64,000 nt of DNA from an uncultured Bacilli bacterium. Lineage in GTDB: Bacteria > Bacillota_I > Bacilli_A > RF39 > UBA660. Below the pieces are notes generated by a model. The model had not been told where the DNA came from, did not search any database, and saw only the letters and a list, made by a program, of their open reading frames with translations. Location: positions 31,377 to 95,376 of the forward strand of contig CAKOHW010000002.1 in NCBI GenBank assembly GCA_934086185.1. Direction: 5' to 3'. The position numbers were made by a program, and so were the translations under genes. How positions within the stretch are numbered: the first letter of the stretch is position 1; each line of letters begins with the position of its first letter. Below are positions 1-64,000 of the stretch, piece by piece.

Positions 1-559
1 CATAGTCTTTATCAAAATAAGGTAAATCAGGATATCTTTTACTTATTTCACAAATAATTAATCCCATTGGTCTACCCCAATCTCCTAAATGTACATCACT
101 TATTGTTTTATATCCTATTGCTTCACTTAATCTCTTTATTGCTTCTCCAATATTTGGGCTTCTTAAATGTCCAGCATGTAAAGCTTTAGCAACATTAGCA
201 CCACCATAATCCAAAAATATTATTTCATCTGTATCTATATGATATGTATTTATACTAAAATCATTATTTACTTCATTAATATATTTTATTAATAGATCAT
301 CACTTAATGTAACATTAATAAAACCAGGTCCAGCAATATTTACATCTTTAAAATAATTAGTTTCTTCCAACTTGCTTACTATCATATTTGCAATATCTCT
401 AGGATTTTTTTTATAAATACCTGCTAACTTCATACATCCATTATATTGATAATCTCCTAAATCGGGTCTATTAGATTGTGCTAATTTAACATCATCTTCT
501 AATTCTAATTCTTTTAATATATCTTTAAAAATACCCTCTAAAAAGTTAATTAAATTCAT
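1..559 (-). CDS. argS: arginyl-tRNA synthetase, N-terminal part (gene runs off the window start)
   Basis: Not in the ORF track because it is truncated. Reverse-strand ATG at 557-559 follows a GGGAAG SD. My translation MNLINFLEGIFKDILKELELEDD...DYGGANVAKALHAGHLRSPNIGEAI shows an ArgS-like N-terminal domain and a HIGH-type motif (HAGH). Confidence 0.75.
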   Translation of the reverse strand, partial: MNLINFLEGIFKDILKELELEDDVKLAQSNRPDLGDYQYNGCMKLAGIYKKNPRDIANMIVSKLEETNYFKDVNIAGPGFINVTLSDDLLIKYINEVNNDFSINTYHIDTDEIIFLDYGGANVAKALHAGHLRSPNIGEAIKRLSEAIGYKTISDVHLGDWGRPMGLIICEISKRYPDLPYFDKDY

Positions 560-646
560 GTAATCACTTCCCTTTTTGCCATTTAAATATATCATATATT
601 AAAAAAAATGTATATAAAAATTAGAGATATACTCTAATTAATATTA

Positions 647-2167
647 TTATTTTTTAGTTGTAGTTGATGCTGTTGTAGTTTCTTTATATTTATTTGTTTC
701 TAAAATATCATCTAATTTCTTTTTAGCTTCCATAACAGTTTCTTCTTTAGGATTCATTACATAAACTCTCGAACTACCAGTTGAATATGTTGTATTAGAA
801 GCATCACTACCATCAACTGAATAAGTTTCAATCTCCCAAGCATCATTACTCTTAATTTGTTTTTTAACTAATTTAGTAACAGATTTTTGATCTATATTAG
901 TTATAACAGAATCAGATACACTACCTAATAAACTATTATATTTAACTATTATTGACGGACTCATAGCTTTATCTATTATTGCCTTTAAAACTAACATTTG
1001 ATTTTCTATTCTACCTCTATCACCACCAGCAATAGTATGACGAGTTCTTGATAATGCTAATGCTTGTTCACCATTTAATTCTTGCTCACCTTTTCTTAAA
1101 CAAATTTTATTTGAACTAGTTCTAGAACTTGTTTGTTCGCAAAAATTAACAGGTACATCAACAGTAATACCACCTAATTTTTCTACTATATTAACAAATG
1201 TAGTAAAATTAACTCTTGCATAATAATCAACTTTAATATCATATAAATCTTCTAATGTACCAACAGATTCTTCAATACCATAAACACCAGCATGAGTTAA
1301 TTTATCCATAGATTTTTTACTATGTAATTTAACATAATAATCACGAGGAGTATTTACCATTAAAATCTTATTCTTACTAGGATTAACAGCAACTAATATG
1401 TTTACATCACTTCTAGCCTTAGATTCAACTTTACCATTAGTATCAACACCACTTATATAAAATACAAAATTATCTTTAGCAACATTTTTATTACTTTTTA
1501 TAGTTTTTATATAATTAGTTATATTAAAACTATATATTTTTTTAATATTATCATATTCATCAGTATCTTCTTGTAATAAATCAATACTAGAATCTAATGC
1601 AACTACACTATCTATTTCATTATTTTCTAAATCATCTAATGCTTCATTAACATCTTTATACTCTACCATATCAAACTCAATTTTATTAGATAACTTATCA
1701 ATTACTTTTTCTTTATTTTCATCTTCTATAACACCTATAGTTTTGTCACTCAAATCATTTACTTTTTCATATTCACTATCTTTAAGAACATATAATGAAT
1801 AACTATCTGTTCTTATTCCAGTATCAAATATTTTATTAAAGAAACTTAATGTACCAACTGAATATAAACAAACCATAATTAATATTAAAGTTAGTAATAT
1901 ACTTGGTATAGAAAATATTACTTTAATAGCTTTCTTTAATCTTTTATTATTTAATATTTTAAATAAACCAAATACAATTAATCCACCAAATATAATTAAC
2001 ATAGATAAATATTGAATTGGTAATAATTCAAAATAAATTATAAAACCTACACTTACAACAAATGATATTATAAGTAATACCGATACAATTTTAAAAAATA
2101 AATCATTTTTTTTCTTATTACTTTTCTTAGTTACTTTTTTACTATTTTTCATTATACATGTCTCCAC
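647..2167 (-). CDS. LytR/CpsA/Psr (LCP) family cell-envelope phosphotransferase
   Basis: 506-aa ORF with N-terminal TM segments, then LCP motifs (NILVAVNPSKNKILMVNTPRDYYV, LSRTRH..GGDRGRIENQ). Confidence 0.85.
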   Translation of the reverse strand: METCIMKNSKKVTKKSNKKKNDLFFKIVSVLLIISFVVSVGFIIYFELLPIQYLSMLIIFGGLIVFGLFKILNNKRLKKAIKVIFSIPSILLTLILIMVCLYSVGTLSFFNKIFDTGIRTDSYSLYVLKDSEYEKVNDLSDKTIGVIEDENKEKVIDKLSNKIEFDMVEYKDVNEALDDLENNEIDSVVALDSSIDLLQEDTDEYDNIKKIYSFNITNYIKTIKSNKNVAKDNFVFYISGVDTNGKVESKARSDVNILVAVNPSKNKILMVNTPRDYYVKLHSKKSMDKLTHAGVYGIEESVGTLEDLYDIKVDYYARVNFTTFVNIVEKLGGITVDVPVNFCEQTSSRTSSNKICLRKGEQELNGEQALALSRTRHTIAGGDRGRIENQMLVLKAIIDKAMSPSIIVKYNSLLGSVSDSVITNIDQKSVTKLVKKQIKSNDAWEIETYSVDGSDASNTTYSTGSSRVYVMNPKEETVMEAKKKLDDILETNKYKETTTASTTTKK

Positions 2168-2313
2168 TCATTAATATTCATAAAGAATACACACGTTAAT
2201 ATTATCACTAATTATATAATTAATTAAAGATTTTAAAAACATTTTACATCATTATTTACATAAAATAATAAGCACACTATTAGTATGCTCAATATCAATT
2301 TAATTATAATAAA

Positions 2314-2670
2314 TTATACCCATCTAGAAAAATATATATTTCTTGTATAACCTTCTTGGTACTTTTCAAATATCTTTAAAATTGCATTTATCATAACATC
2401 AATTATATTACTTCCTCTTTTAATACGCAATTTTAATAATTCATTTTGAGTTTCTTTTCTAAAACTATAATCATCTATATATTTAGATAAAACATAATCT
2501 AAATCTTCTATCTTTTTTAATTCATCTTTATTGTTTTCATCTATATTAAATATGTAATCACTATAAATATTAATAATTTTTAAAGTTATAAAATCTTCTT
2601 CATCGAATTCAAAATTATTAATTCTATAATAATTAGGACAATGACTTAAAATTATTTTATTTTTCTTCAT
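2314..2670 (-). CDS. hypothetical protein (118 aa)
   Basis: Clean ORF between two terminator-like regions. No recognisable motif. Confidence 0.5.
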   Translation of the reverse strand: MKKNKIILSHCPNYYRINNFEFDEEDFITLKIINIYSDYIFNIDENNKDELKKIEDLDYVLSKYIDDYSFRKETQNELLKLRIKRGSNIIDVMINAILKIFEKYQEGYTRNIYFSRWV

Positions 2671-2712
2671 ATTATCACTACCTTCAAGTATAATTCAATT
2701 ATAATATATGAT

Positions 2713-2745
2713 AAAAAAAAAGTCTACATTTGTAGACTAATTTTT
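2713..2745 (-). terminator. intrinsic terminator after the 505-aa surface protein gene
   Basis: Hairpin AGTCTACA-TTT-GTAGACT (2721-2738) flanked by an A8 run and T5. On the minus strand the stem is followed by a U-run. Confidence 0.75.
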
Positions 2746-2746
2746 A

Positions 2747-4264
2747 TTAAATTTGTTTAAATAAATTCTTTTTCTTACTTACGTAATATATTCCACCAGC
2801 AATAGCACCTACAGCTACAAAACTAATTATATAAGATACTATACCAGTTTTTCCATTAGTTGTTGTTCCAGTTTGTCCCCATTGAGCATATAGAATAACT
2901 GTTTTACTTTTATCACTAGTTATTTTGCCACCAGCATTTACACATTGTCCAGAACCATTTGGATTTGTACACCATTGTTTAAATGTCCATCCATCTCTAG
3001 TTGGTCCTTCAGCAACATCAACTGTTGCATTAAGTGCAATATTAGTTACTTCATCTGGAATGTTATTTACTGGATTACCATCAGCGTTTGCATCATATTT
3101 TAAGTTCCAGTTTCCTTCAGTTGGATCTTCAGAAGTTGAACATGTTTTATATTCAACGCTTAATACAAAAGGCCAATAATAAGAACCATATACATCAAAA
3201 TCTATATTTGCTGTAGTTGATGGATTATTGTCAAATGTAGACTTTTCTACAGTTCCAACTTGTATACATTTACCAGCTACTATACAATCTTTACTTCTTC
3301 CACCATTTTCTTTATATTCAGTACTTTCTATCCATTCTTTATAAGAATCATAACTATTTTTTATTGAATCATCAACTATATCTTTAACTGATTTTCCACC
3401 ATCTCTTAAAGTATCAGCTTTGGTTTTTCCATCAGCTCCAGATACTCCATCTATATTTCCAAATACAAATAAAGTTCCATCATTTGTAGCATATCCAAAT
3501 TTTTTATCACTTAAATCAGATGCATTACTAAGTTTTCTTGTTATGGAAATAGGCATAAAATATTTTTTAGCAGAAATATTATATGAAAGTAACGATTCAT
3601 CCACTGCACCATCAACATCATCTATTAAATTTTGTAAAGTCTTTGTATCAAAAATTTCACTATCAGGTACTTCACTATTATTTTCATATTTACCACGATT
3701 AATAGTTGTTGAAATTCCTGAATAATCTATATTTTTTTGAATTGTATGAATTTTAAATATATTTTCGTCATTTAATTTATCCCAACTATTAGATATAGGA
3801 TTAAAATTAGCATCATAGTTTGACCACTCACCATGTAATAATATTGCTGATGTATTATATTTACTGCCTTCAGGAAGAGTCGTAACAAATGAATTACCAT
3901 ATACTTTATAATCAGTATCAATCTTATAATATTCATTATTTTTACTTTTCTCTATCGCAGAATTATGCATTAAAAAGTAATCATGTATATTGTCGTCAGT
4001 AGTAACGTTATTAGACGTAACCTTTACTATTTCGGTTCCTTGAGGAAATTCAAACGGAAATTGAGTAGTAGTTTGATATCCTTTAGAACTATAAACATCC
4101 AAAATATTTCCAGCATAAAGTCCATTAACATCTAAAAATAAATAATTCTGTAAATGATATTGACAATCATCATTTGCTGCTTTAACTTTTGGTAAATCCA
4201 TAAACGGAATTAATACTGCTAAAGCTAAACCAATAACCCCAAGTTTTTTTATTATTTTTTTCAT
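2747..4264 (-). CDS. secreted/anchored surface protein with a Listeria-Bacteroides-type repeat and a C-terminal TM anchor
   Basis: N-terminal signal peptide (…DLPKVKA). C-terminal TRDGWTFKQW…VILYAQW repeat, then a hydrophobic segment plus KKK tail. No LPXTG seen. Confidence 0.75.
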   Translation of the reverse strand: MKKIIKKLGVIGLALAVLIPFMDLPKVKAANDDCQYHLQNYLFLDVNGLYAGNILDVYSSKGYQTTTQFPFEFPQGTEIVKVTSNNVTTDDNIHDYFLMHNSAIEKSKNNEYYKIDTDYKVYGNSFVTTLPEGSKYNTSAILLHGEWSNYDANFNPISNSWDKLNDENIFKIHTIQKNIDYSGISTTINRGKYENNSEVPDSEIFDTKTLQNLIDDVDGAVDESLLSYNISAKKYFMPISITRKLSNASDLSDKKFGYATNDGTLFVFGNIDGVSGADGKTKADTLRDGGKSVKDIVDDSIKNSYDSYKEWIESTEYKENGGRSKDCIVAGKCIQVGTVEKSTFDNNPSTTANIDFDVYGSYYWPFVLSVEYKTCSTSEDPTEGNWNLKYDANADGNPVNNIPDEVTNIALNATVDVAEGPTRDGWTFKQWCTNPNGSGQCVNAGGKITSDKSKTVILYAQWGQTGTTTNGKTGIVSYIISFVAVGAIAGGIYYVSKKKNLFKQI

Positions 4265-4407
4265 AAAACCCTTCTTTCTTAGTTAGATATAACTATTACT
4301 ATTTATATTTATACCCTACCTATAATAAATTATAACATAAAACAAAAAAAATAAAAGACATTTTTCGACAAAAATGAAAAAAATGTAAAATTTTACATTT
4401 ACACTTT

Positions 4408-5466
4408 TTATTTAACAAATAATCGTAATATATCTTGATATGTTATAACTAACATAAGTATCATTAATAATATAAATCCAACAGTATGGAAAATATTTTC
4501 AACCTCAGGTTTTACTGGACTACCTTTTATTTTTTCAATTAATACAAATAATATCCTACCACCATCAAATGCTGGAAAAGGAATAATGTTTACAAATCCT
4601 AAATTTACTGACAAATAAGCAGTTAAATATAAGATATTTTGAAAACCATATTTTGCTGATTGACCTACTACAGTATACATTCCAACAGGTCCAGCTAAGC
4701 TACTTAAACCAAGTTTACCAGTTATTAATTTAAATATTATTATAGCCATACTAGAAATTACGCTATAAAATTTTAAAAATGCATATTTGATTGATTTTAA
4801 AAAACCATGATTTAAAGTTTCTCCTACTCCAAATCCAAATGTCATGCTCTCTACAGTACCATCTTTTTTCTTCTTTACTTCAGGAGTTACTTTTATTTTT
4901 TTAATTGAACCATCTTGTTTTTTTACAACAAAATCGTAAGTATCAGATGAATGTTTTAAAGAAATTGCTATCTGAATTTTATCCCAGGTATCAGTTTTCA
5001 TATTATTAATACTTACTATTCTATCTCCAACTTCTATTCCACTTTGCTCAATTGGAGCTCCAGGAGTAACTAAACCTACATAACTTAATTGTTCACTGCT
5101 CCCCCAAATAAGTCCTTGAAAAAAGAATAATACTAAAGCCAATATAAAGTTCATAGTAACACCAGCACCCAAAATTAAAAATTTTTGATAAGGCTTTTTA
5201 TTACACATATATTGGTCTTTTTTTAATTTTTTATTTTTTTCTTCTACTACCTCTCCAGCCATAGCACAAAAACCACCAATTGGTAATAATCTCAAACTAT
5301 AAACTGTGGGATCATTTTTTCTCTTCCATTTAAATATTTGTGGCCCCATACCTAAAGCAAACTCATCAACATGCACGCCACACTTCTTAGCAACTATAAA
5401 ATGTCCAAATTCGTGAACAAATATAAGTATACCAAGCATTAAAATTAAAATAATTAGTGTTACCAT
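4408..5466 (-). CDS. rseP: RIP site-2 zinc metalloprotease RseP/RasP
   Basis: HEFGH motif at the N-terminus, PDZ-like middle, C-terminal NIIPFPAFDGG motif. Located next to cdsA as in other Firmicutes. Confidence 0.9.
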   Translation of the reverse strand: MVTLIILILMLGILIFVHEFGHFIVAKKCGVHVDEFALGMGPQIFKWKRKNDPTVYSLRLLPIGGFCAMAGEVVEEKNKKLKKDQYMCNKKPYQKFLILGAGVTMNFILALVLFFFQGLIWGSSEQLSYVGLVTPGAPIEQSGIEVGDRIVSINNMKTDTWDKIQIAISLKHSSDTYDFVVKKQDGSIKKIKVTPEVKKKKDGTVESMTFGFGVGETLNHGFLKSIKYAFLKFYSVISSMAIIIFKLITGKLGLSSLAGPVGMYTVVGQSAKYGFQNILYLTAYLSVNLGFVNIIPFPAFDGGRILFVLIEKIKGSPVKPEVENIFHTVGFILLMILMLVITYQDILRLFVK

Positions 5467-5475
5467 TAATACCTC

Positions 5476-6270
5476 CTATAAATATGAAATTATTATAATA
5501 AATGCAAACATTACAAATATTATACTATCTAATCTATCTAATATACCACCATGTCCAGGTATTAAATTAGAAAAATCTTTAACTTTGTTTTCTCTCTTTA
5601 TTGCACTAAAGAATAAATCTCCTACTTGTCCTACAACACTTAAAAATAATATTAAACCTATAACAATTAATATATTTGTGTTTACATTTATTAAATTAAT
5701 ATAATACATTGTTACAACAAAAGTAGAAATCAAACTTCCTATAATACATCCCTCTATAGTTTTATTTGGACTAATACTAGTAAATTTGTGTTTACCAACC
5801 AATTTACCTCCAAATAAAGCAAAAGTATCAGTCAATATAGTAATAAGTATTAACATAATAAAATATTTAATACCATAATTATATACAGAAATTAATAAAT
5901 TAAAACCAATTCCCAAAAATAATACATTACTTAATAACTTAAAAGCATCTTCTATCTTATATTTATTTTTATAAAATATTGTAGGAACACAAATACATAA
6001 TATTATTCCACATAATAACTTATAAGAAACTCCAAATAATAAACCATACTTTTCAAAATTAGAATATATCAAAAATATAGTACTTATTAACCCAATAATC
6101 TTCATTAAATTGGGTAAATTTTTACCATCCTTTAATTCTATTAATTCCTTATACGCAGCAAAACCTATTAATCCAACTGCCAAACTATATAGTATACCTC
6201 CAATATAAATTAATGGAATAACTATCATTAACATAATAATTGCACTTATAATTCTTTTTTTCATAATCAC
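5476..6270 (-). CDS. cdsA: phosphatidate cytidylyltransferase
   Basis: Polytopic membrane protein with SPNKTIEG…GDLFFSAIKR…PGHGGILDRLDS signature. Confidence 0.9.
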   Translation of the reverse strand: MIMKKRIISAIIMLMIVIPLIYIGGILYSLAVGLIGFAAYKELIELKDGKNLPNLMKIIGLISTIFLIYSNFEKYGLLFGVSYKLLCGIILCICVPTIFYKNKYKIEDAFKLLSNVLFLGIGFNLLISVYNYGIKYFIMLILITILTDTFALFGGKLVGKHKFTSISPNKTIEGCIIGSLISTFVVTMYYINLINVNTNILIVIGLILFLSVVGQVGDLFFSAIKRENKVKDFSNLIPGHGGILDRLDSIIFVMFAFIIIISYL

Positions 6271-6317
6271 TACACTCCTATAGATAAGTATACCATAAAA
6301 TGATTAAAAGTCTATTA

Positions 6318-7085
6318 TTATTCTTTAATAATTTCACTTAAATATACAATTTTTAAATCATAACTCATAAGTTTAGATACTAGCACTTTAAAATTATCAA
6401 CTGTAAAATAATCATCTATCATTATAATACTACCATTATCTATATTATTAATTACATTAACATAATTATTATTATTAATTTTCTTATTAGGATTAACAAC
6501 ATAATACTTTTTATTCTTACAAACCTTAATATTAGAATAATCTAAAATACATATCTTTTTATTTAACTTTTTCTTATTTAATAAAGTATCTAAATCGTTA
6601 AATGATTTTTCACTACTTTCACCATTAATATTTTCATTATAATTTAAGATACTATTTACTTTAATTAACTTAGAATACTTAATTTTTTTTCTATCTAAAT
6701 ACTCAATAACTTTATTATTATCACCTACAATTATACTAACCTGTCTTATATTCTTATTACCAGATATAATAATTTTATCTTTATTATTATCTAAACTAAC
6801 ATTAGGACTATAACTATCATAAATTAAATAAGTATCATTAAAACTCCCAAAGTCTTTCATATTTAAAAAACTTTCCATTTCATTAATTTTTTTACCTTTT
6901 ATACCAGGTATTATAGTATTATTATCTATTATAGCATCAACACTTTTAACTTCATAATTAACCATATTACTTTTTATATTTTGCATCAAAGGATTAGTAT
7001 TAATTGCAAGTTCAGTAACCCTATCAGTTAAATAAAAAGAAAAAACTAATAAAGACATAATTCCAAGTAATCTAAAATATTTCAT
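6318..7085 (-). CDS. membrane-anchored hypothetical protein (255 aa)
   Basis: Single N-terminal hydrophobic segment, Asn/Lys-rich ectodomain, no motif recognised. Confidence 0.55.
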   Translation of the reverse strand: MKYFRLLGIMSLLVFSFYLTDRVTELAINTNPLMQNIKSNMVNYEVKSVDAIIDNNTIIPGIKGKKINEMESFLNMKDFGSFNDTYLIYDSYSPNVSLDNNKDKIIISGNKNIRQVSIIVGDNNKVIEYLDRKKIKYSKLIKVNSILNYNENINGESSEKSFNDLDTLLNKKKLNKKICILDYSNIKVCKNKKYYVVNPNKKINNNNYVNVINNIDNGSIIMIDDYFTVDNFKVLVSKLMSYDLKIVYLSEIIKE

Positions 7086-7165
7086 ATTTCACCCTAATTA
7101 ATTATATAAATTTACATTTGATTTAATTACTTATATTTTATATAATACACAAATGAGGTATTATT

Positions 7166-8071
7166 ATGATTAGTATTAAAGAAAAAAGAATTCTAGATAA
7201 ATTTAAAAAAATATATGAAATGAAAATAACAAATAAGAATTTAAATACATTAGATGATTTTGAAAATATAAAAATTGACAATTCAACTTTAAATAATAAA
7301 ATGATATTAAAATTTTTAGATAGCCTAACTGAAGAAGAAAAAAATTATATAATTTATCATTCAATATTTTACGCTGAAAAAAATAATTCCAAATTTATAA
7401 AACAAATTCTTAAAAATATAAATACTCATGGAAAAAATTTAAATAAATTTAACAGAGAAACACTAAATATAATAATATTAAATACAATATATTTCATAGA
7501 CCAACAAGAGACACTTTTGACTATTGATTCATTAAAAAAATTTAATAAACAATTTAGTAAATACTTTAATAAAATAGAATATTACGAAATTAATTCACTA
7601 CCAACTTTATATAGAAATATACTAAAAATTATTTTATTTTCAAATGATGATTACTTAAAAACACTAGATGAAATATTTAATACAAATAAATATGATAAAT
7701 TAATAATAGAATATTTAAACGACACAGATATCAATACAATTAAAAAGTATCTAATAAGATTAATTTTCTTTGATGCCTATATTTTATTAAAAAATGAATT
7801 AAATAAAATAATTATTGAAATACAAAATATTATTAATGAATTTGATGAAGACTCTTTAGGAAACTTCATTTTAGACTATATAAATTATTCAATAAAAAAT
7901 AATAAATTTGAAATACCAAAAAATAATGTAATGAAATCTGAGCTTTACTATGCATTTTTAGACTTTTTCTTAGATGAAAACGACAAAGAAATTAGTATAA
8001 AAAATGTTGAAGAAAAAAATCAAAAAGAACTAAGATTATTAAACCCTCTATATAAAATAGACGATTATTAA
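7166..8071 (+). CDS. hypothetical protein (301 aa)
   Basis: Only long plus-strand ORF in this interval. GAGG SD 7 nt upstream of the ATG. Low-complexity sequence with no motif. Confidence 0.5.
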   Translation: MISIKEKRILDKFKKIYEMKITNKNLNTLDDFENIKIDNSTLNNKMILKFLDSLTEEEKNYIIYHSIFYAEKNNSKFIKQILKNINTHGKNLNKFNRETLNIIILNTIYFIDQQETLLTIDSLKKFNKQFSKYFNKIEYYEINSLPTLYRNILKIILFSNDDYLKTLDEIFNTNKYDKLIIEYLNDTDINTIKKYLIRLIFFDAYILLKNELNKIIIEIQNIINEFDEDSLGNFILDYINYSIKNNKFEIPKNNVMKSELYYAFLDFFLDENDKEISIKNVEEKNQKELRLLNPLYKIDDY

Positions 8072-8080
8072 TAGTCTTTT

Positions 8081-8416
8081 TTATTGTTCATTTTCCTGTT
8101 TTTTGCTAGTTAAAAAACTTATTTTTTCAGCAATTACTTCAGTTATATATTTTACTTCTCCATTATCTTCATAATTTCTAACTTGTAATCTTCCTCTTAT
8201 TCCAATCAAATCACCTTTTTTACAATATTCACTCACATTTTTAGCAATACCATTCCATAAAGAACATTTAATAAAATCTGTATCATATATTCCATCAGGA
8301 TTTTTAAAACTTCTTTGAACCGCTATTGTAACCAATACATGTTCTTTACTATTTTCACTTTTCTTAAGTTCAGGATCACTCACTAATCTACCAATTAAAT
8401 AAACTAAATTATACAT
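8081..8416 (-). CDS. ssb: single-stranded DNA-binding protein (short, tail-less form)
   Basis: OB-fold SSB pattern MYNLVYLIGRLVSDPELK…IRGRLQVRNYE. 111 aa, ends …KKQENEQ without the acidic DDxxPF tip. Confidence 0.8.
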   Translation of the reverse strand: MYNLVYLIGRLVSDPELKKSENSKEHVLVTIAVQRSFKNPDGIYDTDFIKCSLWNGIAKNVSEYCKKGDLIGIRGRLQVRNYEDNGEVKYITEVIAEKISFLTSKKQENEQ

Positions 8417-8504
8417 AATATCCTCCTTTCCAAAAAGAAAATAACAAATAAATATTTATTTATCAAACCAATGTTTTTTATAATCTGTATTAAAAATTTA
8501 GCAA

Positions 8505-8533
8505 AATTAAAAAATCTCCATAAAGAGATTTTT
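8505..8533 (-). terminator. intrinsic terminator downstream of the topoisomerase B gene
   Basis: Stem AAATCTC/GAGATTT (8512-8518 / 8525-8531), followed on the minus strand by UUUUAAUUUU. Confidence 0.65.
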
Positions 8534-8569
8534 ACTATTTGTAAACAAATTTATAAGTTTAGTATATTT

Positions 8570-10471
8570 TTAAAAAACATAATCATCTTCAAGTGAAAAT
8601 TCTACATTTTCATTAATCCATTCTTTTCTTGGCTCAACTACATCTCCCATTAATACACTTACTCTTTTTTCAGCAAGTACACCGTCATTTATTGAAACCT
8701 TTATTAAATTTCTAGTTTCAGGACACATTGTAGTTTCCCAGAATGGTCCAGGATTCATTTCACCTAAACCTTTATATCTTTGAACTTGATAATTACTTTT
8801 ACCATTAGTATATTCTTTTAATTCCTCATTCGTCCAGAAATATTTTACTTCTTTATTATAATCAACTCTAAATAAAGGAGGCATTGCAATATACAAATGA
8901 CCATTTTCTATTAAAGGTCTCATAAATCTATAGAAGAAAGTTAATAATAAACATTGAATATGTGCTCCATCATCATCGGCATCTGTAGTAATAATAACTT
9001 TATCATAATTAATATCTTTTATATCAAAATCATTACCAACACCTGCACCAACACAATGTATTATAGTATTAATTTCTTCATTTTTAAATATATCAGATAT
9101 ATTTGCTTTCTCAGTATTTATAATTTTTCCACGTAAAGGTAATATTGCTTGGAATTTTCTATCACGACTCTTCTTAGCAGTACCACCAGCTGAATTTCCT
9201 TCTACTATAAATAATTCATTAATTTTTGGATTTCTACTTTGAGGAGGAGTTAATTTAGCACTTAAACTCTTAGCTTCTCCTTTTTTAGTTTTTCCATTTC
9301 TTGCCTCTTCTCTTGCTTTTCTTGCAGCTTCTCTTGCATTTTTACTCTTTTGAGCTTTTTCAATTATAGAAACAGCAGTATCTCTATTTTCTTCTAAAAA
9401 GAATTTCAAATTATCATAAACAATACTTTCAACAACAGTTCTTGCTTCTGGAGTACCTAATTTTCCTTTTGTTTGCCCTTCAAATTGTAAATACTTTTCA
9501 GGAATTTTTAAATTAATTACTGCAGTTAATCCTTCTCTTACATCACTACCATCAAAATTACTATCTTTTACTTTAAGTAAATTATTTAATCTAGCATAAT
9601 CATTAAAGACCTTAGTAATACCTGTTTTAAAACCTACTTCATGAGTACCACCATCACTAGTTTTTACGTTATTTACAAAGGATAAAATATCTTCATTATA
9701 TGAATCCGTATATTGTAATGCGATATCAACTTCAATATCATTTTTAACTCCATGAATTGGTACAACTTTATGCAAAGTATTTTTATTTTCATTTATATAT
9801 TCTACAAAAGATATTAACCCATTATCATAATGATACATTGCTTTCTTTTCATCTTGTATATCTTCTAACTCTACTGTTAACTTATTTAATAAAAAAGCAC
9901 TTTCTTGCATTCTTTCACATAAAGTAGTAAAAGAAAATTGATTATTTTTAAATATTTCCTTATCAGGCATAAAGGTAACTTCAGTACCAGTTAATTTAGT
10001 AGTACCAATTTGTTTTAAATCTTCTAATAAATGTCCACCATTATGAAATTTTATAGTACTTATAACTCCATCTCTATAAATAGTAACATTCATCCATTCA
10101 GATAAAGCATTAACAACACTAGCACCGACACCGTGTAAACCACCTGATACTTTATATCCAGATTCTGAAAACTTTCCTCCTGCATGTAATATTGTATAAA
10201 TAACTTCAGGAGTACTTTTACCACTAGCATGTTTACCTATTGGCACTCCTCTACCATTATCTCTAACAGTTAAGCTCCCATCTTCATTTATTGTAACTTT
10301 AATTAAAGAACCAAAACCATTAATAATTTCATCTATAGAATTATCAATTATTTCCCATGCTAAATGGTGAAGCCCTCTTTTATCAGTTGATCCAATATAC
10401 ATACCAGGTCTTTTTCTTACTGCTTCTAAACCTTCAAGTATTTTTATTGAACTTTCATCATATTTTGCCAT
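8570..10471 (-). CDS. type IIA DNA topoisomerase subunit B (ParE or GyrB)
   Basis: GHKL ATPase and Toprim motifs (LEGLEAVRKRPGMYIGST, HHLAWEIIDNSIDE, VEGNSAGG, PLRGKIIN, DADDDGAHI). No A-subunit gene is adjacent, so ParE versus GyrB cannot be decided. Confidence 0.9.
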   Translation of the reverse strand: MAKYDESSIKILEGLEAVRKRPGMYIGSTDKRGLHHLAWEIIDNSIDEIINGFGSLIKVTINEDGSLTVRDNGRGVPIGKHASGKSTPEVIYTILHAGGKFSESGYKVSGGLHGVGASVVNALSEWMNVTIYRDGVISTIKFHNGGHLLEDLKQIGTTKLTGTEVTFMPDKEIFKNNQFSFTTLCERMQESAFLLNKLTVELEDIQDEKKAMYHYDNGLISFVEYINENKNTLHKVVPIHGVKNDIEVDIALQYTDSYNEDILSFVNNVKTSDGGTHEVGFKTGITKVFNDYARLNNLLKVKDSNFDGSDVREGLTAVINLKIPEKYLQFEGQTKGKLGTPEARTVVESIVYDNLKFFLEENRDTAVSIIEKAQKSKNAREAARKAREEARNGKTKKGEAKSLSAKLTPPQSRNPKINELFIVEGNSAGGTAKKSRDRKFQAILPLRGKIINTEKANISDIFKNEEINTIIHCVGAGVGNDFDIKDINYDKVIITTDADDDGAHIQCLLLTFFYRFMRPLIENGHLYIAMPPLFRVDYNKEVKYFWTNEELKEYTNGKSNYQVQRYKGLGEMNPGPFWETTMCPETRNLIKVSINDGVLAEKRVSVLMGDVVEPRKEWINENVEFSLEDDYVF

Positions 10472-10533
10472 ATCATCACCTTATTAAATTTTATCACGCG
10501 TACCAGATAAATACAATATAAAAGACAGTTTTT

Positions 10534-10803
10534 TTACACTGTCTCAACTGTTTCATCATCTATATATTCATTTAAAAATCTATCGACAAATATTTGTTTT
10601 AAAAATATAATATCAGCTTCATTTGTTACAGGAATAAATGTATCATTAACATGTTCAAAAAACACACTTTTTTCTTTAGGTATTTCACTATCATAATCGA
10701 CTTCTAGAGTCAAATAATATACATGTCCATTTTCTTCTGCACCATCTGTAACAATATATTTCTTTTTATTTGCTAGTTCAACTATAGTACCACTTTCAAT
10801 CAC
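10534..10803 (-). CDS. small acidic hypothetical protein (89 aa)
   Basis: ORF abutting the stop of the upstream 509-aa ORF (shared base 10803). No motif. Confidence 0.5.
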   Translation of the reverse strand: MIESGTIVELANKKKYIVTDGAEENGHVYYLTLEVDYDSEIPKEKSVFFEHVNDTFIPVTNEADIIFLKQIFVDRFLNEYIDDETVETV

Positions 10804-12332
10804 TAAAATCTCCCCATTCCCTTTTTCAATTCTTTCTCTGCTTCAACTTTTCCTAAATAAGTTTCTTGTTTGTTAATATAATCTCTACGTTCTTTTTTAT
10901 CCTTAAAACTCCTTTTAACTTTCTTAACTAAACCATTATTTAAATACATTGAAGTTAATTTATTTTTAGCATATGAAGGATTTATTAATTTATTTTCTAA
11001 AGCGCCAAGTTTTTTCAAACTACTTCTTATTTCTTCATATCTTTCTCTTCCAACGCTTTCTTCAGTAATAACATTTCCGTTTTTATCAATTATCTTTCCA
11101 TCTTCACGTATATCAATATCAAAGTGTTTTAAAACTCTTGCCAAATCTTCTTTTCTATATTTTTTATTCTTATATGATTTATATATTCCATATCCAATTG
11201 CAGTACCACCTAATAAGACAAAAGATGCATTTGCTAAAGCAGTAACAGGATTAAATACAGTACTTAATGCTAAAGCAGTTAAAATTATTTTAGCAGGTTT
11301 ACCCATTGTAGTTTTCTTAGTGCTAACTATTTTAATAGGCTCATGCCCTAATTCTTCTTCTAATTCATTTTCTAAAGTATTTAAATCTCCATTATCTTTA
11401 TTTACGTTATTTTGATTATCTAAATTTTCTTTATTTAAATCATCGTTAGTATTTTCAATTGTATTATTTTTATTAACAGAATTCTTTATTTCATCCATAG
11501 TCTTCCCATTATATAAATCATTTATATATGGAACATAATTATTATCTTTATCAAGAGTCCCCATTAAATCAGTAATATACTCTAACATAAATTTTTCATT
11601 TAAATGATTAGTTTCTATAAAACTCTTATAATTCTTAAAAAATGTCTCTACCATAACATCATTAGGCATATTTATACCTTTAAGATTATTAACTAATCTT
11701 TGAAACTCTATATCTAGATTTTTATTATCACTTTTAACTATTTCATTTTCAATATACTCTTTATAATTATCATTTCTTAAATTATCAAGTCTATTTTGTG
11801 CATTCTTCATTAATTCATCAAGTTTTTTATTATCATTTATATCACTAACTTTTTTACCATTAAATATATCTTTCACATCATAAATATATAATTTATCAGT
11901 ATCAAATGTCTTAAACATTCTTTCAAAATACATATACATATATTTTTTATCCAAATTATATTTATCTACAAAATTTAAATATTTCTCTACACTGCTATCT
12001 AATTCTTTATTATTTTTAGAAATTATTGCATCTTTAAGTTCTTTTTCTATATTATTAAATTCTATAGTATTTTCTGCATAAACATACTTATCAAAATAAT
12101 CTATTAATTCTTTATCTTCTTCATTAACAGTAACTTTCTTTAAATCAGTATTATTATCCTTAATAGTATCATTATTTTGTTTATTATTATCTTTAGATTT
12201 ACTTAATTCTTTATATACTTCAATCATTTCTTTAGCCCAACTAATATATATAGGATTATTGCTATTTTTTATATCATTTTCAAAATACTTAATAGCCTTT
12301 TGATACTTTTCAATTCTTGTTTTTTCATCCAT
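10803..12332 (-). CDS. hypothetical protein with an internal hydrophobic hairpin (509 aa)
   Basis: Long Asn/Lys/Asp-rich ORF. Hydrophobic stretch AKIILTALALSTVFNPVTALANASFVLLGGTAIGYGI. Confidence 0.55.
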   Translation of the reverse strand: MDEKTRIEKYQKAIKYFENDIKNSNNPIYISWAKEMIEVYKELSKSKDNNKQNNDTIKDNNTDLKKVTVNEEDKELIDYFDKYVYAENTIEFNNIEKELKDAIISKNNKELDSSVEKYLNFVDKYNLDKKYMYMYFERMFKTFDTDKLYIYDVKDIFNGKKVSDINDNKKLDELMKNAQNRLDNLRNDNYKEYIENEIVKSDNKNLDIEFQRLVNNLKGINMPNDVMVETFFKNYKSFIETNHLNEKFMLEYITDLMGTLDKDNNYVPYINDLYNGKTMDEIKNSVNKNNTIENTNDDLNKENLDNQNNVNKDNGDLNTLENELEEELGHEPIKIVSTKKTTMGKPAKIILTALALSTVFNPVTALANASFVLLGGTAIGYGIYKSYKNKKYRKEDLARVLKHFDIDIREDGKIIDKNGNVITEESVGRERYEEIRSSLKKLGALENKLINPSYAKNKLTSMYLNNGLVKKVKRSFKDKKERRDYINKQETYLGKVEAEKELKKGMGRF

Positions 12333-12395
12333 ACAATCTCACCACACTAATTATATCTAAAATTTTATTTATTGTAAACTTAAAATATATAAAGT

Positions 12396-12671
12396 TTACT
12401 TATCAGAAAAAGTTAATAATGGAACAAACATAACAGGTAAAATCCATATACCAACTATATAACCAACTGACTTTTTATAATCTTTTTTAGCTAAACTAGA
12501 TACTATTACTAAATTATAAATAGGTATTAAAAACTTCCATGAACTTATATTATTTTTTTTAAATAACTTAATACCACAAATAATTACTAAAGTAATAAGT
12601 AAAATGACAAATATAACTATTAAACCTAAAATTAATTGTAAATTACTTTCACTCAATAAAAAATCTTCCAT
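12396..12671 (-). CDS. small membrane protein (91 aa)
   Basis: Three hydrophobic segments, no motif. Confidence 0.45.
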   Translation of the reverse strand: MEDFLLSESNLQLILGLIVIFVILLITLVIICGIKLFKKNNISSWKFLIPIYNLVIVSSLAKKDYKKSVGYIVGIWILPVMFVPLLTFSDK

Positions 12672-12731
12672 ATATTATCACCTATTATCAATTATATTAA
12701 ATATAATACTTAGTTTCAAGAAAAAAATACC

Positions 12732-13253
12732 TTATTCAGATATCTTCTTCTTTAAAGCTAAAATATGTAATTCTCTATCAATAACTTTATCCATATACTT
12801 ATTAACTTTATTACTACTTTTACCTAAAATATATTTATGTACATATTCTCTATATTCTATGCTATCACTTAAATTTCTTTGTTCTTTTATAGAATTTAAT
12901 AATTCATATATAGCTTTTAATCTATCTAAGTTATATACTTCATTAATTTCAGAATTATTATCTACTCCATCAAAATAAGTTTCAGTTTCTAACTTTATAA
13001 TTTTATTTTCAAATTCATCAGAATGAATATATTCTGGCTTATTTTTAATATTAGCCATATTTTCTTCAAGAACAGTATTAACATATCTTATAGAAAAATT
13101 AGATTTATTTTTAGATTTATCTAATTTTTTTCTATTAATAACTTTCAAAGAATCATGATAATTTCTTTTTGTTCTCTTAATATCTTTTTTACTAAATTCA
13201 TCTTCTAATTTGTAAAGTAATTCTTCACATGTTGTATTTTTTATATTTTTCAT
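12732..13253 (-). CDS. hypothetical protein (173 aa)
   Basis: Charged, coiled-coil-like ORF with no motif. Confidence 0.45.
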   Translation of the reverse strand: MKNIKNTTCEELLYKLEDEFSKKDIKRTKRNYHDSLKVINRKKLDKSKNKSNFSIRYVNTVLEENMANIKNKPEYIHSDEFENKIIKLETETYFDGVDNNSEINEVYNLDRLKAIYELLNSIKEQRNLSDSIEYREYVHKYILGKSSNKVNKYMDKVIDRELHILALKKKISE

Positions 13254-13327
13254 TTTATTAAAACCCTCCTACTAAATACACATATTCATTATAAAATATT
13301 TAAAATACTTTTATCAACAAAAATTAA

Positions 13328-15874
13328 TTATTTACATAATCGTTTTAATTCATTATTAATAAATTCTAATCTATTCTTTTCTAATTCTAACGCTTCTCTA
13401 TCTTTCATTACTACTTCTTTAGGAGCTTTATTTACATAATTTTCATTACTTAATAATTTTTCACGTCTTCCTATACTATTTAATAAAGTATCTTTTTCTT
13501 TTTCTAATACACTTATTTCATTATCAATATTACTACTATTATCAAAATAAATACTAATATCATAATCATATAAATTTACATTTACTTTATCATTATATGC
13601 AGATTTATTAACAACTTTATCATTTAATTTTAATAAATCAAATAATAACTTATTTTCTACATTTGTTATAACTTCAAATTCTTTACCACAATTAATATCA
13701 TGTAATTTATTTCTAAATAATGTTACATATTCTAATAATTCTTTTATTTCTTTTTCTTCTTTAGTATATTCAAAATCTCTATCATATTCTGGATACTTAC
13801 TAATCATGATAGACTCACTATCTTTATTAGGCAACATCTTATATATTTCCTCAGTTACATAAGGCATAAATGGATGTAACATTTTTAATATATTAATTAA
13901 TACAGTTAACAATACAGACTTAGTAGTATCATTTTGATTAAATTTACTCATTTCTATATAATTATCACAAAAATCTGTCCATATGAAATCATATAATGTT
14001 GAACCAACTATATTAAAATCATACTTTTCCATATGTTTAGTAACTAAAGTAATAGTACTATTCATTTTACTTAAAATATATTTATCTTGTTTATCTAAAT
14101 TATCATAAGTAAAATTATCCATATCAAAATCTTCCACATTCATTAATACATAACGTGATGCATTCCATAATTTATTAATGAAATTCCATACACCTTTAAC
14201 TTTTTCTTCATCATATCTTAAATCTTGTCCAGGTGCAGAACTACTTGCTAAGAAAAATCTTAATGAATCAGCTCCATATTCATCAATAACATCCATAGGA
14301 TCTACTCCATTACCAAGACTTTTAGACATTTTTCTTCCAATTTTATCTCTAATTAAACCATGTATTAAACAATCTTTAAATGGTCTTTTATCAGTTAAAT
14401 ATAATCCTTGGAATACCATTCTACATACCCAAAAGAAAATAATATCATACCCAGTAACTAAAACATCAGTTGGATAATATTTTTCCAAGTCACTAGTCTT
14501 ATCTGGCCATCCAAAAGTACTAAAAGGCCATAAAGCACTTGAAAACCATGTATCTAATACATCTTCATCTTGTACCCATCCATCTTCACTTGGAGCAGTT
14601 TCACTTACATAAACTTCATCGCCTTTATACCAAACTGGTATTCTATGTCCCCACCATAATTGACGAGAAATACACCAATCATGACAATCTTCCATCCAAT
14701 GATTTAATATTTTTTCAAATCTTTCTGGAACAAAATTAACTTTTTCTTTACTGTTTTTTTGAGTATCTAATACTCTTTTTGCCAAAGTTTCCATACGTAC
14801 AAACCATTGTTTAGATAAATATGGTTCTACCATAACTCCAGTACGTTCAGAATGTCCTACTGAATGTGTTATAGGTTCTATTTCAATTAATAATCCACTA
14901 TTTTCTAAATCTTCAACTAATCTTTTTCTACATTCAAATCTATCTAAACCAGAATATATACCTGCATTATCATTCATAGTACCATCTGGATTTAATACTT
15001 TTATACGTTCAAGATTATGTCTTTCTCCTACTTCAAAGTCATTAGGATCATGTGCTGGAGTAATTTTAACTACACCTGTACCAAATTCAGGATCAGCATG
15101 CAAATCAGCAATAATAGGAATTTTTTTATTAACTATTGGTAATATTACATACTTTCCAACATACTCACTATAACGTTCATCATTTGGATTAACTGCAACA
15201 GCAGTATCTCCAAATAATGTTTCAGGTCTAGTTGTAGCAACACGTAAATACTTTTCAGTCCCTTCTATATAATATTTTAAATGATAAAATGCACCTTCTA
15301 CATCTTTATATATAACTTCTTCATTAGATAATGCAGTTTTTGCTTCAGGATCCCAATTAATAATACGTTCTCCTCTATAAATTAAACCTTCATTATACAT
15401 TTTTACAAATGTTTTAGTAACTGCTTTATTTAAACCTTCATCTAAAGTGAAACGTTCTTTTGAATACGCTAAAGATAAACCTAATTTACCCCATTGACTT
15501 CTTATATTAGAAGCATATTCTTCTTTCCATTTCCAAGCCTCTTTTAAGAATCCTTCACGTCCTAATTCATATTTATTTATTCCTTCACTCTTTAATCTTG
15601 CAACAACTTTAGCCTCAGTCGCTATAGCAGCATGATCCATTCCAGGTAACCATAAAGTATCAAAACCTTGCATTCTTTTAAATCTAATTATAATATCTTG
15701 TAAAGTAGTATCCCATGCATGTCCTAAATGTAATTTACCAGTTACATTAGGAGGTGGAATAACTATAGAAAATTTACCTTTATTATTATTTGTAGGTTCA
15801 AAATATCCTTTACCTTTCCAATTTTCATACTTTCCTTCTTCTACACTTAAATGATTATATTTCTTATCTAACAT
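13328..15874 (-). CDS. valS: valyl-tRNA synthetase
   Basis: 848 aa. HIGH region [18 protein letters not shown] motif, C-terminal coiled coil. Confidence 0.97.
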
Positions 15875-16595
15875 AACTATTCACCCTTTCATCAATATAC
15901 TTATTAACATAATCAAAATATTCTTTAAACATCTCTTTATTAATAATTTGACTATATATCTTATCAATAAGTTTATTATCTTTCAAATGTTTAAAAGAAT
16001 AATCATAATTTAAATCAAATACAAAAGCCAAATATAATAATACTTTATCATTTAAACTCTTAACATCTTTATAACTAATAACTTTTCTATTATAAAAATC
16101 ATCTTTAATCTTATCACTAATAGGTTCATTACATTCCATTATTAACTCTTTATCAATACTAAAAAGATAAAATATATCTAACTTATCAGCATCTCTAACA
16201 ACTTTACAAATCTTTTTATTATGTTCACTTATATTAGTAGGTATAAAAGCTTTATTATGATACTTAATAACATCATAAATTTCATCATACATACTAATAT
16301 CTTTTTCATAATCTAATATTTCACTATTACCAAATAATAAAGAAACACCCAAATCTCCATGATCTATAGAATGTATATCACTATAAGTTTCATAATCTTT
16401 CCACTGAGTAAATCTCCCATAATCATGTAATAAACCACTCACAGTACATATATGTTCATCCTTAATATCAAAATTAGATTTTTTAGCAATAGCAGTTGCA
16501 ATATCCATAACTCTTAAAGAATGTTCATATTTATACTTAATCTCTCTTATATTCAAATCAAATTTTTTAACATAATCATAAAATACTTCTTTCAT
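15864..16595 (-). CDS. HD-domain phosphohydrolase
   Basis: HD motif ([10 protein letters not shown]…DHGDLG). Its stop overlaps the valS start by 11 nt, suggesting translational coupling. Confidence 0.75.
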
Positions 16596-16616
16596 TTATA
16601 CAATCCTCCAAACAAT

Positions 16617-16830
16617 AAAAAAACACGTATATTTCTAAGGACGAAATACCGTGTTACCACCTTAATTCATGTATAATAATACATCTCAATACTTTAACGC
16701 AGTTAACGTAATATTCTACTAAATTCAAATATTCTGCTCCATCGCTACCTTCTATTAATTCATTTATTAGTTTACACCAACCACTAACTCTCTATAAAAC
16801 AAATTAATATACTCCTCAACTTCATTGCAT
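16617..16830 (-). promoter_or_regulatory. T-box leader controlling the HD-valS operon
   Basis: Minus strand shows the stem I motif AGAGAGUUAGUGGUUGGUG (about 16775-16795). The T-box sequence AAUUAAGGUGGUAACACGG lies at about 16649-16667. It overlaps the terminator ACACGGUAUUUCGUCCUUAGAAAUAUACGUGU + U7 (16617-16655). Upstream promoter TTGAAA(16861-16866)-17-TATAAT(16838-16843). Candidate Val specifier GUA at 16746-16748. Confidence 0.85.
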
Positions 16831-16931
16831 TTTCTATATTATAAATTATTTATTTTATTTTTTCAATAAAAACTTATTGAGTTATAAATTATTTTATTAT
16901 ATAATAATTCTAGAATAGAAAGAGGTGTAAT

Positions 16932-18335
16932 ATGGAACAAGAAAATAATATGTATAGTGATATAATTGCACCTCAAGAAAGCAACGCAAGTGAAAATAAA
17001 ACATTCATGAAAACATATGATTATGACAATGTTGCAATAACTGACATTGTTAATAACATTATAATAGATTCTATAAATAATAAAGCATCAGATATACACT
17101 TCAATCCTACCGAAGACGGTATAGTTATAAGGATACGTATAGATGGTGAATTAAGAAATTATGCTAAAGTACCAGGATATGTAAAAAAGAATATGATTAC
17201 AAGAATAAAAATATTAGCAGGTATGAATATAACTGAAAGTAGAGTCCCTCAAGATGGAGCTATAAAGCAAAAAATATTAGATAAAGACGTTGACTTGCGT
17301 GTGTCTTCACTTCCTACTAATATGGGTGAAAACATAGTTATTCGTATCCTAGATTATACAATGAGTAGTCAAGGAATAGAAACACTAGGTTTTAACGAAA
17401 CAAACTTAAAAAAATTAATTAAAATGATGAGTGAACCAAATGGTATTATATTAGTAACTGGTGCTACTGGATCAGGTAAATCAACAACAGTATACTCTAT
17501 TCTACAAAGACTTAATACTACAGATAGAAATATTATTACAGTAGAAGACCCAATAGAAATGAATATACCCGGTATCAACCAAGTACAAGTTATAAGTGAT
17601 ATTGGATTAACATTTGCAGCAAGCCTACGTAGTATATTACGTCAAGACCCCGATATAATAATGATCGGAGAAATAAGAGACGACGAAACTGCTCAAATAG
17701 CAGTTCGTGCATCAATCACTGGACACTTAGTACTATCTACAATACATACAAATAGTGCATTAAATACTATAGAAAGATTACTAGATATGAATATTGAAAG
17801 ATACTTACTAGGTACTGCACTTACAGGTATCATAAGCCAAAAATTAACTAAAAAATTATGCCCATATTGTAGAGAAACTAGACCAACAAATGATTATGAA
17901 AAGAAAGTATTTAAAAATAGTTTAAATTTAGACATTAATGAAATATATCAAGCAAAAGGCTGTGACAAATGTCACGAAGGCTATAAAGGCCGTGTTGCAT
18001 TACACGAAGTATTATTAATAGATCAAGAAATAAGAGATGCTATAACAAATAATATGAGAAAAGACGAATTAAGAGATTTAGTTTATGGAACAGGTACTAT
18101 AACAATGTTACAAGATGGTCTAACAAAAGTAATAAACGGTGATACTACATTTGAAGAATTAATGAAAGCAATAGATATTGATGATAGCGACCTAACAAGT
18201 GATGGATTAAAAGAGTCTCTTATAATAGCAGAAAAAAATAAAGATATTTTAAAAAATAACGCAAACTATAAAAAACTACAAGAAAAAAATGATACTGATT
18301 ACGAAGTATTCGACCTAGATTTCTTAAACAAATAA
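16932..18335 (+). CDS. GspE/PilB-family secretion/type IV pilus assembly ATPase (orphan)
   Basis: Walker A GATGSGKST, Asp/His boxes, tetracysteine CPYC…CDKC. TTGAGT-17-TATAAT promoter at 16877-16905. No pilC/pilD/pilin genes in the window. Confidence 0.85.
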   Translation: MEQENNMYSDIIAPQESNASENKTFMKTYDYDNVAITDIVNNIIIDSINNKASDIHFNPTEDGIVIRIRIDGELRNYAKVPGYVKKNMITRIKILAGMNITESRVPQDGAIKQKILDKDVDLRVSSLPTNMGENIVIRILDYTMSSQGIETLGFNETNLKKLIKMMSEPNGIILVTGATGSGKSTTVYSILQRLNTTDRNIITVEDPIEMNIPGINQVQVISDIGLTFAASLRSILRQDPDIIMIGEIRDDETAQIAVRASITGHLVLSTIHTNSALNTIERLLDMNIERYLLGTALTGIISQKLTKKLCPYCRETRPTNDYEKKVFKNSLNLDINEIYQAKGCDKCHEGYKGRVALHEVLLIDQEIRDAITNNMRKDELRDLVYGTGTITMLQDGLTKVINGDTTFEELMKAIDIDDSDLTSDGLKESLIIAEKNKDILKNNANYKKLQEKNDTDYEVFDLDFLNK

Positions 18336-18358
18336 AAAGCCATAAAAGGCTTTTTTAA
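18334..18358. terminator. bidirectional terminator between the ATPase gene and paralog P1
   Basis: AAAAAGCC-ATAAAA-GGCTTTTTT between convergent genes. Confidence 0.6.
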
Positions 18359-20244
18359 TTTTCTAAAATTTTATACGGATTATCTATTGTTCCATCTCCA
18401 CTCAATAATTGTGAACCAGTAGCTAAAGTAATTGAAGGACGAACAGTTGCAAAAGTTTCTTTAGATTCAAGAGCAAGTAAACTATTATCTATATTTACAT
18501 AAGCAACACTATCACTATATCCATCGAAGAAAAATGAACGAGACAAAGTCCAATATATAGTTTGTGAGTTAGTATATAAATAATTTCCTCTACATGCATT
18601 ATATACTTCGAATGCAATATTTCCAGCATATATAATTTCATCCGCTGTTAATGTTCCTATATAATCACTTACACTATCTTCTTCACTTGAACATTTAAAC
18701 GTAGCAGTTTTATCTCCACCTACACCCATCATTCTTTTTCCTACCAAATAAAGATATCCACTTTTATTATTTTCTAATGTTAATGCTTCATCTGTTGTTA
18801 ATAATGCACCTGTATCATTACTATATTTATAACCATCACTGCCTCCCAAACACCACTTTTCATTTTTTAAATATAATTTCTTATCTTCTAATCCACTTGA
18901 TATATACCATGTTTTTAATGTTGTATATAATCCTCCACTATAATTTTCATAATCAGCATAATATTTGCTATTAATTGTTTTATAACCATATGCTATTTTT
19001 GCCCCATTATTTATTAAAGCAGATGTTGTATCTGATGATGTTATTGTACTACATAACCCCTCTTTTGCTAAGATTATTTTTATACTTCCATCACCTTCTA
19101 CACGTACAACTCTCCAACACATATTATTAAATTCTATATAATTATCTTTTACTCCACCCCTATAATAATAACTATAACCATAATCATCTTCTGCCATAGA
19201 TAATGTTGATTCTGTCGGATATGATACTGCTAACATTTTTTTGATTTTTATTGATACTGAACTTGTACTGCTTACTGGAGCTTCCGTTACTTTATATATA
19301 TTTTCTAAATCCGTCGTTGTTTTTTTAGTATCTGTACTTGATGAATTATTATATACATAATTATCTACTAAATATTTTCCAATTAATGTTTTATTACATG
19401 TTCCGTCATTATACTTGCATGTAGAAACTCCTGTTAATGTGAATTTACCAGTACTTTCATCAACTTTATACCCAGTTCCATATGTCCAATAGTAACCCTG
19501 ATATGTTGTTGAGACATTATATATTAATCTTTCATCTATTTCTTCAGTTGCTCTATCAGTATAGTATTTATAATTAGGTATTTCTTGAGCCGGAATTGTT
19601 AACGGAGTTGCACTAAATGTTGTCCCATTATTTTCTAACTTTGCATTATTTATTATTGCATAAGCTAACGTTGTTGGTTCATATGGCATAAATTCCCCAT
19701 TAATATTCTTACTAAATATTTGTAATTTTGCTTGTAATATTTTTCCCATATCCACACTTTGATCTGTACCTGTATCTTTATATGTGAATGTAAATGTATA
19801 TGTATGTGTTTTTTTAGGCTCTATTTCATTTGTAACTAACTCTTTTATGCCGTTTGGAAAGGTTGTCTCTATTGTTACTTTGTTACATGCTATAGTTCCG
19901 TTAGTACTACAGTCTAATGTATATTTTATATCATCAGTTCTTTCAAATGTATTTACAACATCTATTAAATATAAACCATATTCTATATTTACATTTCCTT
20001 CGTTTTTTACTGTGAATGTTTTAGTATATTCAGTATTACTTGGAAATAAGTTTTCTCCACCTACTACCCCATCACTACCATCATTATATACTAATAATAA
20101 ATCTGCCGCTGTTACATCTATAGATTTATTATTAGTGTTTCCTTGTATTCTTGTTAAATAATATCCATATGTTAAACCAATAAGTGCTAAACTTACTATA
20201 GATATTCCTACAATGCTTATTATTATTTTTTGTTTTCTACTCAT
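18355..20244 (-). CDS. paralog P1: exported protein with a TasA/camelysin-like head (divergent type a) and tail type alpha
   Basis: N-terminus MSRKQKIIISIVGISIVSLALIGLTYGYYLTRIQGNTN resembles a SipW-type signal. Head motifs …KTFTVKNEGN… The C-terminal module …DDYGYSYYYRGGVKDNYIEFNNMCWRVVRVEGDGSIKIIL…YWTLS…VRPSITL… ends in GDGTIDNPYKILEN. Confidence 0.9.
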   Translation of the reverse strand: MSRKQKIIISIVGISIVSLALIGLTYGYYLTRIQGNTNNKSIDVTAADLLLVYNDGSDGVVGGENLFPSNTEYTKTFTVKNEGNVNIEYGLYLIDVVNTFERTDDIKYTLDCSTNGTIACNKVTIETTFPNGIKELVTNEIEPKKTHTYTFTFTYKDTGTDQSVDMGKILQAKLQIFSKNINGEFMPYEPTTLAYAIINNAKLENNGTTFSATPLTIPAQEIPNYKYYTDRATEEIDERLIYNVSTTYQGYYWTYGTGYKVDESTGKFTLTGVSTCKYNDGTCNKTLIGKYLVDNYVYNNSSSTDTKKTTTDLENIYKVTEAPVSSTSSVSIKIKKMLAVSYPTESTLSMAEDDYGYSYYYRGGVKDNYIEFNNMCWRVVRVEGDGSIKIILAKEGLCSTITSSDTTSALINNGAKIAYGYKTINSKYYADYENYSGGLYTTLKTWYISSGLEDKKLYLKNEKWCLGGSDGYKYSNDTGALLTTDEALTLENNKSGYLYLVGKRMMGVGGDKTATFKCSSEEDSVSDYIGTLTADEIIYAGNIAFEVYNACRGNYLYTNSQTIYWTLSRSFFFDGYSDSVAYVNIDNSLLALESKETFATVRPSITLATGSQLLSGDGTIDNPYKILEN

Positions 20245-20275
20245 ATTAACTCAAACTTCCTATCTTTATACTTAA

Positions 20276-20326
20276 AGTTTATCAAATCATTTTATTATTT
20301 ACAATATACAAATTTTGTTTTATACT
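20276..20326. promoter_or_regulatory. back-to-back divergent promoter module (P1 copy)
   Basis: Minus strand: TTGTAA(20299-20304)-17-TGaTAAACT(-10 at 20276-20281). Plus strand: TTTACA(20298-20303)-17-TATACT(20321-20326). The two -35 boxes overlap by 5 nt. Confidence 0.55.
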
Positions 20327-20332
20327 TAATTT

Positions 20333-20400
20333 AGTAGAACATCTAATTGATGGCTACCGTTTTTTTGGTAAGTGCTAATTATTTAATTAGCACTATTTTT
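20333..20400 (+). ncRNA. candidate cis-antisense sRNA (antitoxin-like), copy 1
   Basis: Starts about 7 nt after TATACT. Hairpin GTGCTAATTA/TAATTAGCAC (20372-20393) + TATTTTT acts as a plus-strand terminator. Complementary to the 3' end of the minus-strand small-ORF RNA. Confidence 0.45.
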
Positions 20401-20565
20401 ATGACCAAAACTCCCTATTATCTATATAGAAGGATGAATAGGAATACAATTACCATAATGATAATTGAACAGTCTAAAAACCTTATAATGAAAGTTTTTA
20501 CTTTCAAGCTAAGTACCTACTTTTTCTACTTTAAAAATAGAAGGTAGCCATCAAACCAAATGTTC
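20337..20565 (-). other. structured small-ORF RNA (type I toxin-like mRNA), copy 1
   Basis: Promoter TTGAAA(20596-20601)-16-TATTAT(20574-20579). The 5' arm GAACAUUUGGUUUGAUGGCUACC pairs with the 3' arm GGUAGCCAUCAAUUAGAUGUUC: about 22 bp with 3 G-U pairs, which works only in the minus-strand RNA. Confidence 0.55.
20418..20507 (-). CDS. 29-aa hydrophobic peptide (type I toxin candidate), copy 1
   Basis: TTG start sits in the hairpin UGAAAGU-AAAA-ACUUUCA. Peptide MKVKTFIIRFLDCSIIIMVIVFLFILLYR. Conserved with copy 2 through mostly synonymous or conservative changes. Confidence 0.5.
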   Translation of the reverse strand: MKVKTFIIRFLDCSIIIMVIVFLFILLYR

Positions 20566-20641
20566 AAGACACTATAATACTCATATAATTTATTATTTCA
20601 ATAATTTCGAAAAAACATTACAAAAAAAGAAATTACATAAA

Positions 20642-20818
20642 CTATAATTCCTTATCTTTATACATAATTAAACTACTAAAACAATATATTTGTTCTTCAC
20701 CAGATATTCCAATACTAACATTAAATTTAATATCAATAATATCTTTCCCTTCTATAAAAGAATTTATTGAATTTTCTAAATCACTTTCATGTCCTTCATC
20801 AAATACTTTTACTTTCAT
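20642..20818 (-). CDS. sporulation protein Cse60-like (58 aa from the internal ATG)
   Basis: MKVKVFDEGHESDLENSINSFIEG…EEQIYCFSSLIMYK matches my memory of the Cse60 family. The ORF-track TTG start at 20842 is probably an over-extension. Confidence 0.55.
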   Translation of the reverse strand: MKVKVFDEGHESDLENSINSFIEGKDIIDIKFNVSIGISGEEQIYCFSSLIMYKDKEL

Positions 20819-20858
20819 ATTATCACCAAATACATTATACAAAACATATTTGTCAAAA

Positions 20859-21743
20859 TTACTCGAATTTTAAATCTATTAAACTATTTAATATACTTGC
20901 TATAAATATTCCACCAAAACTAGATAACTGTGGTTGTATTAAATATAATAAGAAAGTAAACACCCCAACTAATATTCCATATATAATTTGTCCATTCTTA
21001 GTATAACTACTACTAACAGTATCAGTAGCAATAAAAATAAAACTAAACATAATACCATTAGTAAATAATATATTCATAATATTCCCTATATCATTTTTAA
21101 ATATAGAATATATAATAGTTAAAATAGTAAAAGATATAATTGAAAATAAAGATACATTCTTCTTATATACTTTACTACAATACAATATAATAAAACTTAT
21201 AATAAGTAATATAATATTCGTAGTAAAAATACCACCACTACCTTTACCAAATAAATAATCTATAGCATTCATATTAAAATGATTACTAACTTCATATGAA
21301 TTTAAAAATGAAAACTCATGAAATATATTCATAATAAAAAATATAATTAAACTAGCTAACGCAACTATATTAACTTTATTATTCTTTATAAATTTAGATA
21401 TAAACAATACTAAAAAAGTAACAATACTAAATAAAAATAAATTAGTATTTATACTAGATACACTTGCTATTAAAACACCATATAACATATGAAAACTACT
21501 AAATAGTATATCACTAATATTTTTATCACTCTTATTTATTTTCTCATAAATAATATTAGATAATATACCACATATTAACCCTATAATTATAAATAATAAA
21601 GGTTTAAACATACCTAATACATTAACATATCCTTTAATATATAAACTAATACCATTCTTATAAAAACCAAATAATATTAAAGGAATTAAACTAATAAAAT
21701 ATATTAAACTTATTTTCTTTATTGAATTATCACTTTTTATCAT
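20859..21743 (-). CDS. RnfD/NqrB-like polytopic membrane protein
   Basis: 294 aa, multi-TM, FIATDTVSSSYT resembles the RnfD FxATDPVT motif. Confidence 0.55.
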   Translation of the reverse strand: MIKSDNSIKKISLIYFISLIPLILFGFYKNGISLYIKGYVNVLGMFKPLLFIIIGLICGILSNIIYEKINKSDKNISDILFSSFHMLYGVLIASVSSINTNLFLFSIVTFLVLFISKFIKNNKVNIVALASLIIFFIMNIFHEFSFLNSYEVSNHFNMNAIDYLFGKGSGGIFTTNIILLIISFIILYCSKVYKKNVSLFSIISFTILTIIYSIFKNDIGNIMNILFTNGIMFSFIFIATDTVSSSYTKNGQIIYGILVGVFTFLLYLIQPQLSSFGGIFIASILNSLIDLKFE

Positions 21744-22848
21744 TATACACTACTCCCTTATGTAAATTAATCTTAGAAGGACATACATAACTACATATAC
21801 CACATCCAATACATTTTTCTTTATAACTTTTAGATTTCTTATTATTATTAAAATACATATATCTAGGATTTATATGTATAGGACAAGCACTAATACATTC
21901 TCCACAATTAATACAATTAGATTCTTTATAAAAAACATCATCACTAACAAATATACTACGTACATTATGATCTATTATAAAATTATTATTTTTTAAACTT
22001 ATACCATTTAATAAACCATTAATAATTACATGTTTATCTTTATCTATATTAAAATAATTTAATATATCTACTAAATTAGTACCTATCTTAACTCTAACTA
22101 CTTTAGTATAATCTATATTATCTCCAGTCAAAGTAATAAACGTTTCACTCATAGGTCTCTTTCTTCTTAATATATTATACATATTAAGTACATCTTTTAT
22201 ATTTAAATACATAACATCGTAATTTTTATGCTTATAATTAGTTAATTTATTAACTAATATACTTTTAATACCAATACTAAAATCATTACTAAATAATTTT
22301 AAATCTATTTTAGGATATGTACCAATATTATTAAACATATTATTAACACATTCTATATCACTATTATTCATTGCTAAAAAACATTTCTTAATATTCATTA
22401 TATCTATTAATGCATCTATAGTATCTAATATTTCTATAGTATATTCTTTTAACAAAGTATCATAAGTAACTTCACCCATATATTCATCTATACCATTTAT
22501 TACTAATACTTTACTATTACTAGCAAAAGTATCTAAACCATACTCTTTAACCAAACATAAAAACTCTTCTTTAGTATAATCACTTAAATTTCTTTTTACA
22601 CCCATTCTAGTCTTTAATTTATCTTTAAAATCATTTTCTATTACAATATACTTAATATTATTAATTTTAGTTAATCCTAAAACACTACCAGATACACTAC
22701 TATTAACTTTTTTATCATCACTATATAATATTAATTCATTTTTATTTATATATTCTTTATCTTTAACTAATACTTTCATACCATCATAATATGGTAAATA
22801 TATATAATCACTAGTTAAATAATCTTCTATTCTTTTTTTATTATTCAT
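21730..22848 (-). CDS. RnfC-like protein with two 4Fe-4S ferredoxin motifs
   Basis: CINCGECISACP and CIGCGICSYVCP motifs, RnfC-type N-terminal barrel pattern. Overlaps the RnfD-like gene by 14 nt. Confidence 0.6.
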   Translation of the reverse strand: MNNKKRIEDYLTSDYIYLPYYDGMKVLVKDKEYINKNELILYSDDKKVNSSVSGSVLGLTKINNIKYIVIENDFKDKLKTRMGVKRNLSDYTKEEFLCLVKEYGLDTFASNSKVLVINGIDEYMGEVTYDTLLKEYTIEILDTIDALIDIMNIKKCFLAMNNSDIECVNNMFNNIGTYPKIDLKLFSNDFSIGIKSILVNKLTNYKHKNYDVMYLNIKDVLNMYNILRRKRPMSETFITLTGDNIDYTKVVRVKIGTNLVDILNYFNIDKDKHVIINGLLNGISLKNNNFIIDHNVRSIFVSDDVFYKESNCINCGECISACPIHINPRYMYFNNNKKSKSYKEKCIGCGICSYVCPSKINLHKGVVYNDKK

Positions 22849-22912
22849 ATTCTACACCTACAATAATTATAAAAAAATAATAAAAAAAAAGCAATTAGTT
22901 TATAATAATCAC

Positions 22913-23542
22913 TTATTTAATTTTTAATGGTACTGAAAAATTCTCTCCATACATAAAATTAGTATTATTCTCTATTTCTTTTATTATATTATCTAACAAA
23001 CCTAATGCTTTATTAATTAATTTATTTTTTTCACTATCATCATAAAATGAATATTCTTGACTATTTATAATATTTTTAAAATCATTAACTATTATATCTA
23101 ATCTATTTTTTAAATCACTATCTCCATTAGTATCAGATACTTTAGTAATAAAATATATTTTAGAATTAATTAAACTATTCTTATCAACATCATCTATACT
23201 TTTATTAAAATATTTTAGTATAGGCATAGTAACATATAATTTAATTGTTTGTCCTTTTTTTATATTTTTAATATCATTATATTTTTTTATTACTTCTATC
23301 TCATCAAAAATTTTTTTATCATCATTTATATATACTTTAACTATATCATATAAATCATCTACACTATCTACCATAAATTCTAGTTCATATTTCTGACTAA
23401 AACTATTTAAATCTACACTTTTATATTTTAAACCAGCATTACTTTCTATAATACTATTTTTATATAAATCCCCTTTCTTTTTTTCATTCATATTAACTAA
23501 GCCAACTAACTTACTACCATCATAAATTTCATAATCTTTCAT
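22913..23542 (-). CDS. hypothetical protein downstream of P2 (209 aa from the internal ATG)
   Basis: ATG at 23540-23542 with an AGGTGA SD. The ORF-track extension to 23641 runs through the P2 terminator and the P2 3' end. Confidence 0.55.
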   Translation of the reverse strand: MKDYEIYDGSKLVGLVNMNEKKKGDLYKNSIIESNAGLKYKSVDLNSFSQKYELEFMVDSVDDLYDIVKVYINDDKKIFDEIEVIKKYNDIKNIKKGQTIKLYVTMPILKYFNKSIDDVDKNSLINSKIYFITKVSDTNGDSDLKNRLDIIVNDFKNIINSQEYSFYDDSEKNKLINKALGLLDNIIKEIENNTNFMYGENFSVPLKIK

Positions 23543-23561
23543 ATTTTCACCTACTATAATT

Positions 23562-23598
23562 TTAAAAAAAAATATACACAAAATCAAGTGTATATTTA
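23562..23598 (-). terminator. intrinsic terminator of P2
   Basis: AAAUAUACAC-loop-GUGUAUAUUU followed by U8 on the minus strand, immediately after the P2 stop. Confidence 0.8.
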
Positions 23599-23600
23599 AA

Positions 23601-24941
23601 TTAATCAGTATCAAGATAACATATTTGTGAACCATTTCCAATCAGGAATAAAATATTATTATCAAAAATCTCATTTAAAATAGTAGTATCATCCGGATAT
23701 GCCACTTTAGTACTAAGTTGATCCAAATATTCAACATCAGGTGAATATTCTCTTAACGCTATATATCCTATGTTTTCAAACATAGTAGTATGTGTATAAT
23801 AATATAACATATCATCATCAATTAAAGATAAATTTTTACTACAACTCTCTTTATAAGAAGATGTACTATTTATTTTGTTCTTCGCATCAAGTCCAGTAAG
23901 TATTTTTTGGTTACTTTTTAATTCATTAATATACTCACTTTTTAACCAATCATTTATTGTCATGTCCTTATTTATTCTAACTATATAAGGCCCTGAACAT
24001 ATACTACTATTATTTATACAATCACTTAAATGCATATCTCCCAGTGAAGCAGTAATAGGAATGTATAATTTATATTTTTTACTAAGTCCATCACTAACAC
24101 CTGATATTGTTTTTGTTATTGAATTATCTGTTACATTTATATTTATCTCTGCTATTCTACTTGTATCATCTATAGTTATTACATCATCTTCAATTGATTG
24201 TGATTCTCCTTTTTTTATAACTAAATCTGTATTTAAATTTTTAGATGTCTTTCTATTCTTTATTGTTATCTTATGTGTATCTGGTTCTATTCCAACAAAC
24301 TTATATTTTCCATCTACTATCTCACTTGTTTGTTCTTTACTATTGATTACTACATAGTCATTTTCACTAGAATTTGTTACTGTTCCTTGTATAGTAAGTG
24401 CCTTTGTATCAAATATATCTATCTTTGCTTCTAATGTTTTACCCATATCAATACTTTGGTCTACATTCATTTCTTTATATTCTACTTCTATTACATATGT
24501 CTGTACTTCTTTTGAATCAATTTGATTTTCTATTATATATGAGTTTTCATTTGGAAATGTACTTTCACTTACTCCATTACATGTTTTACCAGTTACACTA
24601 CTAGAACATGTTACAGTATATTTTATATCATCTAATCTTGTGAATGTATTTATTACATTTACTAATCCTACACTATAACTATCTACATTATTATCTCCAT
24701 TATTTGTTACGGTAAATGTTTTAGTTCCTAATGTTGTACCTGGTACTATATTTGTTCCAGTTATTACATCACTATTATCACTGTATGTTAGTTCTAGATT
24801 AGCAGTTGATATACTTATTGATTTATTATTAGTATTTCCTTGTATTCTTGTTAAATAATATCCATATGTTAAACCAATAAGTGCTAAACTTATTATACTT
24901 ATTCCTACAATACTTATTATTATTTTATTTTTTCTACTCAT
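23601..24941 (-). CDS. paralog P2: head type b plus unique tail type delta
   Basis: The first ~231 aa are near-identical to P5 and P3 (MSRKNKIIISIVGISIISLALIGLTYGYYLTRIQGNTNNKSISISTANLELTYSD…). The C-terminal ~200 aa are unrelated to the other copies. Confidence 0.9.
   Translation of the reverse strand: MSRKNKIIISIVGISIISLALIGLTYGYYLTRIQGNTNNKSISISTANLELTYSDNSDVITGTNIVPGTTLGTKTFTVTNNGDNNVDSYSVGLVNVINTFTRLDDIKYTVTCSSSVTGKTCNGVSESTFPNENSYIIENQIDSKEVQTYVIEVEYKEMNVDQSIDMGKTLEAKIDIFDTKALTIQGTVTNSSENDYVVINSKEQTSEIVDGKYKFVGIEPDTHKITIKNRKTSKNLNTDLVIKKGESQSIEDDVITIDDTSRIAEININVTDNSITKTISGVSDGLSKKYKLYIPITASLGDMHLSDCINNSSICSGPYIVRINKDMTINDWLKSEYINELKSNQKILTGLDAKNKINSTSSYKESCSKNLSLIDDDMLYYYTHTTMFENIGYIALREYSPDVEYLDQLSTKVAYPDDTTILNEIFDNNILFLIGNGSQICYLDTD
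24248..24941 (-). repeat. head-type-b DNA block (P2 copy)
   Basis: Near-identical to the 5' ~0.7 kb of P5 and P3. The spurious antisense ORFs 24398-24604 and 44086-44292 translate almost identically. Confidence 0.7.
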
Positions 24942-24961
24942 ACAAACTCTCCTTAAACATC

Positions 24962-25028
24962 AAAAAAATTATATAATTATTAGCTCCTGACAAAACTTTT
25001 GTTCAAGAGAGAATTAGGTTATATAATT
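24962..25028 (-). promoter_or_regulatory. conserved leader hairpin + U-tract (terminator/attenuator-like), P2 copy
   Basis: Minus-strand RNA AAUUAUAUAA…CUUGAACAAAAGUUUUGUCAGG…UUAUAUAAUU then U7, ending about 20 nt before the AAGGAGAG SD of P2. Confidence 0.55.
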
Positions 25029-25198
25029 CTGTGCTTTTATAAAATATTTTTTAATTTCGAGTACTTTCTACTCTATATAAACTATATCAAATTTTCTGAA
25101 TTTTGCATAGTATTTTTTATTATTTTTAAAAACGTTTGATCTAATTCATAACTATCAAATCAAATTTAACTTATTATACAATATAAAAACAGATAACA

Positions 25199-26476
25199 TT
25201 AAATAATATCATCTGCTATTACGCATAAATCTTCTATTTTCTTAACTTTAACTTTACAAAAAGTATTATGAGGTATTTCCTTATTTATTATAACTTTTAA
25301 ATAATTATCAGTATGACCAATAGATTTATCTTTATAACTTTCTTCTACTAAAACTTCAATATCTTTATCTAAAAACTTACTATAATAAATATTCTCTAAT
25401 TCATCAGATAATTTTAATATAACATCTACTCTTTCCTTCTTAATACTATCTTTTACTTGTTCCATATTAGCAGCAGGAGTATTATCTCTTTTAGAATATG
25501 GAAAAGTATGTATTTTACTAAAACCAATTTTCTTTAAATTACTAATAGTTTCATTAAAATCTTCATCAGTTTCATGAGGAAATCCTACTATTAAATCAGT
25601 AGTTATATTAATATCCGGTCTAATACTTCTAATTTTATCAATTATATTAATGAATTCACTTACATTATATTTTCTATTCATTAATTTTAATATATGATCA
25701 CTACCACTTTGTATTGGAATATGTAAATGATTACATATCTTTTTATTAACTCTTAATTCTTCCATAAATTTATCATCTAACTCAGTTATTTCTATACTAG
25801 ATATACGTATTCTTTTTAATTTATCTAAAGTACTTATTCTTCTAATTAAATCTACTAAATCATAATCTTCTAAAGTTCCATAACTTCCAGTATGTATACC
25901 AGTTAATACAACTTCTTGATATCCATTATCAACTAATTCTTTTATTTCTTCATAACAAACAAATATATCTTTACTTCTTATAGTACCTCTCATATATGGA
26001 ATAATACAATATGAACAAAAATTATTACAACCATCTTGTATTTTTACAAATGCTCTTGTCTTATTTAAAAAATTATTTATTTTCATATCTTCAAATTTAA
26101 CTTTTCTCATATTAACAAAAGTATTAATTTTTTTATGATCTTTTTTAAATTGATCTACATACTCTACAATTTTACTTTTATAATAATTTCCAATTAATAT
26201 ATCTATATCAGTATCTACAATATTATCTTTATGATGTTCACTAGCACAACCACATACTACTATAATAGCATCATTATTTTTCTTTTTAGCAAGTCTTATC
26301 ATATGACGACTTTTAGCATCACTTTGATTAGTAACTGTACAAGTATTTATAACAACAACATCTGGTTTATCATCTACACTAACTATTAGATAACCATTAT
26401 TTCTAAAATTTTCTTTTATATATTCACTTTCATAAGCGTTAACTTTACATCCTAAAGTTATTACAGCACATTTCAT
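25199..26476 (-). CDS. mtaB: radical-SAM methylthiotransferase, MtaB/MiaB-like
   Basis: N-terminal UPF0004 domain MKCAVITLGCKVNAYESEYI, CNNFCSYC radical-SAM cluster, 425 aa. Confidence 0.75.
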   Translation of the reverse strand: MKCAVITLGCKVNAYESEYIKENFRNNGYLIVSVDDKPDVVVINTCTVTNQSDAKSRHMIRLAKKKNNDAIIVVCGCASEHHKDNIVDTDIDILIGNYYKSKIVEYVDQFKKDHKKINTFVNMRKVKFEDMKINNFLNKTRAFVKIQDGCNNFCSYCIIPYMRGTIRSKDIFVCYEEIKELVDNGYQEVVLTGIHTGSYGTLEDYDLVDLIRRISTLDKLKRIRISSIEITELDDKFMEELRVNKKICNHLHIPIQSGSDHILKLMNRKYNVSEFINIIDKIRSIRPDINITTDLIVGFPHETDEDFNETISNLKKIGFSKIHTFPYSKRDNTPAANMEQVKDSIKKERVDVILKLSDELENIYYSKFLDKDIEVLVEESYKDKSIGHTDNYLKVIINKEIPHNTFCKVKVKKIEDLCVIADDII

Positions 26477-26551
26477 AATATCACCACAAATGATATTTTA
26501 TCAAAAATAACTACCATTTACAAATAAATAAAAATATAGTAAAATTAATAT

Positions 26552-26752
26552 ATGAAAAAATTAAGTATATTTTTAATAAATTTATATCAAAGTACTCCAC
26601 TACATTGTCATTCAATGTGTAAATTCATTCCAACATGTAGTGAATATACTAAAATTAAAATAAATAAATATGGATTTATTAAAGGAACATTATTAGGAAT
26701 AAAAAGGATTTTAAAATGTCACCCTTTCCAAAAAAGAAAGATTGACATATGA
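26552..26752 (+). CDS. yidD: membrane protein insertion efficiency factor YidD
   Basis: 66 aa with CKFIPTCSEYT…LKCHPF signature. Confidence 0.85.
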   Translation: MKKLSIFLINLYQSTPLHCHSMCKFIPTCSEYTKIKINKYGFIKGTLLGIKRILKCHPFQKRKIDI

Positions 26753-26762
26753 AAGGAAAATT

Positions 26763-27632
26763 ATGAAAAATTTATATAAAATTATTATTATTACATTATT
26801 CATGTTTATGTTTACAGGATGTTTAAAAACAGAAGAATTAGATAAGGCTGAAATATATACTACAACATACCCGATAGAATATTTAGTTAATGAACTTTAT
26901 GGATATAATTCTAAAGTTTTATCAATTTATCCAGATGGAGCAAATATTAATAAATATACATTATCTAATAAGAAAATTAAAAAATATTCAAAAACAGATT
27001 TATTTGTATATAACGGACTTACAGACGAAAAGAAAATAGCAGCAAGCTTTGTAAATAAAAATAGTAAATTAAAAATTATAGATGTTACTGAAGGTCTTGC
27101 AATAAAATATTCTTATGAAGAATTATGGCTTAACCCAATAAATTATTTAATGTTAGCACAAAATGTAAAAAATGGTTTAAAAGAATATATTGATAGTCCA
27201 GTAATAAAAGAGGAAATTGATAAAAATTATGATAATTTTAAAGTGACGATTTCTGAATTTGAAACCAATTTAAAATTATTAAGTCAAAATGCAAAAAGTA
27301 ATGTAATTATAGTTTCTAAAAATTATTTTAAATTTTTAGAAAATTATGGTTTTGAAGTTATAAGCGTAGAAGAAACTGAAGATTTAAGTAATGATACTAT
27401 AAAAAAAGCAAAAGATGCAATAAAAAATAAGGAAAATAATTATGTATTTGTTCCAGAAGATGAATTAAATAATTATTCAAATACTGTTAAAGAATTAGTA
27501 GATGCTGGTGCTGAAGTAAAAAAATTAAATACAATGACTTTACTTACTAGTAAGCAAAGAGAAAATAAAGATGATTATATTACTTTAATGAAAGAAAATA
27601 TAGAAAATTTAAAAGAAGAAGCATATAAATAA
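26763..27632 (+). CDS. metal (Zn/Mn-type) ABC transporter substrate-binding lipoprotein
   Basis: Lipobox FTGC. ZnuA/TroA-like N-terminus YTTTYPIEYLV. ATG at 26763 with a GAAAGGAAAA SD is preferred over the TTG at 26742. Confidence 0.6.
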   Translation: MKNLYKIIIITLFMFMFTGCLKTEELDKAEIYTTTYPIEYLVNELYGYNSKVLSIYPDGANINKYTLSNKKIKKYSKTDLFVYNGLTDEKKIAASFVNKNSKLKIIDVTEGLAIKYSYEELWLNPINYLMLAQNVKNGLKEYIDSPVIKEEIDKNYDNFKVTISEFETNLKLLSQNAKSNVIIVSKNYFKFLENYGFEVISVEETEDLSNDTIKKAKDAIKNKENNYVFVPEDELNNYSNTVKELVDAGAEVKKLNTMTLLTSKQRENKDDYITLMKENIENLKEEAYK

Positions 27633-27653
27633 AATTATATGTTTTTTATATAG

Positions 27654-27700
27654 AAAAAAAGAGTTAAAATGAATCAATATTTATTTTAACTCTTTTTATT
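27654..27700. terminator. bidirectional terminator between convergent genes
   Basis: Stem AGAGTTAAAAT/ATTTTAACTCT flanked by A7 and T5, overlapping the KH-protein stop. Confidence 0.65.
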
Positions 27701-27915
27701 CCTTTATTAAATGCACATGCTTGTACTAAAGTTCTAATTACTTTAGCCATTTTTCCACTTTTTCCGATTACTTTTCCCATATCATTATCACTTACCATGA
27801 TTTCAATAATTGGATTTTCTTCTTCATCTTGGAAATTTTGTACTTTAACTAAATCAGGTTCACTAACCAAACTTTTTACTATTGTTTCAGTAAATGTTTT
27901 TAATTCTTCAATCAT
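27664..27915 (-). CDS. KH-domain RNA-binding protein (YlqC family)
   Basis: 83 aa with GKVIGKSGKMAKVIRTLV KH motif. Follows rpsP as in Bacillus. Confidence 0.85.
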   Translation of the reverse strand: MIEELKTFTETIVKSLVSEPDLVKVQNFQDEEENPIIEIMVSDNDMGKVIGKSGKMAKVIRTLVQACAFNKGIKRVKINIDSF

Positions 27916-28190
27916 TATTTACCTTCTTTTTTAGTATTTTTAAATTTAGCCCATATTCCTGCATCACTTAAAATATTTTTTACAGTATCAGTAGGTTGAG
28001 CACCATTATTTAACCATTTCATTGCTTTTTCTTCATCAACAGTAATATTATTTTCTTTTAATATTGGATTATAAGTACCAACAGTTTCAATAAATCTACC
28101 ATCTCTTGGACTTCTTGAATCAGCAGCAACTATTCTATAAAAAGGTTTTTGTTTAGCTCCCATTCTTTTTAATCTTAATTTAACAGCCAT
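27915..28190 (-). CDS. rpsP: 30S ribosomal protein S16
   Basis: [35 protein letters not shown]. Confidence 0.97.
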
Positions 28191-28218
28191 GTTTTTTTCC
28201 TCCTTTAAAACTAATAGT

Positions 28219-28247
28219 AGTATACCAATTTAATTATATGATGTCAA
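28219..28247 (-). promoter_or_regulatory. sigma-A-type promoter of rpsP
   Basis: TTGACA(28242-28247)-17-TATACT(28219-28224) on the minus strand. Confidence 0.65.
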
Positions 28248-28284
28248 CCCTTTTTGGTTAACATACAATTAATATATGATTTTT

Positions 28285-29106
28285 TTATTTATTAGTACAT
28301 CTGCCACACCAACTACATCCATTACAACTATCCTTTCTTTTACAATTTTTACATCTAGGTTGAATTTTAATTTCATTATAGATAAGAGGATTTTGTAATC
28401 TTGATTTCAAAGCCATTACTTTTTGATAAGCCTTTGGTATATGATATGTTTTTCCATCTTTAATAAAGAAATTACCAGTTCCAACAAAATTAAATTTTAT
28501 ATTATACTTTATACATTCATCATAAAGTAATTTTACCCAATCATAATATAAAGGTCTATTTCCTTCATAGTTTTCTCCATCTACTAATACTATTTCAAAA
28601 TCACCAGTTTCTAAATATTTATCTAAAGTTATTTTTCCAATCATTGGTGCACACATTATTCCTTTATGTTTAAATGGCAAATCTAATAATATCGGTAATC
28701 GTTCATCTGCTCTAGATTGATTTTCTGCTGTAAAAACCATAAATACATTATCCCAACCAGACCCCCAATCATTAGGCAAATTATCTAAAACTCGTTCTGC
28801 TCTTTTAGTTTGAAGCCAAAAAGTAACATCTTTTCTAATTCTTATCATATCCCATACTTCATCTCTCCACTTATCAGCTTCCTCTAAAAAGAAATCACTA
28901 GTCATACAAACTCTAATAATTGACCCACTTGGAATTTTATAATTACCTTCTCTATCTTTTTTTAAAGGCAAATTAAAATTAGTTTTTACTTTATATATCT
29001 CACTACCATCTTTATCTCTTTTTGAATCAAGATAATACATATAACAATATTTACAACCTTCACTATATTTATGACATCCATGCCAAGGATTCCATATATC
29101 ATTCAA
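28285..29106 (-). CDS. DUF5131 (phage Gp37/Gp68-like) protein with a Cys-rich C-terminal tail
   Basis: N-terminus MNDIWNPWHGCHKYSEGCKYCY is typical of the family. Tail CKNCKRKDSCNGCSWCGRC. Confidence 0.7.
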   Translation of the reverse strand: MNDIWNPWHGCHKYSEGCKYCYMYYLDSKRDKDGSEIYKVKTNFNLPLKKDREGNYKIPSGSIIRVCMTSDFFLEEADKWRDEVWDMIRIRKDVTFWLQTKRAERVLDNLPNDWGSGWDNVFMVFTAENQSRADERLPILLDLPFKHKGIMCAPMIGKITLDKYLETGDFEIVLVDGENYEGNRPLYYDWVKLLYDECIKYNIKFNFVGTGNFFIKDGKTYHIPKAYQKVMALKSRLQNPLIYNEIKIQPRCKNCKRKDSCNGCSWCGRCTNK

Positions 29107-29324
29107 TTTATATCACATCCACTTAATTTCAATTTCATTATAACACCCGTAAATATATATTCACAAAATACATTTACGTAATCTTAAAATTCAAAATATA
29201 ATAAACAATATTTTATAATTTAATTTAATCATATAAAAACCTCATTTCTTATATGAAAGAAACAAGGTAATTTAACTTTTAACATATTTTTTTACTATCA
29301 AAAATAATTCAAAACTTATTATAA

Positions 29325-29438
29325 TTAACCTATATATAATGTTGCAAAAACATAAACTAAACCAATTATTATTGGAATAATTAATGCTAATCCTACTATA
29401 AAATAAAATGATTTATCATCTTTCAATATATTTTTCAT
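29325..29438 (-). CDS. 37-aa membrane peptide (unannotated small ORF)
   Basis: Not in the ORF track. GAAAGGG SD 5 nt before the ATG, 11 nt after the mutL stop. Peptide MKNILKDDKSFYFIVGLALIIPIIIGLVYVFATLYIG. Confidence 0.4.
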   Translation of the reverse strand: MKNILKDDKSFYFIVGLALIIPIIIGLVYVFATLYIG

Positions 29439-29449
29439 AAATACCCTTT

Positions 29450-31252
29450 CTAATTCATAACTCTTTTAAACATACGTTCTAATTCATACTTAGTAAATGT
29501 AATAATAGTTGGTCTACCATGAGGACAATTATATGGATTATCACATAATACTAAATCATCTATAATACTTTGCATCTGTTCCATATTAATTCTAGTATTT
29601 CCTTTTACACTCATCTTACATGCTAACGTTTTAGATATATTATCATAGAACTTTATTCTATCTATATTATAATCATTAATTACTAATTCTACAAGTCTTT
29701 GTATAGATTCATTTTCATATCCAGATAACAACCAAGTAGGATGACTCTTAACAACTATAGTATTAAGTCCAAATTCTTCTATATCGAATCCCATTTCAGT
29801 TAATACATTACTTCTTTCCATAAACTTAATATAATCAGATGGAGTAAGTTCTATAGTATATGGTATTAACATATCTGTTTTATGTATTTCTTTTTCTCTT
29901 AAATACTTTAAATATCTTTCATAATTAACTCTTTCTTGTGCAGCATGTTGATCTATCAAAAACATATTATTTTCATTCTCACATACTATATAAGTACCCA
30001 TTACTAATCCACAAGGATATAATTCTAATTTTTTTATCTTTTCATTATGTACTATACTTTCACTATTTTCTAATACTTCATTACTAACTTTTTTAAAATC
30101 AAATTTAACTTGTTCATCTTTAACACTTAAATCTTTATTTATTACATATTCTGGTACTTCATTATATTCTATAACTTCATTATCAATATTATCTACTTTA
30201 GGTATAACTATCTCATTATTATTTTTTACTTCTTTAACTTCTATTTTAGGTATTAATAGTGCTTTATATAAAGACTCTTTTATTGTTTCATATACTAACT
30301 TCTTTAACTCATCCATCTTACTAAATTTAATATCTTGTTTAGTAGGATGTATATTTACATCTATAATAGTAGGATCTGTATTAATAGTTAATATAACTAC
30401 TGGATATTTTATATCAGGCTTATATGTATAATATGCATCATTAATAATTTTATTTAACTCTATATTTTTAACTATTCTACCATTAACTATTGTAGTCATA
30501 TGATTTCTATTAGATTTAAGTACACTAGGTTTACTTACATATCCATATATATCATAATCCTCATTAGAAGCATTAATACTTATCATATTACTACTAACTA
30601 CATATCCATATATTTCATGTATTGTTTTAAGTAAATTACCACTACCACTAGTACTAACTATATCTTTACCATTATTAGTTAAATTAAATTTAATCTCTGG
30701 ATGTGCTAAACTTAATTTTTCTATATACATTACAATACTAGATAATTCAGTACTATCACTTTTTAAATATTTTAATCTAGCAGGAGTATTATAAAATAAA
30801 TCACTAACTGTAAACAATGTACCACGTCTAGCATCACTATCATTTACACTTATTAATTTACCTCCATTTATTATAATTTCAGTACCTACACCACCTGTAC
30901 TAGTTTTTAATCTTACTTTAGATACACTAGCTATACTTGGTAATGCTTCTCCACGAAACCCCAAAGTATTTATAAAAAATAAATCATCATCTTTTAATAA
31001 CTTACTTGTAGCATGTCTAGAAAAAGCTAATTTAGCATCTTCTCTATCCATTCCTACTCCATCATCAGTAACACTTAAACTCTTTATTCCACTATCTATT
31101 AAATCAATTTTTATACTTTTAGCATTAGCATCTATACTATTCTCTACAAGTTCTTTAACAACACTAGATACTCTTTCTATTACTTCTCCAGCAGCAATTT
31201 TATTTGCTAATACTTCATTCATTACATGTATCTTACTCAATTTAATCACCAA
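29450..31252 (-). CDS. mutL: DNA mismatch repair protein MutL
   Basis: GHKL N-terminus ANKIAAGEVIERVSSVVKELVENSIDA. C-terminal dimerisation domain with QHAAQERV. Confidence 0.95.
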   Translation of the reverse strand: MVIKLSKIHVMNEVLANKIAAGEVIERVSSVVKELVENSIDANAKSIKIDLIDSGIKSLSVTDDGVGMDREDAKLAFSRHATSKLLKDDDLFFINTLGFRGEALPSIASVSKVRLKTSTGGVGTEIIINGGKLISVNDSDARRGTLFTVSDLFYNTPARLKYLKSDSTELSSIVMYIEKLSLAHPEIKFNLTNNGKDIVSTSGSGNLLKTIHEIYGYVVSSNMISINASNEDYDIYGYVSKPSVLKSNRNHMTTIVNGRIVKNIELNKIINDAYYTYKPDIKYPVVILTINTDPTIIDVNIHPTKQDIKFSKMDELKKLVYETIKESLYKALLIPKIEVKEVKNNNEIVIPKVDNIDNEVIEYNEVPEYVINKDLSVKDEQVKFDFKKVSNEVLENSESIVHNEKIKKLELYPCGLVMGTYIVCENENNMFLIDQHAAQERVNYERYLKYLREKEIHKTDMLIPYTIELTPSDYIKFMERSNVLTEMGFDIEEFGLNTIVVKSHPTWLLSGYENESIQRLVELVINDYNIDRIKFYDNISKTLACKMSVKGNTRINMEQMQSIIDDLVLCDNPYNCPHGRPTIITFTKYELERMFKRVMN

Positions 31253-32198
31253 ATATACTTTCTCTAATACTAATTAAATTCTTATCTAAGCCACATATAC
31301 TTAAATCATTACTATTCTTAACATTAATAATACCAAAACCATTTATACATATATCACTATTACTATTAACACTTACTTCATAATCAAACTTAATATCTTT
31401 ATAATACTTTTTTATATTAACCTTATCTATAATATATAACGTAACACTAGTAGGTTCACTAAACTTAATATAAAACTTATCTACAAATAATACTTCATCT
31501 TTCTTCATATTATAAGTTATTTGCTTTATTATATTTTTATACTTACTAATTTTACCATAATCACTAACTAAAAAACCAGGACTATCTATTATAGTTAAAT
31601 CATCATTAATTTTAATTCTAATAAAATCCAATGTAGTATTTCTTTTATTAGATACTGTTAAATTATTTACTTTACTATTATTATCACTAATAAGTTTATT
31701 AATTAAAGTACTTTTACCACTATTAGTAGGCCCCAATATATAACATTTATTTATATGTTTATAATATAAATAATTAACCAAACTATTTACACCATAATTA
31801 TTAATAGTACTAACAAATTTAACATCACACTTTATATCATAAATACTCTTTATTCTTTTAATTATCTTATCTTTATTAAAAGATTTACTTAATAAATCTA
31901 ATTTACTAATTAAAAGTAATTTATTACCCTTTATACTTTTAAATATCTCCATAGTATCATCATTTATATTTAATAAATCAACTATATATATCTTAAATAT
32001 ACTATCTTTATTAACATTATCTATTATATTCTTAGTACTTTTCTCAGTTTCTTTATCACTCAAACTACCATAATGAGTCAATCTAAAACAACGTTTACAA
32101 TAATTAGCACTATCTATTTTATTACTAGGTATAAAACCAGGACTTAATTCATCATTACATTGTAATTTAACTCCACAACCAAAACATACTCTATTCAT
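31242..32198 (-). CDS. yqeH: ribosome biogenesis GTPase YqeH
   Basis: N-terminal zinc ribbon CFGCG…CKRCFRL, circularly permuted GTPase with GPTNSGKST. Located next to yqeG. Confidence 0.8.
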   Translation of the reverse strand: MNRVCFGCGVKLQCNDELSPGFIPSNKIDSANYCKRCFRLTHYGSLSDKETEKSTKNIIDNVNKDSIFKIYIVDLLNINDDTMEIFKSIKGNKLLLISKLDLLSKSFNKDKIIKRIKSIYDIKCDVKFVSTINNYGVNSLVNYLYYKHINKCYILGPTNSGKSTLINKLISDNNSKVNNLTVSNKRNTTLDFIRIKINDDLTIIDSPGFLVSDYGKISKYKNIIKQITYNMKKDEVLFVDKFYIKFSEPTSVTLYIIDKVNIKKYYKDIKFDYEVSVNSNSDICINGFGIINVKNSNDLSICGLDKNLISIRESIFGD

Positions 32199-32715
32199 AG
32201 TATTTACCCTTTCTAAATAATTTTTTATCAGTTAATTTATTAATTATATAATTTTCAAATACTCTACCTATCTTAGTAGAAACATATTCCTTAGTACCAA
32301 TAGGATTAACTAATATACTAACAAAATTCATTCTATTAGCAGCCCATACATCACTTATCAATTCATCACCTATTACAGCAACTTGATTATCTTTATATTC
32401 ATTTATATTATATATTTTTTTAAACTTACGTAAACTAGGTTTAAAAGATAAATAAGAAGAATCAACACATAATATTTCTTTAAATGGAGTAACCCTACTC
32501 CTAGTACTATTACTAACTATATATATTTTAAATTTTAAATCTTTTAATTCTTCAAATAAATCTATTAACTTCTTATTAGGTTTTTTTAACGTTAAAGGCG
32601 CAATAGTATTATTTAAATCAAAAATCAAACATTTTATTTTACGTTTCTTTAATGCTTTATAATCAATTGTATAAATACTCTTCATATACATATCAGGTAC
32701 AAACTTTTCAAACAT
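32191..32715 (-). CDS. yqeG: YqeG-family HAD phosphatase
   Basis: 174 aa with HAD motif I IFDLNNT. yqeG-yqeH synteny. Confidence 0.75.
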   Translation of the reverse strand: MFEKFVPDMYMKSIYTIDYKALKKRKIKCLIFDLNNTIAPLTLKKPNKKLIDLFEELKDLKFKIYIVSNSTRSRVTPFKEILCVDSSYLSFKPSLRKFKKIYNINEYKDNQVAVIGDELISDVWAANRMNFVSILVNPIGTKEYVSTKIGRVFENYIINKLTDKKLFRKGKYYE

Positions 32716-32755
32716 AACTACACATCCTTAACTGTAATAATTTTAACATACTACT

Positions 32756-32788
32756 AAAAAAAAAGAAATTAGCTTTTAACCAATTTCT
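32756..32788 (-). terminator. intrinsic terminator of P3
   Basis: AGAAAUU-loop-AAUUUCU followed by U8-9 on the minus strand. Confidence 0.7.
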
Positions 32789-32796
32789 CAAATTTA

Positions 32797-34719
32797 TTAA
32801 TTCTCTAAAATTTTATACGGATTTGCCTTTGTTCCATTTCCGCTTGAAATTTGTGTATTTGACTTAAAATTAATTACCGGTCTAAATGAGTAGTCATCAT
32901 TAACTCTTCCTCCACTAAATAATCCAGAACTATCAAGCAGATAAACATAATCACCACCGCTTTGATACATAGTAGGTAAGGCATCACTACGATTGCTATC
33001 AAAATCGCTAGGTGCTAAAGTCCAAAACTCTAAGTGACTTGATTTTTGATAATTATTTATTAAATAATAAGCAAGATTTTCAGTATCACCATTATCTCCA
33101 CCTGCAAAAGAAATTTCATCTGCTGTTAAAGTCCCAACATACATATTTGTATTGTCTGCAAACTTTTTCATATTTGTACCCTTACATTTTAGTGTTGGTT
33201 CTTCTGCTGTTCCTTTTCTCAAACGAGTACTAGAATCATAATAAAACCCTTCATTCGCAATTTGTTCATCTAATATTTCAACACTAGTTAATTCTTTTGA
33301 ACTACTAGAGATTAAATACGCTTTATTATTTAAACACCAGTCTCCAACCTTTAAATAAGATAAATAACTCGTTAATAATCCAATTTGAAAATTTTTAAAT
33401 GCAGTTACCATTGATTTATCATTATTTGTTTGTCCGTTTAAATAATTCATTAAATATCTTATACCTCGGTTTTTTTTACCATCAGATGCAGTTAATGTAT
33501 TTGCTGCATATTGTGTATATCCAAAATATCCAGTCTTTATAGACCCACCAGTTGTAGTTGGTATATCCCAATTTCCATCAGCCGTTTCACAAGTACTATC
33601 TTGATCTTCTAATATTAATTTAATACTTCCATCGCCAACAATACGAACCACTTTCCAACACATTCCTGCAAAATTAACATAATTATCAGTTACATTTCCT
33701 CTAAAGTAATAAGAATTACCATAGTCATCAATTGCTAAACTTAATGTTCTTTCATTTTCTCCATTTATTTCTTTTGCTGGTTTAGTTAATGGTGTTTCAC
33801 TATATATCGTTCTTCCTTCTCCACCTTTTTTAGCATTGTTTATTATTACATCTTTCAATAAAATTTTACTATCACTTATTTTTATTACATTTATTGTTAC
33901 AGTACTACCCGTTATTGTTATATCAGCATCTGCTATATTCTTTTCATCGTTGTATGTTATATTTGATCCTGATGCTGATGGTTCTCCTTTTGATACATTT
34001 AGTGTTGTTTGTTTTGTTGTTGTAGTCTTTCTATTTTTTATTGTCACTTTGTGTGTATCTGGTTCTATTCCAATAAACTTATATTTTCCATCTACTATCT
34101 CACTTGTTTGTTCTTTACTATGTATTACTACATAATCATTTTCACTAGAATTAGTTACTGTTCCTTTTATTGTTAATGATTTAGTATCAAATATATCTAT
34201 CTTCGCCTCTAATGTTTTACCCATATCAATACTTTGGTCTACATTCATTTCTCTATATTCTACTTTTATTACATATGTTTGTACTTCATCTTTATTTATT
34301 TGATTTTCTATTATATATGAGTTTTCATTTGGAAATGTACTTTCACTTACTCCATTACATGTTTTACCAGTTACACTACTAGAGCATGTTACTGTATACT
34401 TAACATCATCTAATCTTGTAAATGTATTTATTACATTTACTAATCCTACACTATAACTATCTATATCACTGCTACCACTATTTGTTACTGTAAATGTTTT
34501 TGTAGGTAAAGTTGTACCCGGCACTATATTTGTTCCAGTTATTACATCTTTATTATCGCTATATTCTAATTTTAAATCTGCTGTTGTTACACTTATTGAT
34601 TTTGTATTAGTATTACCTTGTATTCTTGTTAGGAAATATGCGTATGTTAATCCTAATAATGCTAATAATACTATTGCTATTCCTACTACGCTTACAATAA
34701 TTTTTTGCTTTTTATTCAT
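32797..34719 (-). CDS. paralog P3: head type b, shared stalk, tail type beta
   Basis: Head and stalk are near-identical to P5 through about residue 297. The tail (…NYVNFAGMCWKVVRIVGDGSIKLILEDQDSTC…) is homologous to the P6 tail. Ends GNGTKANPYKILEN. Confidence 0.9.
   Translation of the reverse strand: MNKKQKIIVSVVGIAIVLLALLGLTYAYFLTRIQGNTNTKSISVTTADLKLEYSDNKDVITGTNIVPGTTLPTKTFTVTNSGSSDIDSYSVGLVNVINTFTRLDDVKYTVTCSSSVTGKTCNGVSESTFPNENSYIIENQINKDEVQTYVIKVEYREMNVDQSIDMGKTLEAKIDIFDTKSLTIKGTVTNSSENDYVVIHSKEQTSEIVDGKYKFIGIEPDTHKVTIKNRKTTTTKQTTLNVSKGEPSASGSNITYNDEKNIADADITITGSTVTINVIKISDSKILLKDVIINNAKKGGEGRTIYSETPLTKPAKEINGENERTLSLAIDDYGNSYYFRGNVTDNYVNFAGMCWKVVRIVGDGSIKLILEDQDSTCETADGNWDIPTTTGGSIKTGYFGYTQYAANTLTASDGKKNRGIRYLMNYLNGQTNNDKSMVTAFKNFQIGLLTSYLSYLKVGDWCLNNKAYLISSSSKELTSVEILDEQIANEGFYYDSSTRLRKGTAEEPTLKCKGTNMKKFADNTNMYVGTLTADEISFAGGDNGDTENLAYYLINNYQKSSHLEFWTLAPSDFDSNRSDALPTMYQSGGDYVYLLDSSGLFSGGRVNDDYSFRPVINFKSNTQISSGNGTKANPYKILEN
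33828..34719 (-). repeat. head-b + stalk DNA block (P3 copy)
   Basis: About 0.9 kb matching 43741-44629. Antisense ORFs 33836-34135 and 43746-44045 are near-identical. Boundaries are approximate. Confidence 0.7.
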
Positions 34720-34769
34720 ATTTACATCTACTTTCTAACATTATATTTAAAGTTTATCACTATAACCTA

Positions 34770-36644
34770 TCATTCACTAATTAATTCACTTTTTGAGATA
34801 AATCCTTTATATAATTTTGCACCATATACCGATCCATTTCTATTAGAATTGGCAACATTAGTTTTAGACAACATATAAACTGCAATTTTAGAAACTGTTA
34901 TTGAATCATTTGTAATAAAATGCATTACATATTTATCATCATCAACCCATGTATATTTTACTTGAGTTAAATAGTTGTTATTTCCAAAATTGTTAGCAAA
35001 TATAGCAGGATAAATATCAGGATATTCTTCAGTTCCAAATTTTCCATTTAAATATAATGTATATGGTGTATTAGGTTCTAAATTAGAACTTAAATTATAT
35101 TCTTTAATCTTTGTCGTTGTTGCTCCATTATAATTTAATACTTGTTCTTCACCATTAGTTATAAGATTTGTTTTTGCTACGTTATTATTAGAAATAATTG
35201 GAAATCTTGCAGCCATAACCGCTCCATTTGAATATCCATTATTAGAACCAGCGTCAGTAATATCAGAAAATAAATTAATAACTTGAAAGCCAACCAAATT
35301 ATTAGTTGTATTATTAGCATGGTAAACTAATAATCTATCTCCAGGCAATCTATCAACCACAAATGATGCATGAGTAATACCTTTATAATAATTTGATTCA
35401 AATGTAGAAAAGAATATAATATCACCAGGTTTTACATTACTTACATCGTTATTTAATTTATAAGAATAACCATTTTCATCAGCATAGTGTGCTAAATCAT
35501 TAGCCAAATATCTTCCTTCTCTGTATTTATTTGTTGGTAAAGTAATACCATAATCAAAGGATTTTATATTAGTATTATTTGAATTATATCTTGAATCATT
35601 ATAAGTTATACCCCCTAATACTAAACTAAGAAAACTAGAACAATCTAACTCATTTGTAGTAGTAGTATCAAAGGCAGTCTTTGCTGAAGCAAACGTTAAA
35701 TTAGCCATATTATTTCTGTAAGTTTGTGCTACACTGAACATATCAACAATAGTACCTAAAGAATAAGGTGCTAAAAAAGATTCATCATCATAATACGTTA
35801 TTCCACCAATTTCAATAACGTTATTAGAAACATCTAAATCAATTTTTATATTTTTTATATTAGAAGTAATAGTAATAACATTTGCATCTATACTAGCTGT
35901 ATTTCCTTTTTTGATTGTTATTTCTTTACTTTCTTTTACAGTTCCCTGTTTATCTTTTACATATATTGTATGAGTCCCTGGTTCTACTGCTGCTATCAAA
36001 TATTTATTATCTGTTGTTATCATACTTTTTCTCGGGTTGCTATGTAATTCAACATAATCTCCCTCACTTACATTTGTTACTGTTCCTGTTACATCTACAA
36101 TATCTTGTAAATTATAGATTTGTACTCGTGCTGATACTTTCTTATTCATATCATCACTTTGGTCTACATTCATTTCTTTATATGTTACTGTTAATTTATA
36201 TGTTTGTGTTTCTCCTACATCTATTGAATTAGTTACAATTATTCCTGCTAATTTTGGAAATGTTGTTTCATTAACTCCCTTACATGTTTTATTTTCTTTA
36301 CTACTTGTACAAGTTAATGTATAAACCATATCATCAGGCCTTGTTAATTCATTTACTAATTCTTCTAAATATACAGCATAGTTATTTACAGTTGCATTAC
36401 CATTATTTGTTACTGTAAATTCTTTGTCAGTTAATGTAGTACCTGGCATAATATTATTACTTGTTATAGTACCATTACCATCTGCATAAGTTAACTCTAG
36501 ATTAGCAGTTGTTACACTTATTGATTTTTCATTAGTATTCCCTTGTATTCTTGTTAAAAAGTATGCATATGTTAATCCTAACAATGTTAAAAGTACTATT
36601 GTTATTCCTACTGCACTAACAACTATCATTTTTTTTCTTTTCAT
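34770..36644 (-). CDS. paralog P4: head type c fused to an NlpC/P60-like cysteine peptidase module
   Basis: ATG at 36642-36644 with an AAGAGGT SD is preferred over the ORF-track start at 36662. The first ~252 aa are near-identical to P6. The tail has LDCSSFLSLVLGG (Cys), GDIIFFS…THASFVV (His). 50-nt gap to P3. Confidence 0.85.
   Translation of the reverse strand: MKRKKMIVVSAVGITIVLLTLLGLTYAYFLTRIQGNTNEKSISVTTANLELTYADGNGTITSNNIMPGTTLTDKEFTVTNNGNATVNNYAVYLEELVNELTRPDDMVYTLTCTSSKENKTCKGVNETTFPKLAGIIVTNSIDVGETQTYKLTVTYKEMNVDQSDDMNKKVSARVQIYNLQDIVDVTGTVTNVSEGDYVELHSNPRKSMITTDNKYLIAAVEPGTHTIYVKDKQGTVKESKEITIKKGNTASIDANVITITSNIKNIKIDLDVSNNVIEIGGITYYDDESFLAPYSLGTIVDMFSVAQTYRNNMANLTFASAKTAFDTTTTNELDCSSFLSLVLGGITYNDSRYNSNNTNIKSFDYGITLPTNKYREGRYLANDLAHYADENGYSYKLNNDVSNVKPGDIIFFSTFESNYYKGITHASFVVDRLPGDRLLVYHANNTTNNLVGFQVINLFSDITDAGSNNGYSNGAVMAARFPIISNNNVAKTNLITNGEEQVLNYNGATTTKIKEYNLSSNLEPNTPYTLYLNGKFGTEEYPDIYPAIFANNFGNNNYLTQVKYTWVDDDKYVMHFITNDSITVSKIAVYMLSKTNVANSNRNGSVYGAKLYKGFISKSELISE
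35888..36644 (-). repeat. head-type-c DNA block (P4 copy)
   Basis: About 0.75 kb near-identical to 54002-54758. Antisense ORFs 35915-36232 and 54029-54346 are near-identical. Confidence 0.7.
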
Positions 36645-36861
36645 ATTTGTACCTCTTTTCATATTTTAATATCTTTATAATTTAATTATATATAACATCT
36701 AATGATTATTAATGTCAAAAAATGTCATAACACACAAAAAAAATTATATAACTACTTCTATTAATAAATTTAAAATCAGAAAAAATAAATTATATACTAT
36801 TTACTTATCACAACATAAAATTCAAACTCATACTCATAAGAGTACTTTCTACTCTATTTAT

Positions 36862-36912
36862 ATTTTATCAAATCATTTTATTATTTACAATATTAAAATT
36901 TTGGTTTATACT
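36862..36912. promoter_or_regulatory. back-to-back divergent promoter module (P4 copy)
   Basis: Minus strand: TTGTAA(36885-36890)-17-TGaTAAAAT(-10 at 36862-36867). Plus strand: TTTACA(36884-36889)-17-TATACT(36907-36912). Confidence 0.55.
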
Positions 36913-36918
36913 TAATTT

Positions 36919-36990
36919 AGTAGAACATCTAATTGATGGCTACCTGTTTTTTTGAGATATGTGCTAATTATCTAATTAGCACATTTTTTA
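36919..36990 (+). ncRNA. candidate cis-antisense sRNA (antitoxin-like), copy 2
   Basis: Downstream of TATACT. Terminator ATGTGCTAATTA-TC-TAATTAGCACAT + T6 (36959-36990). Confidence 0.45.
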
Positions 36991-37150
36991 AACCAAAACT
37001 CCCTAAAATCTTCGTAAGAGGATATATAGAAAGATGATTAACATTATGATAATCAAACGGTCTAAAAACCTTATGATGAAAGTATTTACTTTCAAACTAA
37101 GTACCTCCTAACTATTTAAAAATAGAAGGTAGCCATCAACTTAAATGTTC
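36923..37150 (-). other. structured small-ORF RNA (type I toxin-like mRNA), copy 2
   Basis: The 5' arm GAACAUUUAAGUUGAUGGCUACC pairs with the 3' arm GGUAGCCAUCAAUUAGAUGUUC. The anti-SD UACCUUCUA pairs with the SD UAGGAGGUA (9 bp). TATTAT -10 at 37159-37164. Confidence 0.55.
37003..37095 (-). CDS. 30-aa hydrophobic peptide (type I toxin candidate), copy 2
   Basis: AGGAGG SD 8 nt before the TTG. Peptide MKVNTFIIRFLDRLIIIMLIIFLYILLRRF. Confidence 0.5.
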   Translation of the reverse strand: MKVNTFIIRFLDRLIIIMLIIFLYILLRRF

Positions 37151-37227
37151 GAGACACTATAATACACTAAAATATTAAAAAATTTGTCACATTTTGAAAA
37201 AACATAAAAAAATAATCAAATTAATGA

Positions 37228-37629
37228 TTATTTTTCTTTGTTTTCTAATTTTTCAGTAATAGATTTCAATACTTCTACTGCAGTTGTTCTAACCTCATCA
37301 GCAGCTTTTTCCATTATTGGAGTTCCTTTTGCTACTGCTAATTTATAAAGTTCTTCACTTTTTTTAACAATTGCTTTTCCTTTTTCTTTAGCAATTTTTA
37401 ATGCTTTTTCTTTATCTAAATCTTCTAATTCTTTTTTTATTTCTTTAATTTGTTTTTCAATAGATTTTTTAACATCCTTAGCATCAATATTTTTAATGCT
37501 TTCTAACATTTCATCTAACTTATTTTTTAATTTCTTTCTAGTTACTTCTCCTTTTTCTGGTGCAAATAGCAATCCTAAACCTACTCCAATTCCAACTCCT
37601 GCAATAACTTTTCCTAAATTTTTACTCAT
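37228..37629 (-). CDS. YtxH-domain protein
   Basis: GKVIAGVGIGVGLGLLFAPEKGEVTRKKL N-terminus followed by a long charged helix. Confidence 0.75.
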   Translation of the reverse strand: MSKNLGKVIAGVGIGVGLGLLFAPEKGEVTRKKLKNKLDEMLESIKNIDAKDVKKSIEKQIKEIKKELEDLDKEKALKIAKEKGKAIVKKSEELYKLAVAKGTPIMEKAADEVRTTAVEVLKSITEKLENKEK

Positions 37630-37906
37630 AATATTCCTCTTCTTCCTTTCTCTTCTTAAATAATTTTTTTATTAATTTTGCAAATGAATCTATAACACTT
37701 GTAATACCAACAGTTAACTTTTCACTTGCAAAATCCATTACTCTAAATATTGAATCAAATGAACTTACTTTATCTTGAACATCTGCAACTAATTTATCAG
37801 CCTTATCAATAAATAAAATCATTTTAATTCCTAAAACTATTAATACTACTAAAAGTATTATACCCAAAACATATAAAATTATAGGTAATATTTCCATTCC
37901 TGTCAT
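37622..37906 (-). CDS. DUF948-family membrane protein
   Basis: 94 aa, N-terminal TM plus coiled region. Paired with the YtxH protein as in Bacillus ytxG/ytxH. Confidence 0.65.
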   Translation of the reverse strand: MTGMEILPIILYVLGIILLVVLIVLGIKMILFIDKADKLVADVQDKVSSFDSIFRVMDFASEKLTVGITSVIDSFAKLIKKLFKKRKEEEEYYE

Positions 37907-37908
37907 AC

Positions 37909-38802
37909 TTACTCTCCTTTTTCTTCATACATTGAATCAATCAAACTAAATAAATCAGCTTCATCGTCATCAATTTCATCTTCATCATTTTCTTTTACAA
38001 TTTCTTCTTTTTTTACACTATCTTCTTCACGTTCTAATAAATCATCAATAGAATTTTTAGGTTCTACTATTTCATCAACGTTATTATTATATTCATCATT
38101 ATCATTTATTATACTTACTTCTTCAGGTATATCTAACTTAATTGAATCTTCTTCTATTAACTCACCTATAGTTTTCTTTTTATCTACAGGTTTTTCTACT
38201 ACTACATCTTTTTTAGGTTCTATAACAGTTTCTCTTTTTGCTTCTAATTTTTCTTTTATTTTAACAACATTATCAGACTCACTAGTTAAATTTTGCTCTA
38301 ACTCATCCTCTAATGAACCAAAAGCCCTCTTTCTTACCTCTTCAATAGTAAGTTCATTAGGTTTTCTTAATATATCTTTTTTTACTATAACATCTTCTTT
38401 TTTATAATTTTGATCTAAAACACCATATACTGGAGATATTATAGGAGTTGGTTTAAACTTCTTCTTTTCTTCTTTCTTACTTAAGAAATCACTATAATCT
38501 CTAGTTTCAGTTTTTCTAGTTTCACGCACAACTTCCGCTCTAGGTTTTGGTTTTTCACGTACAATATTTACTGGTTCTTCATCTTCTTCATCATCAAAAT
38601 CTATTGGAAATGTAAAAGTTGATTCACTCTTATAATTATCTTTATCACTAAAATCATCTTTAGGTATCTTAATTTCTTTAATAGGATTTTCTTCTACCAC
38701 ATTAACTTTTTTAACTTCTTTATGTGTTTCTTTTTTTATTTCAGGTATTTCTACTTCTTCTTCATCAAAAAGTATTCCCTTAACCTTATCTAATAAACCC
38801 AC
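37909..38802 (-). CDS. acidic hypothetical protein (297 aa)
   Basis: MGLLDKVKGILFDEEE N-terminus, PTPIISPVYGVL motif, Glu/Asp/Lys-rich. Function not recognised. Confidence 0.55.
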   Translation of the reverse strand: MGLLDKVKGILFDEEEVEIPEIKKETHKEVKKVNVVEENPIKEIKIPKDDFSDKDNYKSESTFTFPIDFDDEEDEEPVNIVREKPKPRAEVVRETRKTETRDYSDFLSKKEEKKKFKPTPIISPVYGVLDQNYKKEDVIVKKDILRKPNELTIEEVRKRAFGSLEDELEQNLTSESDNVVKIKEKLEAKRETVIEPKKDVVVEKPVDKKKTIGELIEEDSIKLDIPEEVSIINDNDEYNNNVDEIVEPKNSIDDLLEREEDSVKKEEIVKENDEDEIDDDEADLFSLIDSMYEEKGE

Positions 38803-38816
38803 TAAAATCTTCCTCT

Positions 38817-39464
38817 CTAATTAACAACATCATAATCAGGAATATCATTTTCTTTTCCATCATAATTATCATATTCCTCAACTATATCTAAGAAATCACT
38901 CTTATTTGTTACCTTATCAAAAATATTTAAATTTTCTTCATTACTATTAATTTTATTATCTCCAATTAAATTATCTATTATATCTTTATCATACTTAATA
39001 GTAGATAAAATAATAATTGAATTATTAATAGCATTATTTAAATCATTTTCTTCTACTTTCACTTCTATTTTAGCATAATTATACATAATTGCAACTAAGT
39101 ATTTATCATTAATCTTATCAACTACTAAATACCCATTATTCTTATTATAATTAAATTTATAATTAATATAATTACCTTCAGTATTATATGTATTATTTTT
39201 ATTTTCATAAAAACTAATAACATCTACATATAAATAATAAGTATAATCATCACTATTTATCTTTTCATTATAATCTTTACTATCTTTAATATTCATATAT
39301 TTAGGTAAATAATATTTATATCCATTATGATAAGTATTATATATTTTATTTTTACTATTATCTTTAATTCTATTATCTATTATATCTTTATAATCTTCTT
39401 TATTTATATTAGCACACCCAGTACTAAACAATAATATAACTATTATAAGTAGAAATTTTTTCAT
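38817..39464 (-). CDS. lipoprotein (215 aa)
   Basis: Lipobox LFSTGC after the signal peptide. Confidence 0.65.
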   Translation of the reverse strand: MKKFLLIIVILLFSTGCANINKEDYKDIIDNRIKDNSKNKIYNTYHNGYKYYLPKYMNIKDSKDYNEKINSDDYTYYLYVDVISFYENKNNTYNTEGNYINYKFNYNKNNGYLVVDKINDKYLVAIMYNYAKIEVKVEENDLNNAINNSIIILSTIKYDKDIIDNLIGDNKINSNEENLNIFDKVTNKSDFLDIVEEYDNYDGKENDIPDYDVVN

Positions 39465-39562
39465 AATTCACCTACTTTTCAAATCTAATTATAACAAAAA
39501 AAATAAAATATTTAAATACTTTTTAATAAATATCTAAATTAAAAAAAGACAAACTTTTAAAT

Positions 39563-40804
39563 TTATCTTTTATCACCATATTTTAGATCATATTTCTTTT
39601 GTAATAATCTTTGTGGTTCTGATTTATCTCTTAATAATTTTTCTATAGATAAATCATTATGAGTATTATAAATAATATTTGCTACCATCTCTGAACAATC
39701 ACAAACTTTCAACCATTCTTCTTTCTTATATTCCTCAGGTATATAAGATAAATTAGTAGTATATATTCCATCAAACATTCCATTTTTATAATATTCTCTA
39801 AATTTATCTATACCTTCAGTAAATAACGCAAAAGTAGCAATTATATATATTTTATTTATTCCACGTTTCTTTAATTCTTTCATTACATCAAACATACTAC
39901 TACCACTAGCAATCATATCATCAGTAACAATAGCAGTCTTACCCTTTAAATCATTATTTCCACAATAATCATGACTTATAATAGGATTTTTACCATTAAC
40001 TACTTTATTATAATCTCTTTGTTTATAAAAACTACCAGCTTCCATACTAACACACCAAGCATTTAAAGAATTTAAATAAATATTACGTCTACCATTAGCA
40101 CCATTATCAGGAGCAACTGTAGTAATAACTAATAAATCATCTATATCTACGTCATTAAGTAAGTCATCAAGTATTACATTAGAAGGTAAAAAATTATCAA
40201 ATTCAGTATGATGTAATGAATGTTCTACTCCCTGATCATGAGCATCAAAAGTTATAATTCTTTGTAATTTTTTATTATCCTCAAGTTCATGTAAAGCTTC
40301 CCCACATGCTAAAGGTTCTCTAGTATTTCTTCTATGTTGTCTACTATTATATAAAAGAGGCATAATAACATTTATTTCTTTAGCATGTCCATTACAGGCA
40401 CCTATACCATTTTTTAACTGTATAAATAAATCATTAGGACTAGCATGATTAGTCATCTGATGCATAGTATAACTAATAGAATAATTACCAACATCAGTTA
40501 AAGTATAAATACACTTTCCTCTAGCAGTATTAAGTACTTCAACCTTTAAATTACCATCGCTAAACCAACTTTCTTTAATAGGTAATATAAATGAATATTC
40601 ATTAGGATTCATACCATATAATTTAACTAAATGTTCATTAACTTTATTACCAAACTCTTTAGCACTTTCAAAAACCATTAATCTTAATTTTTCCATTCTA
40701 AGTTTATCAATGTATTTCTTAGTTTCACTCTCTAAAATTTGAGGATTATTCTTTATTACTTCCTCTACTACTTTTTTCATTTCTTCTAATTCTTTCTTTT
40801 CCAT
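39563..40804 (-). CDS. ribose-phosphate pyrophosphokinase-family protein with an N-terminal extension
   Basis: 413 aa. PRTase-type loop TAIVTDDMIASGSSM and a Prs-like N-domain. Longer than canonical Prs. Confidence 0.6.
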   Translation of the reverse strand: MEKKELEEMKKVVEEVIKNNPQILESETKKYIDKLRMEKLRLMVFESAKEFGNKVNEHLVKLYGMNPNEYSFILPIKESWFSDGNLKVEVLNTARGKCIYTLTDVGNYSISYTMHQMTNHASPNDLFIQLKNGIGACNGHAKEINVIMPLLYNSRQHRRNTREPLACGEALHELEDNKKLQRIITFDAHDQGVEHSLHHTEFDNFLPSNVILDDLLNDVDIDDLLVITTVAPDNGANGRRNIYLNSLNAWCVSMEAGSFYKQRDYNKVVNGKNPIISHDYCGNNDLKGKTAIVTDDMIASGSSMFDVMKELKKRGINKIYIIATFALFTEGIDKFREYYKNGMFDGIYTTNLSYIPEEYKKEEWLKVCDCSEMVANIIYNTHNDLSIEKLLRDKSEPQRLLQKKYDLKYGDKR

Positions 40805-40820
40805 AAATACTCCTAACTAC

Positions 40821-40854
40821 AAAATAAAAACTAGGTACTAAAAAAGTATCTAGT
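40821..40854 (-). terminator. hairpin + U-tract 17 nt upstream of the prs-like start (sigE terminator or leader attenuator)
   Basis: CUAGAUACU-UUUUU-AGUACCUAG then UUUUUAUUUU on the minus strand. Confidence 0.6.
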
Positions 40855-40971
40855 TCAAGTGTAATAAAGAACAAACAAAAAATAATTTATATACTTTAAA
40901 ATTCTTCATTACTACCACCAATTTAATATTAACATGTTAAATAATCATATTCAACAACATTTACAAATATT

Positions 40972-41664
40972 TTACGCAACCTTCATAGTATTCTTTAACT
41001 TCTTAATAACTTTCTTCTCTATTCTAGATATATAAGACTGACTTATACCTAACATACTTGCTACTTCTTTCTGAGTATACTCTTCAGTATTATTTAATCC
41101 ATACCTCAGTTTCATAATTAATCTTTCTCTATTATTTAAAGAATTTAACTCTAATTCTAAAGCTCTTTTATCTACTTTATTTTCAAATTCTTTATAAACT
41201 ATATCTTCATCAGTACCTAATATATCTTCTAAATGCAATTCATTACCTTCAGCATCATAATTTAACGCATCTTCAAAACTAATCTCTGTCTTTCTCTTTT
41301 TATTCTTTCTTAAAGACATAAGTATCTCATTAGCAATACATCTAGAACAATAAGTAGCAAGTTTAATATTCTTATCCATCTTATATGTATTAATACCCTT
41401 AATTAATCCAATTGACCCAATACTAACCAAATCTTCTAAATTCTCACCCGTATTATCATATTTCTTAGCCAAAAAAACTACTAAACGTATATTATGTTCT
41501 ATTAACTTATTACGTGCACTAATATCTCCTTCTTTAGCCAAAGTTAAATACTTTATTTCATCTTCATTACTTAAAGGAGGAGGTAAAATATCAGTACTCC
41601 CCAAAAATAAACATATATTATCTTTCTTAAACAACTTAATAATAAACTCAATAATTTTCTTCAT
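40972..41664 (-). CDS. sigE: sporulation sigma factor SigE (pro-sigma-E)
   Basis: Pro-sequence then ILPPPLSNEDEIKYL, sigma-70 regions 2-4. Immediately follows spoIIGA. Confidence 0.9.
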   Translation of the reverse strand: MKKIIEFIIKLFKKDNICLFLGSTDILPPPLSNEDEIKYLTLAKEGDISARNKLIEHNIRLVVFLAKKYDNTGENLEDLVSIGSIGLIKGINTYKMDKNIKLATYCSRCIANEILMSLRKNKKRKTEISFEDALNYDAEGNELHLEDILGTDEDIVYKEFENKVDKRALELELNSLNNRERLIMKLRYGLNNTEEYTQKEVASMLGISQSYISRIEKKVIKKLKNTMKVA

Positions 41665-42418
41665 AACTAATCAACCTTTCATTAAGTATACAATCAATAT
41701 TTAAATTATCACTTACACCAATCAATATATTTCTATATTTTTTATTATTTACTAATATATATTCACACATAATACATTTTAATAATCCATTATTATTTAA
41801 AGAATTAAACGGAACATAAATATAATTACTATCTCTAATTCTTAAACACTTTCTATTTACTAACACAATCGGCCGCCTAAAATATGGATCAACTAATTTA
41901 TTACCAGTATCTAAAAAACCATCCAAACAAACTTCATAATTTCTAAACTTAATAACAACACTATAAATAGTATTTATCATCTTCCTATATTTAATAAACT
42001 CCAAAACATAGAAACTTATAACAACAGGACTAACTACTAAAAGAACAACAAGATTAATACTATACCCATTATTAATAAATAAAAAACCATTTACACCATA
42101 CCCAAACGTATCATTAATTAAATACAAAGACCCACCAACAATAATACTAACTACATACAAATAAAAAAGATTATATAATATTTTTTTCTTCCCAAACGTA
42201 ACATAAATCATCAAAATACTAATTATAATTTTAAATAAATTTAATACTAACATAGATATATCAAAGAATAAAATTAACAAACTCAAACTACCAATAAGTG
42301 ATCCAAGTATTATACGTACAAACTTAGTTTTTTTCTTAAGTATAAATTTAACCCCACTCAATATATAAAAATCCATAATAAAATTAATAAAAAAAACTAG
42401 GTCTACATATACCGTCAT
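41648..42418 (-). CDS. spoIIGA: sigma-E processing aspartic peptidase SpoIIGA
   Basis: MTVYVDLVFFINFIMDFYIL N-terminus, 5 TM segments, GFLDTGNKLVDP active-site motif. Internal ATG (residue 17 of the ORF-track ORF starting at 42466) is preferred. Confidence 0.85.
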   Translation of the reverse strand: MTVYVDLVFFINFIMDFYILSGVKFILKKKTKFVRIILGSLIGSLSLLILFFDISMLVLNLFKIIISILMIYVTFGKKKILYNLFYLYVVSIIVGGSLYLINDTFGYGVNGFLFINNGYSINLVVLLVVSPVVISFYVLEFIKYRKMINTIYSVVIKFRNYEVCLDGFLDTGNKLVDPYFRRPIVLVNRKCLRIRDSNYIYVPFNSLNNNGLLKCIMCEYILVNNKKYRNILIGVSDNLNIDCILNERLISYEENY

Positions 42419-42475
42419 AGTATCACCTAGTTTATTATAATTTACTAATTTTAAATATATTGTCAAATAATGTTT

Positions 42476-44641
42476 CTAACTTTCTATAATTTTGTATGGA
42501 TTTGAAATAGTACCATTGCCACTTAATAATTTAGTATTTGATAAAAGCACTATCATAGGACGAATACCTATATTATTATTGTTATAATTAGAATCATAGA
42601 TATTTAAATTAAAATTACCTTGCGAAAAAATATAATAAACTCCATCAACACCAAACTCCCCACTATAAGTTGCTCTTGATAAAGACCAATATTTTGTTTG
42701 TGCATTATCATACAAATAATAATTCATATTGTTGAAATCCATTGCACCACCTGCATAAACCATTTCATCTGCTGTTATTGTTCCTATATAATCATCTACA
42801 CTATCTTCTTTATCTGAACATTTATATGATGATTTTTTTTCTTCGCCTTTACCATTCAATCTCTTGGCGGCCATGTAATATACTGTTTGGTTTAGATCCG
42901 GGTATCCTGTAGATTTTCCATTTTCATCAAATATATAGTCAGTTTTTCCGCCTAAACACCATTTTTCATTTTTTAATAGTGATTTTTTATTTTCTAGTCC
43001 GCTTGATATATACCATGTTTTTAATGTTGAGTATAATCCTCCACTATAATTTTTATAATCAGCATATTTCTTGCTATTAACTGTTTTATAACCGTATACA
43101 ACTGTAGCGGCATTATTTATTAAAGCTGATTTGGTATCTGATGATGTTATTGTACTACACAATCCTTCTTTGGCTAAGATTATTTTTATTGAGCCGTCAC
43201 CTTCAATTCTTACAACTCTCCAACACATATTATTGAATTCTATATAATTATCTACAACTCCACCTCTATAATAATAACTTGTTCCATAATCATCTTCTGC
43301 TATTGATAATGTTGATTCTGCTGAATATGATTTTGCTGATAATTTTTTTGTTTTCATTGTTATTGAACTTGTACTACTTGCTGGTGCTGTTGTCACTTTA
43401 TATATATTTGATAAATTCGTTGTTGTTTTTATAGTATCTGTGCTTGATGAATTCGAATTTGCATAATCTGATACCAAATATTTTCCTACTAATGTTGTAT
43501 TACATGTACCATCATTATATTTACATGTTGCTACTCCCGTTAAGGTAAATTTGCCAGTACTTTCATCTATTGTATAACCTGTTCCATATGTCCAGTAATA
43601 TCTTTGATATGTTGTTGTTATACTAATTGATGTTTCTGTTGTTGCTTCATCTACTCGATCAGTATAATATTTCGAAGATGTTTGTTGTGCAGGTGTTGTT
43701 AATGGTATCATTCTAAATGTTGTTCCATTTTTTTCTTGTTTTGCATTGTTTATTATTGCATCTTTCAATAAAATTTTACTATCACTTATTTTTGTTACAT
43801 CTATTGTTACAGTACTACCTGTTATTGTTATATTAGCATCTGCTATATTTTTTTCATCATTGTATGTTATATTTGAACCGGATGCTGCTGGTTCTCCTTT
43901 TGATACATTTAGTGTTGTTTGTTTTGTTGTTGTAGTCTTTCTATTTTTTATTGTTATTTTATGTGTATCTGGTTCTATTCCAATAAACTTATATTTTCCA
44001 TCTACTATCTCACTTGTTTGTTCTTTACTATTGATTACTACATAATCATTCTCACTAGAATTTGTTACTGTTCCTTGTATAGTAAGTGCCTTTGTATCAA
44101 ATATATCTATCTTTGCTTCTAATGTTTTACCCATATCATCACTTTGGTCTACATTCATTTCTTTATATTCTACTTCTATTACATATGTCTGTACTTCATT
44201 TTTATTTATTTGATTCTCTAATATATATGAATTTTCATTTGGAAATGTTGTTTCACTTACACCGTTACATGTTTTACCAGTTACACTACTAGAGCATGTT
44301 ACTGTATATTTTATATCATCTAATCTTGTAAATGTATTTATTACATTTACTAATCCTACACTATAACTATCTACATTATTATCTCCACTATTTGTTACAG
44401 TAAATGTTTTAGTTCCTAATGTTGTACCTGGTACTATATTTGTTCCAGTTATTACGTCACTATTATCACTATATGTTAGTTCTAGATTAGCAGTTGATAT
44501 ACTTATTGATTTATTATTAGTGTTTCCTTGTATTCTTGTTAAATAGTATCCATATGTTAAACCAATAAGTGCTAAACTTATTATACTTATTCCTACAATA
44601 CTTATTATTATCTTATTTTTTCTACTCATATGTAACATCAC
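42476..44641 (-). CDS. paralog P5: chimeric copy (head type b + P3-type stalk + P1-type tail alpha)
   Basis: Residues 5-235 are near-identical to P2, and similarity to P3 continues to about residue 300. The remainder parallels P1 (…YYWTYGTGY…DESTGKFTLTGV…CWRVVRIEGDGSIKIILAKEGLCSTITSSDT…). Probable start is ATG at 44629 or 44638. Confidence 0.9.
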   Translation of the reverse strand: MMLHMSRKNKIIISIVGISIISLALIGLTYGYYLTRIQGNTNNKSISISTANLELTYSDNSDVITGTNIVPGTTLGTKTFTVTNSGDNNVDSYSVGLVNVINTFTRLDDIKYTVTCSSSVTGKTCNGVSETTFPNENSYILENQINKNEVQTYVIEVEYKEMNVDQSDDMGKTLEAKIDIFDTKALTIQGTVTNSSENDYVVINSKEQTSEIVDGKYKFIGIEPDTHKITIKNRKTTTTKQTTLNVSKGEPAASGSNITYNDEKNIADANITITGSTVTIDVTKISDSKILLKDAIINNAKQEKNGTTFRMIPLTTPAQQTSSKYYTDRVDEATTETSISITTTYQRYYWTYGTGYTIDESTGKFTLTGVATCKYNDGTCNTTLVGKYLVSDYANSNSSSTDTIKTTTNLSNIYKVTTAPASSTSSITMKTKKLSAKSYSAESTLSIAEDDYGTSYYYRGGVVDNYIEFNNMCWRVVRIEGDGSIKIILAKEGLCSTITSSDTKSALINNAATVVYGYKTVNSKKYADYKNYSGGLYSTLKTWYISSGLENKKSLLKNEKWCLGGKTDYIFDENGKSTGYPDLNQTVYYMAAKRLNGKGEEKKSSYKCSDKEDSVDDYIGTITADEMVYAGGAMDFNNMNYYLYDNAQTKYWSLSRATYSGEFGVDGVYYIFSQGNFNLNIYDSNYNNNNIGIRPMIVLLSNTKLLSGNGTISNPYKIIES
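43741..44629 (-). repeat. head-b + stalk DNA block (P5 copy)
   Basis: See the P2 and P3 copies. Boundaries are approximate. Confidence 0.7.
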
Positions 44642-44761
44642 TACTTTCCATCATAACTAGTTTATCAATTTTTTTATTCAATTTGAACAAACAACTTTAT
44701 TGTTTTTATTATAAATTACAACTTATGAATAATTTGTCAAATTAAATACTTACAAAAATAC

Positions 44762-44827
44762 AAAAAATCATATAATTATTACCCTCTGACAAAACTTTTG
44801 TTTAAGAGAGTATTAGGCTATATAATT
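44762..44827 (-). promoter_or_regulatory. conserved leader hairpin + U-tract, P5 copy
   Basis: Same element as at 24962-25028. The outer stem carries one G-U pair in the minus-strand RNA (plus-strand T to C at 44769). Confidence 0.5.
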
Positions 44828-44882
44828 CTGTACTTTTATAAAATTGTTTTTTTATTTTCAAGTACTTATCTACTTTAACTAC

Positions 44883-44933
44883 ATTATACATTAACAATTT
44901 ATTATTTACAATACTTATATTTTATTTTATAAT
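44883..44933. promoter_or_regulatory. back-to-back divergent promoter module (P5 / kinase-like ORF copy)
   Basis: Minus strand: TTGTAA(44906-44911)-17-TATAAT(44883-44888). Plus strand: TTTACA(44905-44910)-17-TATAAT(44928-44933), facing the ORF at 44961. Confidence 0.55.
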
Positions 44934-44960
44934 ATCAAACGCAAAAGCGAGGAATAATAT

Positions 44961-45677
44961 ATGTCTATAATAAAAATCAGTGAATCTTATATTAAAGAAC
45001 ATTATGACAAATTAGAAACTATAAAAAAAGAAAAACTACACAACATGGAAAGTGATTTATACGTTAATAGAAAATATATTTACAAAGTAATAGAAAGATT
45101 TTTAAGAAAATCTAAAGAAAGTAATATAAAAGAAATATATAAAATAATCTTTCCAAGTGCAATAAATATAGTTGATTTATTATACGATAATAATAATTTT
45201 ATTGGAATTACAAATTATTATTTAGAAGATTTTATAACATTAAAAAAATATATGAATAATTTAGATCTATATGAAATAAAAGAAATAATGAAAGAATTTA
45301 TATCTTTTTATAGATTTGCATTATCAAAAAAAATGTTATATTGGGATATTCATTTAAACAATGTTGGAATAAGTAATGGTAAAGTATATGTATGTGATAT
45401 AGATTCTATGGATGCAAAAGACTACAGTTGCATTGATATTAAATATACACTTAATTCTATTCTTTCTTTATTTTATGAACTATATTATAAAGAATCAATT
45501 AGATCAAATTATGATAATAGTTTAGAGTTGATAAGTGATATAAGTGAATCACCTAAATATTTATTTCATGATTTAACACTTAAAGATGTAAAAGATATTA
45601 TAGAAAGTTCTACAATAGATTATTTAGAAGAAAAAAGATTATTATTAAAAAAAGCTGAAAAAATACAAAAAGTTTAG
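44961..45677 (+). CDS. small protein-kinase-like-fold protein (K1)
   Basis: 238 aa. Catalytic-loop-like WDIHLNNVG and DFG-equivalent VCDIDS. GAGG SD. Confidence 0.6.
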   Translation: MSIIKISESYIKEHYDKLETIKKEKLHNMESDLYVNRKYIYKVIERFLRKSKESNIKEIYKIIFPSAINIVDLLYDNNNFIGITNYYLEDFITLKKYMNNLDLYEIKEIMKEFISFYRFALSKKMLYWDIHLNNVGISNGKVYVCDIDSMDAKDYSCIDIKYTLNSILSLFYELYYKESIRSNYDNSLELISDISESPKYLFHDLTLKDVKDIIESSTIDYLEEKRLLLKKAEKIQKV

Positions 45678-45703
45678 AATCAAATCTAAACTTTTTTAAT
45701 TTA

Positions 45704-46798
45704 CTAAAAATCGTCTCTATCTCTTAAAAATGATGGAATATCAAAATCACTATCATCTTCTACAGTTTTTGAACTTCTTGAAGGCATTTGTTCACGAGAA
45801 GTATTATAACTATCATTACTTGTATTAGAATAACTCATATCGTCATCTTCAAATCCAGTCGCTATAACTGTAACTATTACTTCATCATTTAAATTTTCAT
45901 TAATTACAGCACCAAAGATAATATTTATATCAGTATTAGCACTTTGTCTAACTATCTCAGCAGCATCTTCTGCTTCAAATAATGTTAGTGAATTACCACC
46001 AGTAACATTTATTATTGCATCAGTTGCTCCACTAATACTAGTTTCCAAAAGCGGACTAGATACTGCTTGTTTAGCAGCCTCTATTGCTCTATTTTCTCCT
46101 ACACCTAATCCAATTCCTATTAACGCATTTCCACGTTTTTCCATAACTGCTTTTACATCAGCAAAGTCTAAGTTTACCAATCCTGAAACAGCAATTAAAT
46201 CACTTATTGATTGTACACCTCTATGTAATACATTATCAACTTCTTTAAATGCTTCTAACATCGGAGTTGATTTATCAATTATATCTCTTAACTTATCATT
46301 TGGAATAACAATTAAAGTATCAACATGTTTTTTTAATTCATCAATACCTAATACTGCTTGTTCCATTCTTCTTTTTCCTTCAAATCTAAATGGTTTAGTA
46401 ACTATACCAACTGTTAGTGCTCCTAAATTTTGAGCAATCTCTGCTATTACAGGTGCAGCACCAGTTCCAGTTCCACCACCCATTCCACAAGTAACAAATA
46501 CCATATCAGCACCCTTTAATGCTTCAACAATATCATTTTTACTTTCTACAGCAGCTTCTCTTCCTACTTCAGGATTAGCACCAGCACCTAGTCCATTAGT
46601 AACTTCTTGTCCTATTTGTAGTTTATTTTCAGCCTTACTACTATTTAAAACTTGTAAATCAGTGTTAGCAACAATGAATTCTACTCCTTTAACTCCACAT
46701 TCAATCATTCGGTTTACGGCATTACATCCTCCGCCCCCAACACCTATAACTTTAATTTTTGCAATTTGATCCATTTGTAAATCGAACATTATATTCAC
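45704..46798 (-). CDS. ftsZ: cell division protein FtsZ
   Basis: [10 protein letters not shown] tubulin signature. ftsA-ftsZ order. Confidence 0.97.
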
Positions 46799-46803
46799 TC
46801 TCC

Positions 46804-48045
46804 CTAACTATCAAAAAAATATCCAAAAACTTTTCCTAAAATTGAATCACTAGCAACATTAATTCTTTTTTCACTGGTAGTTAATGTTTCTATCTCTTCA
46901 TCATCAAATATAGAAAAATCTCTATCTTTTAAATTTAACTTATTATTAAAATTCTTTATCATTCCTACAGAAGTAGAATACTTATTATCTCTTACTCCTA
47001 TTATATTGACATTACCAAATGTAACATTTTTACCAAATATACTACTTGCAAGTATATTAAAATCTTTGATTTCTGTCAAGCCTCCTGTAATTATTATATA
47101 ACTTATTTCTTTCTTTGTTAAGTAATTTATTTCTTTTTTAACTTTTTTTAATATTTCACTAAGTCTAGCACTAACTACTTCACTCAATTCATATTGATTA
47201 ATTTCTACTTTTTCTCCTAATTTATTAATAACCGTTTTAACATCTTTTGGATTAGCAAGTTTGCTTGAAGCTAAAGCACATCTTTCTTTAAGTTTTTTAC
47301 TATCTTTCATCTTAGTCTTATACATAAATGAAATATCATTATCTATACTAACTCCACCTAAAGGTAAAACAAATTCGTTTATTAATATTCCTTTATAAAA
47401 TGCAGACATAGTTGTTTTACCTGCTCCCAAATTTATTATTACTCCATTATTATTAGAAATAAATTCATTATCAAATAAAGCATAATCACCTAAACTACCT
47501 AACATTATATCAATTACTTCTACACCACATTTTTCTATAGCACGTATAAAATCATATGTATTCTTCTTTGGTGCACTAATAACCAAACTATGTAATTTTA
47601 ATTTATTTCCTACCATACCAATAGGATTTTTAACTTGTTTATCATCTAACATATAATCTATTGGAATTACATTAATAAGTTCATACTTTTCATCAATTTT
47701 ATTATATACATTAGTCTGTAATATTCTAGATATATCACTCTTAGTTACTATATGATCTTCACTAGTAATTGTATTTACTCCTTCACTAGGAGTAAATTTT
47801 AATTTATATGAAGGAACTGATGCTACTACTTTTCTTATTTTTAAACCTAATAAATCTTCAGATTTCTTTAATACTTTTCTTATTGAATAAACAACATCTT
47901 CTTGATTATCAACAAGACCATTCTTAATTCCTCTACTTGCTTCACTTATAGCACATAATATATTAACTTTATTACCTACCATTTCAGCAACAACAAACTT
48001 TATAGAATTAGTACCAATATCAATGCTACTAAGTATTCTTCTCAA
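46804..48045 (-). CDS. ftsA: cell division protein FtsA
   Basis: Actin-fold N-terminus [15 protein letters not shown], 413 aa, upstream of ftsZ. Confidence 0.92.
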
Positions 48046-48125
48046 ATTGCATCACTCCTACAATAACCTAATTATACTATATATTTTTTTTATTCTCAAC
48101 CAAAAATGTAATAAAAAAAGAGTTA

Positions 48126-49454
48126 TCAATAACTCCAATACTCAGTATAATTACCATCTTCTTTATAATAATCATTCATATCAACATGCCAATAAAAATT
48201 ACTTACTAACGCTTCTTTAGTATATTCCTTAATTAAAGCACCATTATAAGGTTTAGCATACCATAAGCTTTCAGCAATATAATATTTATTATCTTTAATA
48301 CCAGCAACAATAGCAATATGGCCTCCATCAATACCATGACCACTTATTAAATCTCCAGCCCTAATACTATTATTATTTACTGCATCTGTTAATTTTATTT
48401 TTTTACCCAAATCTGTCATATCAGGTATTGTACTAACTCCAGCTCCTAAATCTTCACATTCAAATCCACCATTATAAACTATCCAACTAATAAAACCACT
48501 ACAATCAAAACCATTTTTTCTAATTCCTTCACTAGGAAAAGAATATATTTCACATCCCCAAGTAGCAGGCCCATACATAGAACTCTCTATACTTTGATAT
48601 CTAGAATTACTTAAATATAACCCTTTATGATAATATCTACCCTCTCCATCTACTACTGAACCAACTCCATAAGGATGTAATCTACCATTTTCACTAAAAT
48701 AAGAAATTCTATAAGGAAACTCTAAAGTTAAAAATCTAACTGCAGCTAATACTCCAGCCCTAGTTTTATACCCAGCCTCATTAACACGACTTAATAATAT
48801 TTCATCTAACAAATCATTATCACTCTTTGAATACATTCCACAAGATAAATAACTTCTATTATAATCATAATATTCTCCATAAGTACTTATCTTATCAGTT
48901 ACTAATACATCAATATATTCACTAATACTATCTACACTAACCATTATTTTAGTATTACCACTCTTAATACCAGTAACAACCCCATCACTACTAACACTTG
49001 CTACACTATCATCTAATGATTTATATAATATATTACTATCTACTTTCCCCAATACTTCATAACTAACATTTATTTTCTTTATACCACCAATTGCTAAATA
49101 AATTTTATCTTTATTAACACTAATACTTAATACTTTACTTAAATCTTTATTATCATATCTCTTTACATTATTAAACTTATTTCTTAAATAAATATACTTA
49201 GAATCACTATACTCAATAATACATTTATTATCCTTCATACTAACCCATTTTACATTATTTAAATCATTACCTACATAACAATAAGTTTCATAATCACTAC
49301 TTAATTCTATAATTATATTATTATCATTATCTAAATATATATTTTTAATATTATTATATTTATTAAATAAAAAATATAAACAAACACCACTAAATATAAT
49401 AAACCACACTATAGTACTTATTACTATAATATATTTCTTTTTATTATTTTTCAT
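48126..49454 (-). CDS. membrane-anchored Big_2 + NlpC/P60 cell-wall hydrolase
   Basis: N-terminal TM. Ig-like SVASVSSDGVVTGIKSGNTKIMVSV. NlpC/P60 FDCSGFISWIVYNGG and GGHIAIVAG. Confidence 0.75.
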   Translation of the reverse strand: MKNNKKKYIIVISTIVWFIIFSGVCLYFLFNKYNNIKNIYLDNDNNIIIELSSDYETYCYVGNDLNNVKWVSMKDNKCIIEYSDSKYIYLRNKFNNVKRYDNKDLSKVLSISVNKDKIYLAIGGIKKINVSYEVLGKVDSNILYKSLDDSVASVSSDGVVTGIKSGNTKIMVSVDSISEYIDVLVTDKISTYGEYYDYNRSYLSCGMYSKSDNDLLDEILLSRVNEAGYKTRAGVLAAVRFLTLEFPYRISYFSENGRLHPYGVGSVVDGEGRYYHKGLYLSNSRYQSIESSMYGPATWGCEIYSFPSEGIRKNGFDCSGFISWIVYNGGFECEDLGAGVSTIPDMTDLGKKIKLTDAVNNNSIRAGDLISGHGIDGGHIAIVAGIKDNKYYIAESLWYAKPYNGALIKEYTKEALVSNFYWHVDMNDYYKEDGNYTEYWSY

Positions 49455-49582
49455 ATCACACCTACTATATAATATATATCATACTATATATAAAATATAA
49501 ACTATTATTTTACACTATATATATTTTTACATATTTTTTATAACTAATACTATATAATAAATGTTATAATATTTTAAAAGGA

Positions 49583-50932
49583 ATGATTATTATGAAAACA
49601 ACAATATTAATATTAATTAACAAATTAACTACTAAAATATGCCATTTATTTAAAAGAGATGGAAGTGTATTTCCAGGTAGTATAGTAAATAAATATGATA
49701 AAACTATATTAAAAAAAATAAAATATCCTAAATACGTAATAGGCATAACAGGTAGTAGTGGTAAGGGTTCTACTACTTCACAAGTAGCATATATCTTAGA
49801 AAAAAATGGATATAAAGTAGTATGGAATAAAAGTGGTTCTAATTTAATAAACGCAGCAACTACATTAATATTAAATAATACTAATCCAATAACTAAAAAA
49901 CTAAACGGAGACATATTATTAATGGAATTAGATGAATCATTTATATCTAAAATATTTGAAAAAAACACTTTAACTCACTTGTTAATAACAAATATAACAA
50001 GAGATCAACCAGCAAGAAATGGACACCCAGAATTAATATTAAATAAGATAATAAACAGCATCGGAGATAATACACATGTAATCATAAATGCTGATGATCC
50101 ATTCTTAAATAGATTGAAATATATTCATCATGGTCTATTAACAACATATGGAGTTAACAAAACAAAATATGATACGACTGATCCTATAAATGATTCAATA
50201 GATAGTGCATACTGTCCACTATGTCACACTAAATTAGTATATGATTTCTACCATACAGGTCACATAGGAAAATATAAATGTCCTAAATGCGAATTTGGTA
50301 GAGAAAAAGTAAATTTTGAAGCAAGTGATGTAGATTTAAAAAAACAATTCTTTACAATAAATGATTCTATATATCATATTAATAAAGATGTATTCTTTGC
50401 AGTATATTATACTCTAGCAGCATATACACTATGTAAAACATTAGGATTAAGTGATAATAAAATAAAAAAATACTTAAATGATGAACCAATGCCTTCTAAA
50501 AGAATGAAAGAATTACATATTGATAATAGATTAGTAAATATGATAGAAAGTAAAAATGAAAATAATTTAAGTTATTACGAAGCACTACATTATATACGTG
50601 AACAACATACTAAAAAAACTGTAATATTAGGATTTGACAATGTATCAAGAAGATATAAATTTAATGATTTAAGTTGGTTATATGACGTTAAATTTGATTT
50701 ACTTGATGACAAATACATAGATAAAATATTTATTATAGGAAGATTTAGATACGATGTACTAACACGTCTATCCTATACTAACATAGATAAAGATAAAATA
50801 ATATTAATTGATAATTTAGATAATTTAATAGATAAAATAAAAAATGAAAGTACAGGAACAATATATACTATGGTATGCTTTGATATGACAGCAATTATAA
50901 AGAAAAAAATAATGGAGGATAATCATGAATAA
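49583..50932 (+). CDS. murT: lipid II isoglutaminyl synthase, Mur-ligase subunit MurT
   Basis: GITGSSGKGSTT P-loop, zinc ribbon CPLC…CPKC, C-terminal DUF1727-like region. Followed by gatD. Confidence 0.85.
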   Translation: MIIMKTTILILINKLTTKICHLFKRDGSVFPGSIVNKYDKTILKKIKYPKYVIGITGSSGKGSTTSQVAYILEKNGYKVVWNKSGSNLINAATTLILNNTNPITKKLNGDILLMELDESFISKIFEKNTLTHLLITNITRDQPARNGHPELILNKIINSIGDNTHVIINADDPFLNRLKYIHHGLLTTYGVNKTKYDTTDPINDSIDSAYCPLCHTKLVYDFYHTGHIGKYKCPKCEFGREKVNFEASDVDLKKQFFTINDSIYHINKDVFFAVYYTLAAYTLCKTLGLSDNKIKKYLNDEPMPSKRMKELHIDNRLVNMIESKNENNLSYYEALHYIREQHTKKTVILGFDNVSRRYKFNDLSWLYDVKFDLLDDKYIDKIFIIGRFRYDVLTRLSYTNIDKDKIILIDNLDNLIDKIKNESTGTIYTMVCFDMTAIIKKKIMEDNHE

Positions 50933-51635
50933 AATACGTATTGCACATTTATACTATGATTTAATGAATCTTTATGGAGAAAGTGGAAACATTATGGCAC
51001 TAGAAAAAGCATTCCACGATCAAGATATGTACACTGAAATTATTAAATTATCAGTAAATGATAAAATAGATTTTAATAAATATGACATTTATTATATGGG
51101 ATGCGGTAGTGAAACTAATCAACAAATAGTAATAAATGATATATTAAAATACAAAGATAAAATAAAAAATGCAATAGAAAATAACAAATACTTTATATTC
51201 ACTGGTAATAGTTACGAATTACTAGGAAGTTATATAGAAAAAGTTAATAATGAAAAAATAGAAACATTATCAATATTTGATTTTCATACAAAAGAACTAG
51301 ACAGTAGAATTATTGGAGAAGAAATAATGGAATGCAAATTATTTAAAGAACCAATAATAGGTTTTCAAAACAGACAATGTGTATTAAACACAAAAAATAA
51401 TCACTTATTTGAAGTATTAAACGGACATGCAGATAATTATAAATCTCACTATGAAGGAATACATTATAAAAATTTATTTGCAACTTACAATCTAGGCCCA
51501 TTATTAATAAGAAATCCAATATTAAAAGACTACATAATAAAAGATATCTTAGAAAGTAAAGATATCCTCTATAAACACATACCATCAACAGATGAAAAAG
51601 CATATAATGAATACGTTAAGAATTTTATATCTTAA
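50925..51635 (+). CDS. gatD: lipid II isoglutaminyl synthase, glutaminase subunit GatD
   Basis: CobQ-type GATase N-terminus IAHLYYDLMNLYGESGNI. Overlaps murT by 8 nt. Confidence 0.85.
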   Translation: MNKIRIAHLYYDLMNLYGESGNIMALEKAFHDQDMYTEIIKLSVNDKIDFNKYDIYYMGCGSETNQQIVINDILKYKDKIKNAIENNKYFIFTGNSYELLGSYIEKVNNEKIETLSIFDFHTKELDSRIIGEEIMECKLFKEPIIGFQNRQCVLNTKNNHLFEVLNGHADNYKSHYEGIHYKNLFATYNLGPLLIRNPILKDYIIKDILESKDILYKHIPSTDEKAYNEYVKNFIS

Positions 51636-51639
51636 CGTA

Positions 51640-52482
51640 TTATTTTTCTCTATACTTTAAAATTAATTTAGAATCTATACTATTTAATAAATCATAATCA
51701 AAATAATTATCACTTAAACTATATATATTATAAATACTATCTAATAACTCAGTATTAAATCCTGCATCATTTAATTTATTTAATACATTACAAAATACTT
51801 TAGTAGAAAAATCAGGACTATATTCCTCAGTTATTAAATTCAATAACATATAAAAATAACTTAATATAGTAGTATTATTACTAGATATATGTTTATTATT
51901 ATCATCTAACGGATACTTATTAGGAAAATCCCATAACTTATCATTAAAAGTTAAATATTTAGATCTTGAAGCCTTAGCCCCACTTACATAACTACTATCT
52001 ATATCTATTACTTTAACCATATTATTTTCATTATCATATATAAAGTTTCCCTCATGTATATCTCCTAAATGAAAATCAATACGCATTAATTCATTATTAT
52101 TTTCTAAATCTCTTAATATATAACCTATCTTCTTTAAAAAATATATTTTATCTTCTAATGATACATCATTAGAATTAAATATTCTACTTAAATTATTATT
52201 ACTTTCAATCAATTCCATAGTATATGCTTTATTTCTTTTACCAAAAGAAACTAAATTTATAGGCCATACCACTTCTTTAATATCTACACTATCTTTAACA
52301 TAAAATAACTTGTTCAATATAAACATCTTATTATTTATTATTTCTTCACTATTAGAATTAAATAACTTTAATAATTTATCTTTATATAAATATAACGTAG
52401 CCTCACTATTATCAATATCACTATGTATTTTATATTCTTTTAGTTTCTTAATATCTCTACTATTTAATCTAATAATATTCAT
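51640..52482 (-). CDS. small protein-kinase-like-fold protein (K2)
   Basis: 280 aa. HLGDIHEGNFIY catalytic-loop-like motif and KVIDIDSS. Immediately downstream of P6. Confidence 0.6.
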   Translation of the reverse strand: MNIIRLNSRDIKKLKEYKIHSDIDNSEATLYLYKDKLLKLFNSNSEEIINNKMFILNKLFYVKDSVDIKEVVWPINLVSFGKRNKAYTMELIESNNNLSRIFNSNDVSLEDKIYFLKKIGYILRDLENNNELMRIDFHLGDIHEGNFIYDNENNMVKVIDIDSSYVSGAKASRSKYLTFNDKLWDFPNKYPLDDNNKHISSNNTTILSYFYMLLNLITEEYSPDFSTKVFCNVLNKLNDAGFNTELLDSIYNIYSLSDNYFDYDLLNSIDSKLILKYREK

Positions 52483-52537
52483 AACATACCCCTTTTTTAT
52501 AAAACGTATTATATATTACTAACTTTATAATGTCAAT

Positions 52538-52578
52538 TTAAAAAAATATCAAGTTAAATCGATATTTTGATATTTTTT
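52538..52578 (-). terminator. intrinsic terminator of P6
   Basis: AAAAAUAUCAA-loop-UUGAUAUUUUU followed by UUAAAUU on the minus strand. Confidence 0.65.
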
Positions 52579-52595
52579 ACTATATTTGTATATTT

Positions 52596-54758
52596 TTACG
52601 AAATTTCGTAAGGGTTACTAATGGTCCCATCTCCACCAGTAATTTGTGTACTAGATTTTAAAGAAACTGCTGGACGGAACGAAAATGCACAATCAGTATT
52701 ATTCTCAACATTAACAAAATCAACTACACCACTATGATCTACATTAATTGCAGAATCATGATTATTATTAAAGTGGTAAGGCGACAAAGACCAAAACCAT
52801 AACGAATTTGTTTTTTGATAATCATTTATTAAATAATAATCTGGATTACTATATTTAGCTTTACCACCTGCATATACTATTTCATCTGCTGTTATTGTAC
52901 CTACATACATATCAGTATTATCTGCAAATTTATTCATGTTTGTTCCATTACATTTTAATATTGGTTCTTTTGTTTTTTTACCGTTTAAACGAACATATGA
53001 ATCGTAATAAAATAATGTATTTTTAACTTGTTTATCTAGTATTTCTTGACTAGTTAATGCTGTAGTATTATCACTACTAGTAGCATACGCTTTATCATTT
53101 AAACACCAATCACCTGCTTTTAATTTATCTAAATAATTTGCTAAAGGGCCTGTTTGGAAATTCTTAAATGCATATGCCATTGATCTGTCATCATATGATG
53201 GAATAAATGCACCACCATTTAAATAGTTCATTAAATATCTTGTACTTGAATTTTTTGTCCCATCAGAAGCAATTAATGTTTTTGCATCATGTTGAATATA
53301 TCCAAAATAGCCTTTTTTTAAAGATCCTCCAGTTAAAATAGGAATATTCCAATTTCCATCACTTGTTACACAAGTACTGTCTTGATCTTCCAATATTAAT
53401 TTTACGCTTCCATCACCTTCTATACGTACTATTCTCCAACACATTCCTGCGAAGTTTACATAATTATCTATTACATTTCCTCTATAATAATAACTAGTTC
53501 CGTAATCATCATTAGAAATCGATAATGAAGACTCATATTCTTTTTTTTCAACATCTACAATTGCTACTTTTGTACTTTTGCATGATTTAACATACCAAGT
53601 TTGAGGAACAACAGGATAAGATATATATTTTCCTACTATTGTATTACTACACTCAGATACAAAACTACCATCAGATGAAGTCATCCAAGGTCTTGCATCA
53701 TTTTCTGTTGAACCATAATACCATTCTGATTGTGTACTCATATCGAGTTCTTGTTCTTCAAATTTACCACTATCTCTTGTATAACTTATTTCTTCTGCAA
53801 CTTTTGTTTTTGGAGTATTTAAAAATTCTGTACCATTTGCATTTGTTTTTGCACTTGTGTATATTGCACTTGCAAGTGTTCCTTCATCAAATGGATTATA
53901 ATCTTTTGTTTCACCAATATCTATTGTTAATGTTGAAGCAATTGATTTTATATCAACATTAACTGTTTGTGAATCGTTTGTTACTGTTATATTTGTTCCA
54001 TTTACACTTGCTGTATTTCCTTTTTTGATTGTTATCTCTTTACTTCCTTTTACAGTTCCTTCCTTATCTTTTACATATAGTGTATGTGTTCCTGGTTCTA
54101 CTGCTGCTATTAAATATTTATTATCTGTTGTTATCATACTTTTTCTTGGATTACTATGCATCTCTACATAATCTCCAGCACTTGCATTTGTTACTGTTCC
54201 AGTTACATCTACAATATCTTGTAAATTATAAATCTGTACTCGTGCTGATACTTTCTTATTCATATCATCACTTTGGTCTACTCCCATTTCTTTATATGTT
54301 ACTGTTAATTTATATGTTTGTGTTTCTCCTACTTCTATTGAATTAGTTACAATTATTCCTGCTAATTTTGGAAATGTTGTCTCACTTTTACCTGTACATG
54401 ATCCATTTTCTTTACTACTTGTACAAGTTAGTGTATAAACCATATCATCAGGCCTTGTTAGTTCATTTACTAATTCTTCTAAATATACAGCATAGTTATT
54501 TACAGTTGCATTACCATTATTTGTTACTGTAAATTCTTTGTCAGTTAATGTAGTACCTGGCATAATATTATTACTTGTTATAGTACCATTACCATCTGCA
54601 TAAGTTAATTCTAAATTTGCAGTTGTTACACTGATACTCTTATCATTAGTGTTTCCTTGTATCCTTGTTAAAAAGTATGCATACGTTAATCCTAATAATG
54701 CTAATAATACTATTGTTATTCCTACTACACTAACAATTATTTTTTGTTTTTTGTTCAT
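52596..54758 (-). CDS. paralog P6: head type c, unique middle, tail type beta
   Basis: The first ~252 aa are near-identical to P4. The tail …NYVNFAGMCWRIVRIEGDGSVKLILEDQDSTC… is homologous to P3. Ends GDGTISNPYEIS. Confidence 0.9.
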   Translation of the reverse strand: MNKKQKIIVSVVGITIVLLALLGLTYAYFLTRIQGNTNDKSISVTTANLELTYADGNGTITSNNIMPGTTLTDKEFTVTNNGNATVNNYAVYLEELVNELTRPDDMVYTLTCTSSKENGSCTGKSETTFPKLAGIIVTNSIEVGETQTYKLTVTYKEMGVDQSDDMNKKVSARVQIYNLQDIVDVTGTVTNASAGDYVEMHSNPRKSMITTDNKYLIAAVEPGTHTLYVKDKEGTVKGSKEITIKKGNTASVNGTNITVTNDSQTVNVDIKSIASTLTIDIGETKDYNPFDEGTLASAIYTSAKTNANGTEFLNTPKTKVAEEISYTRDSGKFEEQELDMSTQSEWYYGSTENDARPWMTSSDGSFVSECSNTIVGKYISYPVVPQTWYVKSCKSTKVAIVDVEKKEYESSLSISNDDYGTSYYYRGNVIDNYVNFAGMCWRIVRIEGDGSVKLILEDQDSTCVTSDGNWNIPILTGGSLKKGYFGYIQHDAKTLIASDGTKNSSTRYLMNYLNGGAFIPSYDDRSMAYAFKNFQTGPLANYLDKLKAGDWCLNDKAYATSSDNTTALTSQEILDKQVKNTLFYYDSYVRLNGKKTKEPILKCNGTNMNKFADNTDMYVGTITADEIVYAGGKAKYSNPDYYLINDYQKTNSLWFWSLSPYHFNNNHDSAINVDHSGVVDFVNVENNTDCAFSFRPAVSLKSSTQITGGDGTISNPYEIS
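54002..54758 (-). repeat. head-type-c DNA block (P6 copy)
   Basis: See the P4 copy. Confidence 0.7.
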
Positions 54759-54834
54759 ATTTTTACCTCTTTCCTTCTAATTTTATATTACACTTATAAT
54801 TTATTTGTATAAAATTAAGGTGAGGATGAAATAC

Positions 54835-54906
54835 AAAAAAATTATATAATTATTAACCCCCCCCCCGACCAAACTTTTGTTCGGGAGAGAATTAGGCTAT
54901 ATAATT
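54835..54906 (-). promoter_or_regulatory. conserved leader hairpin + U-tract, P6 copy (contains the C10/G10 tract)
   Basis: Same element. The inner stem is changed to CCCGAAC…GGUCGGG, and the G10 run pairs with CUCUCCC. Confidence 0.5.
54857..54866. repeat. homopolymeric C10 tract (G10 on the coding strand)
   Basis: Ten consecutive C in an extremely AT-rich genome. It replaces the 6-nt GCTCCT/CCCTCT of the paralogous leaders. Confidence 0.9.
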
Positions 54907-54959
54907 CTGTGCTTTTATAAAATATTTTTTAATTCCGAGTACTTTTCTACTCTAGTTAT

Positions 54960-55010
54960 ATTTTACCAAATCATTTTATCATTTACAATATTAAAATTTT
55001 GGTTTATACT
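54960..55010. promoter_or_regulatory. back-to-back divergent promoter module (P6 copy)
   Basis: Minus strand: TTGTAA(54983-54988)-17-TGgTAAAAT(-10 at 54960-54965). Plus strand: TTTACA(54982-54987)-17-TATACT(55005-55010). Confidence 0.55.
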
Positions 55011-55016
55011 TAATTT

Positions 55017-55082
55017 AGTAGAACATTCATTTATTTAAATGCCTACCGTTTGTGGTGGCACACGTACTCGTGTGCTTTTGTT
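55017..55082 (+). ncRNA. candidate cis-antisense sRNA, copy 3 (divergent)
   Basis: Same promoter and the same first ~12 nt (GTAGAACAT). Different body. Terminator GCACACG-TACT-CGTGTGC + TTTTGTT (55058-55082). Confidence 0.4.
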
Positions 55083-55274
55083 ATGTAATAAACAAAACAA
55101 TTAACACATTATGTACTAGTGCCAGTTAAATAAACCTTTACCCCCTGAATAGAAGAAGTATTAGTGTACCCAACATGATTAATATTAATAATCAAATGGA
55201 GGTTTGATTACGCATACTATCACACCCCTTTACTACTTAAATAGTTTGAGGTAAGCACTAAAAAATGAATGTTC
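55021..55274 (-). other. structured small-ORF RNA, copy 3 (same architecture, different sequence)
   Basis: Promoter TTGAAT(55305-55310)-16-TATTAT(55283-55288). The 5' arm GAACAUUCAUUUUUUAGUGCUUACC pairs with the 3' arm GGUAGGCAUUUAAAUAAAUGAAUGUUC (about 25 bp with bulges and G-U pairs). Confidence 0.5.
55138..55215 (-). pseudogene. 25-codon hydrophobic ORF interrupted by an in-frame TGA (toxin-like, possibly inactivated)
   Basis: AAGGGG SD 9 nt before the ATG. Reads MRNQTSI-TGA-LLILIMLGTLILLLFRG-TAA. TGA at 55192-55194. Confidence 0.35.
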
Positions 55275-55361
55275 GAGTAGTTATAATACTCATATATTTT
55301 ATTTATTCAATCATTTCGACAAAACATTAAAAAAAAGATATCTTACATTAGATATCTAATT

Positions 55362-56444
55362 TTATTTAACCTTTTTTAAAGTATAATCATTCTTTAATTT
55401 CTTATCTTTAGCATAATCAAATAAACTAATCAAACTATAATCATTATCCATTTCAACTAAATCAGTATATTTATTAATTAATTCTATATCTTCTTTAGTT
55501 TTCTTTCTAAATCCTAGTTCACTATTACTATCACTAATAATACCATATTCAGGATCTCTTCCAGTACCAGCTGGTTTAATTTTAAAATTATTAATTATAA
55601 TATTATTTTCCTTTATAGCACTCATATAATTATTAATTAAATCTTCATTACTAACATCTATTTCATTTAATACATATTGATTAAATGGATATTTAATATA
55701 GTTTAACTCTTTAGTATAAGATTCATATGCACTAGTAAAACTATTTTTTATAATACCTTTAGTATCAACATTATCATAAAAATCTTTTAATGCTTCTCTA
55801 TTTTTTAATATTAAACTTATTTGTCTACTATAAGTACTTCTTAATGCATTTAATAATGTACTAGAAATATCTTCATTACTATTTAACTTACTTACTAAAT
55901 TTAAAACATCATTACTTAGATAAGCTTTATAATCTATTAAACTAACAAATTCATTAATTAATGCTTTATCTTCATCAGTTTTCTTTCTAAATCCTAATTC
56001 ACTATTATCACGTATAATACCATATTCAGGATCTCTTCCATTACCAGCTGGTTTAATAGATAACATAGATATCATACAATTATTTTCTCTTATTAAATTA
56101 ACTAATTCCTCACTAGTTAAATTATATTTAATTTCTAAATTGTTCTTTGATATTTCATAAACATTAGGAAAACCAATCTTTATAATATCATTTTTATCTT
56201 TACTATTAAAAAATTCATTAATTCTTTTCATAGTAGGTATTAAATAACTCATTTGTTTTTGATAAATATTATTTAAAATATTATCTACCCTACTATCATT
56301 AGTAGAATAACTAACACTAGTTGATAAATCATTACCAGCATATACTCCTACACCATTTAAAATAGTAGTACCTATAACAAATGATGCTAAAATCATTTTA
56401 CCTTTTTTTGTAATTCTTTCTTTATTAATAACTTTCTTTTTCAT
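55362..56444 (-). CDS. secreted protein with an internal tandem duplication (360 aa)
   Basis: Signal/anchor at the N-terminus. Two ~150-aa modules each ending IKPAG(N/T)GRDPEYGII…SELGFRKKT.ED..LIN. Confidence 0.65.
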   Translation of the reverse strand: MKKKVINKERITKKGKMILASFVIGTTILNGVGVYAGNDLSTSVSYSTNDSRVDNILNNIYQKQMSYLIPTMKRINEFFNSKDKNDIIKIGFPNVYEISKNNLEIKYNLTSEELVNLIRENNCMISMLSIKPAGNGRDPEYGIIRDNSELGFRKKTDEDKALINEFVSLIDYKAYLSNDVLNLVSKLNSNEDISSTLLNALRSTYSRQISLILKNREALKDFYDNVDTKGIIKNSFTSAYESYTKELNYIKYPFNQYVLNEIDVSNEDLINNYMSAIKENNIIINNFKIKPAGTGRDPEYGIISDSNSELGFRKKTKEDIELINKYTDLVEMDNDYSLISLFDYAKDKKLKNDYTLKKVK

Positions 56445-56497
56445 AAAACCTCACCCTTTATATTTTAATTAAATTATTTACTATAATACATAGTTTT

Positions 56498-56527
56498 AAA
56501 AATAGTTAAGCAATCTTAACTATTTTT
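56498..56527. terminator. bidirectional-looking terminator overlapping the greA stop
   Basis: AAAAATAGTTAAG-CAAT-CTTAACTATTTTT. Confidence 0.65.
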
Positions 56528-56985
56528 ATGTCATAACTGCCATTTGGACTTTCAACACTAATAATATCTCCAACTTTTTTATGCATTATTGCCTTTCCTA
56601 TAGGAGATTCATTAGATATTTTATTTTCAAACGGATCTGCTTCCATTGAACCAACTATTGAATATATTTCTTCTTCATCATCATCTACATAATTAACAGT
56701 TACAGTTGTTCCAACTTCTACTTTATCTCCAGATGCTTTTTCTATTATTTTAGCATGTTCTAACATATATTCTAACTCTTGAATTCTAGCTTCTATTTTT
56801 GCTTGTTCATCTCTTGCTGCATCATAGTCTGCATTTTCAGACAAATCACCTTGAGCACGAGCCTCTTTTATAGCTTCTATAATTCTAGGTCTATCATTAC
56901 TTTTTAAATTATTTAATTCAGTTTCTAACTCTAAAAAACCCTCACTTGTTAGCAAAAATTCTTTCTTTTGTTTCATTAAAATCAC
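56506..56985 (-). CDS. greA: transcription elongation factor GreA
   Basis: …AIKEARAQGDLSENADYDAARDEQAKIEARIQELE… The start is probably the ATG 3 codons inside the ORF. Confidence 0.95.
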   Translation of the reverse strand: MILMKQKKEFLLTSEGFLELETELNNLKSNDRPRIIEAIKEARAQGDLSENADYDAARDEQAKIEARIQELEYMLEHAKIIEKASGDKVEVGTTVTVNYVDDDEEEIYSIVGSMEADPFENKISNESPIGKAIMHKKVGDIISVESPNGSYDIKIVKIA

Positions 56986-57039
56986 CTTTCAATCAATAAA
57001 TTTAATCTCAATATAGTCATAAGAATACTACATTTTATT

Positions 57040-58233
57040 TTAAATGTCAAATACTTTTAATCTCATCATATCATTTTTATTTAATACGAAATCTACTGGT
57101 ATTTTTACTATCATTTGTGGATGTCTAGCAACTTCTATTATATTATCATTTTCATCATAAATTTTATCAATTATATAATTAGTTGTTTCTATATTTGGTC
57201 CAAAAAATTGTACCCTTGTACCAACACTAAAATTATTTCTTTGTTCTATAGTAGCAATACCATCTTTATAATCTAATACCAAACCTAAAAAATCTTGATT
57301 AGAATACTCTTCTCTACCTAAAAAATATTGCTCATTTTTCCCAGTTAACTTATCAAAAAATTGTGGAGTAGATTCTCTATTAGCACATCTATTTAATATG
57401 TTTAGACAATAAATAGTATATGCATCAGTTAAAGAATTATTTAATATTTTATCTATCAATCTTCTATATATTAATATAACTGTAGCAATATAATATATAC
57501 TACGCATTCTTCCTTCTATCTTAAATGAATTAACTCCTACTTCTATCATACTTTTTATAAAAGGCACCATATTTAAATCTTTAGGTGTCATACTAAAAGG
57601 TTCATTTGTTTTTAAAGTCTTATCTAATCCTAAATAATCAAACTGCCATCTACATACTTGAGCACATCCACCTCTATTAGAATCTCTATTAGTAGCATAA
57701 TTAGATAAAACACATCTACCACTTATACTAGTACACATAGCTCCATGTACAAATGCTTCTAAATCTAAATTAGTAGCACTTTTTATTCTTTTTATATCTT
57801 CCTTATTACATTCACGAGCAAGTACTAATCTTTTAGCACCCAAATCTTTATAAAATAATGCAGCTTCATAATTAGATATACTAGCTTGTGTACTAATATG
57901 TAATTCTAACTTTAAATTTAATTCTTTATGTAACTTCATAATACTAATATCACTTACTATTATTCCATCTACATTAACACTATCTAAATATAATAAATAT
58001 TCTTTTAATCCATCTAATTCTTCATTATGTAAAACTATATTAACAGTAACGTATACTTTCTTATTTATATTATGAGCATACTCTACTGCATTCTTTATAT
58101 CTTCATTACTAAAATTCTTAGCATTAGCACGTAAACTATAATTTACTCCACCAATATATACAGCATCTGCTCCATACATAAACGCATACTTTAACTTTTC
58201 TATATCTCCAGCAGGACTAAGTAATTCTATCAT
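57040..58233 (-). CDS. peptidase U32 family protein (YrrO-like)
   Basis: MIELLSPAGDIEKLKYAFMYGADAVYIGG N-terminus, conserved Cys cluster. Synteny matches the Bacillus yrr operon. Confidence 0.85.
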   Translation of the reverse strand: MIELLSPAGDIEKLKYAFMYGADAVYIGGVNYSLRANAKNFSNEDIKNAVEYAHNINKKVYVTVNIVLHNEELDGLKEYLLYLDSVNVDGIIVSDISIMKLHKELNLKLELHISTQASISNYEAALFYKDLGAKRLVLARECNKEDIKRIKSATNLDLEAFVHGAMCTSISGRCVLSNYATNRDSNRGGCAQVCRWQFDYLGLDKTLKTNEPFSMTPKDLNMVPFIKSMIEVGVNSFKIEGRMRSIYYIATVILIYRRLIDKILNNSLTDAYTIYCLNILNRCANRESTPQFFDKLTGKNEQYFLGREEYSNQDFLGLVLDYKDGIATIEQRNNFSVGTRVQFFGPNIETTNYIIDKIYDENDNIIEVARHPQMIVKIPVDFVLNKNDMMRLKVFDI

Positions 58234-59027
58234 TTTTTATCACCTAACTTATATATAGTTTTCTTATTCATAAAACCATCATCACTCATATCAAAATCAC
58301 CAGTATTTATATAATTAACCATATCATCAAAAGAAGATCCAAAAGGATATATCAAATAATACATAATATTATTATCATTAAACTTATTTAAATACTTATA
58401 TATATTAAAATACGTATTATTAAAAAATACACTACCTAAATCATATTCTCTAACTAAAAACTCACACTTACTAATATTATCTCTAATAATAACTTCATTA
58501 TCTTTTTTAATATTAAAATAATCATCAAAATTACTTAATAGATGTCTTCTAGAATACATAATATTATTCTTACCAAATACATTTAAAATAATAGGTCTAT
58601 TTACATTATCTATTATATTTTTAACTTCTTCAAATGTAAGTTCATTACTAATAACAACACTATTAACTAACGATAACCAATTATTTATAGATAATATATT
58701 AGTAGCAAAATGATTTTGATTCCATATCAACTTTATATTACAATCTTTAAGTATATTATATACCCCAATATCTTCAAATATAATACCATCAAAATTATTT
58801 AATAACGGAACAATATTCTTAAATTTATCTATATCACTAGAATTAAATATTCTATTTATTAACAAATACTTATTACAATCTAAATCTTTTATATCATTAA
58901 TATCAAAACTATTATAACCAATACTAAAATAATTAACTGCAAAAAGAAAATTGTTTATACCAATTTTCTTATATTTATCTATATCACTTAAATTTTCTAT
59001 ATTAATTAATATCTTGTTTTTTTTCAT
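58230..59027 (-). CDS. peptidase U32 family protein (YrrN-like, divergent)
   Basis: Called from its position between the O-methyltransferase and the YrrO-like gene, with weak U32 similarity. Confidence 0.6.
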   Translation of the reverse strand: MKKNKILINIENLSDIDKYKKIGINNFLFAVNYFSIGYNSFDINDIKDLDCNKYLLINRIFNSSDIDKFKNIVPLLNNFDGIIFEDIGVYNILKDCNIKLIWNQNHFATNILSINNWLSLVNSVVISNELTFEEVKNIIDNVNRPIILNVFGKNNIMYSRRHLLSNFDDYFNIKKDNEVIIRDNISKCEFLVREYDLGSVFFNNTYFNIYKYLNKFNDNNIMYYLIYPFGSSFDDMVNYINTGDFDMSDDGFMNKKTIYKLGDKK

Positions 59028-59619
59028 TTCTTTTAAAGCTTACTGATAAGCCATCTCCTATATCATAAAATTTAGTTATATATTCTTTATTATTTTTTAA
59101 GTACTCTATATAATTTTCTATTTTATTTACTATACCTCTAACATTTTTAGATTTTATTAATTCTTTATTTTTAACTAAACCATGAAACTTTAAGTTATCA
59201 GTTATAATTACTCCACCTGGATTTAAATAATTACAAAATTTATCAAAATATTTTATATATTGTCCTTTAGCAGCATCTATAAATATTAAATCATATTTAC
59301 ATCCAGATAAATTAACTTCCATAGCATCATTATATACTAATTCTATTCTCTTATCCAAACCACTCTTATTAACATTCTTAACTGCTTCTTTATATCTTTT
59401 TTCATCTCTTTCAATAGTAGTTATTTCACAAAAATTATTTGCATTAGCCATAAGTATAGCTGAATACCCTATTGCAGTACCAATTTCCAATATACTTTTA
59501 ACTTTATTCATTTTTATATATTTCATTATAAATTTAATTGAATCTAATTCTATTATAGGAACATTGTTCATACTTGCATAATGTTCCATCTCTAAAATTA
59601 ATTCTTTCATAACATTCAC
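59002..59619 (-). CDS. SAM-dependent O-methyltransferase (YrrM-like)
   Basis: ILEIGTAIGYSAILMA SAM motif and DLIFIDAAKGQY. Confidence 0.8.
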   Translation of the reverse strand: MNVMKELILEMEHYASMNNVPIIELDSIKFIMKYIKMNKVKSILEIGTAIGYSAILMANANNFCEITTIERDEKRYKEAVKNVNKSGLDKRIELVYNDAMEVNLSGCKYDLIFIDAAKGQYIKYFDKFCNYLNPGGVIITDNLKFHGLVKNKELIKSKNVRGIVNKIENYIEYLKNNKEYITKFYDIGDGLSVSFKRNEKKQDIN

Positions 59620-59628
59620 TCCCCACTA

Positions 59629-60705
59629 CTAATATGTATACCATTTACCTTCGCTTTTTAATTTGCTAACTGTTTCAGCATGTTCACTTTCAGTTTTACT
59701 AAAATATGTATTCTTATCTTTATCGGCAACAAAATAATAATAATCATTTTCTTCAGGTTCTATAACTGCGGCTATACTAGATAAACTAGGATTACATATT
59801 GGACCTACAGGTAATGCATTAACACAATTACCTCTAGTATTATAACCATTACAACTATTTAAATCATTCCAAGTTAATTCATTAGAAAAATCTTTATTTA
59901 CAGCATAATAAGTTGTAACATCACTACCTAATCTAATATTAGAATTTAATCTATTATAAAATACACCAGCAACACCACGTCTATCATTACTATTTACACC
60001 CTCTAACTCAACAATACTAGCTAAAGTTAAATATTGATGCACACTGTATTTACCAATCTCTATTTCATCTTTATATGTACTTAACTTACTATCTAAATTA
60101 CCTAAAAATTTATCTATAATATCTTCTATAGTACTATTTTTCTTAAATTCATAAGTATCTGGATACAAATACCCTTCTAAAGGAACATAAACTTCTTCAT
60201 TTAATATATCTTCACTTAAAAACCAATACTTATCTATTAATGTTTCTAAATAATTTTTATTACTTATCTTACTTTTAATATCTTCTTCACTAATATTAAA
60301 TACTTCAGATATTTGTTTTATATATGTACTAACTCTTTTACCTTCTATAAATGTTATAGTAATAGTCTCATTCTCTATATTATCTTGATTAGCAATCATA
60401 TTAATAATTTCATTAGTACTCATATCTTTACTTAATTTATAAGTACCAGCATATAAATCTTTATCTAATACTTTAAGAATTACTTTAGCAAAAAACTCAC
60501 TTCTTATTAAATTCTTCTTTTTTAAATTCTTAACTATATCTACTTTACTAGTACCAGCCTCTATAGTAAATGATATAGTTTTATCACTATGACTATCTAC
60601 AGGAGAAACTTTATACAAGAATAATAACATAAAACTTACAAATATTATTACTAATATTATTAATGAACATAAAACAATTTTCTTAATTTTTTTATCCATT
60701 AACAT
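59629..60705 (-). CDS. mltG: endolytic murein transglycosylase MltG (YceG-like)
   Basis: N-terminal TM, LEGYLYPDTYEF and LASIVELEG motifs. Confidence 0.9.
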   Translation of the reverse strand: MLMDKKIKKIVLCSLIILVIIFVSFMLLFLYKVSPVDSHSDKTISFTIEAGTSKVDIVKNLKKKNLIRSEFFAKVILKVLDKDLYAGTYKLSKDMSTNEIINMIANQDNIENETITITFIEGKRVSTYIKQISEVFNISEEDIKSKISNKNYLETLIDKYWFLSEDILNEEVYVPLEGYLYPDTYEFKKNSTIEDIIDKFLGNLDSKLSTYKDEIEIGKYSVHQYLTLASIVELEGVNSNDRRGVAGVFYNRLNSNIRLGSDVTTYYAVNKDFSNELTWNDLNSCNGYNTRGNCVNALPVGPICNPSLSSIAAVIEPEENDYYYFVADKDKNTYFSKTESEHAETVSKLKSEGKWYTY

Positions 60706-60967
60706 CTTCCCCTTTATTATTTATACTAGAAAATATTTGTTCTATTATAGCCCATTCCTCATCAGTTTCTATAGTACCTAAACAACCATTATCTTTATTA
60801 CTATCATATGTATTAGCATAAACTTTTATATTTCCCATATCATCCTTAGTATTATCAGTATATACTATATAACTCTTATTAGTATCTTTACTATCAAAAG
60901 TAAATAAAACATCACATTCTATTTCTTCATTATTTTCATTCTTAACAATTATTTTACCTGTATCCAT
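60692..60967 (-). CDS. DUF1292-family protein
   Basis: ECDVLFTFDS…YIVYTD pattern. Sits between ruvX and mltG as in Bacillus (yrzB). Confidence 0.75.
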   Translation of the reverse strand: MDTGKIIVKNENNEEIECDVLFTFDSKDTNKSYIVYTDNTKDDMGNIKVYANTYDSNKDNGCLGTIETDEEWAIIEQIFSSINNKGEDVNG

Positions 60968-60971
60968 ATCA

Positions 60972-61385
60972 TTACCCTTTCTTACTCTTTAAAAATGTAT
61001 CTAATATAATACTTGCTGCATATGCATCTATTATTTTTTTACGTTTATATCTAGAAGTATCACTACTAAGTAATATATTTTCTGCTTCTCTAGTAGATAA
61101 TCTCTCATCTACTAAATATATAGGAATACTTATTTTTTCTTCTAACAAGTTTTTAAAATTAATACTTCTTTCACTAGCAAAACCTAAACTATTATTCATA
61201 TTCTTAGGTAAACCAAGTACTAATGCATCTATACCTTCTTCATCAATAATATTAATTACATCACTAACTAAAGAATTTATATCTTCATATCTTAATACTT
61301 TAAACGGACTAGCAATTATACCAAGTTTATCACTTATAGCTAATCCTAAAGTCTTAGTACCTAAATCTAATCCTAAATATTTCAT
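60972..61385 (-). CDS. ruvX: putative pre-16S rRNA nuclease / Holliday junction resolvase-like RuvX (YqgF)
   Basis: MKYLGLDLGTKTLGLAISD N-terminus, 137 aa. Confidence 0.9.
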   Translation of the reverse strand: MKYLGLDLGTKTLGLAISDKLGIIASPFKVLRYEDINSLVSDVINIIDEEGIDALVLGLPKNMNNSLGFASERSINFKNLLEEKISIPIYLVDERLSTREAENILLSSDTSRYKRKKIIDAYAASIILDTFLKSKKG

Positions 61386-61639
61386 AAATTCATTCTCATA
61401 TAATCTTTTAATACTATTTCTAATATTTTTTCTCTGTCAATACTAGTTATTTTATTTCTAGCATCTTCAAAACTAGTTATATACCCTGGATCACCAGTAA
61501 TTAAATACCCAATAATTTGACTTACAGGATTATATCCTCTACTTTCTAAACTTCTATAAACTTCAATTAATGTTTTACTAACTAATGCATTTTCTATTTC
61601 ACTTATTTTAAACATACTTGTTTTATCCATAATTAACAC
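61382..61639 (-). CDS. IreB-family (DUF965) regulatory phosphoprotein
   Basis: …VYRSLESRGYNPVSQIIGYLITGDPGYITS…, 85 aa, upstream of ruvX. Confidence 0.85.
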   Translation of the reverse strand: MLIMDKTSMFKISEIENALVSKTLIEVYRSLESRGYNPVSQIIGYLITGDPGYITSFEDARNKITSIDREKILEIVLKDYMRMNL

Positions 61640-61980
61640 TCCTAGTCAATATAATTTTAACATTATTAAGCAATAATCTCAATCTAAAATAAGAAAAAAA
61701 TTATATAACGTGAAATTTTATTTAAAAGTCCTCTTTAATAAAAAAACGAAATTAAGTTTGATTATTGTATAATATATCCTATAATTCTTTATACTTATAT
61801 AAGAAAAAATAAAAAATTTCTTTTTATTAAATTGTTACACAAAGAAATATGCTAATCTTATCAATTCAGAAAAAAAGAAAACATAATAAAAAGTATGAAT
61901 ACACTAACAACAAAATTGATAGAAGCAATCATACTTATCTTGAGTATTTTTCATACATAAATACAAACCTTTAAAACTAA

Positions 61981-62352
61981 TTAATCTTTTAAAATTACTA
62001 TTTTTTTTACATCAGATAATTTAGCTGGTTCACTTGGCAATATCACATCAGATGAAGTAATAATTACTTTTTGATTTACCTTTAATTTATCTGGTTTAAA
62101 ATCTTCATTATTATAAACTATTTTTGTGTTTTTATTTATTTCAAATTCATACTCTATAGTATATTCTTTCTTATTTTTATCATATTCTTCAACCAAGACT
62201 GTATATATATTATCATTTACAGTTACTTCTTTGATTTTTGCTTCAAAAACTAAATTTCTTTCCTTTAAAATATAATTTGTATATACAATATATCCTAATC
62301 CTACAAAAACAACTACTGCTATTATTATTTTTATTAGTAAATTTCTTTTCAT
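61981..62352 (-). CDS. membrane-anchored hypothetical protein (123 aa)
   Basis: N-terminal TM then a beta-rich domain. No motif. Confidence 0.5.
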   Translation of the reverse strand: MKRNLLIKIIIAVVVFVGLGYIVYTNYILKERNLVFEAKIKEVTVNDNIYTVLVEEYDKNKKEYTIEYEFEINKNTKIVYNNEDFKPDKLKVNQKVIITSSDVILPSEPAKLSDVKKIVILKD

Positions 62353-62391
62353 TTTTTTCCTCCTTTCTAAGTTAATTTATATAAACTTATG

Positions 62392-63726
62392 CTATAAGAA
62401 TCTATCCCAATAATATCTTCCAGTATTAGATAATGTATTAAAATGTTCTTTAATTTGCGAACTAATTAATTTTGCTTTTTTGTTTATTGGAGTTCCATCA
62501 TTATAATATGGTTTTTTTGTTGATCTAGTCATCATGTCGGAAAACAAAACAGCTCTATCTTCTAAATAATTTTGCCTTGAATAATATGATAAGAAATAAG
62601 CATCATTTGGATTTGAAAAATTAAAATCATAGGTACTATCATTAGAACCATAACTAAATCCTTCAGGATTATAGGATTTCATTATTTCCTCTAAATTTAA
62701 TGTCGGATTTTTTTGTTTCATATAAATATCAATATAGTGCATTAACTCATGATGTAAAGTATACTCAAATAAATTAGTGCCATTTGTTCCGATAGTTATC
62801 GTTATATTACTTTGATTTCTACCATCAGTCATTCCCGAATAATTTCCATATATTTTATTTACTATATATATTCTAAGAGAAACATTATTGTCACTCATTT
62901 CTTTAAAGAAATTATTTGGATATTTTCTTAATGTTACTTCTAATTCTTTTAAATATTTATTTATCTCATTATCATCATTTTGCTTTTCAGTATTTATAGA
63001 ACCTCCGATCAAATAATCACCGTATTCATCTTTATATATGATTTTAACTAAATACTTATTTTCTAATATTTTTCTATATTCATTATTTTTTTCTGCTTGA
63101 GTTTTTTCTATTACTGGAGTCTTTTCTTCAGATAAAATAGTATTTTCTTTATTTGTAATATTTGAATTCTGATTAGATTTATTAGTATTAGTACCACTAT
63201 TATTATTGTTTATATTAGTATTTGTTTTAGGCATTTCAGTATTAGAACTATTTTCTTTATTTTCTACTTTCTCCCATACTGCATAAAGAGTTATATCTTC
63301 TTCAAGTAATACTTTATCATAAATAGGAATTTCATTTTTATCAACCCATCCATTAAAAATATAACCGTCTCGTGTAGGATCTTTTGGAAGTGTAAGTTCA
63401 GTATTTTTATTTATAGTAATACTATCTATTTTATTTCCTTCTTTAGTATCAAAAGTTATTGTTATTGTATCTTTTTTATCTTCTTCCTTATTGTTTTTTA
63501 TAGAGCAAACATATTTGCTAGTTTTTAAAACTGTTTTAGTTTTACCATCAGAACATTTATAAGTATTTGTAAATATCCCTTTATCCTTATAAACAACAAA
63601 ACTATCATTATTATAATCTCTAATTTTAATTATAGGACTATTATTAAATGATAGAGCAACTATAAAGTCTAAAAATATTAAACCTATCATAGAACACAAT
63701 ATTATTATTATTTTTTTCTTCTTCAT
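62392..63726 (-). CDS. membrane-anchored protein with a Listeria-Bacteroides-type repeat and an HExxH metallopeptidase-like domain
   Basis: N-terminal TM, TRDGYIFNGW…ITLYAVW repeat, Asn-rich linker, TLHHELMHYID motif. Confidence 0.65.
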   Translation of the reverse strand: MKKKKIIIILCSMIGLIFLDFIVALSFNNSPIIKIRDYNNDSFVVYKDKGIFTNTYKCSDGKTKTVLKTSKYVCSIKNNKEEDKKDTITITFDTKEGNKIDSITINKNTELTLPKDPTRDGYIFNGWVDKNEIPIYDKVLLEEDITLYAVWEKVENKENSSNTEMPKTNTNINNNNSGTNTNKSNQNSNITNKENTILSEEKTPVIEKTQAEKNNEYRKILENKYLVKIIYKDEYGDYLIGGSINTEKQNDDNEINKYLKELEVTLRKYPNNFFKEMSDNNVSLRIYIVNKIYGNYSGMTDGRNQSNITITIGTNGTNLFEYTLHHELMHYIDIYMKQKNPTLNLEEIMKSYNPEGFSYGSNDSTYDFNFSNPNDAYFLSYYSRQNYLEDRAVLFSDMMTRSTKKPYYNDGTPINKKAKLISSQIKEHFNTLSNTGRYYWDRFL

Positions 63727-63898
63727 TATACCTCTCTCATAAATAATAAACGGAATATGATTTACTTCTTGTATAATAATTATATCATGAATTTTACAGT
63801 TTCAAAAAAATTTTTAATATAATTGTTTTTTATGTTTCAATAATTTAGAAAAAAAGAACAATATAAAATTGATCTTATTTATGAAATAAATTATTAAA

Positions 63899-64000
63899 TT
63901 AACATTTTCCACCGTTACCTTCAAAATATGATTCAATATATTTTACTAAAACTTTAGCCTTGTTAAACTGTTTATCTTTAATAACATTAATAATATAATT
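63899..64000 (-). CDS. 3' end of an unidentified gene (runs off the window end)
   Basis: Open reverse frame ending …YIESYFEGNGGKC-TAA (stop at 63899-63901). Confidence 0.3.
   Translation of the reverse strand, partial: NYIINVIKDKQFNKAKVLVKYIESYFEGNGGKC

Follow-up and report, generated by a model that had tools for sequence, protein, structure and literature searches.

The described systems closest to the gene family analysed here are TasA and CalY, the BsaA protein of Clostridium perfringens, the modular type IV pilins of monoderms, and proteins with the DUF6273 domain. TasA and CalY (camelysin), which form biofilm fibres in Bacillus, are proteins of about 200–260 aa. In Streptococcus sanguinis, modular type IV pilins reportedly consist of a pilin module and a grafted functional module. 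DUF6273 is found in surface proteins of gut Firmicutes and in phage tentaclins; in phage receptor-binding proteins, it is C-type-lectin-like (PMC10743442). BsaA (TIGR04090) is encoded in a sipW-bsaA-bsaB-bsaC operon (PMC11580942, PMC7395162).

Here, a 64-kb stretch of DNA (hereafter, the window) from an uncultured gut spore-former with 24% GC was analysed. It contains six genes for secreted surface proteins of modular build. They are members of a large undescribed multigene family, which probably builds or decorates cell-surface fibres.

Six Paralogues and Their Genomic Setting

All six ORFs were found on the minus strand where an earlier note on this DNA had placed them: paralogue 1 (18355–20244, 629 aa), paralogue 2 (23601–24941, 446 aa), paralogue 3 (32797–34719, 640 aa), paralogue 4 (34770–36644, 624 aa), paralogue 5 (42476–44629, 717 aa), and paralogue 6 (52596–54758, 720 aa). 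The start of paralogue 5 was taken as 44629, alternative starts being located at 44638 and 44641. Paralogue 3 follows 50 nt downstream of paralogue 4, for which a longer ATG start lies at 36662. The sequence patterns described in the same note were also recovered by a six-frame scan. The motif LTY[AG]Y[FY]/TRIQGN occurs exactly six times in 64 kb, only in these ORFs, all of which share the N-terminus M-(K/R-rich)-hydrophobic-GLTY(A/G)Y(F/Y)LTRIQGNTN; the pattern DDYG..YY[YF]RG..DNY / MCW[RK] / GT[LI]TADE is present in four of the six. The setting is indeed that of a core chromosome, with ftsAZ, mutL, valS, greA, and murT/gatD around the genes and spoIIGA-sigE directly downstream of paralogue 5.

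The pairwise identity of the heads (residues 1–178, approximately 180 aa) is 48–96% among the six paralogues, which excludes chance and indicates homology. Paralogue 2 is a real gene, since two proteins 76% identical to it, P0003 and P0004 (446 and 439 aa), are encoded on other contigs, of 66 and 34 kb. Clustered at 50% identity, the family falls into 3,779 groups. Searches of genome assemblies located it exclusively in uncultured gut Bacilli of low GC content, the best 80 of the 153 genomic matches all coming from 12 gut “Bacilli” MAGs; among the matches listed, there are up to about 17 loci per MAG, and the window alone carries six copies.

A conserved hairpin module can be noted upstream of several paralogues, on the minus strand in each case. 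Before paralogue 6 (54834–55026), it consists of a promoter-like TTGTAA-17-TAAAAT sequence, a small hairpin, and then a three-tier hairpin ending in a U-run. The three-tier hairpin holds a G10 tract (54857–54866), which is G8 in another assembly with an identical CDS. The same module without the G run precedes paralogue 2 (24961–25092) and paralogue 5 (44763–44923; fold z-score −4.6). Its 5′ part is found before paralogue 1 (20270–20342; E 2e-4) and before paralogue 4 (36840–36928), where it lies inside a 1058-bp block, 84.6% identical, common to paralogues 4 and 6. G10–13 tracts occur within this hairpin leader 5′ of many family members, paralogue 6 included.

Signal Peptide and Head

Each protein is composed of a signal, a conserved segment of 20–25 residues, a beta-sandwich head, zero to two Ig-like spacers, and an exchangeable C-terminal module. 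In paralogue 3, the signal occupies 34639–34719, the conserved N-terminal segment 34579–34638, the head sandwich 34186–34578, the Ig-like modules 33871–34185, and the tail 32800–33765.

The N-terminal part had been read as TasA/camelysin-like, and this reading stands for the signal. All six heads have a SipW-type signal peptide with a c-region resembling GT(Y/F/W)A(Y/F)F, which, as read from the sequence, follows the −3/−1 rule, with T at −3 and A or G at −1. A Sec signal peptide with a TasA/SipW-type c-region, cut after T-Y-A/G at residue 27, is predicted. When the head profile was aligned with full-length TasA using hhalign (E 3.3e-5, Prob 72%), GLTYA↓YF fell on the known point of TasA cleavage, GGGTWA↓AF. 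PDB 8aur was used to check both the TasA sequence and the start of the mature protein. With the signal peptide removed, Prob against mature TasA falls to 18%, and the likeness to TasA does not go beyond the signal plus some 60 residues at the start of the mature protein.

The same reading holds for homologues of the head but not for the window copies when judged by Peptidase_M73 (PF12389). This profile is matched by 35 of 121 head homologues at E ≤ 0.1; P0026, P0040, and P0060 score 25–27 bits, above the gathering score of 22.5 bits, and a 316-aa family member in locus L010 reaches 36.9 bits (E 4e-9). Of the 196 positions of the model, the profile similarity covers those up to about 100. The six window proteins gave no match to Peptidase_M73, TIGR04088, or DUF6273 at E ≤ 1 in Pfam and NCBIfam and reached none of the TasA-family thresholds of these databases. 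In NCBIfam, TasA, exp_by_SipW_III, and the BsaA family were matched weakly.

The AlphaFold2 (AF2) model of residues 1–283 of paralogue 3 (pLDDT 89) contains a beta-sandwich over residues 49–177, followed by two small beta modules. A Foldseek search of this head model against the PDB returned nothing at E < 1e-3, and TasA was absent from the top 50 matches; the TasA-like archaeal bundling pilin 7ueg_A was found at rank 41 (prob 0.96, TMt 0.37). A distant relationship of the beta-sandwich head to TasA, camelysin, and BsaA is partly supported by these data.

Within residues 20–180, the highest conservation falls on the 20–25-residue segment YFLTRIxGNTNxKSISVTTAxLxLxYxD. Invariant in 134 cluster representatives are T25, G35, N36, S41, L49, Y53, P67, K74, F76, C112, C121, Q162, and M166, among them the two cysteines of the head; D55 is conserved in 92%. 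Residues 32–46 are strongly conserved, yet their pLDDT in the AF2 monomer model is below 50. BsaA residues 28–38 are likewise conserved but disordered in the monomer (PMC11580942).

Ig-like Modules and Tails

A carboxypeptidase-regulatory-like Ig module had been placed behind the head. It is present in paralogues 2–6, where it weakly resembles CarboxypepD_reg or fn3_3 (E 2e-4 to 0.14), but paralogue 1 lacks it: the head of this protein (19711–20244) is combined with an insert domain and the tail. Instead of four unrelated tail types, as had been proposed, three classes can be distinguished, since the tails of paralogues 1 and 5 (subtype A, 18358–19224 and 42479–43330) and those of paralogues 3 and 6 (subtype B, the latter at 52599–53546) are subtypes of a single domain, about 36–41% identical. 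This MCWR domain of approximately 300 aa is the usual C-terminal module. The second class is the NlpC/P60-like hydrolase tail of paralogue 4 (34773–35774, motifs DCSSF ... ITHAS), and the third is the unique 156-aa tail of paralogue 2 (23604–24071), which has no Pfam match. In paralogues 2 and 4, the Ig-like modules lie between the head and the tail; paralogue 6 additionally carries an insert. The assignment of paralogue 4 is based on a weak match to NLPC_P60 (PF00877; E 0.003, 17.9 bits), under the gathering score and short of the 23 bits above which an HMM match was counted.

In the MCWR domain, four cysteines are conserved and a helical insert is present, and the AF2 model of the paralogue 6 tail is confident (pLDDT 95, pTM 0.93); Foldseek found no PDB match for this fold, C-type lectin or other. 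Among 130 representative tails, 117 are one large homologous cysteine-containing extracellular domain. The suggested relation to DUF6273 (PF19789) could be traced weakly in four of 62 tail homologues (best E 4e-4) but not in the window tails; in BFVD, a DUF6273 phage protein ranked third for the MCWR tail, weakly (prob 0.28, TM 0.32). DUF6273 motifs that we take to resemble the MCWR tail are W-R-(I/V)-(V/L)...D-G..(K)L(I)L, W.LS, and RP near the end. Possibly, the MCWR domain is a remote DUF6273/lectin-like binding domain.

N_methyl (PF07963) is matched by 10 of 62 MCWR tail homologues (best E 8e-9), which have bona fide type IV pilin N-termini, and two of the three homologues of the paralogue 4 tail have pilin-like N-termini. 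Because the same tails sit on type IV pilin N-termini, the N-terminal module of the family can be regarded as a filament or display module.

Mosaicism

The suggestion that the tails are interchangeable was borne out. The paralogue 5 head is 96% identical to that of paralogue 2, its Ig region is 92% identical to that of paralogue 3, and its MCWR tail is 65% identical to that of paralogue 1, while the paralogue 6 head is 91% identical to that of paralogue 4. At the DNA level, there is a sharp block in which 24247–24942 corresponds to 43935–44630 at 95.8%. The groupings by head and by tail disagree, and therefore modules have been shuffled between the genes.

Possible Role of the Family

The explanation we prefer, at about even probability, is that these proteins are secreted, serve as subunits of fibres or as adhesin subunits, and use a conserved N-terminal donor strand for docking. 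After export, signal cleavage would free the conserved N-terminal segment. As in TasA and BsaA, this segment would then be inserted as a donor strand in an adjacent subunit's head. Residues 32–46 are candidates for this role, judging by their conservation, the model, and the analogy with BsaA. Paralogues with compatible heads could thereby form, or attach to, surface fibres displaying differing binding or enzymatic tails, and recombination between paralogues would reshuffle heads and tails. Several observations speak against this explanation: the window proteins stay below the TasA-family thresholds, their likeness to TasA is confined to the N-terminal part, Foldseek did not retrieve TasA, the DUF6273 link of the tail is weak, and no SipW, chaperone, or anchor gene was found beside about 100 family genes. 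Moreover, each subunit bears a bulky C-terminal extension of 300–450 aa, which might be an obstacle to polymerisation of the TasA kind.

We consider it unlikely, though still worth serious thought, that the N-terminal helix stays in the membrane as an uncleaved signal-anchor, with the head and Ig modules forming a stalk and the tail being displayed on a monomer, no fibre being formed. The hydrophobic segment is long, at about 19 residues, and its unusual conservation extends to the polar positions S10 and G13. A motif search of the window and of 79 related loci (1.34 Mb, about 100 family genes) revealed no S26/SipW-like ORF, and no chaperone (TapA-like) or anchor gene was found beside any of these genes. 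Other anchors are virtually missing as well: a C-terminal TM segment occurs in none of the 130 representatives and an LPXTG-like motif near the end in one. Attachment to the surface would be accounted for if the N-terminus were retained. In the AF2 model, residues 3–31 form one continuous helix across the putative cleavage site, which also fits an uncleaved anchor; AF2, however, routinely models signal peptides as helices. The c-region, moreover, obeys the −3/−1 rule and aligns with the proven TasA site, and conservation peaks just past the predicted cut, in a stretch modelled as disordered, which is hard to reconcile with a simple stalk.

The pilin-borne tails also raise the question of whether the family members belong to a type IV filament (pseudopilus) system, as its substrates or its subunits, the N-terminal helix acting like pilin alpha-1 and the type IV pilus machinery assembling or exporting them. 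At least 10 related loci have pilin genes beside family genes, a prepilin-peptidase-like ORF adjoins one family gene, and an orphan T2SSE ATPase gene is convergent with paralogue 1, although neighbour clustering showed no recurrence of the latter in other genomes. The head part of a profile weakly matches the archaeal type IV pilins 6nav (E 0.026) and 8tib (E 0.16), but it is mainly the TM helix that produces the pilin matches. In C. perfringens, type IV pilus genes are needed for BsaC to be secreted efficiently, and probably for BsaA oligomers as well (PMC11580942); such dependence for crossing the wall would fit donor-strand subunits and makes no rival to them. The paralogues themselves lack the G↓F-T-L-x-E prepilin site and a Glu at +5, basic residues stand immediately before their hydrophobic segment, position −1 being neither G nor A, and N_methyl matches none of the six, so we regard this reading as improbable. 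A polymorphic effector or toxin, in which a conserved N-terminal trafficking region carries variable toxic or lytic C-terminal domains against competitors, seems very improbable. The conserved N-terminus, variable C-termini, recombinational shuffling, and NlpC/P60-like tail would suit it, as would a small unannotated ORF (22913–23641) that overlaps the end of paralogue 2 and has similar ORFs (cluster 11) beside family genes in five loci. On the other hand, neighbour clustering of family loci revealed no recurrent downstream partner or immunity-like gene, and no known toxin domain was detected in the paralogues or tail homologues. The predominance of one extracellular tail domain does not resemble a diverse toxin repertoire, and the tails end in G-x-G-T-x-x-N-P-Y-x-I, with a compact, confident model.

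Comparison with Known Systems

The paralogues resemble TasA and CalY in the (G)xT(Y/W)A(Y/A)F c-region, in the strands ...L.L... / PG....K.F.v.N.G that follow, in the predicted beta-sandwich of the head, and in the conserved mature N-terminal segment as a candidate donor strand. They differ in falling below the family thresholds, with a match to no more than the first half of that Pfam model, in being 446–720 aa long and carrying Ig-like spacers and a large module at the C-terminus, and in their dispersal in many copies over the core genome; unlike TasA, they are not part of a tapA-sipW-tasA-type operon. BsaA has in common with them a 27-residue signal, an N-terminal strand disordered in the monomer, and an association with type IV pilus genes. 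Paralogue residues N36, K74, and D55 lie near the BsaA isopeptide triad N35-E56-K74 by residue number alone, the acid being Asp in the paralogues and Glu in BsaA; in contrast to BsaA, the paralogues have no sipW or vWA partner gene, and their payload domains are fused. DUF6273 proteins are weakly linked to them through the few matching tail homologues, whereas the window tails miss the model and have their own cysteines and helical insert. With the modular type IV pilins of monoderms, the family shares the plan of a filament-forming N-terminal module with a grafted C-terminal functional module, and even relatives of its tails; its N-terminal module, however, is TasA-like and has no prepilin-peptidase site.

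A mosaic set of paralogues on the minus strand

Six dispersed minus-strand paralogues with a common N-terminus were claimed in the earlier note, and this is borne out by the ORFs, a six-frame motif scan and sequence identities. The genes, designated p1-p6, all lie on the minus strand of the window (GC content 24%) at 18355-20244 (p1), 23601-24941 (p2), 32797-34719 (p3), 34770-36644 (p4), 42476-44629 (p5) and 52596-54758 (p6). The motifs LTY[AG]Y[FY] and TRIQGN occur exactly six times each in the window, in p1-p6 only, and the heads (residues 1-178) share 48-96% pairwise identity.

The tails proved to be interchangeable, as had also been proposed. By percent identity, the heads form the groups p2/p5/p3, p4/p6 and p1, whereas the tails are grouped as p1/p5, p3/p6, p2 and p4. 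Self-comparison of the DNA revealed sharply bounded shared blocks: 24247-24942 corresponds to 43935-44630 (95.8% identity), 33768-34759 to 43681-44667 (86%), and 35882-36928 to 53996-55026 (84.6%, including ~280 bp of upstream sequence). The paralogues have swapped modules among themselves. The number of tail types has to be corrected from four unrelated ones to three, since one domain, in two subtypes that are 36-41% identical, makes up the tails of p1/p5 and of p3/p6; the pattern DDYG/MCW[RK]/GT[LI]TADE was found by motif scan in four of the six ORFs. The Ig module described after the head is absent from p1, while in the others a module weakly resembling CarboxypepD_reg/fn3_3 can be noted.

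The window is an ordinary piece of core chromosome from a spore-forming Firmicute; among the genes recognised are spoIIGA-sigE, ftsA-ftsZ, mutL, valS with a T-box leader, greA, murT/gatD, rnf-like genes and a gyrB-like topoisomerase gene. The T-box leader (16634-16834, minus strand, 121.6 bits) is located upstream of an HD-domain gene and the valS operon. p5 lies directly upstream of spoIIGA-sigE (41648-42466 and 40972-41664, minus strand), 10 nt before spoIIGA. Family genes also have a sigma-factor gene as a neighbour in 12 related loci, probably a matter of conserved synteny.

Several further ORFs accompany the paralogues. A 58-aa ORF (MKVKVFDEGHESDLENSINSFIEGKDIIDIKF..., 20642-20818, minus strand) between p1 and an rnfD-like gene presumably resembles the sporulation protein Cse60. 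The end of p2 is overlapped by an unannotated minus-strand ORF, 22913-23641 (~209 aa from MKDYEIYDG...); similar ORFs adjoin family genes in five related loci (e.g., 4699-5316 in locus L025). The unannotated ORFs flanking p5 and p6 (44961-45677, plus strand, and 51640-52482, minus strand) both contain the protein-kinase-like motif H..N...(V/I)DxDS; their mutual homology is undetectable, and neither Pfam nor the PDB gave a match. Upstream of p6, the unannotated ORF 55362-56444 (minus strand) encodes a secreted protein of 360 aa with an internally duplicated motif IKPAGxGRDPEYGII.D..SELGFRKKT.ED..LIN and no match in Pfam. Two more surface proteins (2747-4264 and 62392-63726, both minus strand) contain Listeria-Bacteroides (Flg_new) repeats, and the second has a HELMH zinc-protease-like motif near its C-terminal part.

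Relation of the head to TasA and camelysin

Searches of p1-p6 against Pfam and NCBIfam revealed no significant family. Among 121 head homologues, 35 matched PF12389 Peptidase_M73 at E <= 0.1, and three of the 121 passed its gathering score. A related MAG has a 316-aa member (L010, 6082-7038) that matched Peptidase_M73 with 36.9 bits (E 4.3e-9) and shows the family pattern TFTVTN.G ... C...C ... DQSVDM in its head. Weak NCBIfam matches of the family were to TasA, the BsaA family and exp_by_SipW_III.

The TasA sequence used was confirmed against PDB 8aur, where the mature chain begins at A28. Aligned by hhalign over 79 columns, the head profile and full-length TasA gave Prob 72% (E 3.3e-5), with GLTYA|YF placed over TasA GGGTWA|AF, the known SipW cleavage site. 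When the signal peptide was left out, the values were Prob 18% and E 1.3e-3, the register being still correct (PG...TK.F...N.G). A search of the PDB with head profiles (hmmsearch) did not return TasA, only weak TM-driven archaeal pilin matches and chance hits. The AlphaFold2 model of the head (283 residues, pLDDT 89) found only generic beta-sandwiches in the PDB by Foldseek, with the TasA-like archaeal bundling pilin 7ueg at rank 41.

Thus, the proposed TasA/camelysin-like head is partly supported: the signal and first strands are of this type, judging by hhalign and by the Pfam matches of the homologues. The PF12389 matches end at model position ~100 of 196, and the remaining sandwich is too divergent for assignment by sequence or model comparison. 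The ~178-aa 'head-only' proteins were considered as separate major subunits and rejected; in L001, three short ORFs come after a 178-aa ORF, which is more likely a frameshifted full-length gene.

The invariant residues in 134 cluster representatives are T25, G35, N36, S41, L49, Y53, P67, K74, F76, C112, C121, Q162 and M166, with D55 conserved in 92%. Residues 28-55 are the most conserved stretch of the analysed head region (residues 20-180), and residues 32-46 have pLDDT < 50 in the AlphaFold2 monomer model. On this combination of conservation and disorder in the monomer, the segment is read as the probable signature of a donor strand. For BsaA, monomer models leave residues 28-38 disordered; this stretch inserts into the following subunit, and N35 is linked to K74 by an isopeptide bond, with E56 as the catalyst (PMC11580942); donor-strand exchange also assembles TasA fibres (PMC9674648). 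The likeness in residue numbers of N36/D55/K74 in the family to the BsaA triad N35/E56/K74 is suggestive.

Tails

For the last 316 residues of p6, 2,996 homologues were found. Among the best 118 of them, 43 bear the family head and 10 the N-terminus of a genuine type IV pilin (KGFTL[VI]E); ~37 begin with other hydrophobic segments, in which related motifs occur (TFAYQ, SYSLF), and 28 are fragments or have no N-terminal signal. In a Pfam scan of 62 tail homologues, N_methyl was matched by 10 (best E 8e-9). One homology cluster takes in the tails of 117 of 130 long representatives; none of the 130 has a C-terminal TM segment, and an LPXTG-like motif occurs in one.

For the MCWR tail, the ~300-aa C-terminal domain of p1, p3, p5 and p6, the AlphaFold2 model of the p6 copy is very confident (pLDDT 95, pTM 0.93), and Foldseek found no match to it in the PDB (best E 0.89, prob 0.03). 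Given a confident model and no solved relative, this domain lends itself well to structural and ligand-binding studies. Against viral models, the top match was an unnamed 1,436-aa protein (E 2.6e-4). DUF6273-like tails, as suggested earlier, find weak backing in PF19789 DUF6273 matches of 4 of the 62 homologues (best E 4e-4) and in a DUF6273 phage protein at rank 3 among the viral models (TM 0.32), the probability of the latter match being low (0.28). In phage receptor-binding proteins, DUF6273 has been described as C-type-lectin-like (PMC10743442).

The p4 tail, with the motifs DCSSF and ITHAS and a score of 17.9 bits to NlpC/P60, is probably NlpC/P60-like. Three homologues of it were found, two with pilin-like N-termini.

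Upstream leader and poly-G tract

A conserved upstream module, hereafter the leader, is common to p1, p2, p4, p5 and p6 (54834-55026 for p6), and in p2, p5 and p6 it folds as a nested hairpin with a terminal U-run. The sole G/C run of at least 7 nt in the window is the G10 tract at 54857-54866 in the p6 leader. In the related loci (1.34 Mb), 40 of the 42 tracts of G9 or longer have a same-strand family N-terminus within 330 nt downstream, and the remaining two are at locus ends, so that none lies elsewhere. Tracts of G10-13 are present in 35 of 89 distinct upstream regions (related loci L003-L078, e.g., L013, 9833-9843).

The tract is located inside a conserved three-tier hairpin ending in the U-run, where two pyrimidine runs pair with it. 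The outer stems vary in sequence with complementarity kept (GACUUUAU/AUAAAGUC versus GGCUUUAU/AUAAAGCC, AUCAUAU/AUAUGAU and GCAUAU/AUAUGC), i.e., the changes are compensatory. RNAalifold on the MAFFT leader alignment recovered the pyrimidine/poly-G stem only, because the outer stems were misaligned. No Rfam family matched the leader, and sigma-70 consensus scans were not discriminating in the AT-rich DNA here.

Before p6, the window and locus L080 have G10 and L081 has G8, the coding sequence in L081 being 100% identical; for another family member, each of the four samples examined gave G8. Switching between terminator and antiterminator by tract length found no support, as the terminator-like stem was kept in silico at every length from G5 to G15. 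The leader may serve as an attenuator or insulator, or in phase variation. Upstream of p1 and p4, a 387-bp non-coding block (20255-20635 versus 36844-37223, 81.7% identical) extends beyond the shared promoter module and contains a GTGCTAATTA.ATAATTAGCAC hairpin.

Distribution and neighbourhood of the family

At E <= 1e-3 the head profile matched 3,779 clusters (50% identity), of which 454 remained at E <= 1e-30; most of the top matches are 500-790 aa long. With thousands of clusters, the family is very large. Species-representative genomes yielded 153 matches, and the best 80 came from 12 gut MAGs labelled Bacilli or Tenericutes (Hadza humans, goat, rabbit, plus UMGS1124). Four MAGs contributed 9-17 fetched loci each, with tandem arrays at some loci, and a Hadza contig shows synteny at the position following greA. 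Neighbourhood clustering of the related loci for conserved accessory genes indicated housekeeping synteny only (e.g., sigE, ABC ATPase). An orphan type II/IV secretion ATPase gene (T2SSE, E 4.5e-126; 16932-18335, plus strand) is convergent with p1 and has no T2SSF, pilin or prepilin-peptidase genes beside it in the window.

Proposed function and comparison with known systems

The best-supported reading is one in which the proteins would be exported through the Sec pathway, cleaved after residue 27, docked or polymerised through the conserved N-terminal strand, and would display binding or enzymatic tails. The cleavage is predicted because the -3/-1 rule holds at this site and the site aligns with that of TasA. 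That type IV pilin modules bear the same grafted tails speaks for a head serving in filament formation or display. The head could instead be an uncleaved membrane anchor; a motif search of all fetched DNA (1.34 Mb of related loci) found no S26 peptidase ORFs, and this explanation is ranked below export and cleavage. The proteins could also constitute a polymorphic effector family, again a lower-ranked explanation.

A pilin-like substrate of type IV machinery is the other lower-ranked explanation. At least 10 related loci have type IV pilin genes beside family genes (L007, 5135-6053; L009, 9024-9407; L011, 18209-20748; L016, 11985-13472; L021, 8852-9865; L023, L040 and L050, ~8900-9420; L048; L078); their products have KGFTLIE N-termini, and some are 450-500 aa long with large tails. 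A prepilin-peptidase-like ORF (L053, 17199-17822) lies directly upstream of one family gene. In C. perfringens, BsaC, and probably also oligomers of BsaA, depends on type IV pilus genes to be secreted efficiently. The export, cleavage, docking and display of a TasA-like module is preferred to this as well.

A more far-reaching extension, which we consider rather improbable, is a combinatorial, phase-variable adhesin repertoire of heteropolymer fibres in an uncultured gut lineage. Here, the near-invariant N-terminal strand would join subunits by donor-strand exchange, and an Asn36-Lys74 isopeptide bond (with Asp55) may lock them covalently, as in BsaA. The payload would differ per subunit, being a new-fold lectin-like domain or an enzyme, type IV pilins would bear the same payload set, and hypermutable G10-13 tracts in the terminator-like leader would tune or switch single paralogues. 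Copy number (up to ~17 fetched loci per MAG), mosaicism and poly-G leaders fit a variable surface repertoire, which may matter for colonisation by this uncultured lineage of the human and animal gut. Through the conserved residues N36/D55/K74, the 'exchange-and-lock' isopeptide mechanism, a recent proposal, becomes directly testable in a second, much larger group.

The size of the family, a tail without a solved relative, the sharing of tails by TasA-like and pilin modules, and the family-specific poly-G leaders are noteworthy. The occurrence of such tails both on a TasA-like N-terminal module and on pilins suggests that fibre-forming modules of different origin may be interchangeable as display scaffolds in Gram-positive gut bacteria. 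By sequence, p1-p6 are probably TasA/BsaA-type fibre subunits fused to payload modules. TasA-type proteins are small, single-domain biofilm-fibre subunits with genes beside that of their SipW peptidase, whereas in this family the TasA-like N-terminal module is the constant part, to which large exchangeable tails are attached.

Follow-up and report, generated by a model that had tools for sequence, protein, structure and literature searches.

A candidate type I toxin-antitoxin module, present in several copies, in uncultured gut Bacilli of low GC content

In a DNA stretch of 64,000 nucleotides from an uncultured gut bacterium (the whole of which is called the window below), we identified three copies of a cassette of about 300 bases that is probably a chromosomal multicopy type I toxin-antitoxin (TA) module. 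We document the anatomy, conservation, coding signature and thermodynamics of this module, and we infer its two RNAs, the toxicity of its peptide, the action of RNase III and the direction of its switch. The hallmarks by which Firmicute type I TA systems are recognised at the sequence level are conserved throughout a set of 16 distinct copies or alleles, which supports the type I TA-like interpretation put forward in the original prediction and makes the two genes a candidate pair. Type I TA systems are hard to find, their toxins and antitoxins being short, unannotated and unrelated between families. To these, the cassette would add a candidate new family of toxins, divided into two subtypes, and a candidate new antitoxin RNA, both from uncultured gut Bacilli of low GC content.

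Distribution of the cassette

The three copies that the original prediction had announced in this stretch were all found. They fall into two subtypes, A and B, with conserved ends and a divergent middle:

20298-20601, minus strand: cassette copy 1, type A
36884-37190, minus strand: cassette copy 2, type A
54982-55310, minus strand: cassette copy 3, type B

No additional copy was detected in the window with nhmmer profiles of both subtypes. The cassette was also found in related strains from gut metagenomes and in a single Hadza MAG ("uncultured Bacilli"), where it lies beside unrelated genes. In MAG CAKORH01, it is located 5' of unrelated genes, e.g. a P-type ATPase-like ORF. Scanning genomes for 19-mers revealed a related MAG with five cassette copies. 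Five other matches from this genome scan, in unrelated taxa, were taken as chance: four of them show no further similarity to the element, and in the fifth (L014) the similarity extends over only 41 nt. The same scan of metagenomes and viral contigs provided two more copies, the other matches looking like chance, L036 aside. Our comparative set thus consists of 16 distinct copies or alleles, all from one narrow lineage with 80-93% identity, so that covariation within a subtype is limited. Among the points that would speak against it, the original prediction had listed a lack of conservation of the ORF or of the stem in homologous elements elsewhere; both are conserved across this set, apart from the disrupted alleles described below. 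BLAST searches of plasmid and phage collections gave no match to the cassette. Short-read contigs break at these sites in this organism because the cassette is a repeat. IS elements adjoin the cassette in some strains.

The small ORF and its predicted peptide

Each copy in the window carries a small ORF, overlooked by gene callers in every assembly examined:

20418-20507, minus strand: copy 1, type A, 29-codon ORF with a UUG start, plus stop, encoding the putative membrane toxin MKVKTFIIRFLDCSIIIMVIVFLFILLYR
37095-37003, minus strand: copy 2, product MKVNTFIIRFLDRLIIIMLIIFLYILLRRF
55215-55138, minus strand: copy 3, with an in-frame TGA at 55194-55192

The peptides have 29 or 30 aa in type A and 25 aa in type B. 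They are strongly hydrophobic (GRAVY 1.0-1.85) and their C-terminal ends are basic (R, RRF, RKL or RG). A type I toxin is expected to be small and hydrophobic, with one transmembrane stretch and terminal charged residues (PMC6563280). With fewer than 60 aa, a hydrophobic composition, one predicted transmembrane stretch and a charged end, the predicted peptide fits this description.

The small ORF also appears to be a genuine coding sequence. Among type A copies, 6, 4 and 13 sites are variable at the first, second and third codon positions, respectively, pairwise dN/dS ranges from 0.06 to 0.34 and the replacements are conservative. The intact type B alleles differ by three synonymous and two conservative changes. 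On the opposite strand, a 66-aa ORF (20347-20547, plus strand) was discarded, being neither conserved nor intact in the other copies.

The original prediction had described a 29-codon ORF starting with UUG, found here at 20507-20418, whose product matched no family recognised by its author. Our searches agree: the peptide has no match in Pfam, NCBIfam or PHROGs at E<=10, phmmer with the 30-aa peptide returned 0 matches among 1.84 billion representatives, and the exact product is absent from sequence records. BLAST against a set of toxin sequences, which is indicative only, gave nothing but short hydrophobic matches. At the RNA level, Rfam at gathering scores detected only a T-box in the whole window, and nothing credible emerged when copies 1 and 3 and the downstream leader were scanned permissively (E<=10). 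The toxin and the antitoxin RNA are both candidates for families not seen before.

Predicted fold of the toxin-strand RNA

The elements of the minus-strand RNA are as follows:

20574-20601, minus strand: promoter of the small-ORF (putative toxin) RNA, TTGAAA-16-TATTAT, from which transcription is predicted to start a few nt upstream of the 5' arm, at about 20567-20570
20543-20565, minus strand: 5' arm of the closing helix H1, GAACAUUUGGUUUGAUGGCUACC
20539-20546, minus strand: anti-Shine-Dalgarno (anti-SD) segment UACCUUCU, whose UACC is common to the inner end of H1
20515-20521, minus strand: Shine-Dalgarno (SD) region AGUAGGU, 7 nt before the UUG
20489-20506, minus strand: start-codon hairpin UGAAAGU-AAAA-ACUUUCA, containing the UG of the UUG start (20507-20505)
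20337-20358, minus strand: 3' arm of H1, GGUAGCCAUCAAUUAGAUGUUC, the main target of the antisense RNA
37150 (beginning of the 5' arm) and 36944-36923 (3' arm), minus strand: closing helix of copy 2
55274-55250 (5' arm) and 55047-55021 (3' arm), minus strand: closing helix of copy 3

The features that the original prediction had read on this strand were recovered: a TTGAAA-16-TATTAT promoter (20601-20574), a 5' arm pairing with a distant 3' arm over about 22 bp with three G-U pairs (20565-20543 with 20358-20337), a UUG start buried in a hairpin and an SD facing an anti-SD. The same promoter box is found in copy 3 (55310-55283), L015 and L016, while copy 2 has a good -10 (TATTAT) and no canonical -35. 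Promoter-like hexamer pairs are not above chance in this DNA with 24% GC (6 found vs. 5.4 expected); what speaks for the promoters is solely that their positions are conserved in all copies.

In copy 1, H1 joins the two arms by 22 bp, 3 of which are G-U. The RNA of this copy (241 nt) folds at -76.3 kcal/mol, compared with -40.9 +/- 4.3 kcal/mol for dinucleotide shuffles (z = -8.2; 0 out of 200 shuffles as good), and the z-scores of copies 2 and 3 are -7.8 and -7.5, respectively. H1 was found in all 16 distinct sequences. Between types A and B, the middle part of both arms (about 13 bp) differs and complementarity is kept. The helix includes one to three G-U pairs, functional only in the minus-strand RNA. 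Its inner half is broken in L038 and L041, without compensation. In the type A consensus structure, 96.7% of cells are paired, a value that falls to 35-52% when the partners are slid. Seven pairs show a compensatory change, as many as in 3 of 500 shuffles, these statistics being inflated because all sequences come from one narrow, related lineage.

The anti-SD:SD pairing corresponds to consensus helix 2, with 95% of cells paired. The SD reads AGGAGGU in 9 of the 10 type A copies; that of copy 1 (AGUAGGU) is weakened, which leaves one U-U mismatch against the anti-SD. The start-codon hairpin, consensus helix 4 (98.6% paired), is also present in the MFE fold. Both the SD and the start codon are thus predicted to be sequestered, which would limit translation of the toxin mRNA. 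In none of six copies did we find an intrinsic terminator past the 3' arm on the toxin strand. The 3' end of the ORF RNA is consequently assumed rather than seen, and the toxin RNA may run on into the downstream gene.

The predicted antisense RNA

Convergent with the small ORF, the cassette contains a second transcription unit:

20298-20326, plus strand: promoter of the antisense RNA, TTTACA-17-TATACT, the box being identical in copies 2 and 3
20333-20402, plus strand: predicted antisense RNA of about 70 nt (candidate antitoxin)
20371-20394, plus strand: terminator hairpin, followed by a T-run
36884-36912 (promoter) and 36959-36984 (terminator), plus strand: antisense unit of copy 2
54982-55010 (promoter) and 55057-55076 (terminator), plus strand: antisense unit of copy 3

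This promoter and the hairpin with its T-run had been pointed out in the original prediction and lie at 20298-20326 and 20371-20394. The -35 varies among TTTACA, TTTATA and TTTAAA in L015, L016 and L018. One terminator-like site was found per region, against 0.0-0.1 expected by chance, with the T-run on a single strand in every copy. Promoter and terminator keep the same relative place in six copies located in different contexts, and the terminator sequences are unrelated between types A and B. We therefore predict that an antisense RNA complementary to the toxin mRNA is transcribed from a gene that has both a promoter and a terminator of its own. The first 37 nt or so of this RNA, complementary to the 3' arm, would be weakly structured, and the terminator hairpin and a U-run would follow. 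With the end of the U-run at about 20402 and the toxin stop codon at 20418-20420, about 16 nt separate the antisense RNA from the ORF. The original prediction had described this short RNA as fully complementary to the 3' end of the ORF RNA: the antisense unit and its complementarity to the 3' arm stand, the 3' end itself being the assumed one.

The duplex between the first 40 nt of the antisense RNA and the 3' arm reaches -65 kcal/mol, compared with -29 to -34 kcal/mol for H1. When the antisense target is masked in the model, the probability that the SD is unpaired decreases in 7 of 10 copies (e.g. from 0.26 to 0.00 or from 0.46 to 0.00) and never increases. An additional trans-pairing with the toxin 5' region, as in the Fst/SprA1 model, was rejected: the modelled duplex with mRNA nt 1-100 (-18 to -27 kcal/mol) equals the shuffled mean and is no better than shuffles.

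A repetitive or mobile element without coding function (MITE- or REP-like), with inverted repeats acting at the DNA level and an incidental ORF and promoters, is a highly improbable reading of the cassette. Its multicopy nature, the short-read contigs that break there, its different contexts in related genomes and the IS elements that adjoin it in some strains would suit such an element, but plasmid and phage collections gave no match and the substitution pattern of the ORF is that of a coding sequence. Likewise, inverted repeats of 22-25 bp are present, but they are internal to the conserved block instead of terminal, the helix is strand-specific owing to its G-U pairs and bulges, and the T-run occupies a single strand in all copies.

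Disrupted alleles

In copy 3 of the window and in L016, the ORF is disrupted and the RNA fold is kept. L010 has an insertion of 1 nt right after the start codon. Copy 3 is, as judged from its reading frame, a toxin-null allele, and intact alleles of its locus occur in L048 and L050. Reading its in-frame TGA as Trp (genetic code 4) was rejected, because TGA ends 5 of 43 long ORFs and the intact alleles have AGA at this place. Together with the helix-broken alleles, such natural toxin-null alleles offer ready-made mutants for the study of the mechanism.

The same anatomy would also fit a small membrane protein with a cis-antisense regulator, in which a benign peptide (a modulator of membrane proteins, or one linked to sporulation or stress) has its level tuned by the antisense RNA. 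The C-terminal charged cluster, of one to three residues, is indeed shorter than in many type I toxins (PMC6563280). We nevertheless consider this rather unlikely. Translation appears tightly locked, by the sequestered SD and by the start-codon hairpin, and the antisense promoter is the stronger one and invariant. Moreover, the knock-out or silencing alleles are recurrent and retain the RNA fold, and the module is both multicopy and stand-alone. Taken together, these traits are typical of toxic peptides, and it is uncommon for benign small proteins to be duplicated along with their antisense partner.

Proposed mechanism and comparison with known systems

In the type I TA reading, a sigma-A-type promoter would drive a toxin RNA of about 235 nt, whose first 23 nt or so would pair with a segment located about 185 nt downstream to form H1. 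The ORF of 25-30 codons enclosed by H1 would encode the putative membrane toxin, a peptide of strong hydrophobicity that forms a single helix. Directly after the 5' arm, the anti-SD would pair with the SD, the start codon lying in a hairpin. UACC would therefore have two alternative partners, the 3' arm or the SD, and in the free full-length mRNA, H1 would compete with the anti-SD and leave the SD partly open. From the convergent promoter, stronger and invariant, an antisense RNA of about 70 nt would be made. It would stop, 16 nt past the stop codon of the toxin, at an intrinsic terminator belonging to the antisense unit, and would be perfectly complementary to the toxin 3' UTR, including the 3' arm of H1. 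By capturing this arm (-65 vs. about -31 kcal/mol), the antisense RNA would displace the 5' arm, which would allow the full anti-SD:SD helix of 8 bp to form and turn translation off. The resulting duplex of about 70 bp would be a substrate of RNase III, leading to decay. The direction of this switch is the one suggested by thermodynamic modelling alone. Such a mechanism would be that shown experimentally for bsrG/SR4 of Bacillus subtilis.

According to our models, bsrG/SR4 (SPbeta prophage of B. subtilis, TxpA/BsrG group) is the closest mechanistic match. In bsrG, helix P1 joins 5' nt 1-35 to 3' nt 232-262; once SR4 is bound, the 5' arm is released and the SD helix grows from 4 to 8 bp (PMC3834814). 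Both systems have a toxin mRNA closed by a long 5'-3' helix with branches on top, an SD engaged in a short helix, a small hydrophobic toxin and a convergent antisense RNA that covers the 3' arm of the closing helix. The release of the 5' arm by the antisense RNA and the lengthening of the SD helix were shown in bsrG (PMC3834814) and are modelled here. In contrast, the cassette has no sequence similarity to BsrG/TxpA or SR4/RatA (Rfam, Pfam, NCBIfam), its antisense RNA is shorter (about 70 vs. 180 nt) and ends 16 nt before the ORF, whereas SR4 overlaps it, and its peptide has 25-30 aa instead of 38. Furthermore, it lacks a terminator stem-loop after the closing helix and is multicopy and chromosomal, with no evident prophage. 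The module suggests that the bsrG/SR4 logic, i.e. a 5'-3' clamp and a 3'-binding antisense RNA that remotely tightens SD sequestration, is recurrent and not a peculiarity of one B. subtilis prophage.

Long-distance 5'-3' pairing also closes the full-length toxin mRNA in the Gram-negative systems hok/sok and aapA1/IsoA1. In these systems, the mRNA is kept inert by the fold-back until its 3' end is trimmed, and the antisense RNA binds within the 5' part, whereas the antisense RNA of the cassette targets the 3' arm. The peptide has no Pfam match to Hok_Gef. A hok-like activation by 3' trimming was rejected: in the model, the SD becomes less open, not more, once the 3' arm is removed.

With fst/RNAII (par locus of Enterococcus faecalis pAD1) and sprA1/SprA1AS (Staphylococcus aureus), the cassette shares convergent genes, an antisense RNA of about 60-70 nt and a toxin of about 30 aa with a sequestered RBS. 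In these two systems, the antisense RNA overlaps only the 3' UTR and not the ORF (T1TAdb, PMC8594479), as it does here. However, their antitoxins use an extra complementarity to the toxin 5' region, which in the cassette does not differ from shuffled controls. The cassette also differs from fst/RNAII in that its terminator, with a U-run on no strand but the antisense one, does not work in both directions, and its peptide has no Pfam match, the Fst toxin family included if Pfam holds one. Among the Clostridioides difficile systems (CD2517.1-RCd8 and others), toxin and antitoxin genes are convergent and overlapping, and the toxins are unannotated, without homology to other families and multicopy in a gut Firmicute (PMC6563280), all features in common with the cassette. 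These toxins have 34-59 aa, an N-terminal transmembrane segment and a lysine-rich tail, and the systems are linked to prophages and CRISPR arrays (PMC6563280). The peptide described here has no detectable sequence similarity to them.

Relation to the downstream genes

All three copies in the window lie directly upstream of, and in the same orientation as, paralogues of one secreted-protein family. At copy 1, the antisense -35 overlaps, back to back, the -35 TTGTAA (20304-20299, minus strand) of the promoter of the downstream gene, which encodes a protein of 629 aa. A toxin RNA without terminator and an antisense promoter fused to that of a variable secreted protein could make the element a portable regulatory cassette, linking a type I TA system to the expression or variation of surface proteins by means of an antisense "5'-arm mimic" that flips an RNA clamp. 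Through strand displacement, this flip would tie together the synthesis of the peptide, the read-through towards the downstream gene and the activity of the divergent surface-protein promoter. We regard this extension of the type I TA reading as improbable.

It is equally doubtful that the cassette acts in cis on the downstream gene, as a regulatory 5' leader or promoter element in which the fold, a leader peptide and the antisense RNA control read-through into the surface-protein gene. The position and orientation of the three copies, the lack of a terminator on the toxin strand and the antisense -35 fused to the promoter of the downstream genes all point that way, but the promoter belongs to these genes, and at 44890-44940 it is present where the cassette is absent. 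Moreover, purifying selection on the peptide exceeds the needs of a leader peptide, unrelated genes follow the cassette in MAG CAKORH01, and three of the six secreted-protein paralogues stand without it.

Copies and distribution of the cassette

BLAST and nhmmer identified exactly three copies of the candidate toxin-antitoxin cassette in the window, the first two of type A and the third of type B:

20245-20642, copy 1
36844-37223, copy 2, 82% identity to copy 1
54953-55348, copy 3, type B, with ends like those of the other copies and a different central part of about 200 nt

The source organism, which uses genetic code 11, is recorded only from gut metagenomes. Its nearest GTDB representative, the Hadza MAG CAKORH01 (labelled "uncultured Bacilli bacterium"), carries at least five copies. 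Other copies came from a metagenome scan (loci L019 and L020) and from strain-level contigs reached via flanking proteins (L003, L038-L054). In total, 16 distinct sequences from one narrow lineage were compared, ten belonging to type A and six to type B. In the window, the cassette precedes genes for secreted proteins; in CAKORH01, its neighbours are unrelated genes. This makes the cassette an autonomous module rather than a leader tied to the secreted-protein genes.

The copy 1 region was analysed as the minus strand, and each element described in the original prediction was recovered, including the hairpin enclosing the UUG start codon:

20601-20574, minus, promoter TTGAAA-16-TATTAT of the small-ORF RNA
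20565-20543, minus, 5' arm of 23 nt, about 9 nt past the -10 box
20507-20418, minus, 29-codon ORF with a UUG start
20358-20337, minus, 3' arm, forming 22 bp (3 G-U) with the 5' arm
20298-20326, plus, promoter TTTACA-17-TATACT
20371-20394, plus, hairpin followed by a T-run

One terminator-like site was seen in this region for about zero expected. Promoter-like hexamers were not enriched over expectation in this 24% GC DNA, and it is thus only positional conservation that speaks for the promoters.

Coding potential of the small ORF

From its pattern of sequence variation, the small ORF is judged to be coding. In type A, the 29/30-codon frame is intact in 9 of 10 distinct sequences, variable sites fall at codon positions 1/2/3 in the proportion 6/4/13, and pairwise dN/dS ranges from 0.06 to 0.34, with replacements of the kind I/L/V, F/Y and R/K/Q. 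The remaining sequence, L010, has one additional A right behind the start codon, which, if not an assembly error, is a frameshift. The four type B peptides read MRNQ[TA]FERLLIL[LI]MLSTLILLLFRG, and their coding sequences differ by three synonymous and two conservative changes. Two null variants exist in type B. In one, seen in copy 3 of the window and in another five contigs of that locus, a patch of five substitutions creates a TGA at codon 8; in the other, L016, 4 nt are deleted at the place of this patch. The hairpin at this place and the overall fold are kept in both, or even improved. An opposite-strand ORF of 66 aa is not conserved among copies.

Peptides of both subtypes are strongly hydrophobic (GRAVY 1.0-1.85) and can be aligned as [DE]RL[IL]I.IML...R, an alignment from which homology between them is not established. 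As had been proposed, the peptide matches no recognised family: no match was found in Pfam, NCBIfam or PHROGs, nor among 1.84 billion protein representatives, and exact look-up returned no record. Gene callers left the ORF uncalled in every assembly examined.

Structure of the putative toxin RNA

The 241-nt RNA of copy 1 folds at -76.3 kcal/mol, against -40.9 +/- 4.3 kcal/mol for dinucleotide shuffles (z = -8.2), and the closing helix, H1, is common to the folds of all three window copies (z = -7.5 to -8.2). The type A consensus structure comprises H1, a helix between the Shine-Dalgarno (SD) region and its anti-SD (UACCUUCU:AGGAGGUA), the start-codon hairpin and the terminator hairpin, as well as two hairpins inside the ORF that are enclosed by a long-range helix (UUUUUAGACC/GGUUUAAAAA). 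Over 10 sequences, 96.7% of cells are paired, against 35-52% once the partners are shifted by 1-3 columns. Compensatory changes occur at seven pairs, a number attained by 3 of 500 shuffles, although this significance is overstated because the sequences are closely related.

The two subtypes, compared at H1, give the strongest evidence for the structure. They have in common 6 bp at the outer end and 4 bp at the inner end; in the middle ~13 bp both arms differ yet still pair, giving a 25-bp helix in type B; its G-U pairs and bulges make sense in the minus-strand RNA only. The anti-SD and SD also change together, from CCUUCU/AGGAGG in type A to CCUC/GGGG in type B. The exception is L038 and L041, alleles of the copy 2 locus, where the 5' arm is changed in its inner half, from GAUGGCUACC to GUUUGUCUUCC, with no compensation in the 3' arm. 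H1 is cut to 12-13 bp, the ORF is intact and the anti-SD is longer; this allele may be naturally "translation-locked". No toxin-strand terminator was found past the 3' arm in any of the six copies scanned; read-through, trimming back to H1 or interference at the antisense promoter could each account for the 3' end of the RNA.

Predicted antisense unit and proposed switch

In all six copies scanned, in differing contexts, the opposite strand carries a promoter (TTTACA/TTTATA/TTTAAA-17-TATACT) with a hairpin about 45 nt past it and a T-run on the antisense strand only. This hairpin is unrelated in sequence between types A and B and identical in position. The predicted antisense RNA, about 70 nt long, opens with a 5' segment of little structure that is complementary to the 3' arm, continues into the terminator and ends about 16 nt short of the toxin stop codon. 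Its promoter is nearly invariant and matches 10 of 12 consensus positions; of the loci reached without use of the search pattern (L003, L038-L054), all except L045 have the exact 20-mer. The toxin promoter is variable and lacks a -35 in copy 2. In type I systems, the antitoxin promoter is usually the stronger.

A duplex of the 3' arm with the 5' 40 nt of the antisense RNA comes to about -65 kcal/mol and one with the 5' arm to -29 to -34 kcal/mol, which favours the antisense RNA as partner. Four bases, UACC, belong to both H1 and the anti-SD. When the antisense target was masked by constraint folding, the unpaired probability of the SD rose in no copy and fell in 7 of 10, from 0.26 to 0.00 in one case and from 0.46 to 0.00 in another; deleting the 3' arm had the same effect. 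These results lead to an off / partly on / off model. The nascent toxin RNA would be off, anti-SD pairing coming first; once finished, it would be partly on, with H1 competing for UACC; bound by the antisense RNA, it would be off again and, by analogy, might be cleaved by RNase III. Duplex energies do not support trans-pairing of the antitoxin with the 5' region of the toxin RNA, as the Fst and SprA1 models have it. Fold modelling does not support hok-like activation through 3' trimming, since deletion of the 3' arm closes the SD.

Of known systems, the cassette as modelled would work most like bsrG/SR4, in which helix P1 joins nt 1-35 with nt 232-262 and SR4 binding was found experimentally to render nt 1-33 single-stranded and to lengthen the 4-bp SD helix to 8 bp (PMC3834814). 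The modelled switch would mirror that mechanism. Unlike bsrG/SR4, the cassette has a short predicted antisense RNA that stays clear of the ORF, lacks a toxin terminator, and combines two toxin subtypes with one scaffold. The predicted module has the sequence-level features that define type I systems (PMC6563280, PMC8594479), and the cassette is probably such a module, as first proposed. Sequence-membership tests failed for every named family, and we file it as a putative new family within type I.

Neighbouring genes

Six paralogous secreted or surface proteins are encoded on the minus strand (18355-20244, 23601-24941, 32797-34719, 34770-36662, 42476-44641, 52596-54758), three of them with a cassette upstream. 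They share a signal-anchor and an N-terminal domain of ~180 aa (46-85% identity), have variable, mosaic C-terminal parts and no Pfam or NCBIfam family, and look like a variable surface-protein family. Their promoter (TTGTAA-14-TGn-TAAAAT, minus) is fused, in a back-to-back arrangement, to a plus-strand consensus promoter (TTTACA-17-TATAMT), the -35 region being common to both:

20276-20326, both strands, predicted to drive the antisense RNA on the plus strand
36862-36912, both strands, likewise
54960-55010, both strands, likewise
44890-44940, both strands, no cassette; plus-strand promoter pointing at gene 44961-45677(+)

In some strains, a 420-aa ORF takes the place of the secreted-protein gene behind the cassette (L045, ~2396-3402; L050, ~3436-4083). 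The L045 ORF matches the transposase family DDE_Tnp_1, and this locus has a changed -35 region in the antisense promoter; the L050 ORF has no Pfam match on record.

Between promoter and start codon, the paralogues have a conserved 5' leader of ~125 nt (24942-25085, 44735-44885, 54800-54955, minus) with several hairpins, the last AT-rich and followed by a U-run. It has no Rfam match and may be an attenuator or riboswitch-like leader of a kind not yet characterised. Upstream of the 720-aa paralogue, this leader holds ten consecutive G (54857-54866, minus) in a genome of 24% GC, a candidate tract for slipped-strand phase variation. A T-box leader (RF00230, 121.6 bits; 16634-16834, minus) precedes the genes at 15864-16595 and 13328-15874. 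Finally, a gene for a PilB/GspE-type secretion ATPase (16932-18335, plus) is convergent with that of the 629-aa paralogue and may bear on how the paralogues are exported or assembled.

Follow-up and report, generated by a model that had tools for sequence, protein, structure and literature searches.

[quoted passage not shown] In the bsrG mRNA, binding of SR4 at the 3′ end lengthens the helix that sequesters the SD from 4 to 8 bp (PMC3834814). The antisense RNA lies at the 3′ side in the Gram-positive families, whereas in the Gram-negative systems hok/sok and aapA/IsoA it covers the ORF or is placed on the 5′ side (PMC8594479). A 2025 paper states that the known type I families are drawn from few phyla only (PMC12390103). 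Systems of this type are hard to find because their peptides and their RNAs both escape annotation.

The DNA analysed here, a stretch of 64,000 nt referred to below as the window, is part of the chromosome of an uncultured gut Bacilli bacterium with a G+C content of 24% and the standard genetic code. Neighbouring genes in the source genome include mutL, genes for GTPases, ytxH and the rnf genes. An element repeated in this DNA had been described as present in two copies, the second at 36,884–37,164. A repeat search of the window added a third, divergent copy to that picture, and the span given for the second copy proved too small for the conserved module. The repeated module has a size of about 320 bases, and its copies in the window are as follows.

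20261..20601, minus strand: copy 1 (type A)
about 36847 to about 37200, minus strand: copy 2 (type A)
about 54945-55320, minus strand: copy 3 (type B, divergent)

Copies 1 and 2 share 86% identity across about 410 nt. Each 24–25-nt stem arm occurs exactly twice in the window, against an expectation of 0, and as the predicted folds (below) are also far more stable than those of shuffled sequences, the repeat is not due to chance. The element is, with a probability that we put at about 0.6, a chromosomal type I toxin–antitoxin module of an undescribed family. This reading is built from sequence and modelling: the coding constraint on a small ORF, the features of its peptide, the folded mRNA, the antisense signals and a predicted switch, together with paralogue-like behaviour (multiple copies, two cores in one scaffold, joint decay and an unannotated ORF) and the published hallmarks of such systems.

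Altogether, 33 copies were collected, three from the window and 30 from gut metagenomes or one MAG, and these represent 23 distinct sequences (copy 2 of the window has the same sequence as L034 and L035; L034–L038 were obtained from the Hadza and Nepal cohorts). A 22-mer taken from the block of highest conservation retrieved five copies in one 'uncultured Bacilli bacterium' MAG (Hadza gut samples), and a 20-mer search retrieved two further copies in metagenome contigs. The same 20-mer also gave two chance matches in a coding region (L008, L009), and this coding-region match was the sole one returned by a scan of viral contigs. A BLAST search of plasmid and phage records with the element gave no match. 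Copy 2 lies directly after ytxH, and further copies were sought by fetching the contigs of YtxH homologues. The element is present after ytxH in lineages with a YtxH identity of 88–100%, while in those with an identity of 73–84% rpoZ directly follows ytxH and the element is absent throughout the fetched DNA, so that no member of the family was obtained from outside one narrow clade. A single locus accounts for many of the copies, as its strain variants; given this and the narrow clade, the collection represents few independent events, which was counted against the type I reading. Six of the first ten copies immediately precede members (or leaders) of a single family of paralogous genes, and other copies adjoin unrelated genes (an ATPase gene, xseA, IS elements).

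The copies fall into two types, A and B, with promoters and an outer stem in common around cores that resist alignment to each other. Shared by all copies are the upstream promoter region, the outer segments of both arms (GAACAUU in the 5′ arm, AAUGUUC in the 3′ arm) and about 60 nt beyond the 3′ arm on its downstream side; the type-specific part is the central ~200 nt. The type A peptide has the pattern MKV[KN]TFIIRFLDRLIIIM[LI]IIFLYILL[RQ]R[LF], and that of type B the pattern MRNQ[TA]FERLLIL[IL]MLSTLILLLFRG, the latter preceded by the SD AGGGGU and starting with ATG. The type B core thus retains an SD, a start codon and a hydrophobic ORF of 25 codons. The peptides of both types are built alike: the N-terminus is polar, the next part is a hydrophobic stretch some 15 residues long, and the end is basic. 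Homology between them was considered and rejected, as BLASTP gives no alignment and only the architecture is shared; this too was counted against the type I reading.

Several copies occur per genome, at differing and unrelated intergenic sites; contigs often end at the element, and the flanking DNA differs between strains and includes DDE transposases. Together with a 22-bp inverted repeat present in all complete copies, these features would suit a MITE-like or promoter-carrying mobile repeat, with the stem as its terminal inverted repeats and the ORF as a remnant. We consider this highly improbable. On either side, the conserved sequence runs on past the inverted repeat for about 60 nt and takes in promoters on both strands, which makes the repeats internal rather than terminal; no terminal repeat is seen at the true ends of the module, and the selection in the ORF frame described below would be left unexplained.

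The features assigned to the peptide gene, mainly in copy 2, are listed here in the order in which the mRNA would be transcribed, followed by their counterparts in the other window copies.

37159..37190, minus strand: putative mRNA promoter of copy 2, with the -10 box TATTAT (37164..37159) and GTGACA 20 nt upstream
37128..37150, minus strand: 5′ arm of the closing stem, GAACAUUUAAGUUGAUGGCUACC, from the predicted folds
37123..37131, minus strand: anti-SD, UACCUUCUA, which pairs with the SD in predicted folds
37102..37110, minus strand: SD region, UAGGAGGUA, with AGGAGG at 37109..37104, 8 nt upstream of the TTG
37003..37095, minus strand: ORF of copy 2 (ORF listing), 30 codons plus stop, TTG start, MKVNTFIIRFLDRLIIIMLIIFLYILLRRF
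36984..36959, minus strand: perfect hairpin between the ORF and the 3′ arm, followed by an A-rich stretch
36923..36944, minus strand: 3′ arm of the closing stem, GGUAGCCAUCAAUUAGAUGUUC, which pairs with the 5′ arm and is the target of the predicted antisense RNA
20601..20574 and 55310..55283, minus strand: putative mRNA promoters of copies 1 and 3, TTGAAA/TTGAAT-16-TATTAT
20507..20418, minus strand: ORF of copy 1 (ORF listing), 29 aa

The TTG-initiated ORF of 30 codons behind an AGGAGG SD, at 37095..37003 on the minus strand, is present as the original prediction had it. The promoter scan found no canonical -35 box in the putative mRNA promoter of copy 2, a point that counts against the type I reading. 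The copy 2 peptide has a GRAVY value of 1.57 and one predicted membrane helix. Across both types the peptides are 25–30 aa in length, with GRAVY values of 1.0–1.9, a 15-residue window of about 3 and basic C-terminal residues, and the SD is placed 7–8 nt from a TTG or ATG start, which is a correct spacing in both types. The small ORF is annotated by gene callers in none of the sources, and an exact look-up of the peptide returned no called gene.

A codon-by-codon comparison of copies 1 and 2 reproduced exactly the six synonymous differences reported earlier (ATT/ATC, ATT/ATA, ATT/ATC, TTC/TTT, CTT/CTC and CTA/TTA). The total of 13 differing codons also holds when sense codons are counted (six synonymous and seven not), and the displaced stop codon makes it 14 positions. 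The non-synonymous differences are K/N, C/R, S/L, V/L, V/I, F/Y and Y/R; the description of these as mostly conservative applies to four of the seven and fails for the other three. With more copies at hand, the purifying selection proposed for the peptide was supported. Pairwise dN/dS values among type A copies range from 0.06 to 0.51 (Nei–Gojobori), and on a parsimony tree of the eight distinct intact type A ORFs the codon changes are 15 synonymous to 12 non-synonymous, where 22.7% synonymous would be expected (P = 2e-4). On the same tree, nucleotide changes are distributed over the three codon positions as 7/4/20 (P = 4e-4). The other two sense frames give synonymous to non-synonymous ratios of 4:21 and 4:24, and two of the antisense frames give 3:24 and 2:23. 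The remaining antisense frame, which shares third positions with the ORF, scores fairly well (11:17) and was counted against the type I reading; this value is what would be expected for a shadow of the true frame, and the frame is that of a plus-strand ORF that is broken in most copies. In copy 1 the plus-strand ORF (20347-20547, 66 aa) is open, and its copy 2 counterpart is broken into two pieces, 36933-37037 and 37034-37111, in agreement with the truncation noted originally. When the 66-aa product was used as a query, no miscalled genes were found over the other copies. Two further comparisons concern close relatives: between copy 2 and the near-orthologous L007 six ORF positions differ, each of them a third codon position, and the two intact type B copies differ by three synonymous codons (one of which, TTA/CTT, involves two bases) and two conservative replacements. 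Since the synonymous excess and the third-position bias are specific to the ORF frame, a translated peptide, under purifying selection in its own frame only, is supported by the sequence comparisons.

The predicted mRNA of copy 2 folds with -74.8 kcal/mol, compared with -40.0 +/- 4.5 for shuffled sequences (z = -7.75), and its 5′ arm, which starts 1–3 nt from the predicted 5′ end, pairs with the 3′ arm over 22 bp with one bulge. Copy 1 has the same closing stem (z = -8.80 versus shuffled sequences). Both the sequences and the folds confirm that two G-U pairs of this stem in copy 1 are two A-U pairs in copy 2, against an identical 3′ arm. The closing stem of copy 3 extends over 25 bp, and the type B fold is like that of type A (25-bp clamp, z = -7.42). 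When 20 pairs of the 5′–3′ clamp were scored in nine copies of both types, 97.8% of the cells were paired, including three compensatory pairs, compared with 30–44% in controls in which the partner columns were slid. Two copies, L033 and L036, keep the ORF and SD while their clamps reach only -14.5 kcal/mol, compared with -26 to -32 kcal/mol; this was counted against the type I reading and indicates that the inner clamp is not essential.

Within the clamp, the anti-SD and the SD region (UACCUUCUA/UAGGAGGUA) can form a helix of 9 bp in copy 2. This length agrees with the original prediction, although the helix had been called perfect and consists of eight Watson–Crick pairs and one G-U. The anti-SD overlaps the inner end of the 5′ arm by its first four bases, and a small AU hairpin lies between anti-SD and SD in this copy. 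The SD itself is kept in the intact type A copies, with the exception of window copy 1 (weak GUAGGU). Six core pairs of the helix are kept in nine of nine aligned copies; the changes are one-sided only, without compensatory pairs, which was counted against the type I reading. In predicted folds the helix measures 9 bp in type A and 5–6 bp in type B, and it is predicted in the nascent, the 3′-arm-blocked and the antisense-bound states. The unpaired probability of the SD is 0.19–0.51 in full-length folds of eight copies (0.01 in L001) and 0.00–0.20 when the 3′ arm is blocked; eight of the nine copies show this drop, and the decayed L004 has 0.19 in both states. In predicted folds of the nascent transcript it is 0.00–0.21. 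A second anti-SD, downstream of the hairpin on the 3′ side, was also considered and rejected, as only 4–5 bp are possible and these are not conserved.

The ORF is disrupted in six of the 33 copies, and two more probably lack a start (8/33), which counts against the type I reading. The lesions are listed by copy.

L002: +1 insertion at codon 3
Window copy 3: in-frame TGA at codon 8, frame MRNQTSI*LLILIMLGTLILLLFRG
L004: 4-nt deletion and an early stop
L022: cut off at codon 9 by foreign DNA
L031 and L032: TTT in place of the TTG start, with a weakened SD
L005 and L030: very likely the same TTG change, the start region being cut off or gapped

Most copies with a disrupted ORF also show decay in the SD, in the stem or in the antisense promoter. 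In L004 the damage extends to the outermost pair of the stem, to the stem of the terminator and to the -35 box of the antisense promoter. The lineage of L005 and L030–L032 has changes in that -35 box and in the inner 5′ arm, together with the radical peptide replacements D12Y, I16N and R9S. From their sequences, the disrupted copies look like losses of whole modules rather than cases of an RNA persisting without its ORF. The one clear exception is window copy 3, which has a stop codon and an intact structure. Reading TGA as tryptophan would rescue this copy and was rejected, since five of 47 long ORFs end in TGA and Trp is always TGG.

These copies bear on a different explanation, in which the element would be a non-coding structured RNA, or the 5′ leader of the paralogues, with an incidental ORF and with clamp and hairpins regulating read-through. 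Frequent disruption of the ORF while the RNA structure persists had been named at the outset as the pattern that would point this way; it is found in part, as there are six disrupted copies and the structure is clearly intact only in window copy 3. The very stable structure, the two probably start-less copies and the minus strand downstream of the clamp agree with such an RNA: no intrinsic terminator was found on this strand between the 3′ arm and the next gene (also counted against the type I reading), so that the peptide mRNA may read through into the downstream gene. We nevertheless regard a non-coding element as improbable, because the synonymous excess and third-position bias are specific to the ORF frame, SD and start are kept in two unalignable cores, the downstream genes vary between copies and strains, the only terminator of the module faces the other strand, and Rfam returned no match.

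That terminator belongs to a predicted antisense RNA gene that was absent from the original prediction and that changes the likeliest identity of the element. Its features in the three window copies are as follows.

36884..36912, plus strand: antisense promoter of copy 2, TTTACA-17-TATACT (promoter scan, 10/12 matches)
20298-20326 and 54982-55010, plus strand: antisense promoters of copies 1 and 3 (10/12 matches each)
36919..36990, plus strand: predicted antisense RNA of about 70 nt in copy 2 (putative antitoxin; inferred ends)
36959-36984, plus strand: antisense terminator of copy 2, hairpin followed by a T run (0.0 expected)
20371-20394 and 55057-55076, plus strand: antisense terminators of copies 1 and 3

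In both types, almost all complete copies carry the promoter TTTACA-17-TATACT without a change. The intrinsic terminator follows about 50 nt past the promoter and, in the window copies, is the only one per region, where 0.0–0.1 would be expected. A plus-strand terminator is always present, formed by one of three unrelated hairpin sequences (type A, the L002 variant and type B). A bidirectional terminator was considered and rejected: on the mRNA strand, A runs flank the hairpin on both sides, and the hairpin therefore terminates the plus strand only. Over its first ~26 nt the predicted antisense RNA is exactly complementary to the 3′ arm; a U-rich stretch and the terminator follow. The RNA resembles the mRNA's own 5′ arm, yet would pair without bulges or wobbles; it is also perfectly complementary to the hairpin in the 3′ UTR, and it does not overlap the ORF. 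Folded by itself, it is predicted to be loosely structured in its 5′ part, ahead of the terminator. Cofolding of mRNA and antisense RNA gave ddG values of -46 to -70 kcal/mol across copies (-51 for copy 2), with the clamp opened and the anti-SD/SD helix formed.

A type I module with these parts could work as follows. The 5′ end of the minus-strand mRNA would pair with a segment about 200 nt downstream in a clamp of 22–25 bp, enclosing an ORF of 25–30 codons for a hydrophobic single-helix peptide, the presumed membrane toxin. An anti-SD located 12–14 nt upstream of the SD could close it, and four to five bases of this anti-SD also belong to the inner end of the clamp. In the nascent mRNA the anti-SD hairpin would keep the transcript silent, and the completed mRNA would be clamped end to end and partly translatable; the clamp probably also shields both mRNA ends from exonucleases. 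The plus-strand antisense RNA of about 70 nt, made from its own promoter and ended by its own terminator, would invade the 3′ arm and displace the 5′ arm, and the freed anti-SD would then close the SD fully and block translation. It is also probable that the long RNA duplex makes the mRNA a target of RNase III. The production of both RNAs, the toxicity of the peptide, its neutralisation by the antisense RNA and the roles of the RNases are what we infer in proposing this scheme.

The same coding and antisense evidence would serve a translated small membrane protein that is not a toxin and has a cis-antisense regulator which only tunes its level, for example a membrane or secretion accessory tied to the adjacent secreted-protein paralogues. 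This is the main rival to a type I module, and we judge it unlikely. Its additional evidence comes from the placement of six of the first ten copies upstream of the paralogue family and from the family promoter, whose -35 box lies inside the module, as at the copy 2 locus.

34770-36662: downstream paralogous gene at the copy 2 locus
36862..36890, minus strand: promoter-like site TTGTAA-17-TAAAAT (with TG), pointing at gene 34770-36662

An accessory role of this kind is at odds with the copies that adjoin unrelated genes (the ATPase gene, xseA and IS elements) and with the lack of the element in the closest related species examined; moreover, multiple copies, frequent decay, heavy translational locking and a stable clamp typify toxins and not housekeeping proteins. 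The -35 box of the promoter-like site overlaps that of the antisense promoter, back to back, and in strains with other downstream DNA the module boundary falls between the -35 box and spacer of this site and its -10 box. On the basis of the overlapping -35 boxes, the module could conceivably be a portable control unit in which transcription of the antitoxin and expression of the large family of secreted-protein paralogues are mutually exclusive, a suggestion that we regard as quite doubtful. If true, it would couple a clamp-and-decoy RNA switch, with the antisense RNA imitating the 5′ arm of the mRNA, to an on/off choice among surface or secreted protein variants.

Databases of known families returned little for the element. 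Searches of Pfam and NCBIfam gave no match to a toxin family at E-values up to 10 (including none to HOK_GEF or Fst_toxin), which was counted against the type I reading; the only Pfam line was copy 1 against Baculo_11_kDa (E = 1.8, 8.6 bits compared with a cut-off of 28.4), and NCBIfam gave none. Rfam gave nothing at the gathering score and only chance-level matches at E-values up to 10, with no match to fstAT. A phmmer search of 1.84 billion representative proteins with the peptide had 0 matches. Judged by these comparisons, the element is outside every catalogued family compared (Fst/RNAII, TxpA/RatA, BsrG/SR4, Hok/Sok, Ldr, Ibs, TisB and others).

If the type I reading holds, the element would leave the understanding of the class unchanged and would add to it a family, found by sequence alone, whose source is an uncultured, AT-rich lineage of human-gut Bacilli. 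The occurrence of two cores in one regulatory scaffold would provide a natural test of the specificity of cognate pairs, and the layout a simple model of how binding at the 3′ end shuts a ribosome-binding site about 180 nt away.

Of the described systems, bsrG/SR4 of B. subtilis and its relatives txpA/RatA, bsrE/SR5 and yonT/SR6 resemble the element as predicted here: the toxin ORF is small and hydrophobic, the antisense RNA converges on the toxin mRNA and overlaps its 3′ part, and the long duplex would suit RNase III. As in bsrG/SR4, the SD would be remodelled by antisense binding at a distance, here from a partly formed helix to a predicted 9 bp. There is no similarity to this group in sequence or profile, whether of peptide or RNA, and in contrast to these systems the predicted antisense RNA does not overlap the ORF. 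It would target one arm of a clamp, competing with the mRNA's own 5′ end, and we know of no such 5′–3′ clamp for bsrG. With fst/RNAII (par of pAD1) and SprA1/SprA1as the element, as predicted, has in common a Gram-positive setting, peptides of about 30 aa and an SD sequestered by 5′ structure, as well as an antisense RNA at the 3′ side without overlap of the ORF (PMC8594479). In those systems, however, functional pairing occurs close to the 5′ region of the mRNA and not in the overlap, and a single bidirectional terminator serves both genes, whereas here pairing would be within the overlap and the hairpin terminates the plus strand only. The Gram-negative systems hok/sok and aapA/IsoA (Helicobacter) are likewise found in multiple chromosomal copies, some of them decayed, and have a counterpart to the 5′–3′ long-distance helix that is conserved across copies here. 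In hok and AapA, removal of the 3′ arm activates translation, while its loss here is predicted to close the SD further, and the antisense RNA here would target the 3′ arm itself. As modelled, the element is a combination of a hok/AapA-like clamp with a Bacillus-like 3′ antisense RNA.

Six paralogous genes encoding proteins of 446-721 aa lie in the window, all on the minus strand, and they have long repeated DNA stretches in common:
18355-20244, minus strand, paralogue with the common repeated stretches
23601-24941, minus strand, paralogue with the common repeated stretches
32797-34719, minus strand, paralogue with the common repeated stretches
34770-36662, minus strand, paralogue with the common repeated stretches
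42476-44641, minus strand, paralogue with the common repeated stretches
52596-54758, minus strand, paralogue with the common repeated stretches

The N-termini of all six are hydrophobic and similar to a SipW-type signal peptide (…GLTYAYF…). A Pfam scan of four paralogues returned no credible match, the sole line being fn3_3 in 52596-54758, which fell under the cut-off. The element is directly upstream of three of the six genes. The -35 box of its antisense promoter (TTTACA, plus strand) and that of the downstream paralogue promoter (TTGTAA, minus strand) are arranged back to back with a 5-base overlap, and these promoters may be in competition for RNA polymerase. The pair of promoters, antisense plus downstream-paralogue, occurs at three places:
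36862-36912, promoter pair with overlapping -35 boxes
20276-20326, promoter pair with overlapping -35 boxes
54960-55010, promoter pair with overlapping -35 boxes

In related species (fetched loci L010-L018), ytxH leads directly to rpoZ, rlmN, a PP2C phosphatase and a PASTA kinase, whereas in the window's species (compared at 36662-37629) this ytxH-rpoZ synteny is broken, with the element and two of the paralogues lying in between. Strains of the same species also differ in the DNA that immediately follows the element (ytxH-locus variants L019-L028, L030 and L040), which may be a paralogue leader, a DDE_Tnp_1 transposase, an HTH protein or a P-type ATPase, depending on the strain. Contig ends coincide with the element in many of these variants, and in one (L022) foreign DNA is inserted at codon 9 of the element ORF. 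The element site at the ytxH locus looks like a rearrangement hot spot.

The only Rfam family reaching gathering score in the window was a T-box leader (16634-16834, minus strand, 121.6 bits). Besides the element there is a second conserved stretch, a leader of ~100 nt, which had no match in Rfam and may be an unknown cis-regulatory leader; it sits downstream of the paralogue promoter and ahead of the start of the gene:
24955-25052, ~100-nt paralogue leader
44754-44851, ~100-nt paralogue leader
54833-54930, ~100-nt paralogue leader
L001 and L019 (metagenomic or MAG loci), ~100-nt paralogue leader downstream of the element

The copy at 54833-54930, upstream of 52596-54758, carries ten consecutive G (read as C10 on the plus strand) at 54857-54866, within the 3' arm of its inner hairpin, where the other copies have AGGAG or AGAGG; this tract could be prone to slippage, altering the hairpin. 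With its 12-bp AU-rich outer stem and inner GC hairpin, followed by a T run, the leader looks like an attenuator or terminator.

Follow-up and report, generated by a model that had tools for sequence, protein, structure and literature searches.

Mosaic architecture of six paralogous, predicted surface proteins in an uncultured gut Bacilli species

Six paralogs and their modules

The stretch of DNA analysed here, 64,000 nucleotides long and called the window throughout, belongs to an uncultured, spore-forming gut species of Bacilli with low GC content (about 24%). Its minus strand carries six paralogous genes, P1 to P6, which are co-oriented and scattered over positions 18355-54758. All six are intact, each with a start codon and a signal, and they occupy five loci:

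18355-20244, minus strand: P1, head a without stalk, insert and tail alpha; partner for the P5 tail
23601-24941, minus strand: P2, head b (D1 and D2a) and a unique tail of 160 residues; nearest partner of the P5 head
32797-34719, minus strand: P3, head b (D1, D2a and D2b) and tail beta, without insert
34770-36644, minus strand: P4, head c and a tail with a weak NlpC/P60-like match
42476-44629, minus strand: P5, head b, stalk, insert and tail alpha
52596-54758, minus strand: P6, head c, a diverged insert and tail beta

The start of P5, which lies at the ftsZ-spoIIGA locus, was set at the ATG at 44629 (MSRK) to match the paralogs; the open reading frame itself extends to a GTG at 44641. From its sequence, P5 appears to be one of six dispersed, independently promoted members of an uncharacterised family of secreted or surface proteins, presumably exposed on the cell. 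The modules follow a common order, from a camelysin/TasA-like signal and first strands through a β-sandwich head (D1) to either no or two small β-sandwich stalk domains, and then a short linker helix, an optional β-rich insert and a globular tail, DUF6273-like or of another type. The match of the P4 tail to NlpC/P60 has an E-value of 0.009, and other proteins, whose N-termini are type IV prepilin-like, have this tail module too. The parts of P5 are as follows:

44630-44911, minus strand: promoter-like site TTGTAA-17-TATAAT (44911-44883) and a leader of ~250 nt, upstream of P5
44483-44629, minus strand: residues 1-49, N-terminal hydrophobic helix and most conserved family motif (invariant columns, AF2)
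44096-44482, minus strand: residues 50-178, head domain D1, a type b β-sandwich (AF2, alignments)
43934-44095, minus strand: residues 179-232, stalk D2a, a CarboxypepD_reg-like β-sandwich, not in P1
43775-43933, minus strand: residues 233-285, stalk D2b, common to P3 only (92-97% nucleotide identity in sliding windows)
43730-43774, minus strand: residues 286-300, linker helix LLKDAIINNAK (AF2 helix 288-297), site of the P3-to-P1 crossover
43310-43729, minus strand: residues 301-440, post-junction segment and β-rich insert module, in P1 and not in P3
42476-43309, minus strand: residues 441-717 and stop, globular tail alpha, DUF6273-like (AF2 pLDDT 94.6)

The N-terminal part contains the motif GLTY[AG]Y[FY]LTRIQGNTN.KSIS, and residues 29-49 are modelled by AF2 with low confidence. 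Domain D1 shares 97% amino acid identity with P2, about 86% with P3 and 57-59% with P1 and P6. Two short stretches in it, nt 366-414 and nt 423-432, look like conversion patches. Homology to P2 stops at the C-terminal edge of D2a (…IKNRKT; window 43935). The insert, recognisable by the motifs KYYTDR…TGKFTLTG…CKYNDGTC…, keeps 73-86% amino acid identity across relatives despite far more diverged heads and tails. Compared with P1, P5 has 76% amino acid identity over residues 288-553, insert included, and 44% over residues 554-717.

A promoter-like site and leader precede every paralog except P3, which begins 50 nt after P4. In the P5 leader an AT-rich hairpin of 12 bp precedes a U-run, a structure kept upstream of P2, P4, P5 and P6. 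The P5 leader is 83.7% identical to that of P2 and ~90% identical to the leader of a P3-like gene in strains L014 and L016. An Rfam search of the window (gathering score and E ≤ 1) returned only an unrelated T-box at 16634-16834, and the conserved leaders gave no match to any RNA family described so far. The P6 leader carries a G10 tract; phase variation through this tract was considered and rejected, as its length is unchanged in the sole other strain that carries it. Also rejected was P2 as a silent donor cassette, since it is a complete gene with start codon and signal, preceded by a leader and promoter-like site of its own.

P5 is a mosaic with sharp breakpoints

The original prediction held that heads and tails had been recombined across the family, and the order of relatedness does flip between modules. 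By their heads, P5 is nearest to P2 and P3, and P3 to P5; by their tails, P5 is nearest to P1, and P3 to P6. Nucleotide identity between P2 and P5 is 95.8% over nt 1-695, after which similarity drops abruptly; P3 and P5 are 87% identical over about nt 1-952, and P2 and P3 are 86.6% identical. As predicted, head c is common to P4 and P6 (91% nucleotide identity over nt 1-763) and the head of P1 is diverged, with 57-59% amino acid identity to the others. The tails of P1 and P5 share 75.9% of nucleotides and 58% of amino acids, and those of P3 and P6 share 73.5% and 57%. Synonymous divergence (dS) is 0.15-0.36 in the heads, the highest value being that of P3/P5, and 0.69-0.85 in the tails (0.69 for P1/P5), a 2- to 5-fold difference between modules. 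Site patterns among P2, P3 and P5 are clustered, with 32 runs against 47.6 expected (0 of 20000 shuffles as extreme), and in a PHI-like incompatibility test, which used 225 informative sites, none of 2000 permutations was as extreme.

Vertical divergence after duplication, with constrained heads and with tails under diversifying selection, would account for some of this pattern with no recombination. The tails do evolve faster overall (dN 0.26-0.29, compared with 0.02-0.08 in the b-type and c-type heads that are shared), and with alpha and beta tails being homologous, a module swap is not required for every difference between tails. Differences in rate cannot, however, flip the order of relatedness as it flips for both P5 and P3, and dS jumps between modules as well as dN. 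The clustered and incompatible site patterns, and a conversion tract in an otherwise identical background (below), also speak against purely vertical descent, which is already contradicted and to which we attach next to no credence.

In a codon-aware three-way alignment, P5 tracks P3 until ...GATGCAATAATAAACAATGC and tracks P1 from ...GAAAAAAATGGAACAACATTTAG. The crossover therefore lies inside a stretch of ~20 nt that is common to P1, P3 and P5 and encodes IINNAK, precisely where the switch to the P1-type tail had been placed. The description of P5 as a three-way chimera is correct in that P2-, P3- and P1-type pieces are all present, but the mosaic is finer-grained: the first ~40 codons are 91% identical to P1 at the nucleotide level, the patch at nt 366-414 is unlike both P2 and P3, and the C-terminus has diverged, the last ~165 codons having only 44% amino acid identity to P1. 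Near-identity of the shared blocks was overstated. Head b is indeed common to P2, P3 and P5, but it is near-identical only between P2 and P5, the heads of P3 and P5 having a dS of 0.36; the alpha tail of P1 and P5 and the beta tail of P3 and P6 are shared as proposed, but are too far apart at synonymous sites to be called near-identical. Adjacent modules had been taken as unrelated, which is not true of all of them: the alpha and beta tails are homologous, have 30-41% amino acid identity and both carry the motifs DDYG..YY.RG...MCW..VRI.GDGS and RP..L...G.GT..PY. Judging by the combination of head b with tail alpha, kept at 95-100% amino acid identity in about ten contigs, and by the tail dS of 0.69 to P1, the head/tail junction of P5 is old. 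As it is not recent, it is uninformative on rate.

Alleles among strains and the probable route of recombination

The window was compared with metagenome strains of the same species, with 98-100% identity in housekeeping genes. Over 13,464 bp, contig L032 differs from the window by 31 substitutions and is otherwise identical. All 31 fall within nt 316-675 of P3 (window 34045-34404), where 29 have the P2 base and two the P5 base; the flanks and the donor locus are unaltered, the left border of the tract has only 15 nt of identity between P2 and P3, and its end is patchy. Since the differences are confined to P3 and 29 of the 31 are of P2 type, this is a fresh gene-conversion tract. A second contig, L005, is identical to the window over 12,312 bp save for 22 substitutions, all in the P5 head. 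It was rejected as a second clean conversion between paralogs because many of its variant sites are also found in the P5 allele of another strain, and it may therefore reflect allelic recombination between strains. The L032 tract is the only clean paralog-to-paralog tract among about 14 near-clonal contigs, most of which have identical alleles. In the heads, most allelic differences carry bases of other paralogs, and the tract boundaries vary.

Alternative head-tail combinations at the same loci, which the original prediction had suggested seeking in related strains, were found in strains with 98-99.7% housekeeping identity, where they lie in long contigs with collinear flanks of 98-99% identity. 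At the P5 locus other strains have an allele of 609-612 residues with an a-type head and an alpha tail but no stalk, its divergence being limited to the interval between window positions 42524 and 44770. The P2 locus elsewhere has a b-type head on a GLUG-like tail, the P3 locus a different beta tail, and the P6 locus an allele of 751 residues; by BLAST, the allele of L001 at the P6 locus is P0062. Some strains have no P1, P2 or P4, and the same loci also show deletions, IS insertions or a nonsense mutation. The proposal of recent conversion or cassette exchange is thus borne out by the L032 tract and the alternative alleles, but not by the P5 junction itself.

All of these sequences are short-read metagenome assemblies, and the heads of P2 and P5 have runs of 50-87 nt in common without a mismatch, over which an assembler could cross from one paralog, or one co-existing strain, to another; L005 and L032, moreover, come from one project. 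An assembly artefact is nevertheless very unlikely. The six window genes recur base for base in independent studies and assemblers (contigs named NODE_, SPAdes-style, and k141_, MEGAHIT-style, and MERR22 scaffolds). The L032 tract, starting after 15 nt of identity and ending patchily, is unlike a de Bruijn path switch, and each alternative allele has collinear flanks within a long contig.

The gene tables contain no recombinase, integrase or reverse transcriptase among the window ORFs, in line with the earlier remark that no recombinase was obvious, and the window has no silent cassettes or fixed breakpoints. It is therefore likely that this mosaic family is diversified by general homologous recombination, comprising ectopic conversion and allele replacement and filtered at domain linkers, with no dedicated switch. 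Two forms can be envisaged. Non-reciprocal ectopic gene conversion among paralogs, in tracts of a few hundred bp, would be initiated where leader and head are conserved and would be resolved within short conserved stretches, and whole alleles would be replaced among strains via conserved flanks. Only the products of conversion would persist, because reciprocal exchange between direct repeats would delete the essential genes ftsZ, sigE and mutL, and the surviving breakpoints would lie at inter-domain linkers (IKNRKT, IINNAK) because such recombinants still fold. P5 probably arose when an alpha-tailed gene already present at the ftsZ-spoIIGA locus exchanged its a-type head for a b-type leader and head from the P3/P2 lineage, its short conversion patches being later additions. 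We infer that recombination among the paralogs depends on RecA and that diversifying selection, through phage, IgA or adhesion, drives it.

Programmed variation, by silent cassettes, a shufflon or invertase, a diversity-generating retroelement (DGR) or a novel leader-based system, would instead switch heads and tails at high frequency within a clone. Such a system could make use of the conserved junction motif that lies exactly at the breakpoint, and the conserved leaders, a repeated upstream element of ~380 nt with a small ORF and the poly-G tract could regulate or recombine; P2-type sequence was also the donor in the clearest event. The window ORFs, however, offer no enzyme of the three kinds sought, the copies are all full-length with promoter-like sites (P3 following closely on P4) so that none is a silent cassette, tract boundaries vary from event to event, and alleles are identical in most near-clonal contigs. 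As all copies are direct repeats, inversion is excluded, and the 4-13% nucleotide difference between shared modules argues against frequent homogenisation. Programmed variation is thus improbable, and the data show population-level diversification by general recombination, not a dedicated or rapid switching device.

Fold, relatives and known systems

Searches of P1-P6 against Pfam and NCBIfam gave nothing above cut-offs, phmmer and a 71-sequence profile found no match among PDB sequences, and no description of the family was found in a literature search. Database relatives number more than 1100 and are restricted to uncultured low-GC gut Bacilli (from humans, goat and rabbit), whose genomes each contain many copies. 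None of the 120 relatives listed comes with a precomputed Pfam domain. In this set the alpha tail is joined to heads of all three types (a, b and c), and every head type includes proteins that have the insert and proteins that lack it.

The signal and head of these proteins appear to be camelysin/TasA-like, the stalks to be β-sandwiches and the tail to be DUF6273-like. TasA and camelysin (PF12389) are SipW-processed fibre and biofilm matrix proteins of Bacillus. Residues 1-49 of P5 resemble their SipW-type signal: the hydrophobic N-terminus leads into T-[YF]-[AG]-Y-[FY], and both TasA and PF12389 can be aligned with the first β-strands (NL.PG…K.F.V.N.G). The segment directly after the signal is highly conserved and predicted by AF2 to be unstructured in the monomer. 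PF12389 (Peptidase_M73) matches neither P5 nor the other five window paralogs, and its matches in 22 of 71 relatives are sub-threshold and confined to residues 4-86 (E down to 1.8e-4, ~19 bits against a cut-off of 22.5). Alignment of the head profile with TasA by hhalign gave a probability of 82%, using an approximate TasA sequence. No signal-peptide model was listed for the N-terminal 60 residues in NCBIfam at E ≤ 10, a search in which HMMER filters drop most matches above ~0.1 and whose library may lack the relevant model, which we take to be TIGR04088 for SipW-type signal peptides. No signal peptidase or sipW gene occurs among the window ORFs. The likeness of P5 to TasA is thus confined to about 80 N-terminal residues, below the Pfam cut-off; P5 has three times the length of TasA, in which the stalk, the insert and the lectin-like tail are all absent, and the paralogs have no sipW or tapA nearby.

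AF2 gave two confident models, of P5 and of the tail. With full-length P5, Foldseek found generic β-sandwich or CBM-like structures in the PDB (best E 1.9e-3), TasA not being among the 50 matches listed. With the tail it found nothing in the PDB better than E 0.84, and the tail, modelled with high confidence and with no PDB neighbour, may therefore be a new fold. In BFVD the best match of the tail was A0A141HRR3 (E 8.7e-5), and a DUF6273 phage protein was also matched (E 2e-3, probability 0.97, TM 0.29). PF19789 (DUF6273) gives no match on P5; in two of 71 relatives it matches below threshold (16.9 bits against 23.5) over the C-terminal 55 residues, at profile positions 107-171. A tblastn search with the tail against 50,697 phage records found no match. 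DUF6273 domains, reported to resemble the C-type-lectin fold, are C-type-lectin-like receptor-binding domains of gut phages and Firmicutes that are often diversified by DGRs (PMC10743442). The tail resembles them weakly in structure and in sequence and has the C-terminal signature RP..L…G.GT..PY; this similarity is sub-threshold, and on such weak homology a variable, ligand-binding role of the tails is presumed. The paralogs differ from DUF6273 systems in varying by module swapping and conversion, not by reverse-transcriptase mutagenesis. They are also unlike DGRs in that the called genes of the window encode no reverse transcriptase domain, the only repeats are the paralogs and their leaders, and variant sites carry the bases of other paralogs without being specific to A.

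A conserved N-terminus, a variable C-terminus and a conserved junction are also what would be expected of polymorphic toxins (CdiA-CT, Rhs, LXG), in which a trafficking region bears effectors swapped at a pre-toxin motif, and the NlpC/P60-like match of P4 and the occurrence of tail modules on other N-terminal carriers fit that scheme. Such a function is highly improbable for this family, as no small immunity-like gene follows the paralogs: the genes on their 3' sides are spoIIGA, a HAD phosphatase, unannotated and unrelated ORFs of 209 and 280 residues and a convergent ATPase. The tails, moreover, are large (280-430 residues), β-rich and globular, DUF6273-like or GLUG, as is typical of binding modules, and no toxin family was matched in Pfam or NCBIfam.

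A more speculative reading, which we think unlikely though worth stating, is that P1-P6 are interchangeable subunits or tips of a TasA-like surface fibre assembled by donor-strand exchange, with combinatorial lectin-like tails on portable cassettes. Any paralog could be built into the same polymer through its near-invariant N-terminal strand and D1, and the stalk, the insert and the DUF6273-like tail would supply lectin-like binding heads in many combinations. The conserved leader and head, on the 5' side, and on the 3' side the linker or C-terminal motif would serve as built-in homology arms, making the tails portable. If this is true, uncultured gut Bacilli would have a new architecture for displaying adhesins, with a tail fold perhaps new to the PDB.

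For diversification by general recombination, a close parallel is found in the Hop/Bab adhesin paralogs of Helicobacter pylori (babA/babB/babC, sabA/sabB), which are diversified by RecA-dependent intragenomic gene conversion. Both families consist of dispersed, full-length, expressed paralogs with conserved 5' segments and variable ligand-binding parts (expression and binding being predicted for P1-P6), both form chimeras from non-reciprocal tracts with no dedicated recombinase, and in both the same locus holds different paralogs or chimeras depending on the strain (here the P5, P2, P3, P4 and P6 loci). Hop/Bab proteins are, however, β-barrel outer membrane proteins, whereas P1-P6 form an unrelated Gram-positive multi-domain family with predicted secretion, exchange whole folded domains (stalk, insert, tail) at linkers, and have no phase-variable CT repeats in the coding region, the G10 tract lying in the P6 leader. 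Silent-cassette systems (Neisseria pilE/pilS, Borrelia vlsE, Mycoplasma genitalium MgPa/MgPar) likewise alter a surface protein by segmental conversion, but P1-P6 have neither a single expression site nor promoter-less truncated donors, being complete ORFs with signals, and show no sign of high-frequency switching, their alleles being stable across most near-clonal contigs. Modular surface families of Gram-positive bacteria include the Cwp and SlpA cassette types of Clostridioides difficile and the streptococcal Alp/PspC mosaics. Like P1-P6, these join a shared targeting or anchoring module to diverse domains and exchange alleles through conserved flanks; in P1-P6 the shared module is instead N-terminal and TasA-like, not CWB2 or LPXTG, and the copies are scattered among housekeeping genes and not gathered in a surface-protein locus.

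Surface variation by domain swapping is known in bacteria, and the mechanism proposed here, ectopic gene conversion with allelic replacement, is textbook; the novelty is the family and the clean natural evidence. A large unannotated family, its surface exposure predicted, behaves as a hypervariable surface repertoire, and metagenomes alone have caught an exchange of sequence between paralogs in an otherwise identical background. The P1-P6 family lends itself, as a natural marker, to the tracking of strains of these organisms and is a candidate determinant of their interaction with phage, antibody or mucosa.

Module mosaic among the six paralogs

The window (GC ~24%, standard bacterial code) is dense in minus-strand housekeeping genes (parE/gyrB-like, valS, mutL, rsgA, S16, prs, spoIIGA-sigE, ftsA-ftsZ, murT/gatD and greA), among which six paralogs, P1 to P6, predicted secreted or surface multi-domain proteins, are dispersed.

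P1: 18355-20244, minus; head a, tail alpha
P2: 23601-24941, minus; head b
P3: 32797-34719, minus; head b, tail beta
P4: 34770-36644, minus; head c
P5: 42476-44629, minus; head b, tail alpha (ORF of the original prediction extends to a GTG at 44641)
P6: 52596-54758, minus; head c, tail beta

Envelope proteins are abundant in this region: putative surface proteins from other families are also encoded at 2747-4264, 62392-63726 and 48126-49454, two of them bearing Listeria-Bacteroides repeats (Flg_new) and the other a weak Big_2 match. A canonical and ordinary T-box leader (16634-16834, minus, 121.6 bits) lies 5' of the HD-domain gene and valS operon.

Nucleotide identities between modules, from all-against-all BLASTN of the six genes and self-comparison of the window
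P2/P5: 95.8%, nt 1-695, abrupt loss beyond
P3/P5: 87%, nt 1-952
P2/P3: 86.6%, nt 1-695
P4/P6: 91%, nt 1-763
P1/P5 tails: 75.9%, about 1.1 kb
P3/P6 tails: 73.5%, about 0.75 kb

The near-identity originally attributed to shared heads holds for P2/P5 only, and not for the other pairs; the β-sandwich head domain D1 is 67-72% identical across differing head types. Nor are the adjacent tail modules unrelated, as had been proposed, since alpha and beta tails are homologous (30-41% amino acid identity, common motifs). In sliding windows, P5 codons 1-40 are 98% identical to P2, 91-92% to P1 and only 67-77% to P3 at the nucleotide level; P5 then matches P3 at 88-97% across about codons 90-285, and its tail matches P1 at 79-88% to about codon 550 and 43-77% beyond. 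Site patterns among P2, P3 and P5 are strongly clustered (32 runs vs 47.6 expected; 0 of 20000 shuffles reach the observed value), with seven consecutive sites at nt 366-414 where P2 = P3 ≠ P5 followed by a run where P5 = P3 ≠ P2. For a PHI-like incompatibility statistic over 225 informative sites, 0 of 2000 permutations reach the observed value. In a codon-aware alignment of P1, P3 and P5, P5 crosses from P3-type to P1-type sequence inside the ~20-nt stretch encoding IINNAK (window ~43730-43750), which is identical in all three. Synonymous divergence (dS) differs sharply between modules, being 0.15 (P2/P5), 0.25 (P4/P6) and 0.36 (P3/P5) in heads, and 0.69 (alpha) and 0.85 (beta) in tails. Identity breaks, clustered sites, permutation tests and dS jumps together establish that the module mosaic is real and non-random.

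AF2 models of full-length P5 (pLDDT 87.9) and of its tail (pLDDT 94.6, pTM 0.90) were both confident, and predict the following layout.

P5 aa 3-31: N-terminal helix
P5 aa 29-49: low-confidence but near-invariant segment
P5 aa 51-178: β-sandwich D1
P5 aa 182-229 and aa 235-282: two small β-sandwich domains (the stalk)
P5 aa 288-297: helix
P5 C-terminal part: β-rich insert, then globular α/β tail

The mapped breakpoints, at aa ~232 and aa ~295-300, fall between predicted domains. No curated family model matched at threshold. Sub-threshold matches to Peptidase_M73 (camelysin/TasA) were found at residues 4-86 in 22 of 71 relatives, and the head profile aligned to TasA with 82% probability; sipW is absent from the window. 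The P5 tail has no neighbour among PDB structures (best E 0.84). It weakly matches a phage DUF6273 protein (E 2e-3), and two relatives have sub-threshold DUF6273 matches; DUF6273 is reported to resemble C-type-lectin receptor-binding domains (PMC10743442). We treat the TasA/camelysin and DUF6273 similarities as leads, not memberships.

Alternative alleles and conversion tracts in related strains

By looking up conserved neighbouring proteins, 34 related loci were recovered from public assemblies of human-gut metagenomes (Hadza, Nepal, MERR22, BRIT20 and others). All are collinear with the window and their housekeeping genes are 98-100% identical, so we assign them to the same species. In several contigs, produced by different studies and assemblers, the window's genes recur exactly (0 or 1 differences over 10-21 kb), which argues against misassembly of the window.

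Module combinations are not fixed in these genomes; the loci are polymorphic in architecture, those of P5, P2, P3, P4 and P6 having alternative architectures or no gene in some strains. At the P5 locus, the gene in strains L014 and L016 encodes 609-612 aa, lacks the stalk, and joins an a-type head to an alpha tail 81-82% identical (nt) to that of P5. Divergence is confined between window 42524 and 44770, with 97.5-99.4% identity in the flanks, and the exchanged cassette thus comprises leader and ORF. The same two strains lack P4. The P2 locus is empty in three strains; in L031 its gene joins a b-type head, 95% identical to P5 as far as aa 294, to a tail of GLUG-like β-helix type. Strains L017, L018 and L030 have a differing beta tail at the P3 locus. 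L019 has another paralog at the P4 site with an IS element upstream (DDE_Tnp_1 transposase insertion, L019 10896-12158), and the 751-aa P6 allele of L001, equal to the relative P0062, adjoins another (DDE_Tnp_1, L001 696-1892). Cassette exchange thus occurs between strains, as alternative alleles within conserved flanks.

P1 is only a remnant in three strains. The P1-less locus (L026 17913-18066) keeps the full leader, the last ~26 nt of the gene and a 155-nt fragment with 75% identity to the P1 tail core; rather than a clean absence, this is what remains of a different allele after internal deletion. In L004 and L019 one substitution (window 43285) breaks P5 into ORFs of 451 and 250 aa; L004 is otherwise the same as the window, and L019 departs from it elsewhere only beside the IS-insertion boundary. 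The split indicates pseudogenisation or on/off variation.

Two near-clonal contigs, L032 and L005, depart from the window only within a paralog. The 31 substitutions in 13,464 bp of L032 all lie at P3 nt 316-675 (window 34045-34404), 29 carrying the P2 base and two the P5 base, and all but one of the sites distinguishing P2 from P3 at nt 316-598 are P2-type. At the left border P2 and P3 share only 15 nt of identity, and an assembler path switch would need a longer stretch. This tract is a fresh P2-like to P3 gene conversion, and gene conversion is therefore ongoing in heads. In L005, all 22 substitutions in 12,312 bp fall within the head of P5 (window 44051-44546). Some of them are specific to P2, but the P5 allele of another strain shares many, so the tract may reflect inter-strain allelic recombination. 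Most allelic differences in heads match bases found in other paralogs, and tract boundaries vary between events.

Leaders and upstream elements

20255-20635, minus: ~380-nt non-coding element 5' of the P1 leader
36844-37223, minus: the same element 5' of the P4 leader, 82% identical
54953-55348, minus: the element, partly present, 5' of P6
20418-20507, minus: small ORF in the P1-upstream element, LKVKTFIIRFLDCSIIIMVIVFLFILLYR
37003-37095, minus: small ORF in the P4-upstream element, LKVNTFIIRFLDRLIIIMLIIFLYILLRRF
55170-55215, minus: truncated P6-upstream small ORF (MRNQTSI*)
44725-44874 (P5), 24945-25075 (P2), 54800-54953 (P6) and 36700-36860 (P4), minus: conserved leader structure

The ~380-nt element is flanked by complementary 12-mers (TTGATGGCTACC … GGTAGCCATCAA) and carries a small hydrophobic ORF that has a Shine-Dalgarno-like site. 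It has no Rfam match, and resembles either a type I toxin-antitoxin module or a small membrane peptide module. The P6-upstream ORF is intact in L002 (MRNQTFERLLILLMLSTLILLLFRG…), from which the window differs across 20.8 kb only by 10 clustered substitutions at 55170-55199.

The leader structure has an AT-rich 12-bp outer stem (AGAAUUAUAUAG / UAAUUAUAUAAUU) around a smaller stem, then U7; it resembles a terminator or attenuator between promoter and RBS, with weak consensus energy and covariation at one pair only. A G10 tract (C10 on the plus strand) at 54857-54866, within the hairpin's 3' arm in the P6 leader, is the sole G/C run of at least 8 in the window and so could be a site of slipped-strand phase variation; the one other strain with the tract has it at the same length.

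Wider family and mechanism

A search with P5 returned more than 1100 relatives, with a precomputed Pfam domain in none of the 120 listed. A scan of species-representative genomes gave 527 stretches. Every one falls in a gut MAG of uncultured "Bacilli" or "Tenericutes", recovered from human, goat or rabbit, and a single genome often has 9-12 copies or more. Among the 120 relatives classified by module, alpha tails pair with heads of type a (31), b (1, the P5 cluster), c (6) and other (4), P6-type beta tails with b, c and distant heads, and every head type includes members with the insert and members without it. The P4 tail module (window 34770-35777; weak NlpC/P60-like match and β domain) recurs in P0121-P0125, relatives of 408-455 aa whose N-termini resemble type IV prepilin signals (…K-G-I-T-L-I-A-L-V-I-T-I-I-V…), so the same module is displayed elsewhere on a pilin-like carrier. 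These pairings and carriers show combinatorial module use to be family-wide. The insert (KYYTDR…TGKFTLTG…CKYNDGTC…LVGKY; P5 aa 330-440, window 43310-43642) is 73-86% identical in amino acids across relatives in which D1 is only 30-50% and tails 35-75% identical, and may be either unusually constrained or recently spread between genes.

As originally noted, there is no obvious recombinase in the window, nor an integrase or reverse transcriptase, and no fixed recombination sites were seen. None of the copies is a silent cassette, since all have promoter-like sequences and leaders. Essential genes separate the copies, which are direct repeats, so that no event other than non-reciprocal conversion can survive. 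This, along with tract borders that vary and alleles that are stable in most near-clonal contigs, points to two processes. General homologous recombination would give ectopic gene conversion among paralogs, alleles would be replaced between strains via conserved flanks, and selection would keep recombinants with junctions in linkers. Nothing indicates a dedicated switching device. The conversion and exchange interpretation is supported, and the P5 head-tail fusion itself is old. We infer that phage, IgA or adhesion specificity is the driver. The proposed mechanism is that of Helicobacter bab/sab gene conversion, and the architecture that of modular Gram-positive surface-protein families; the kind of system is thus already known, and what is new is the uncharacterised protein family.
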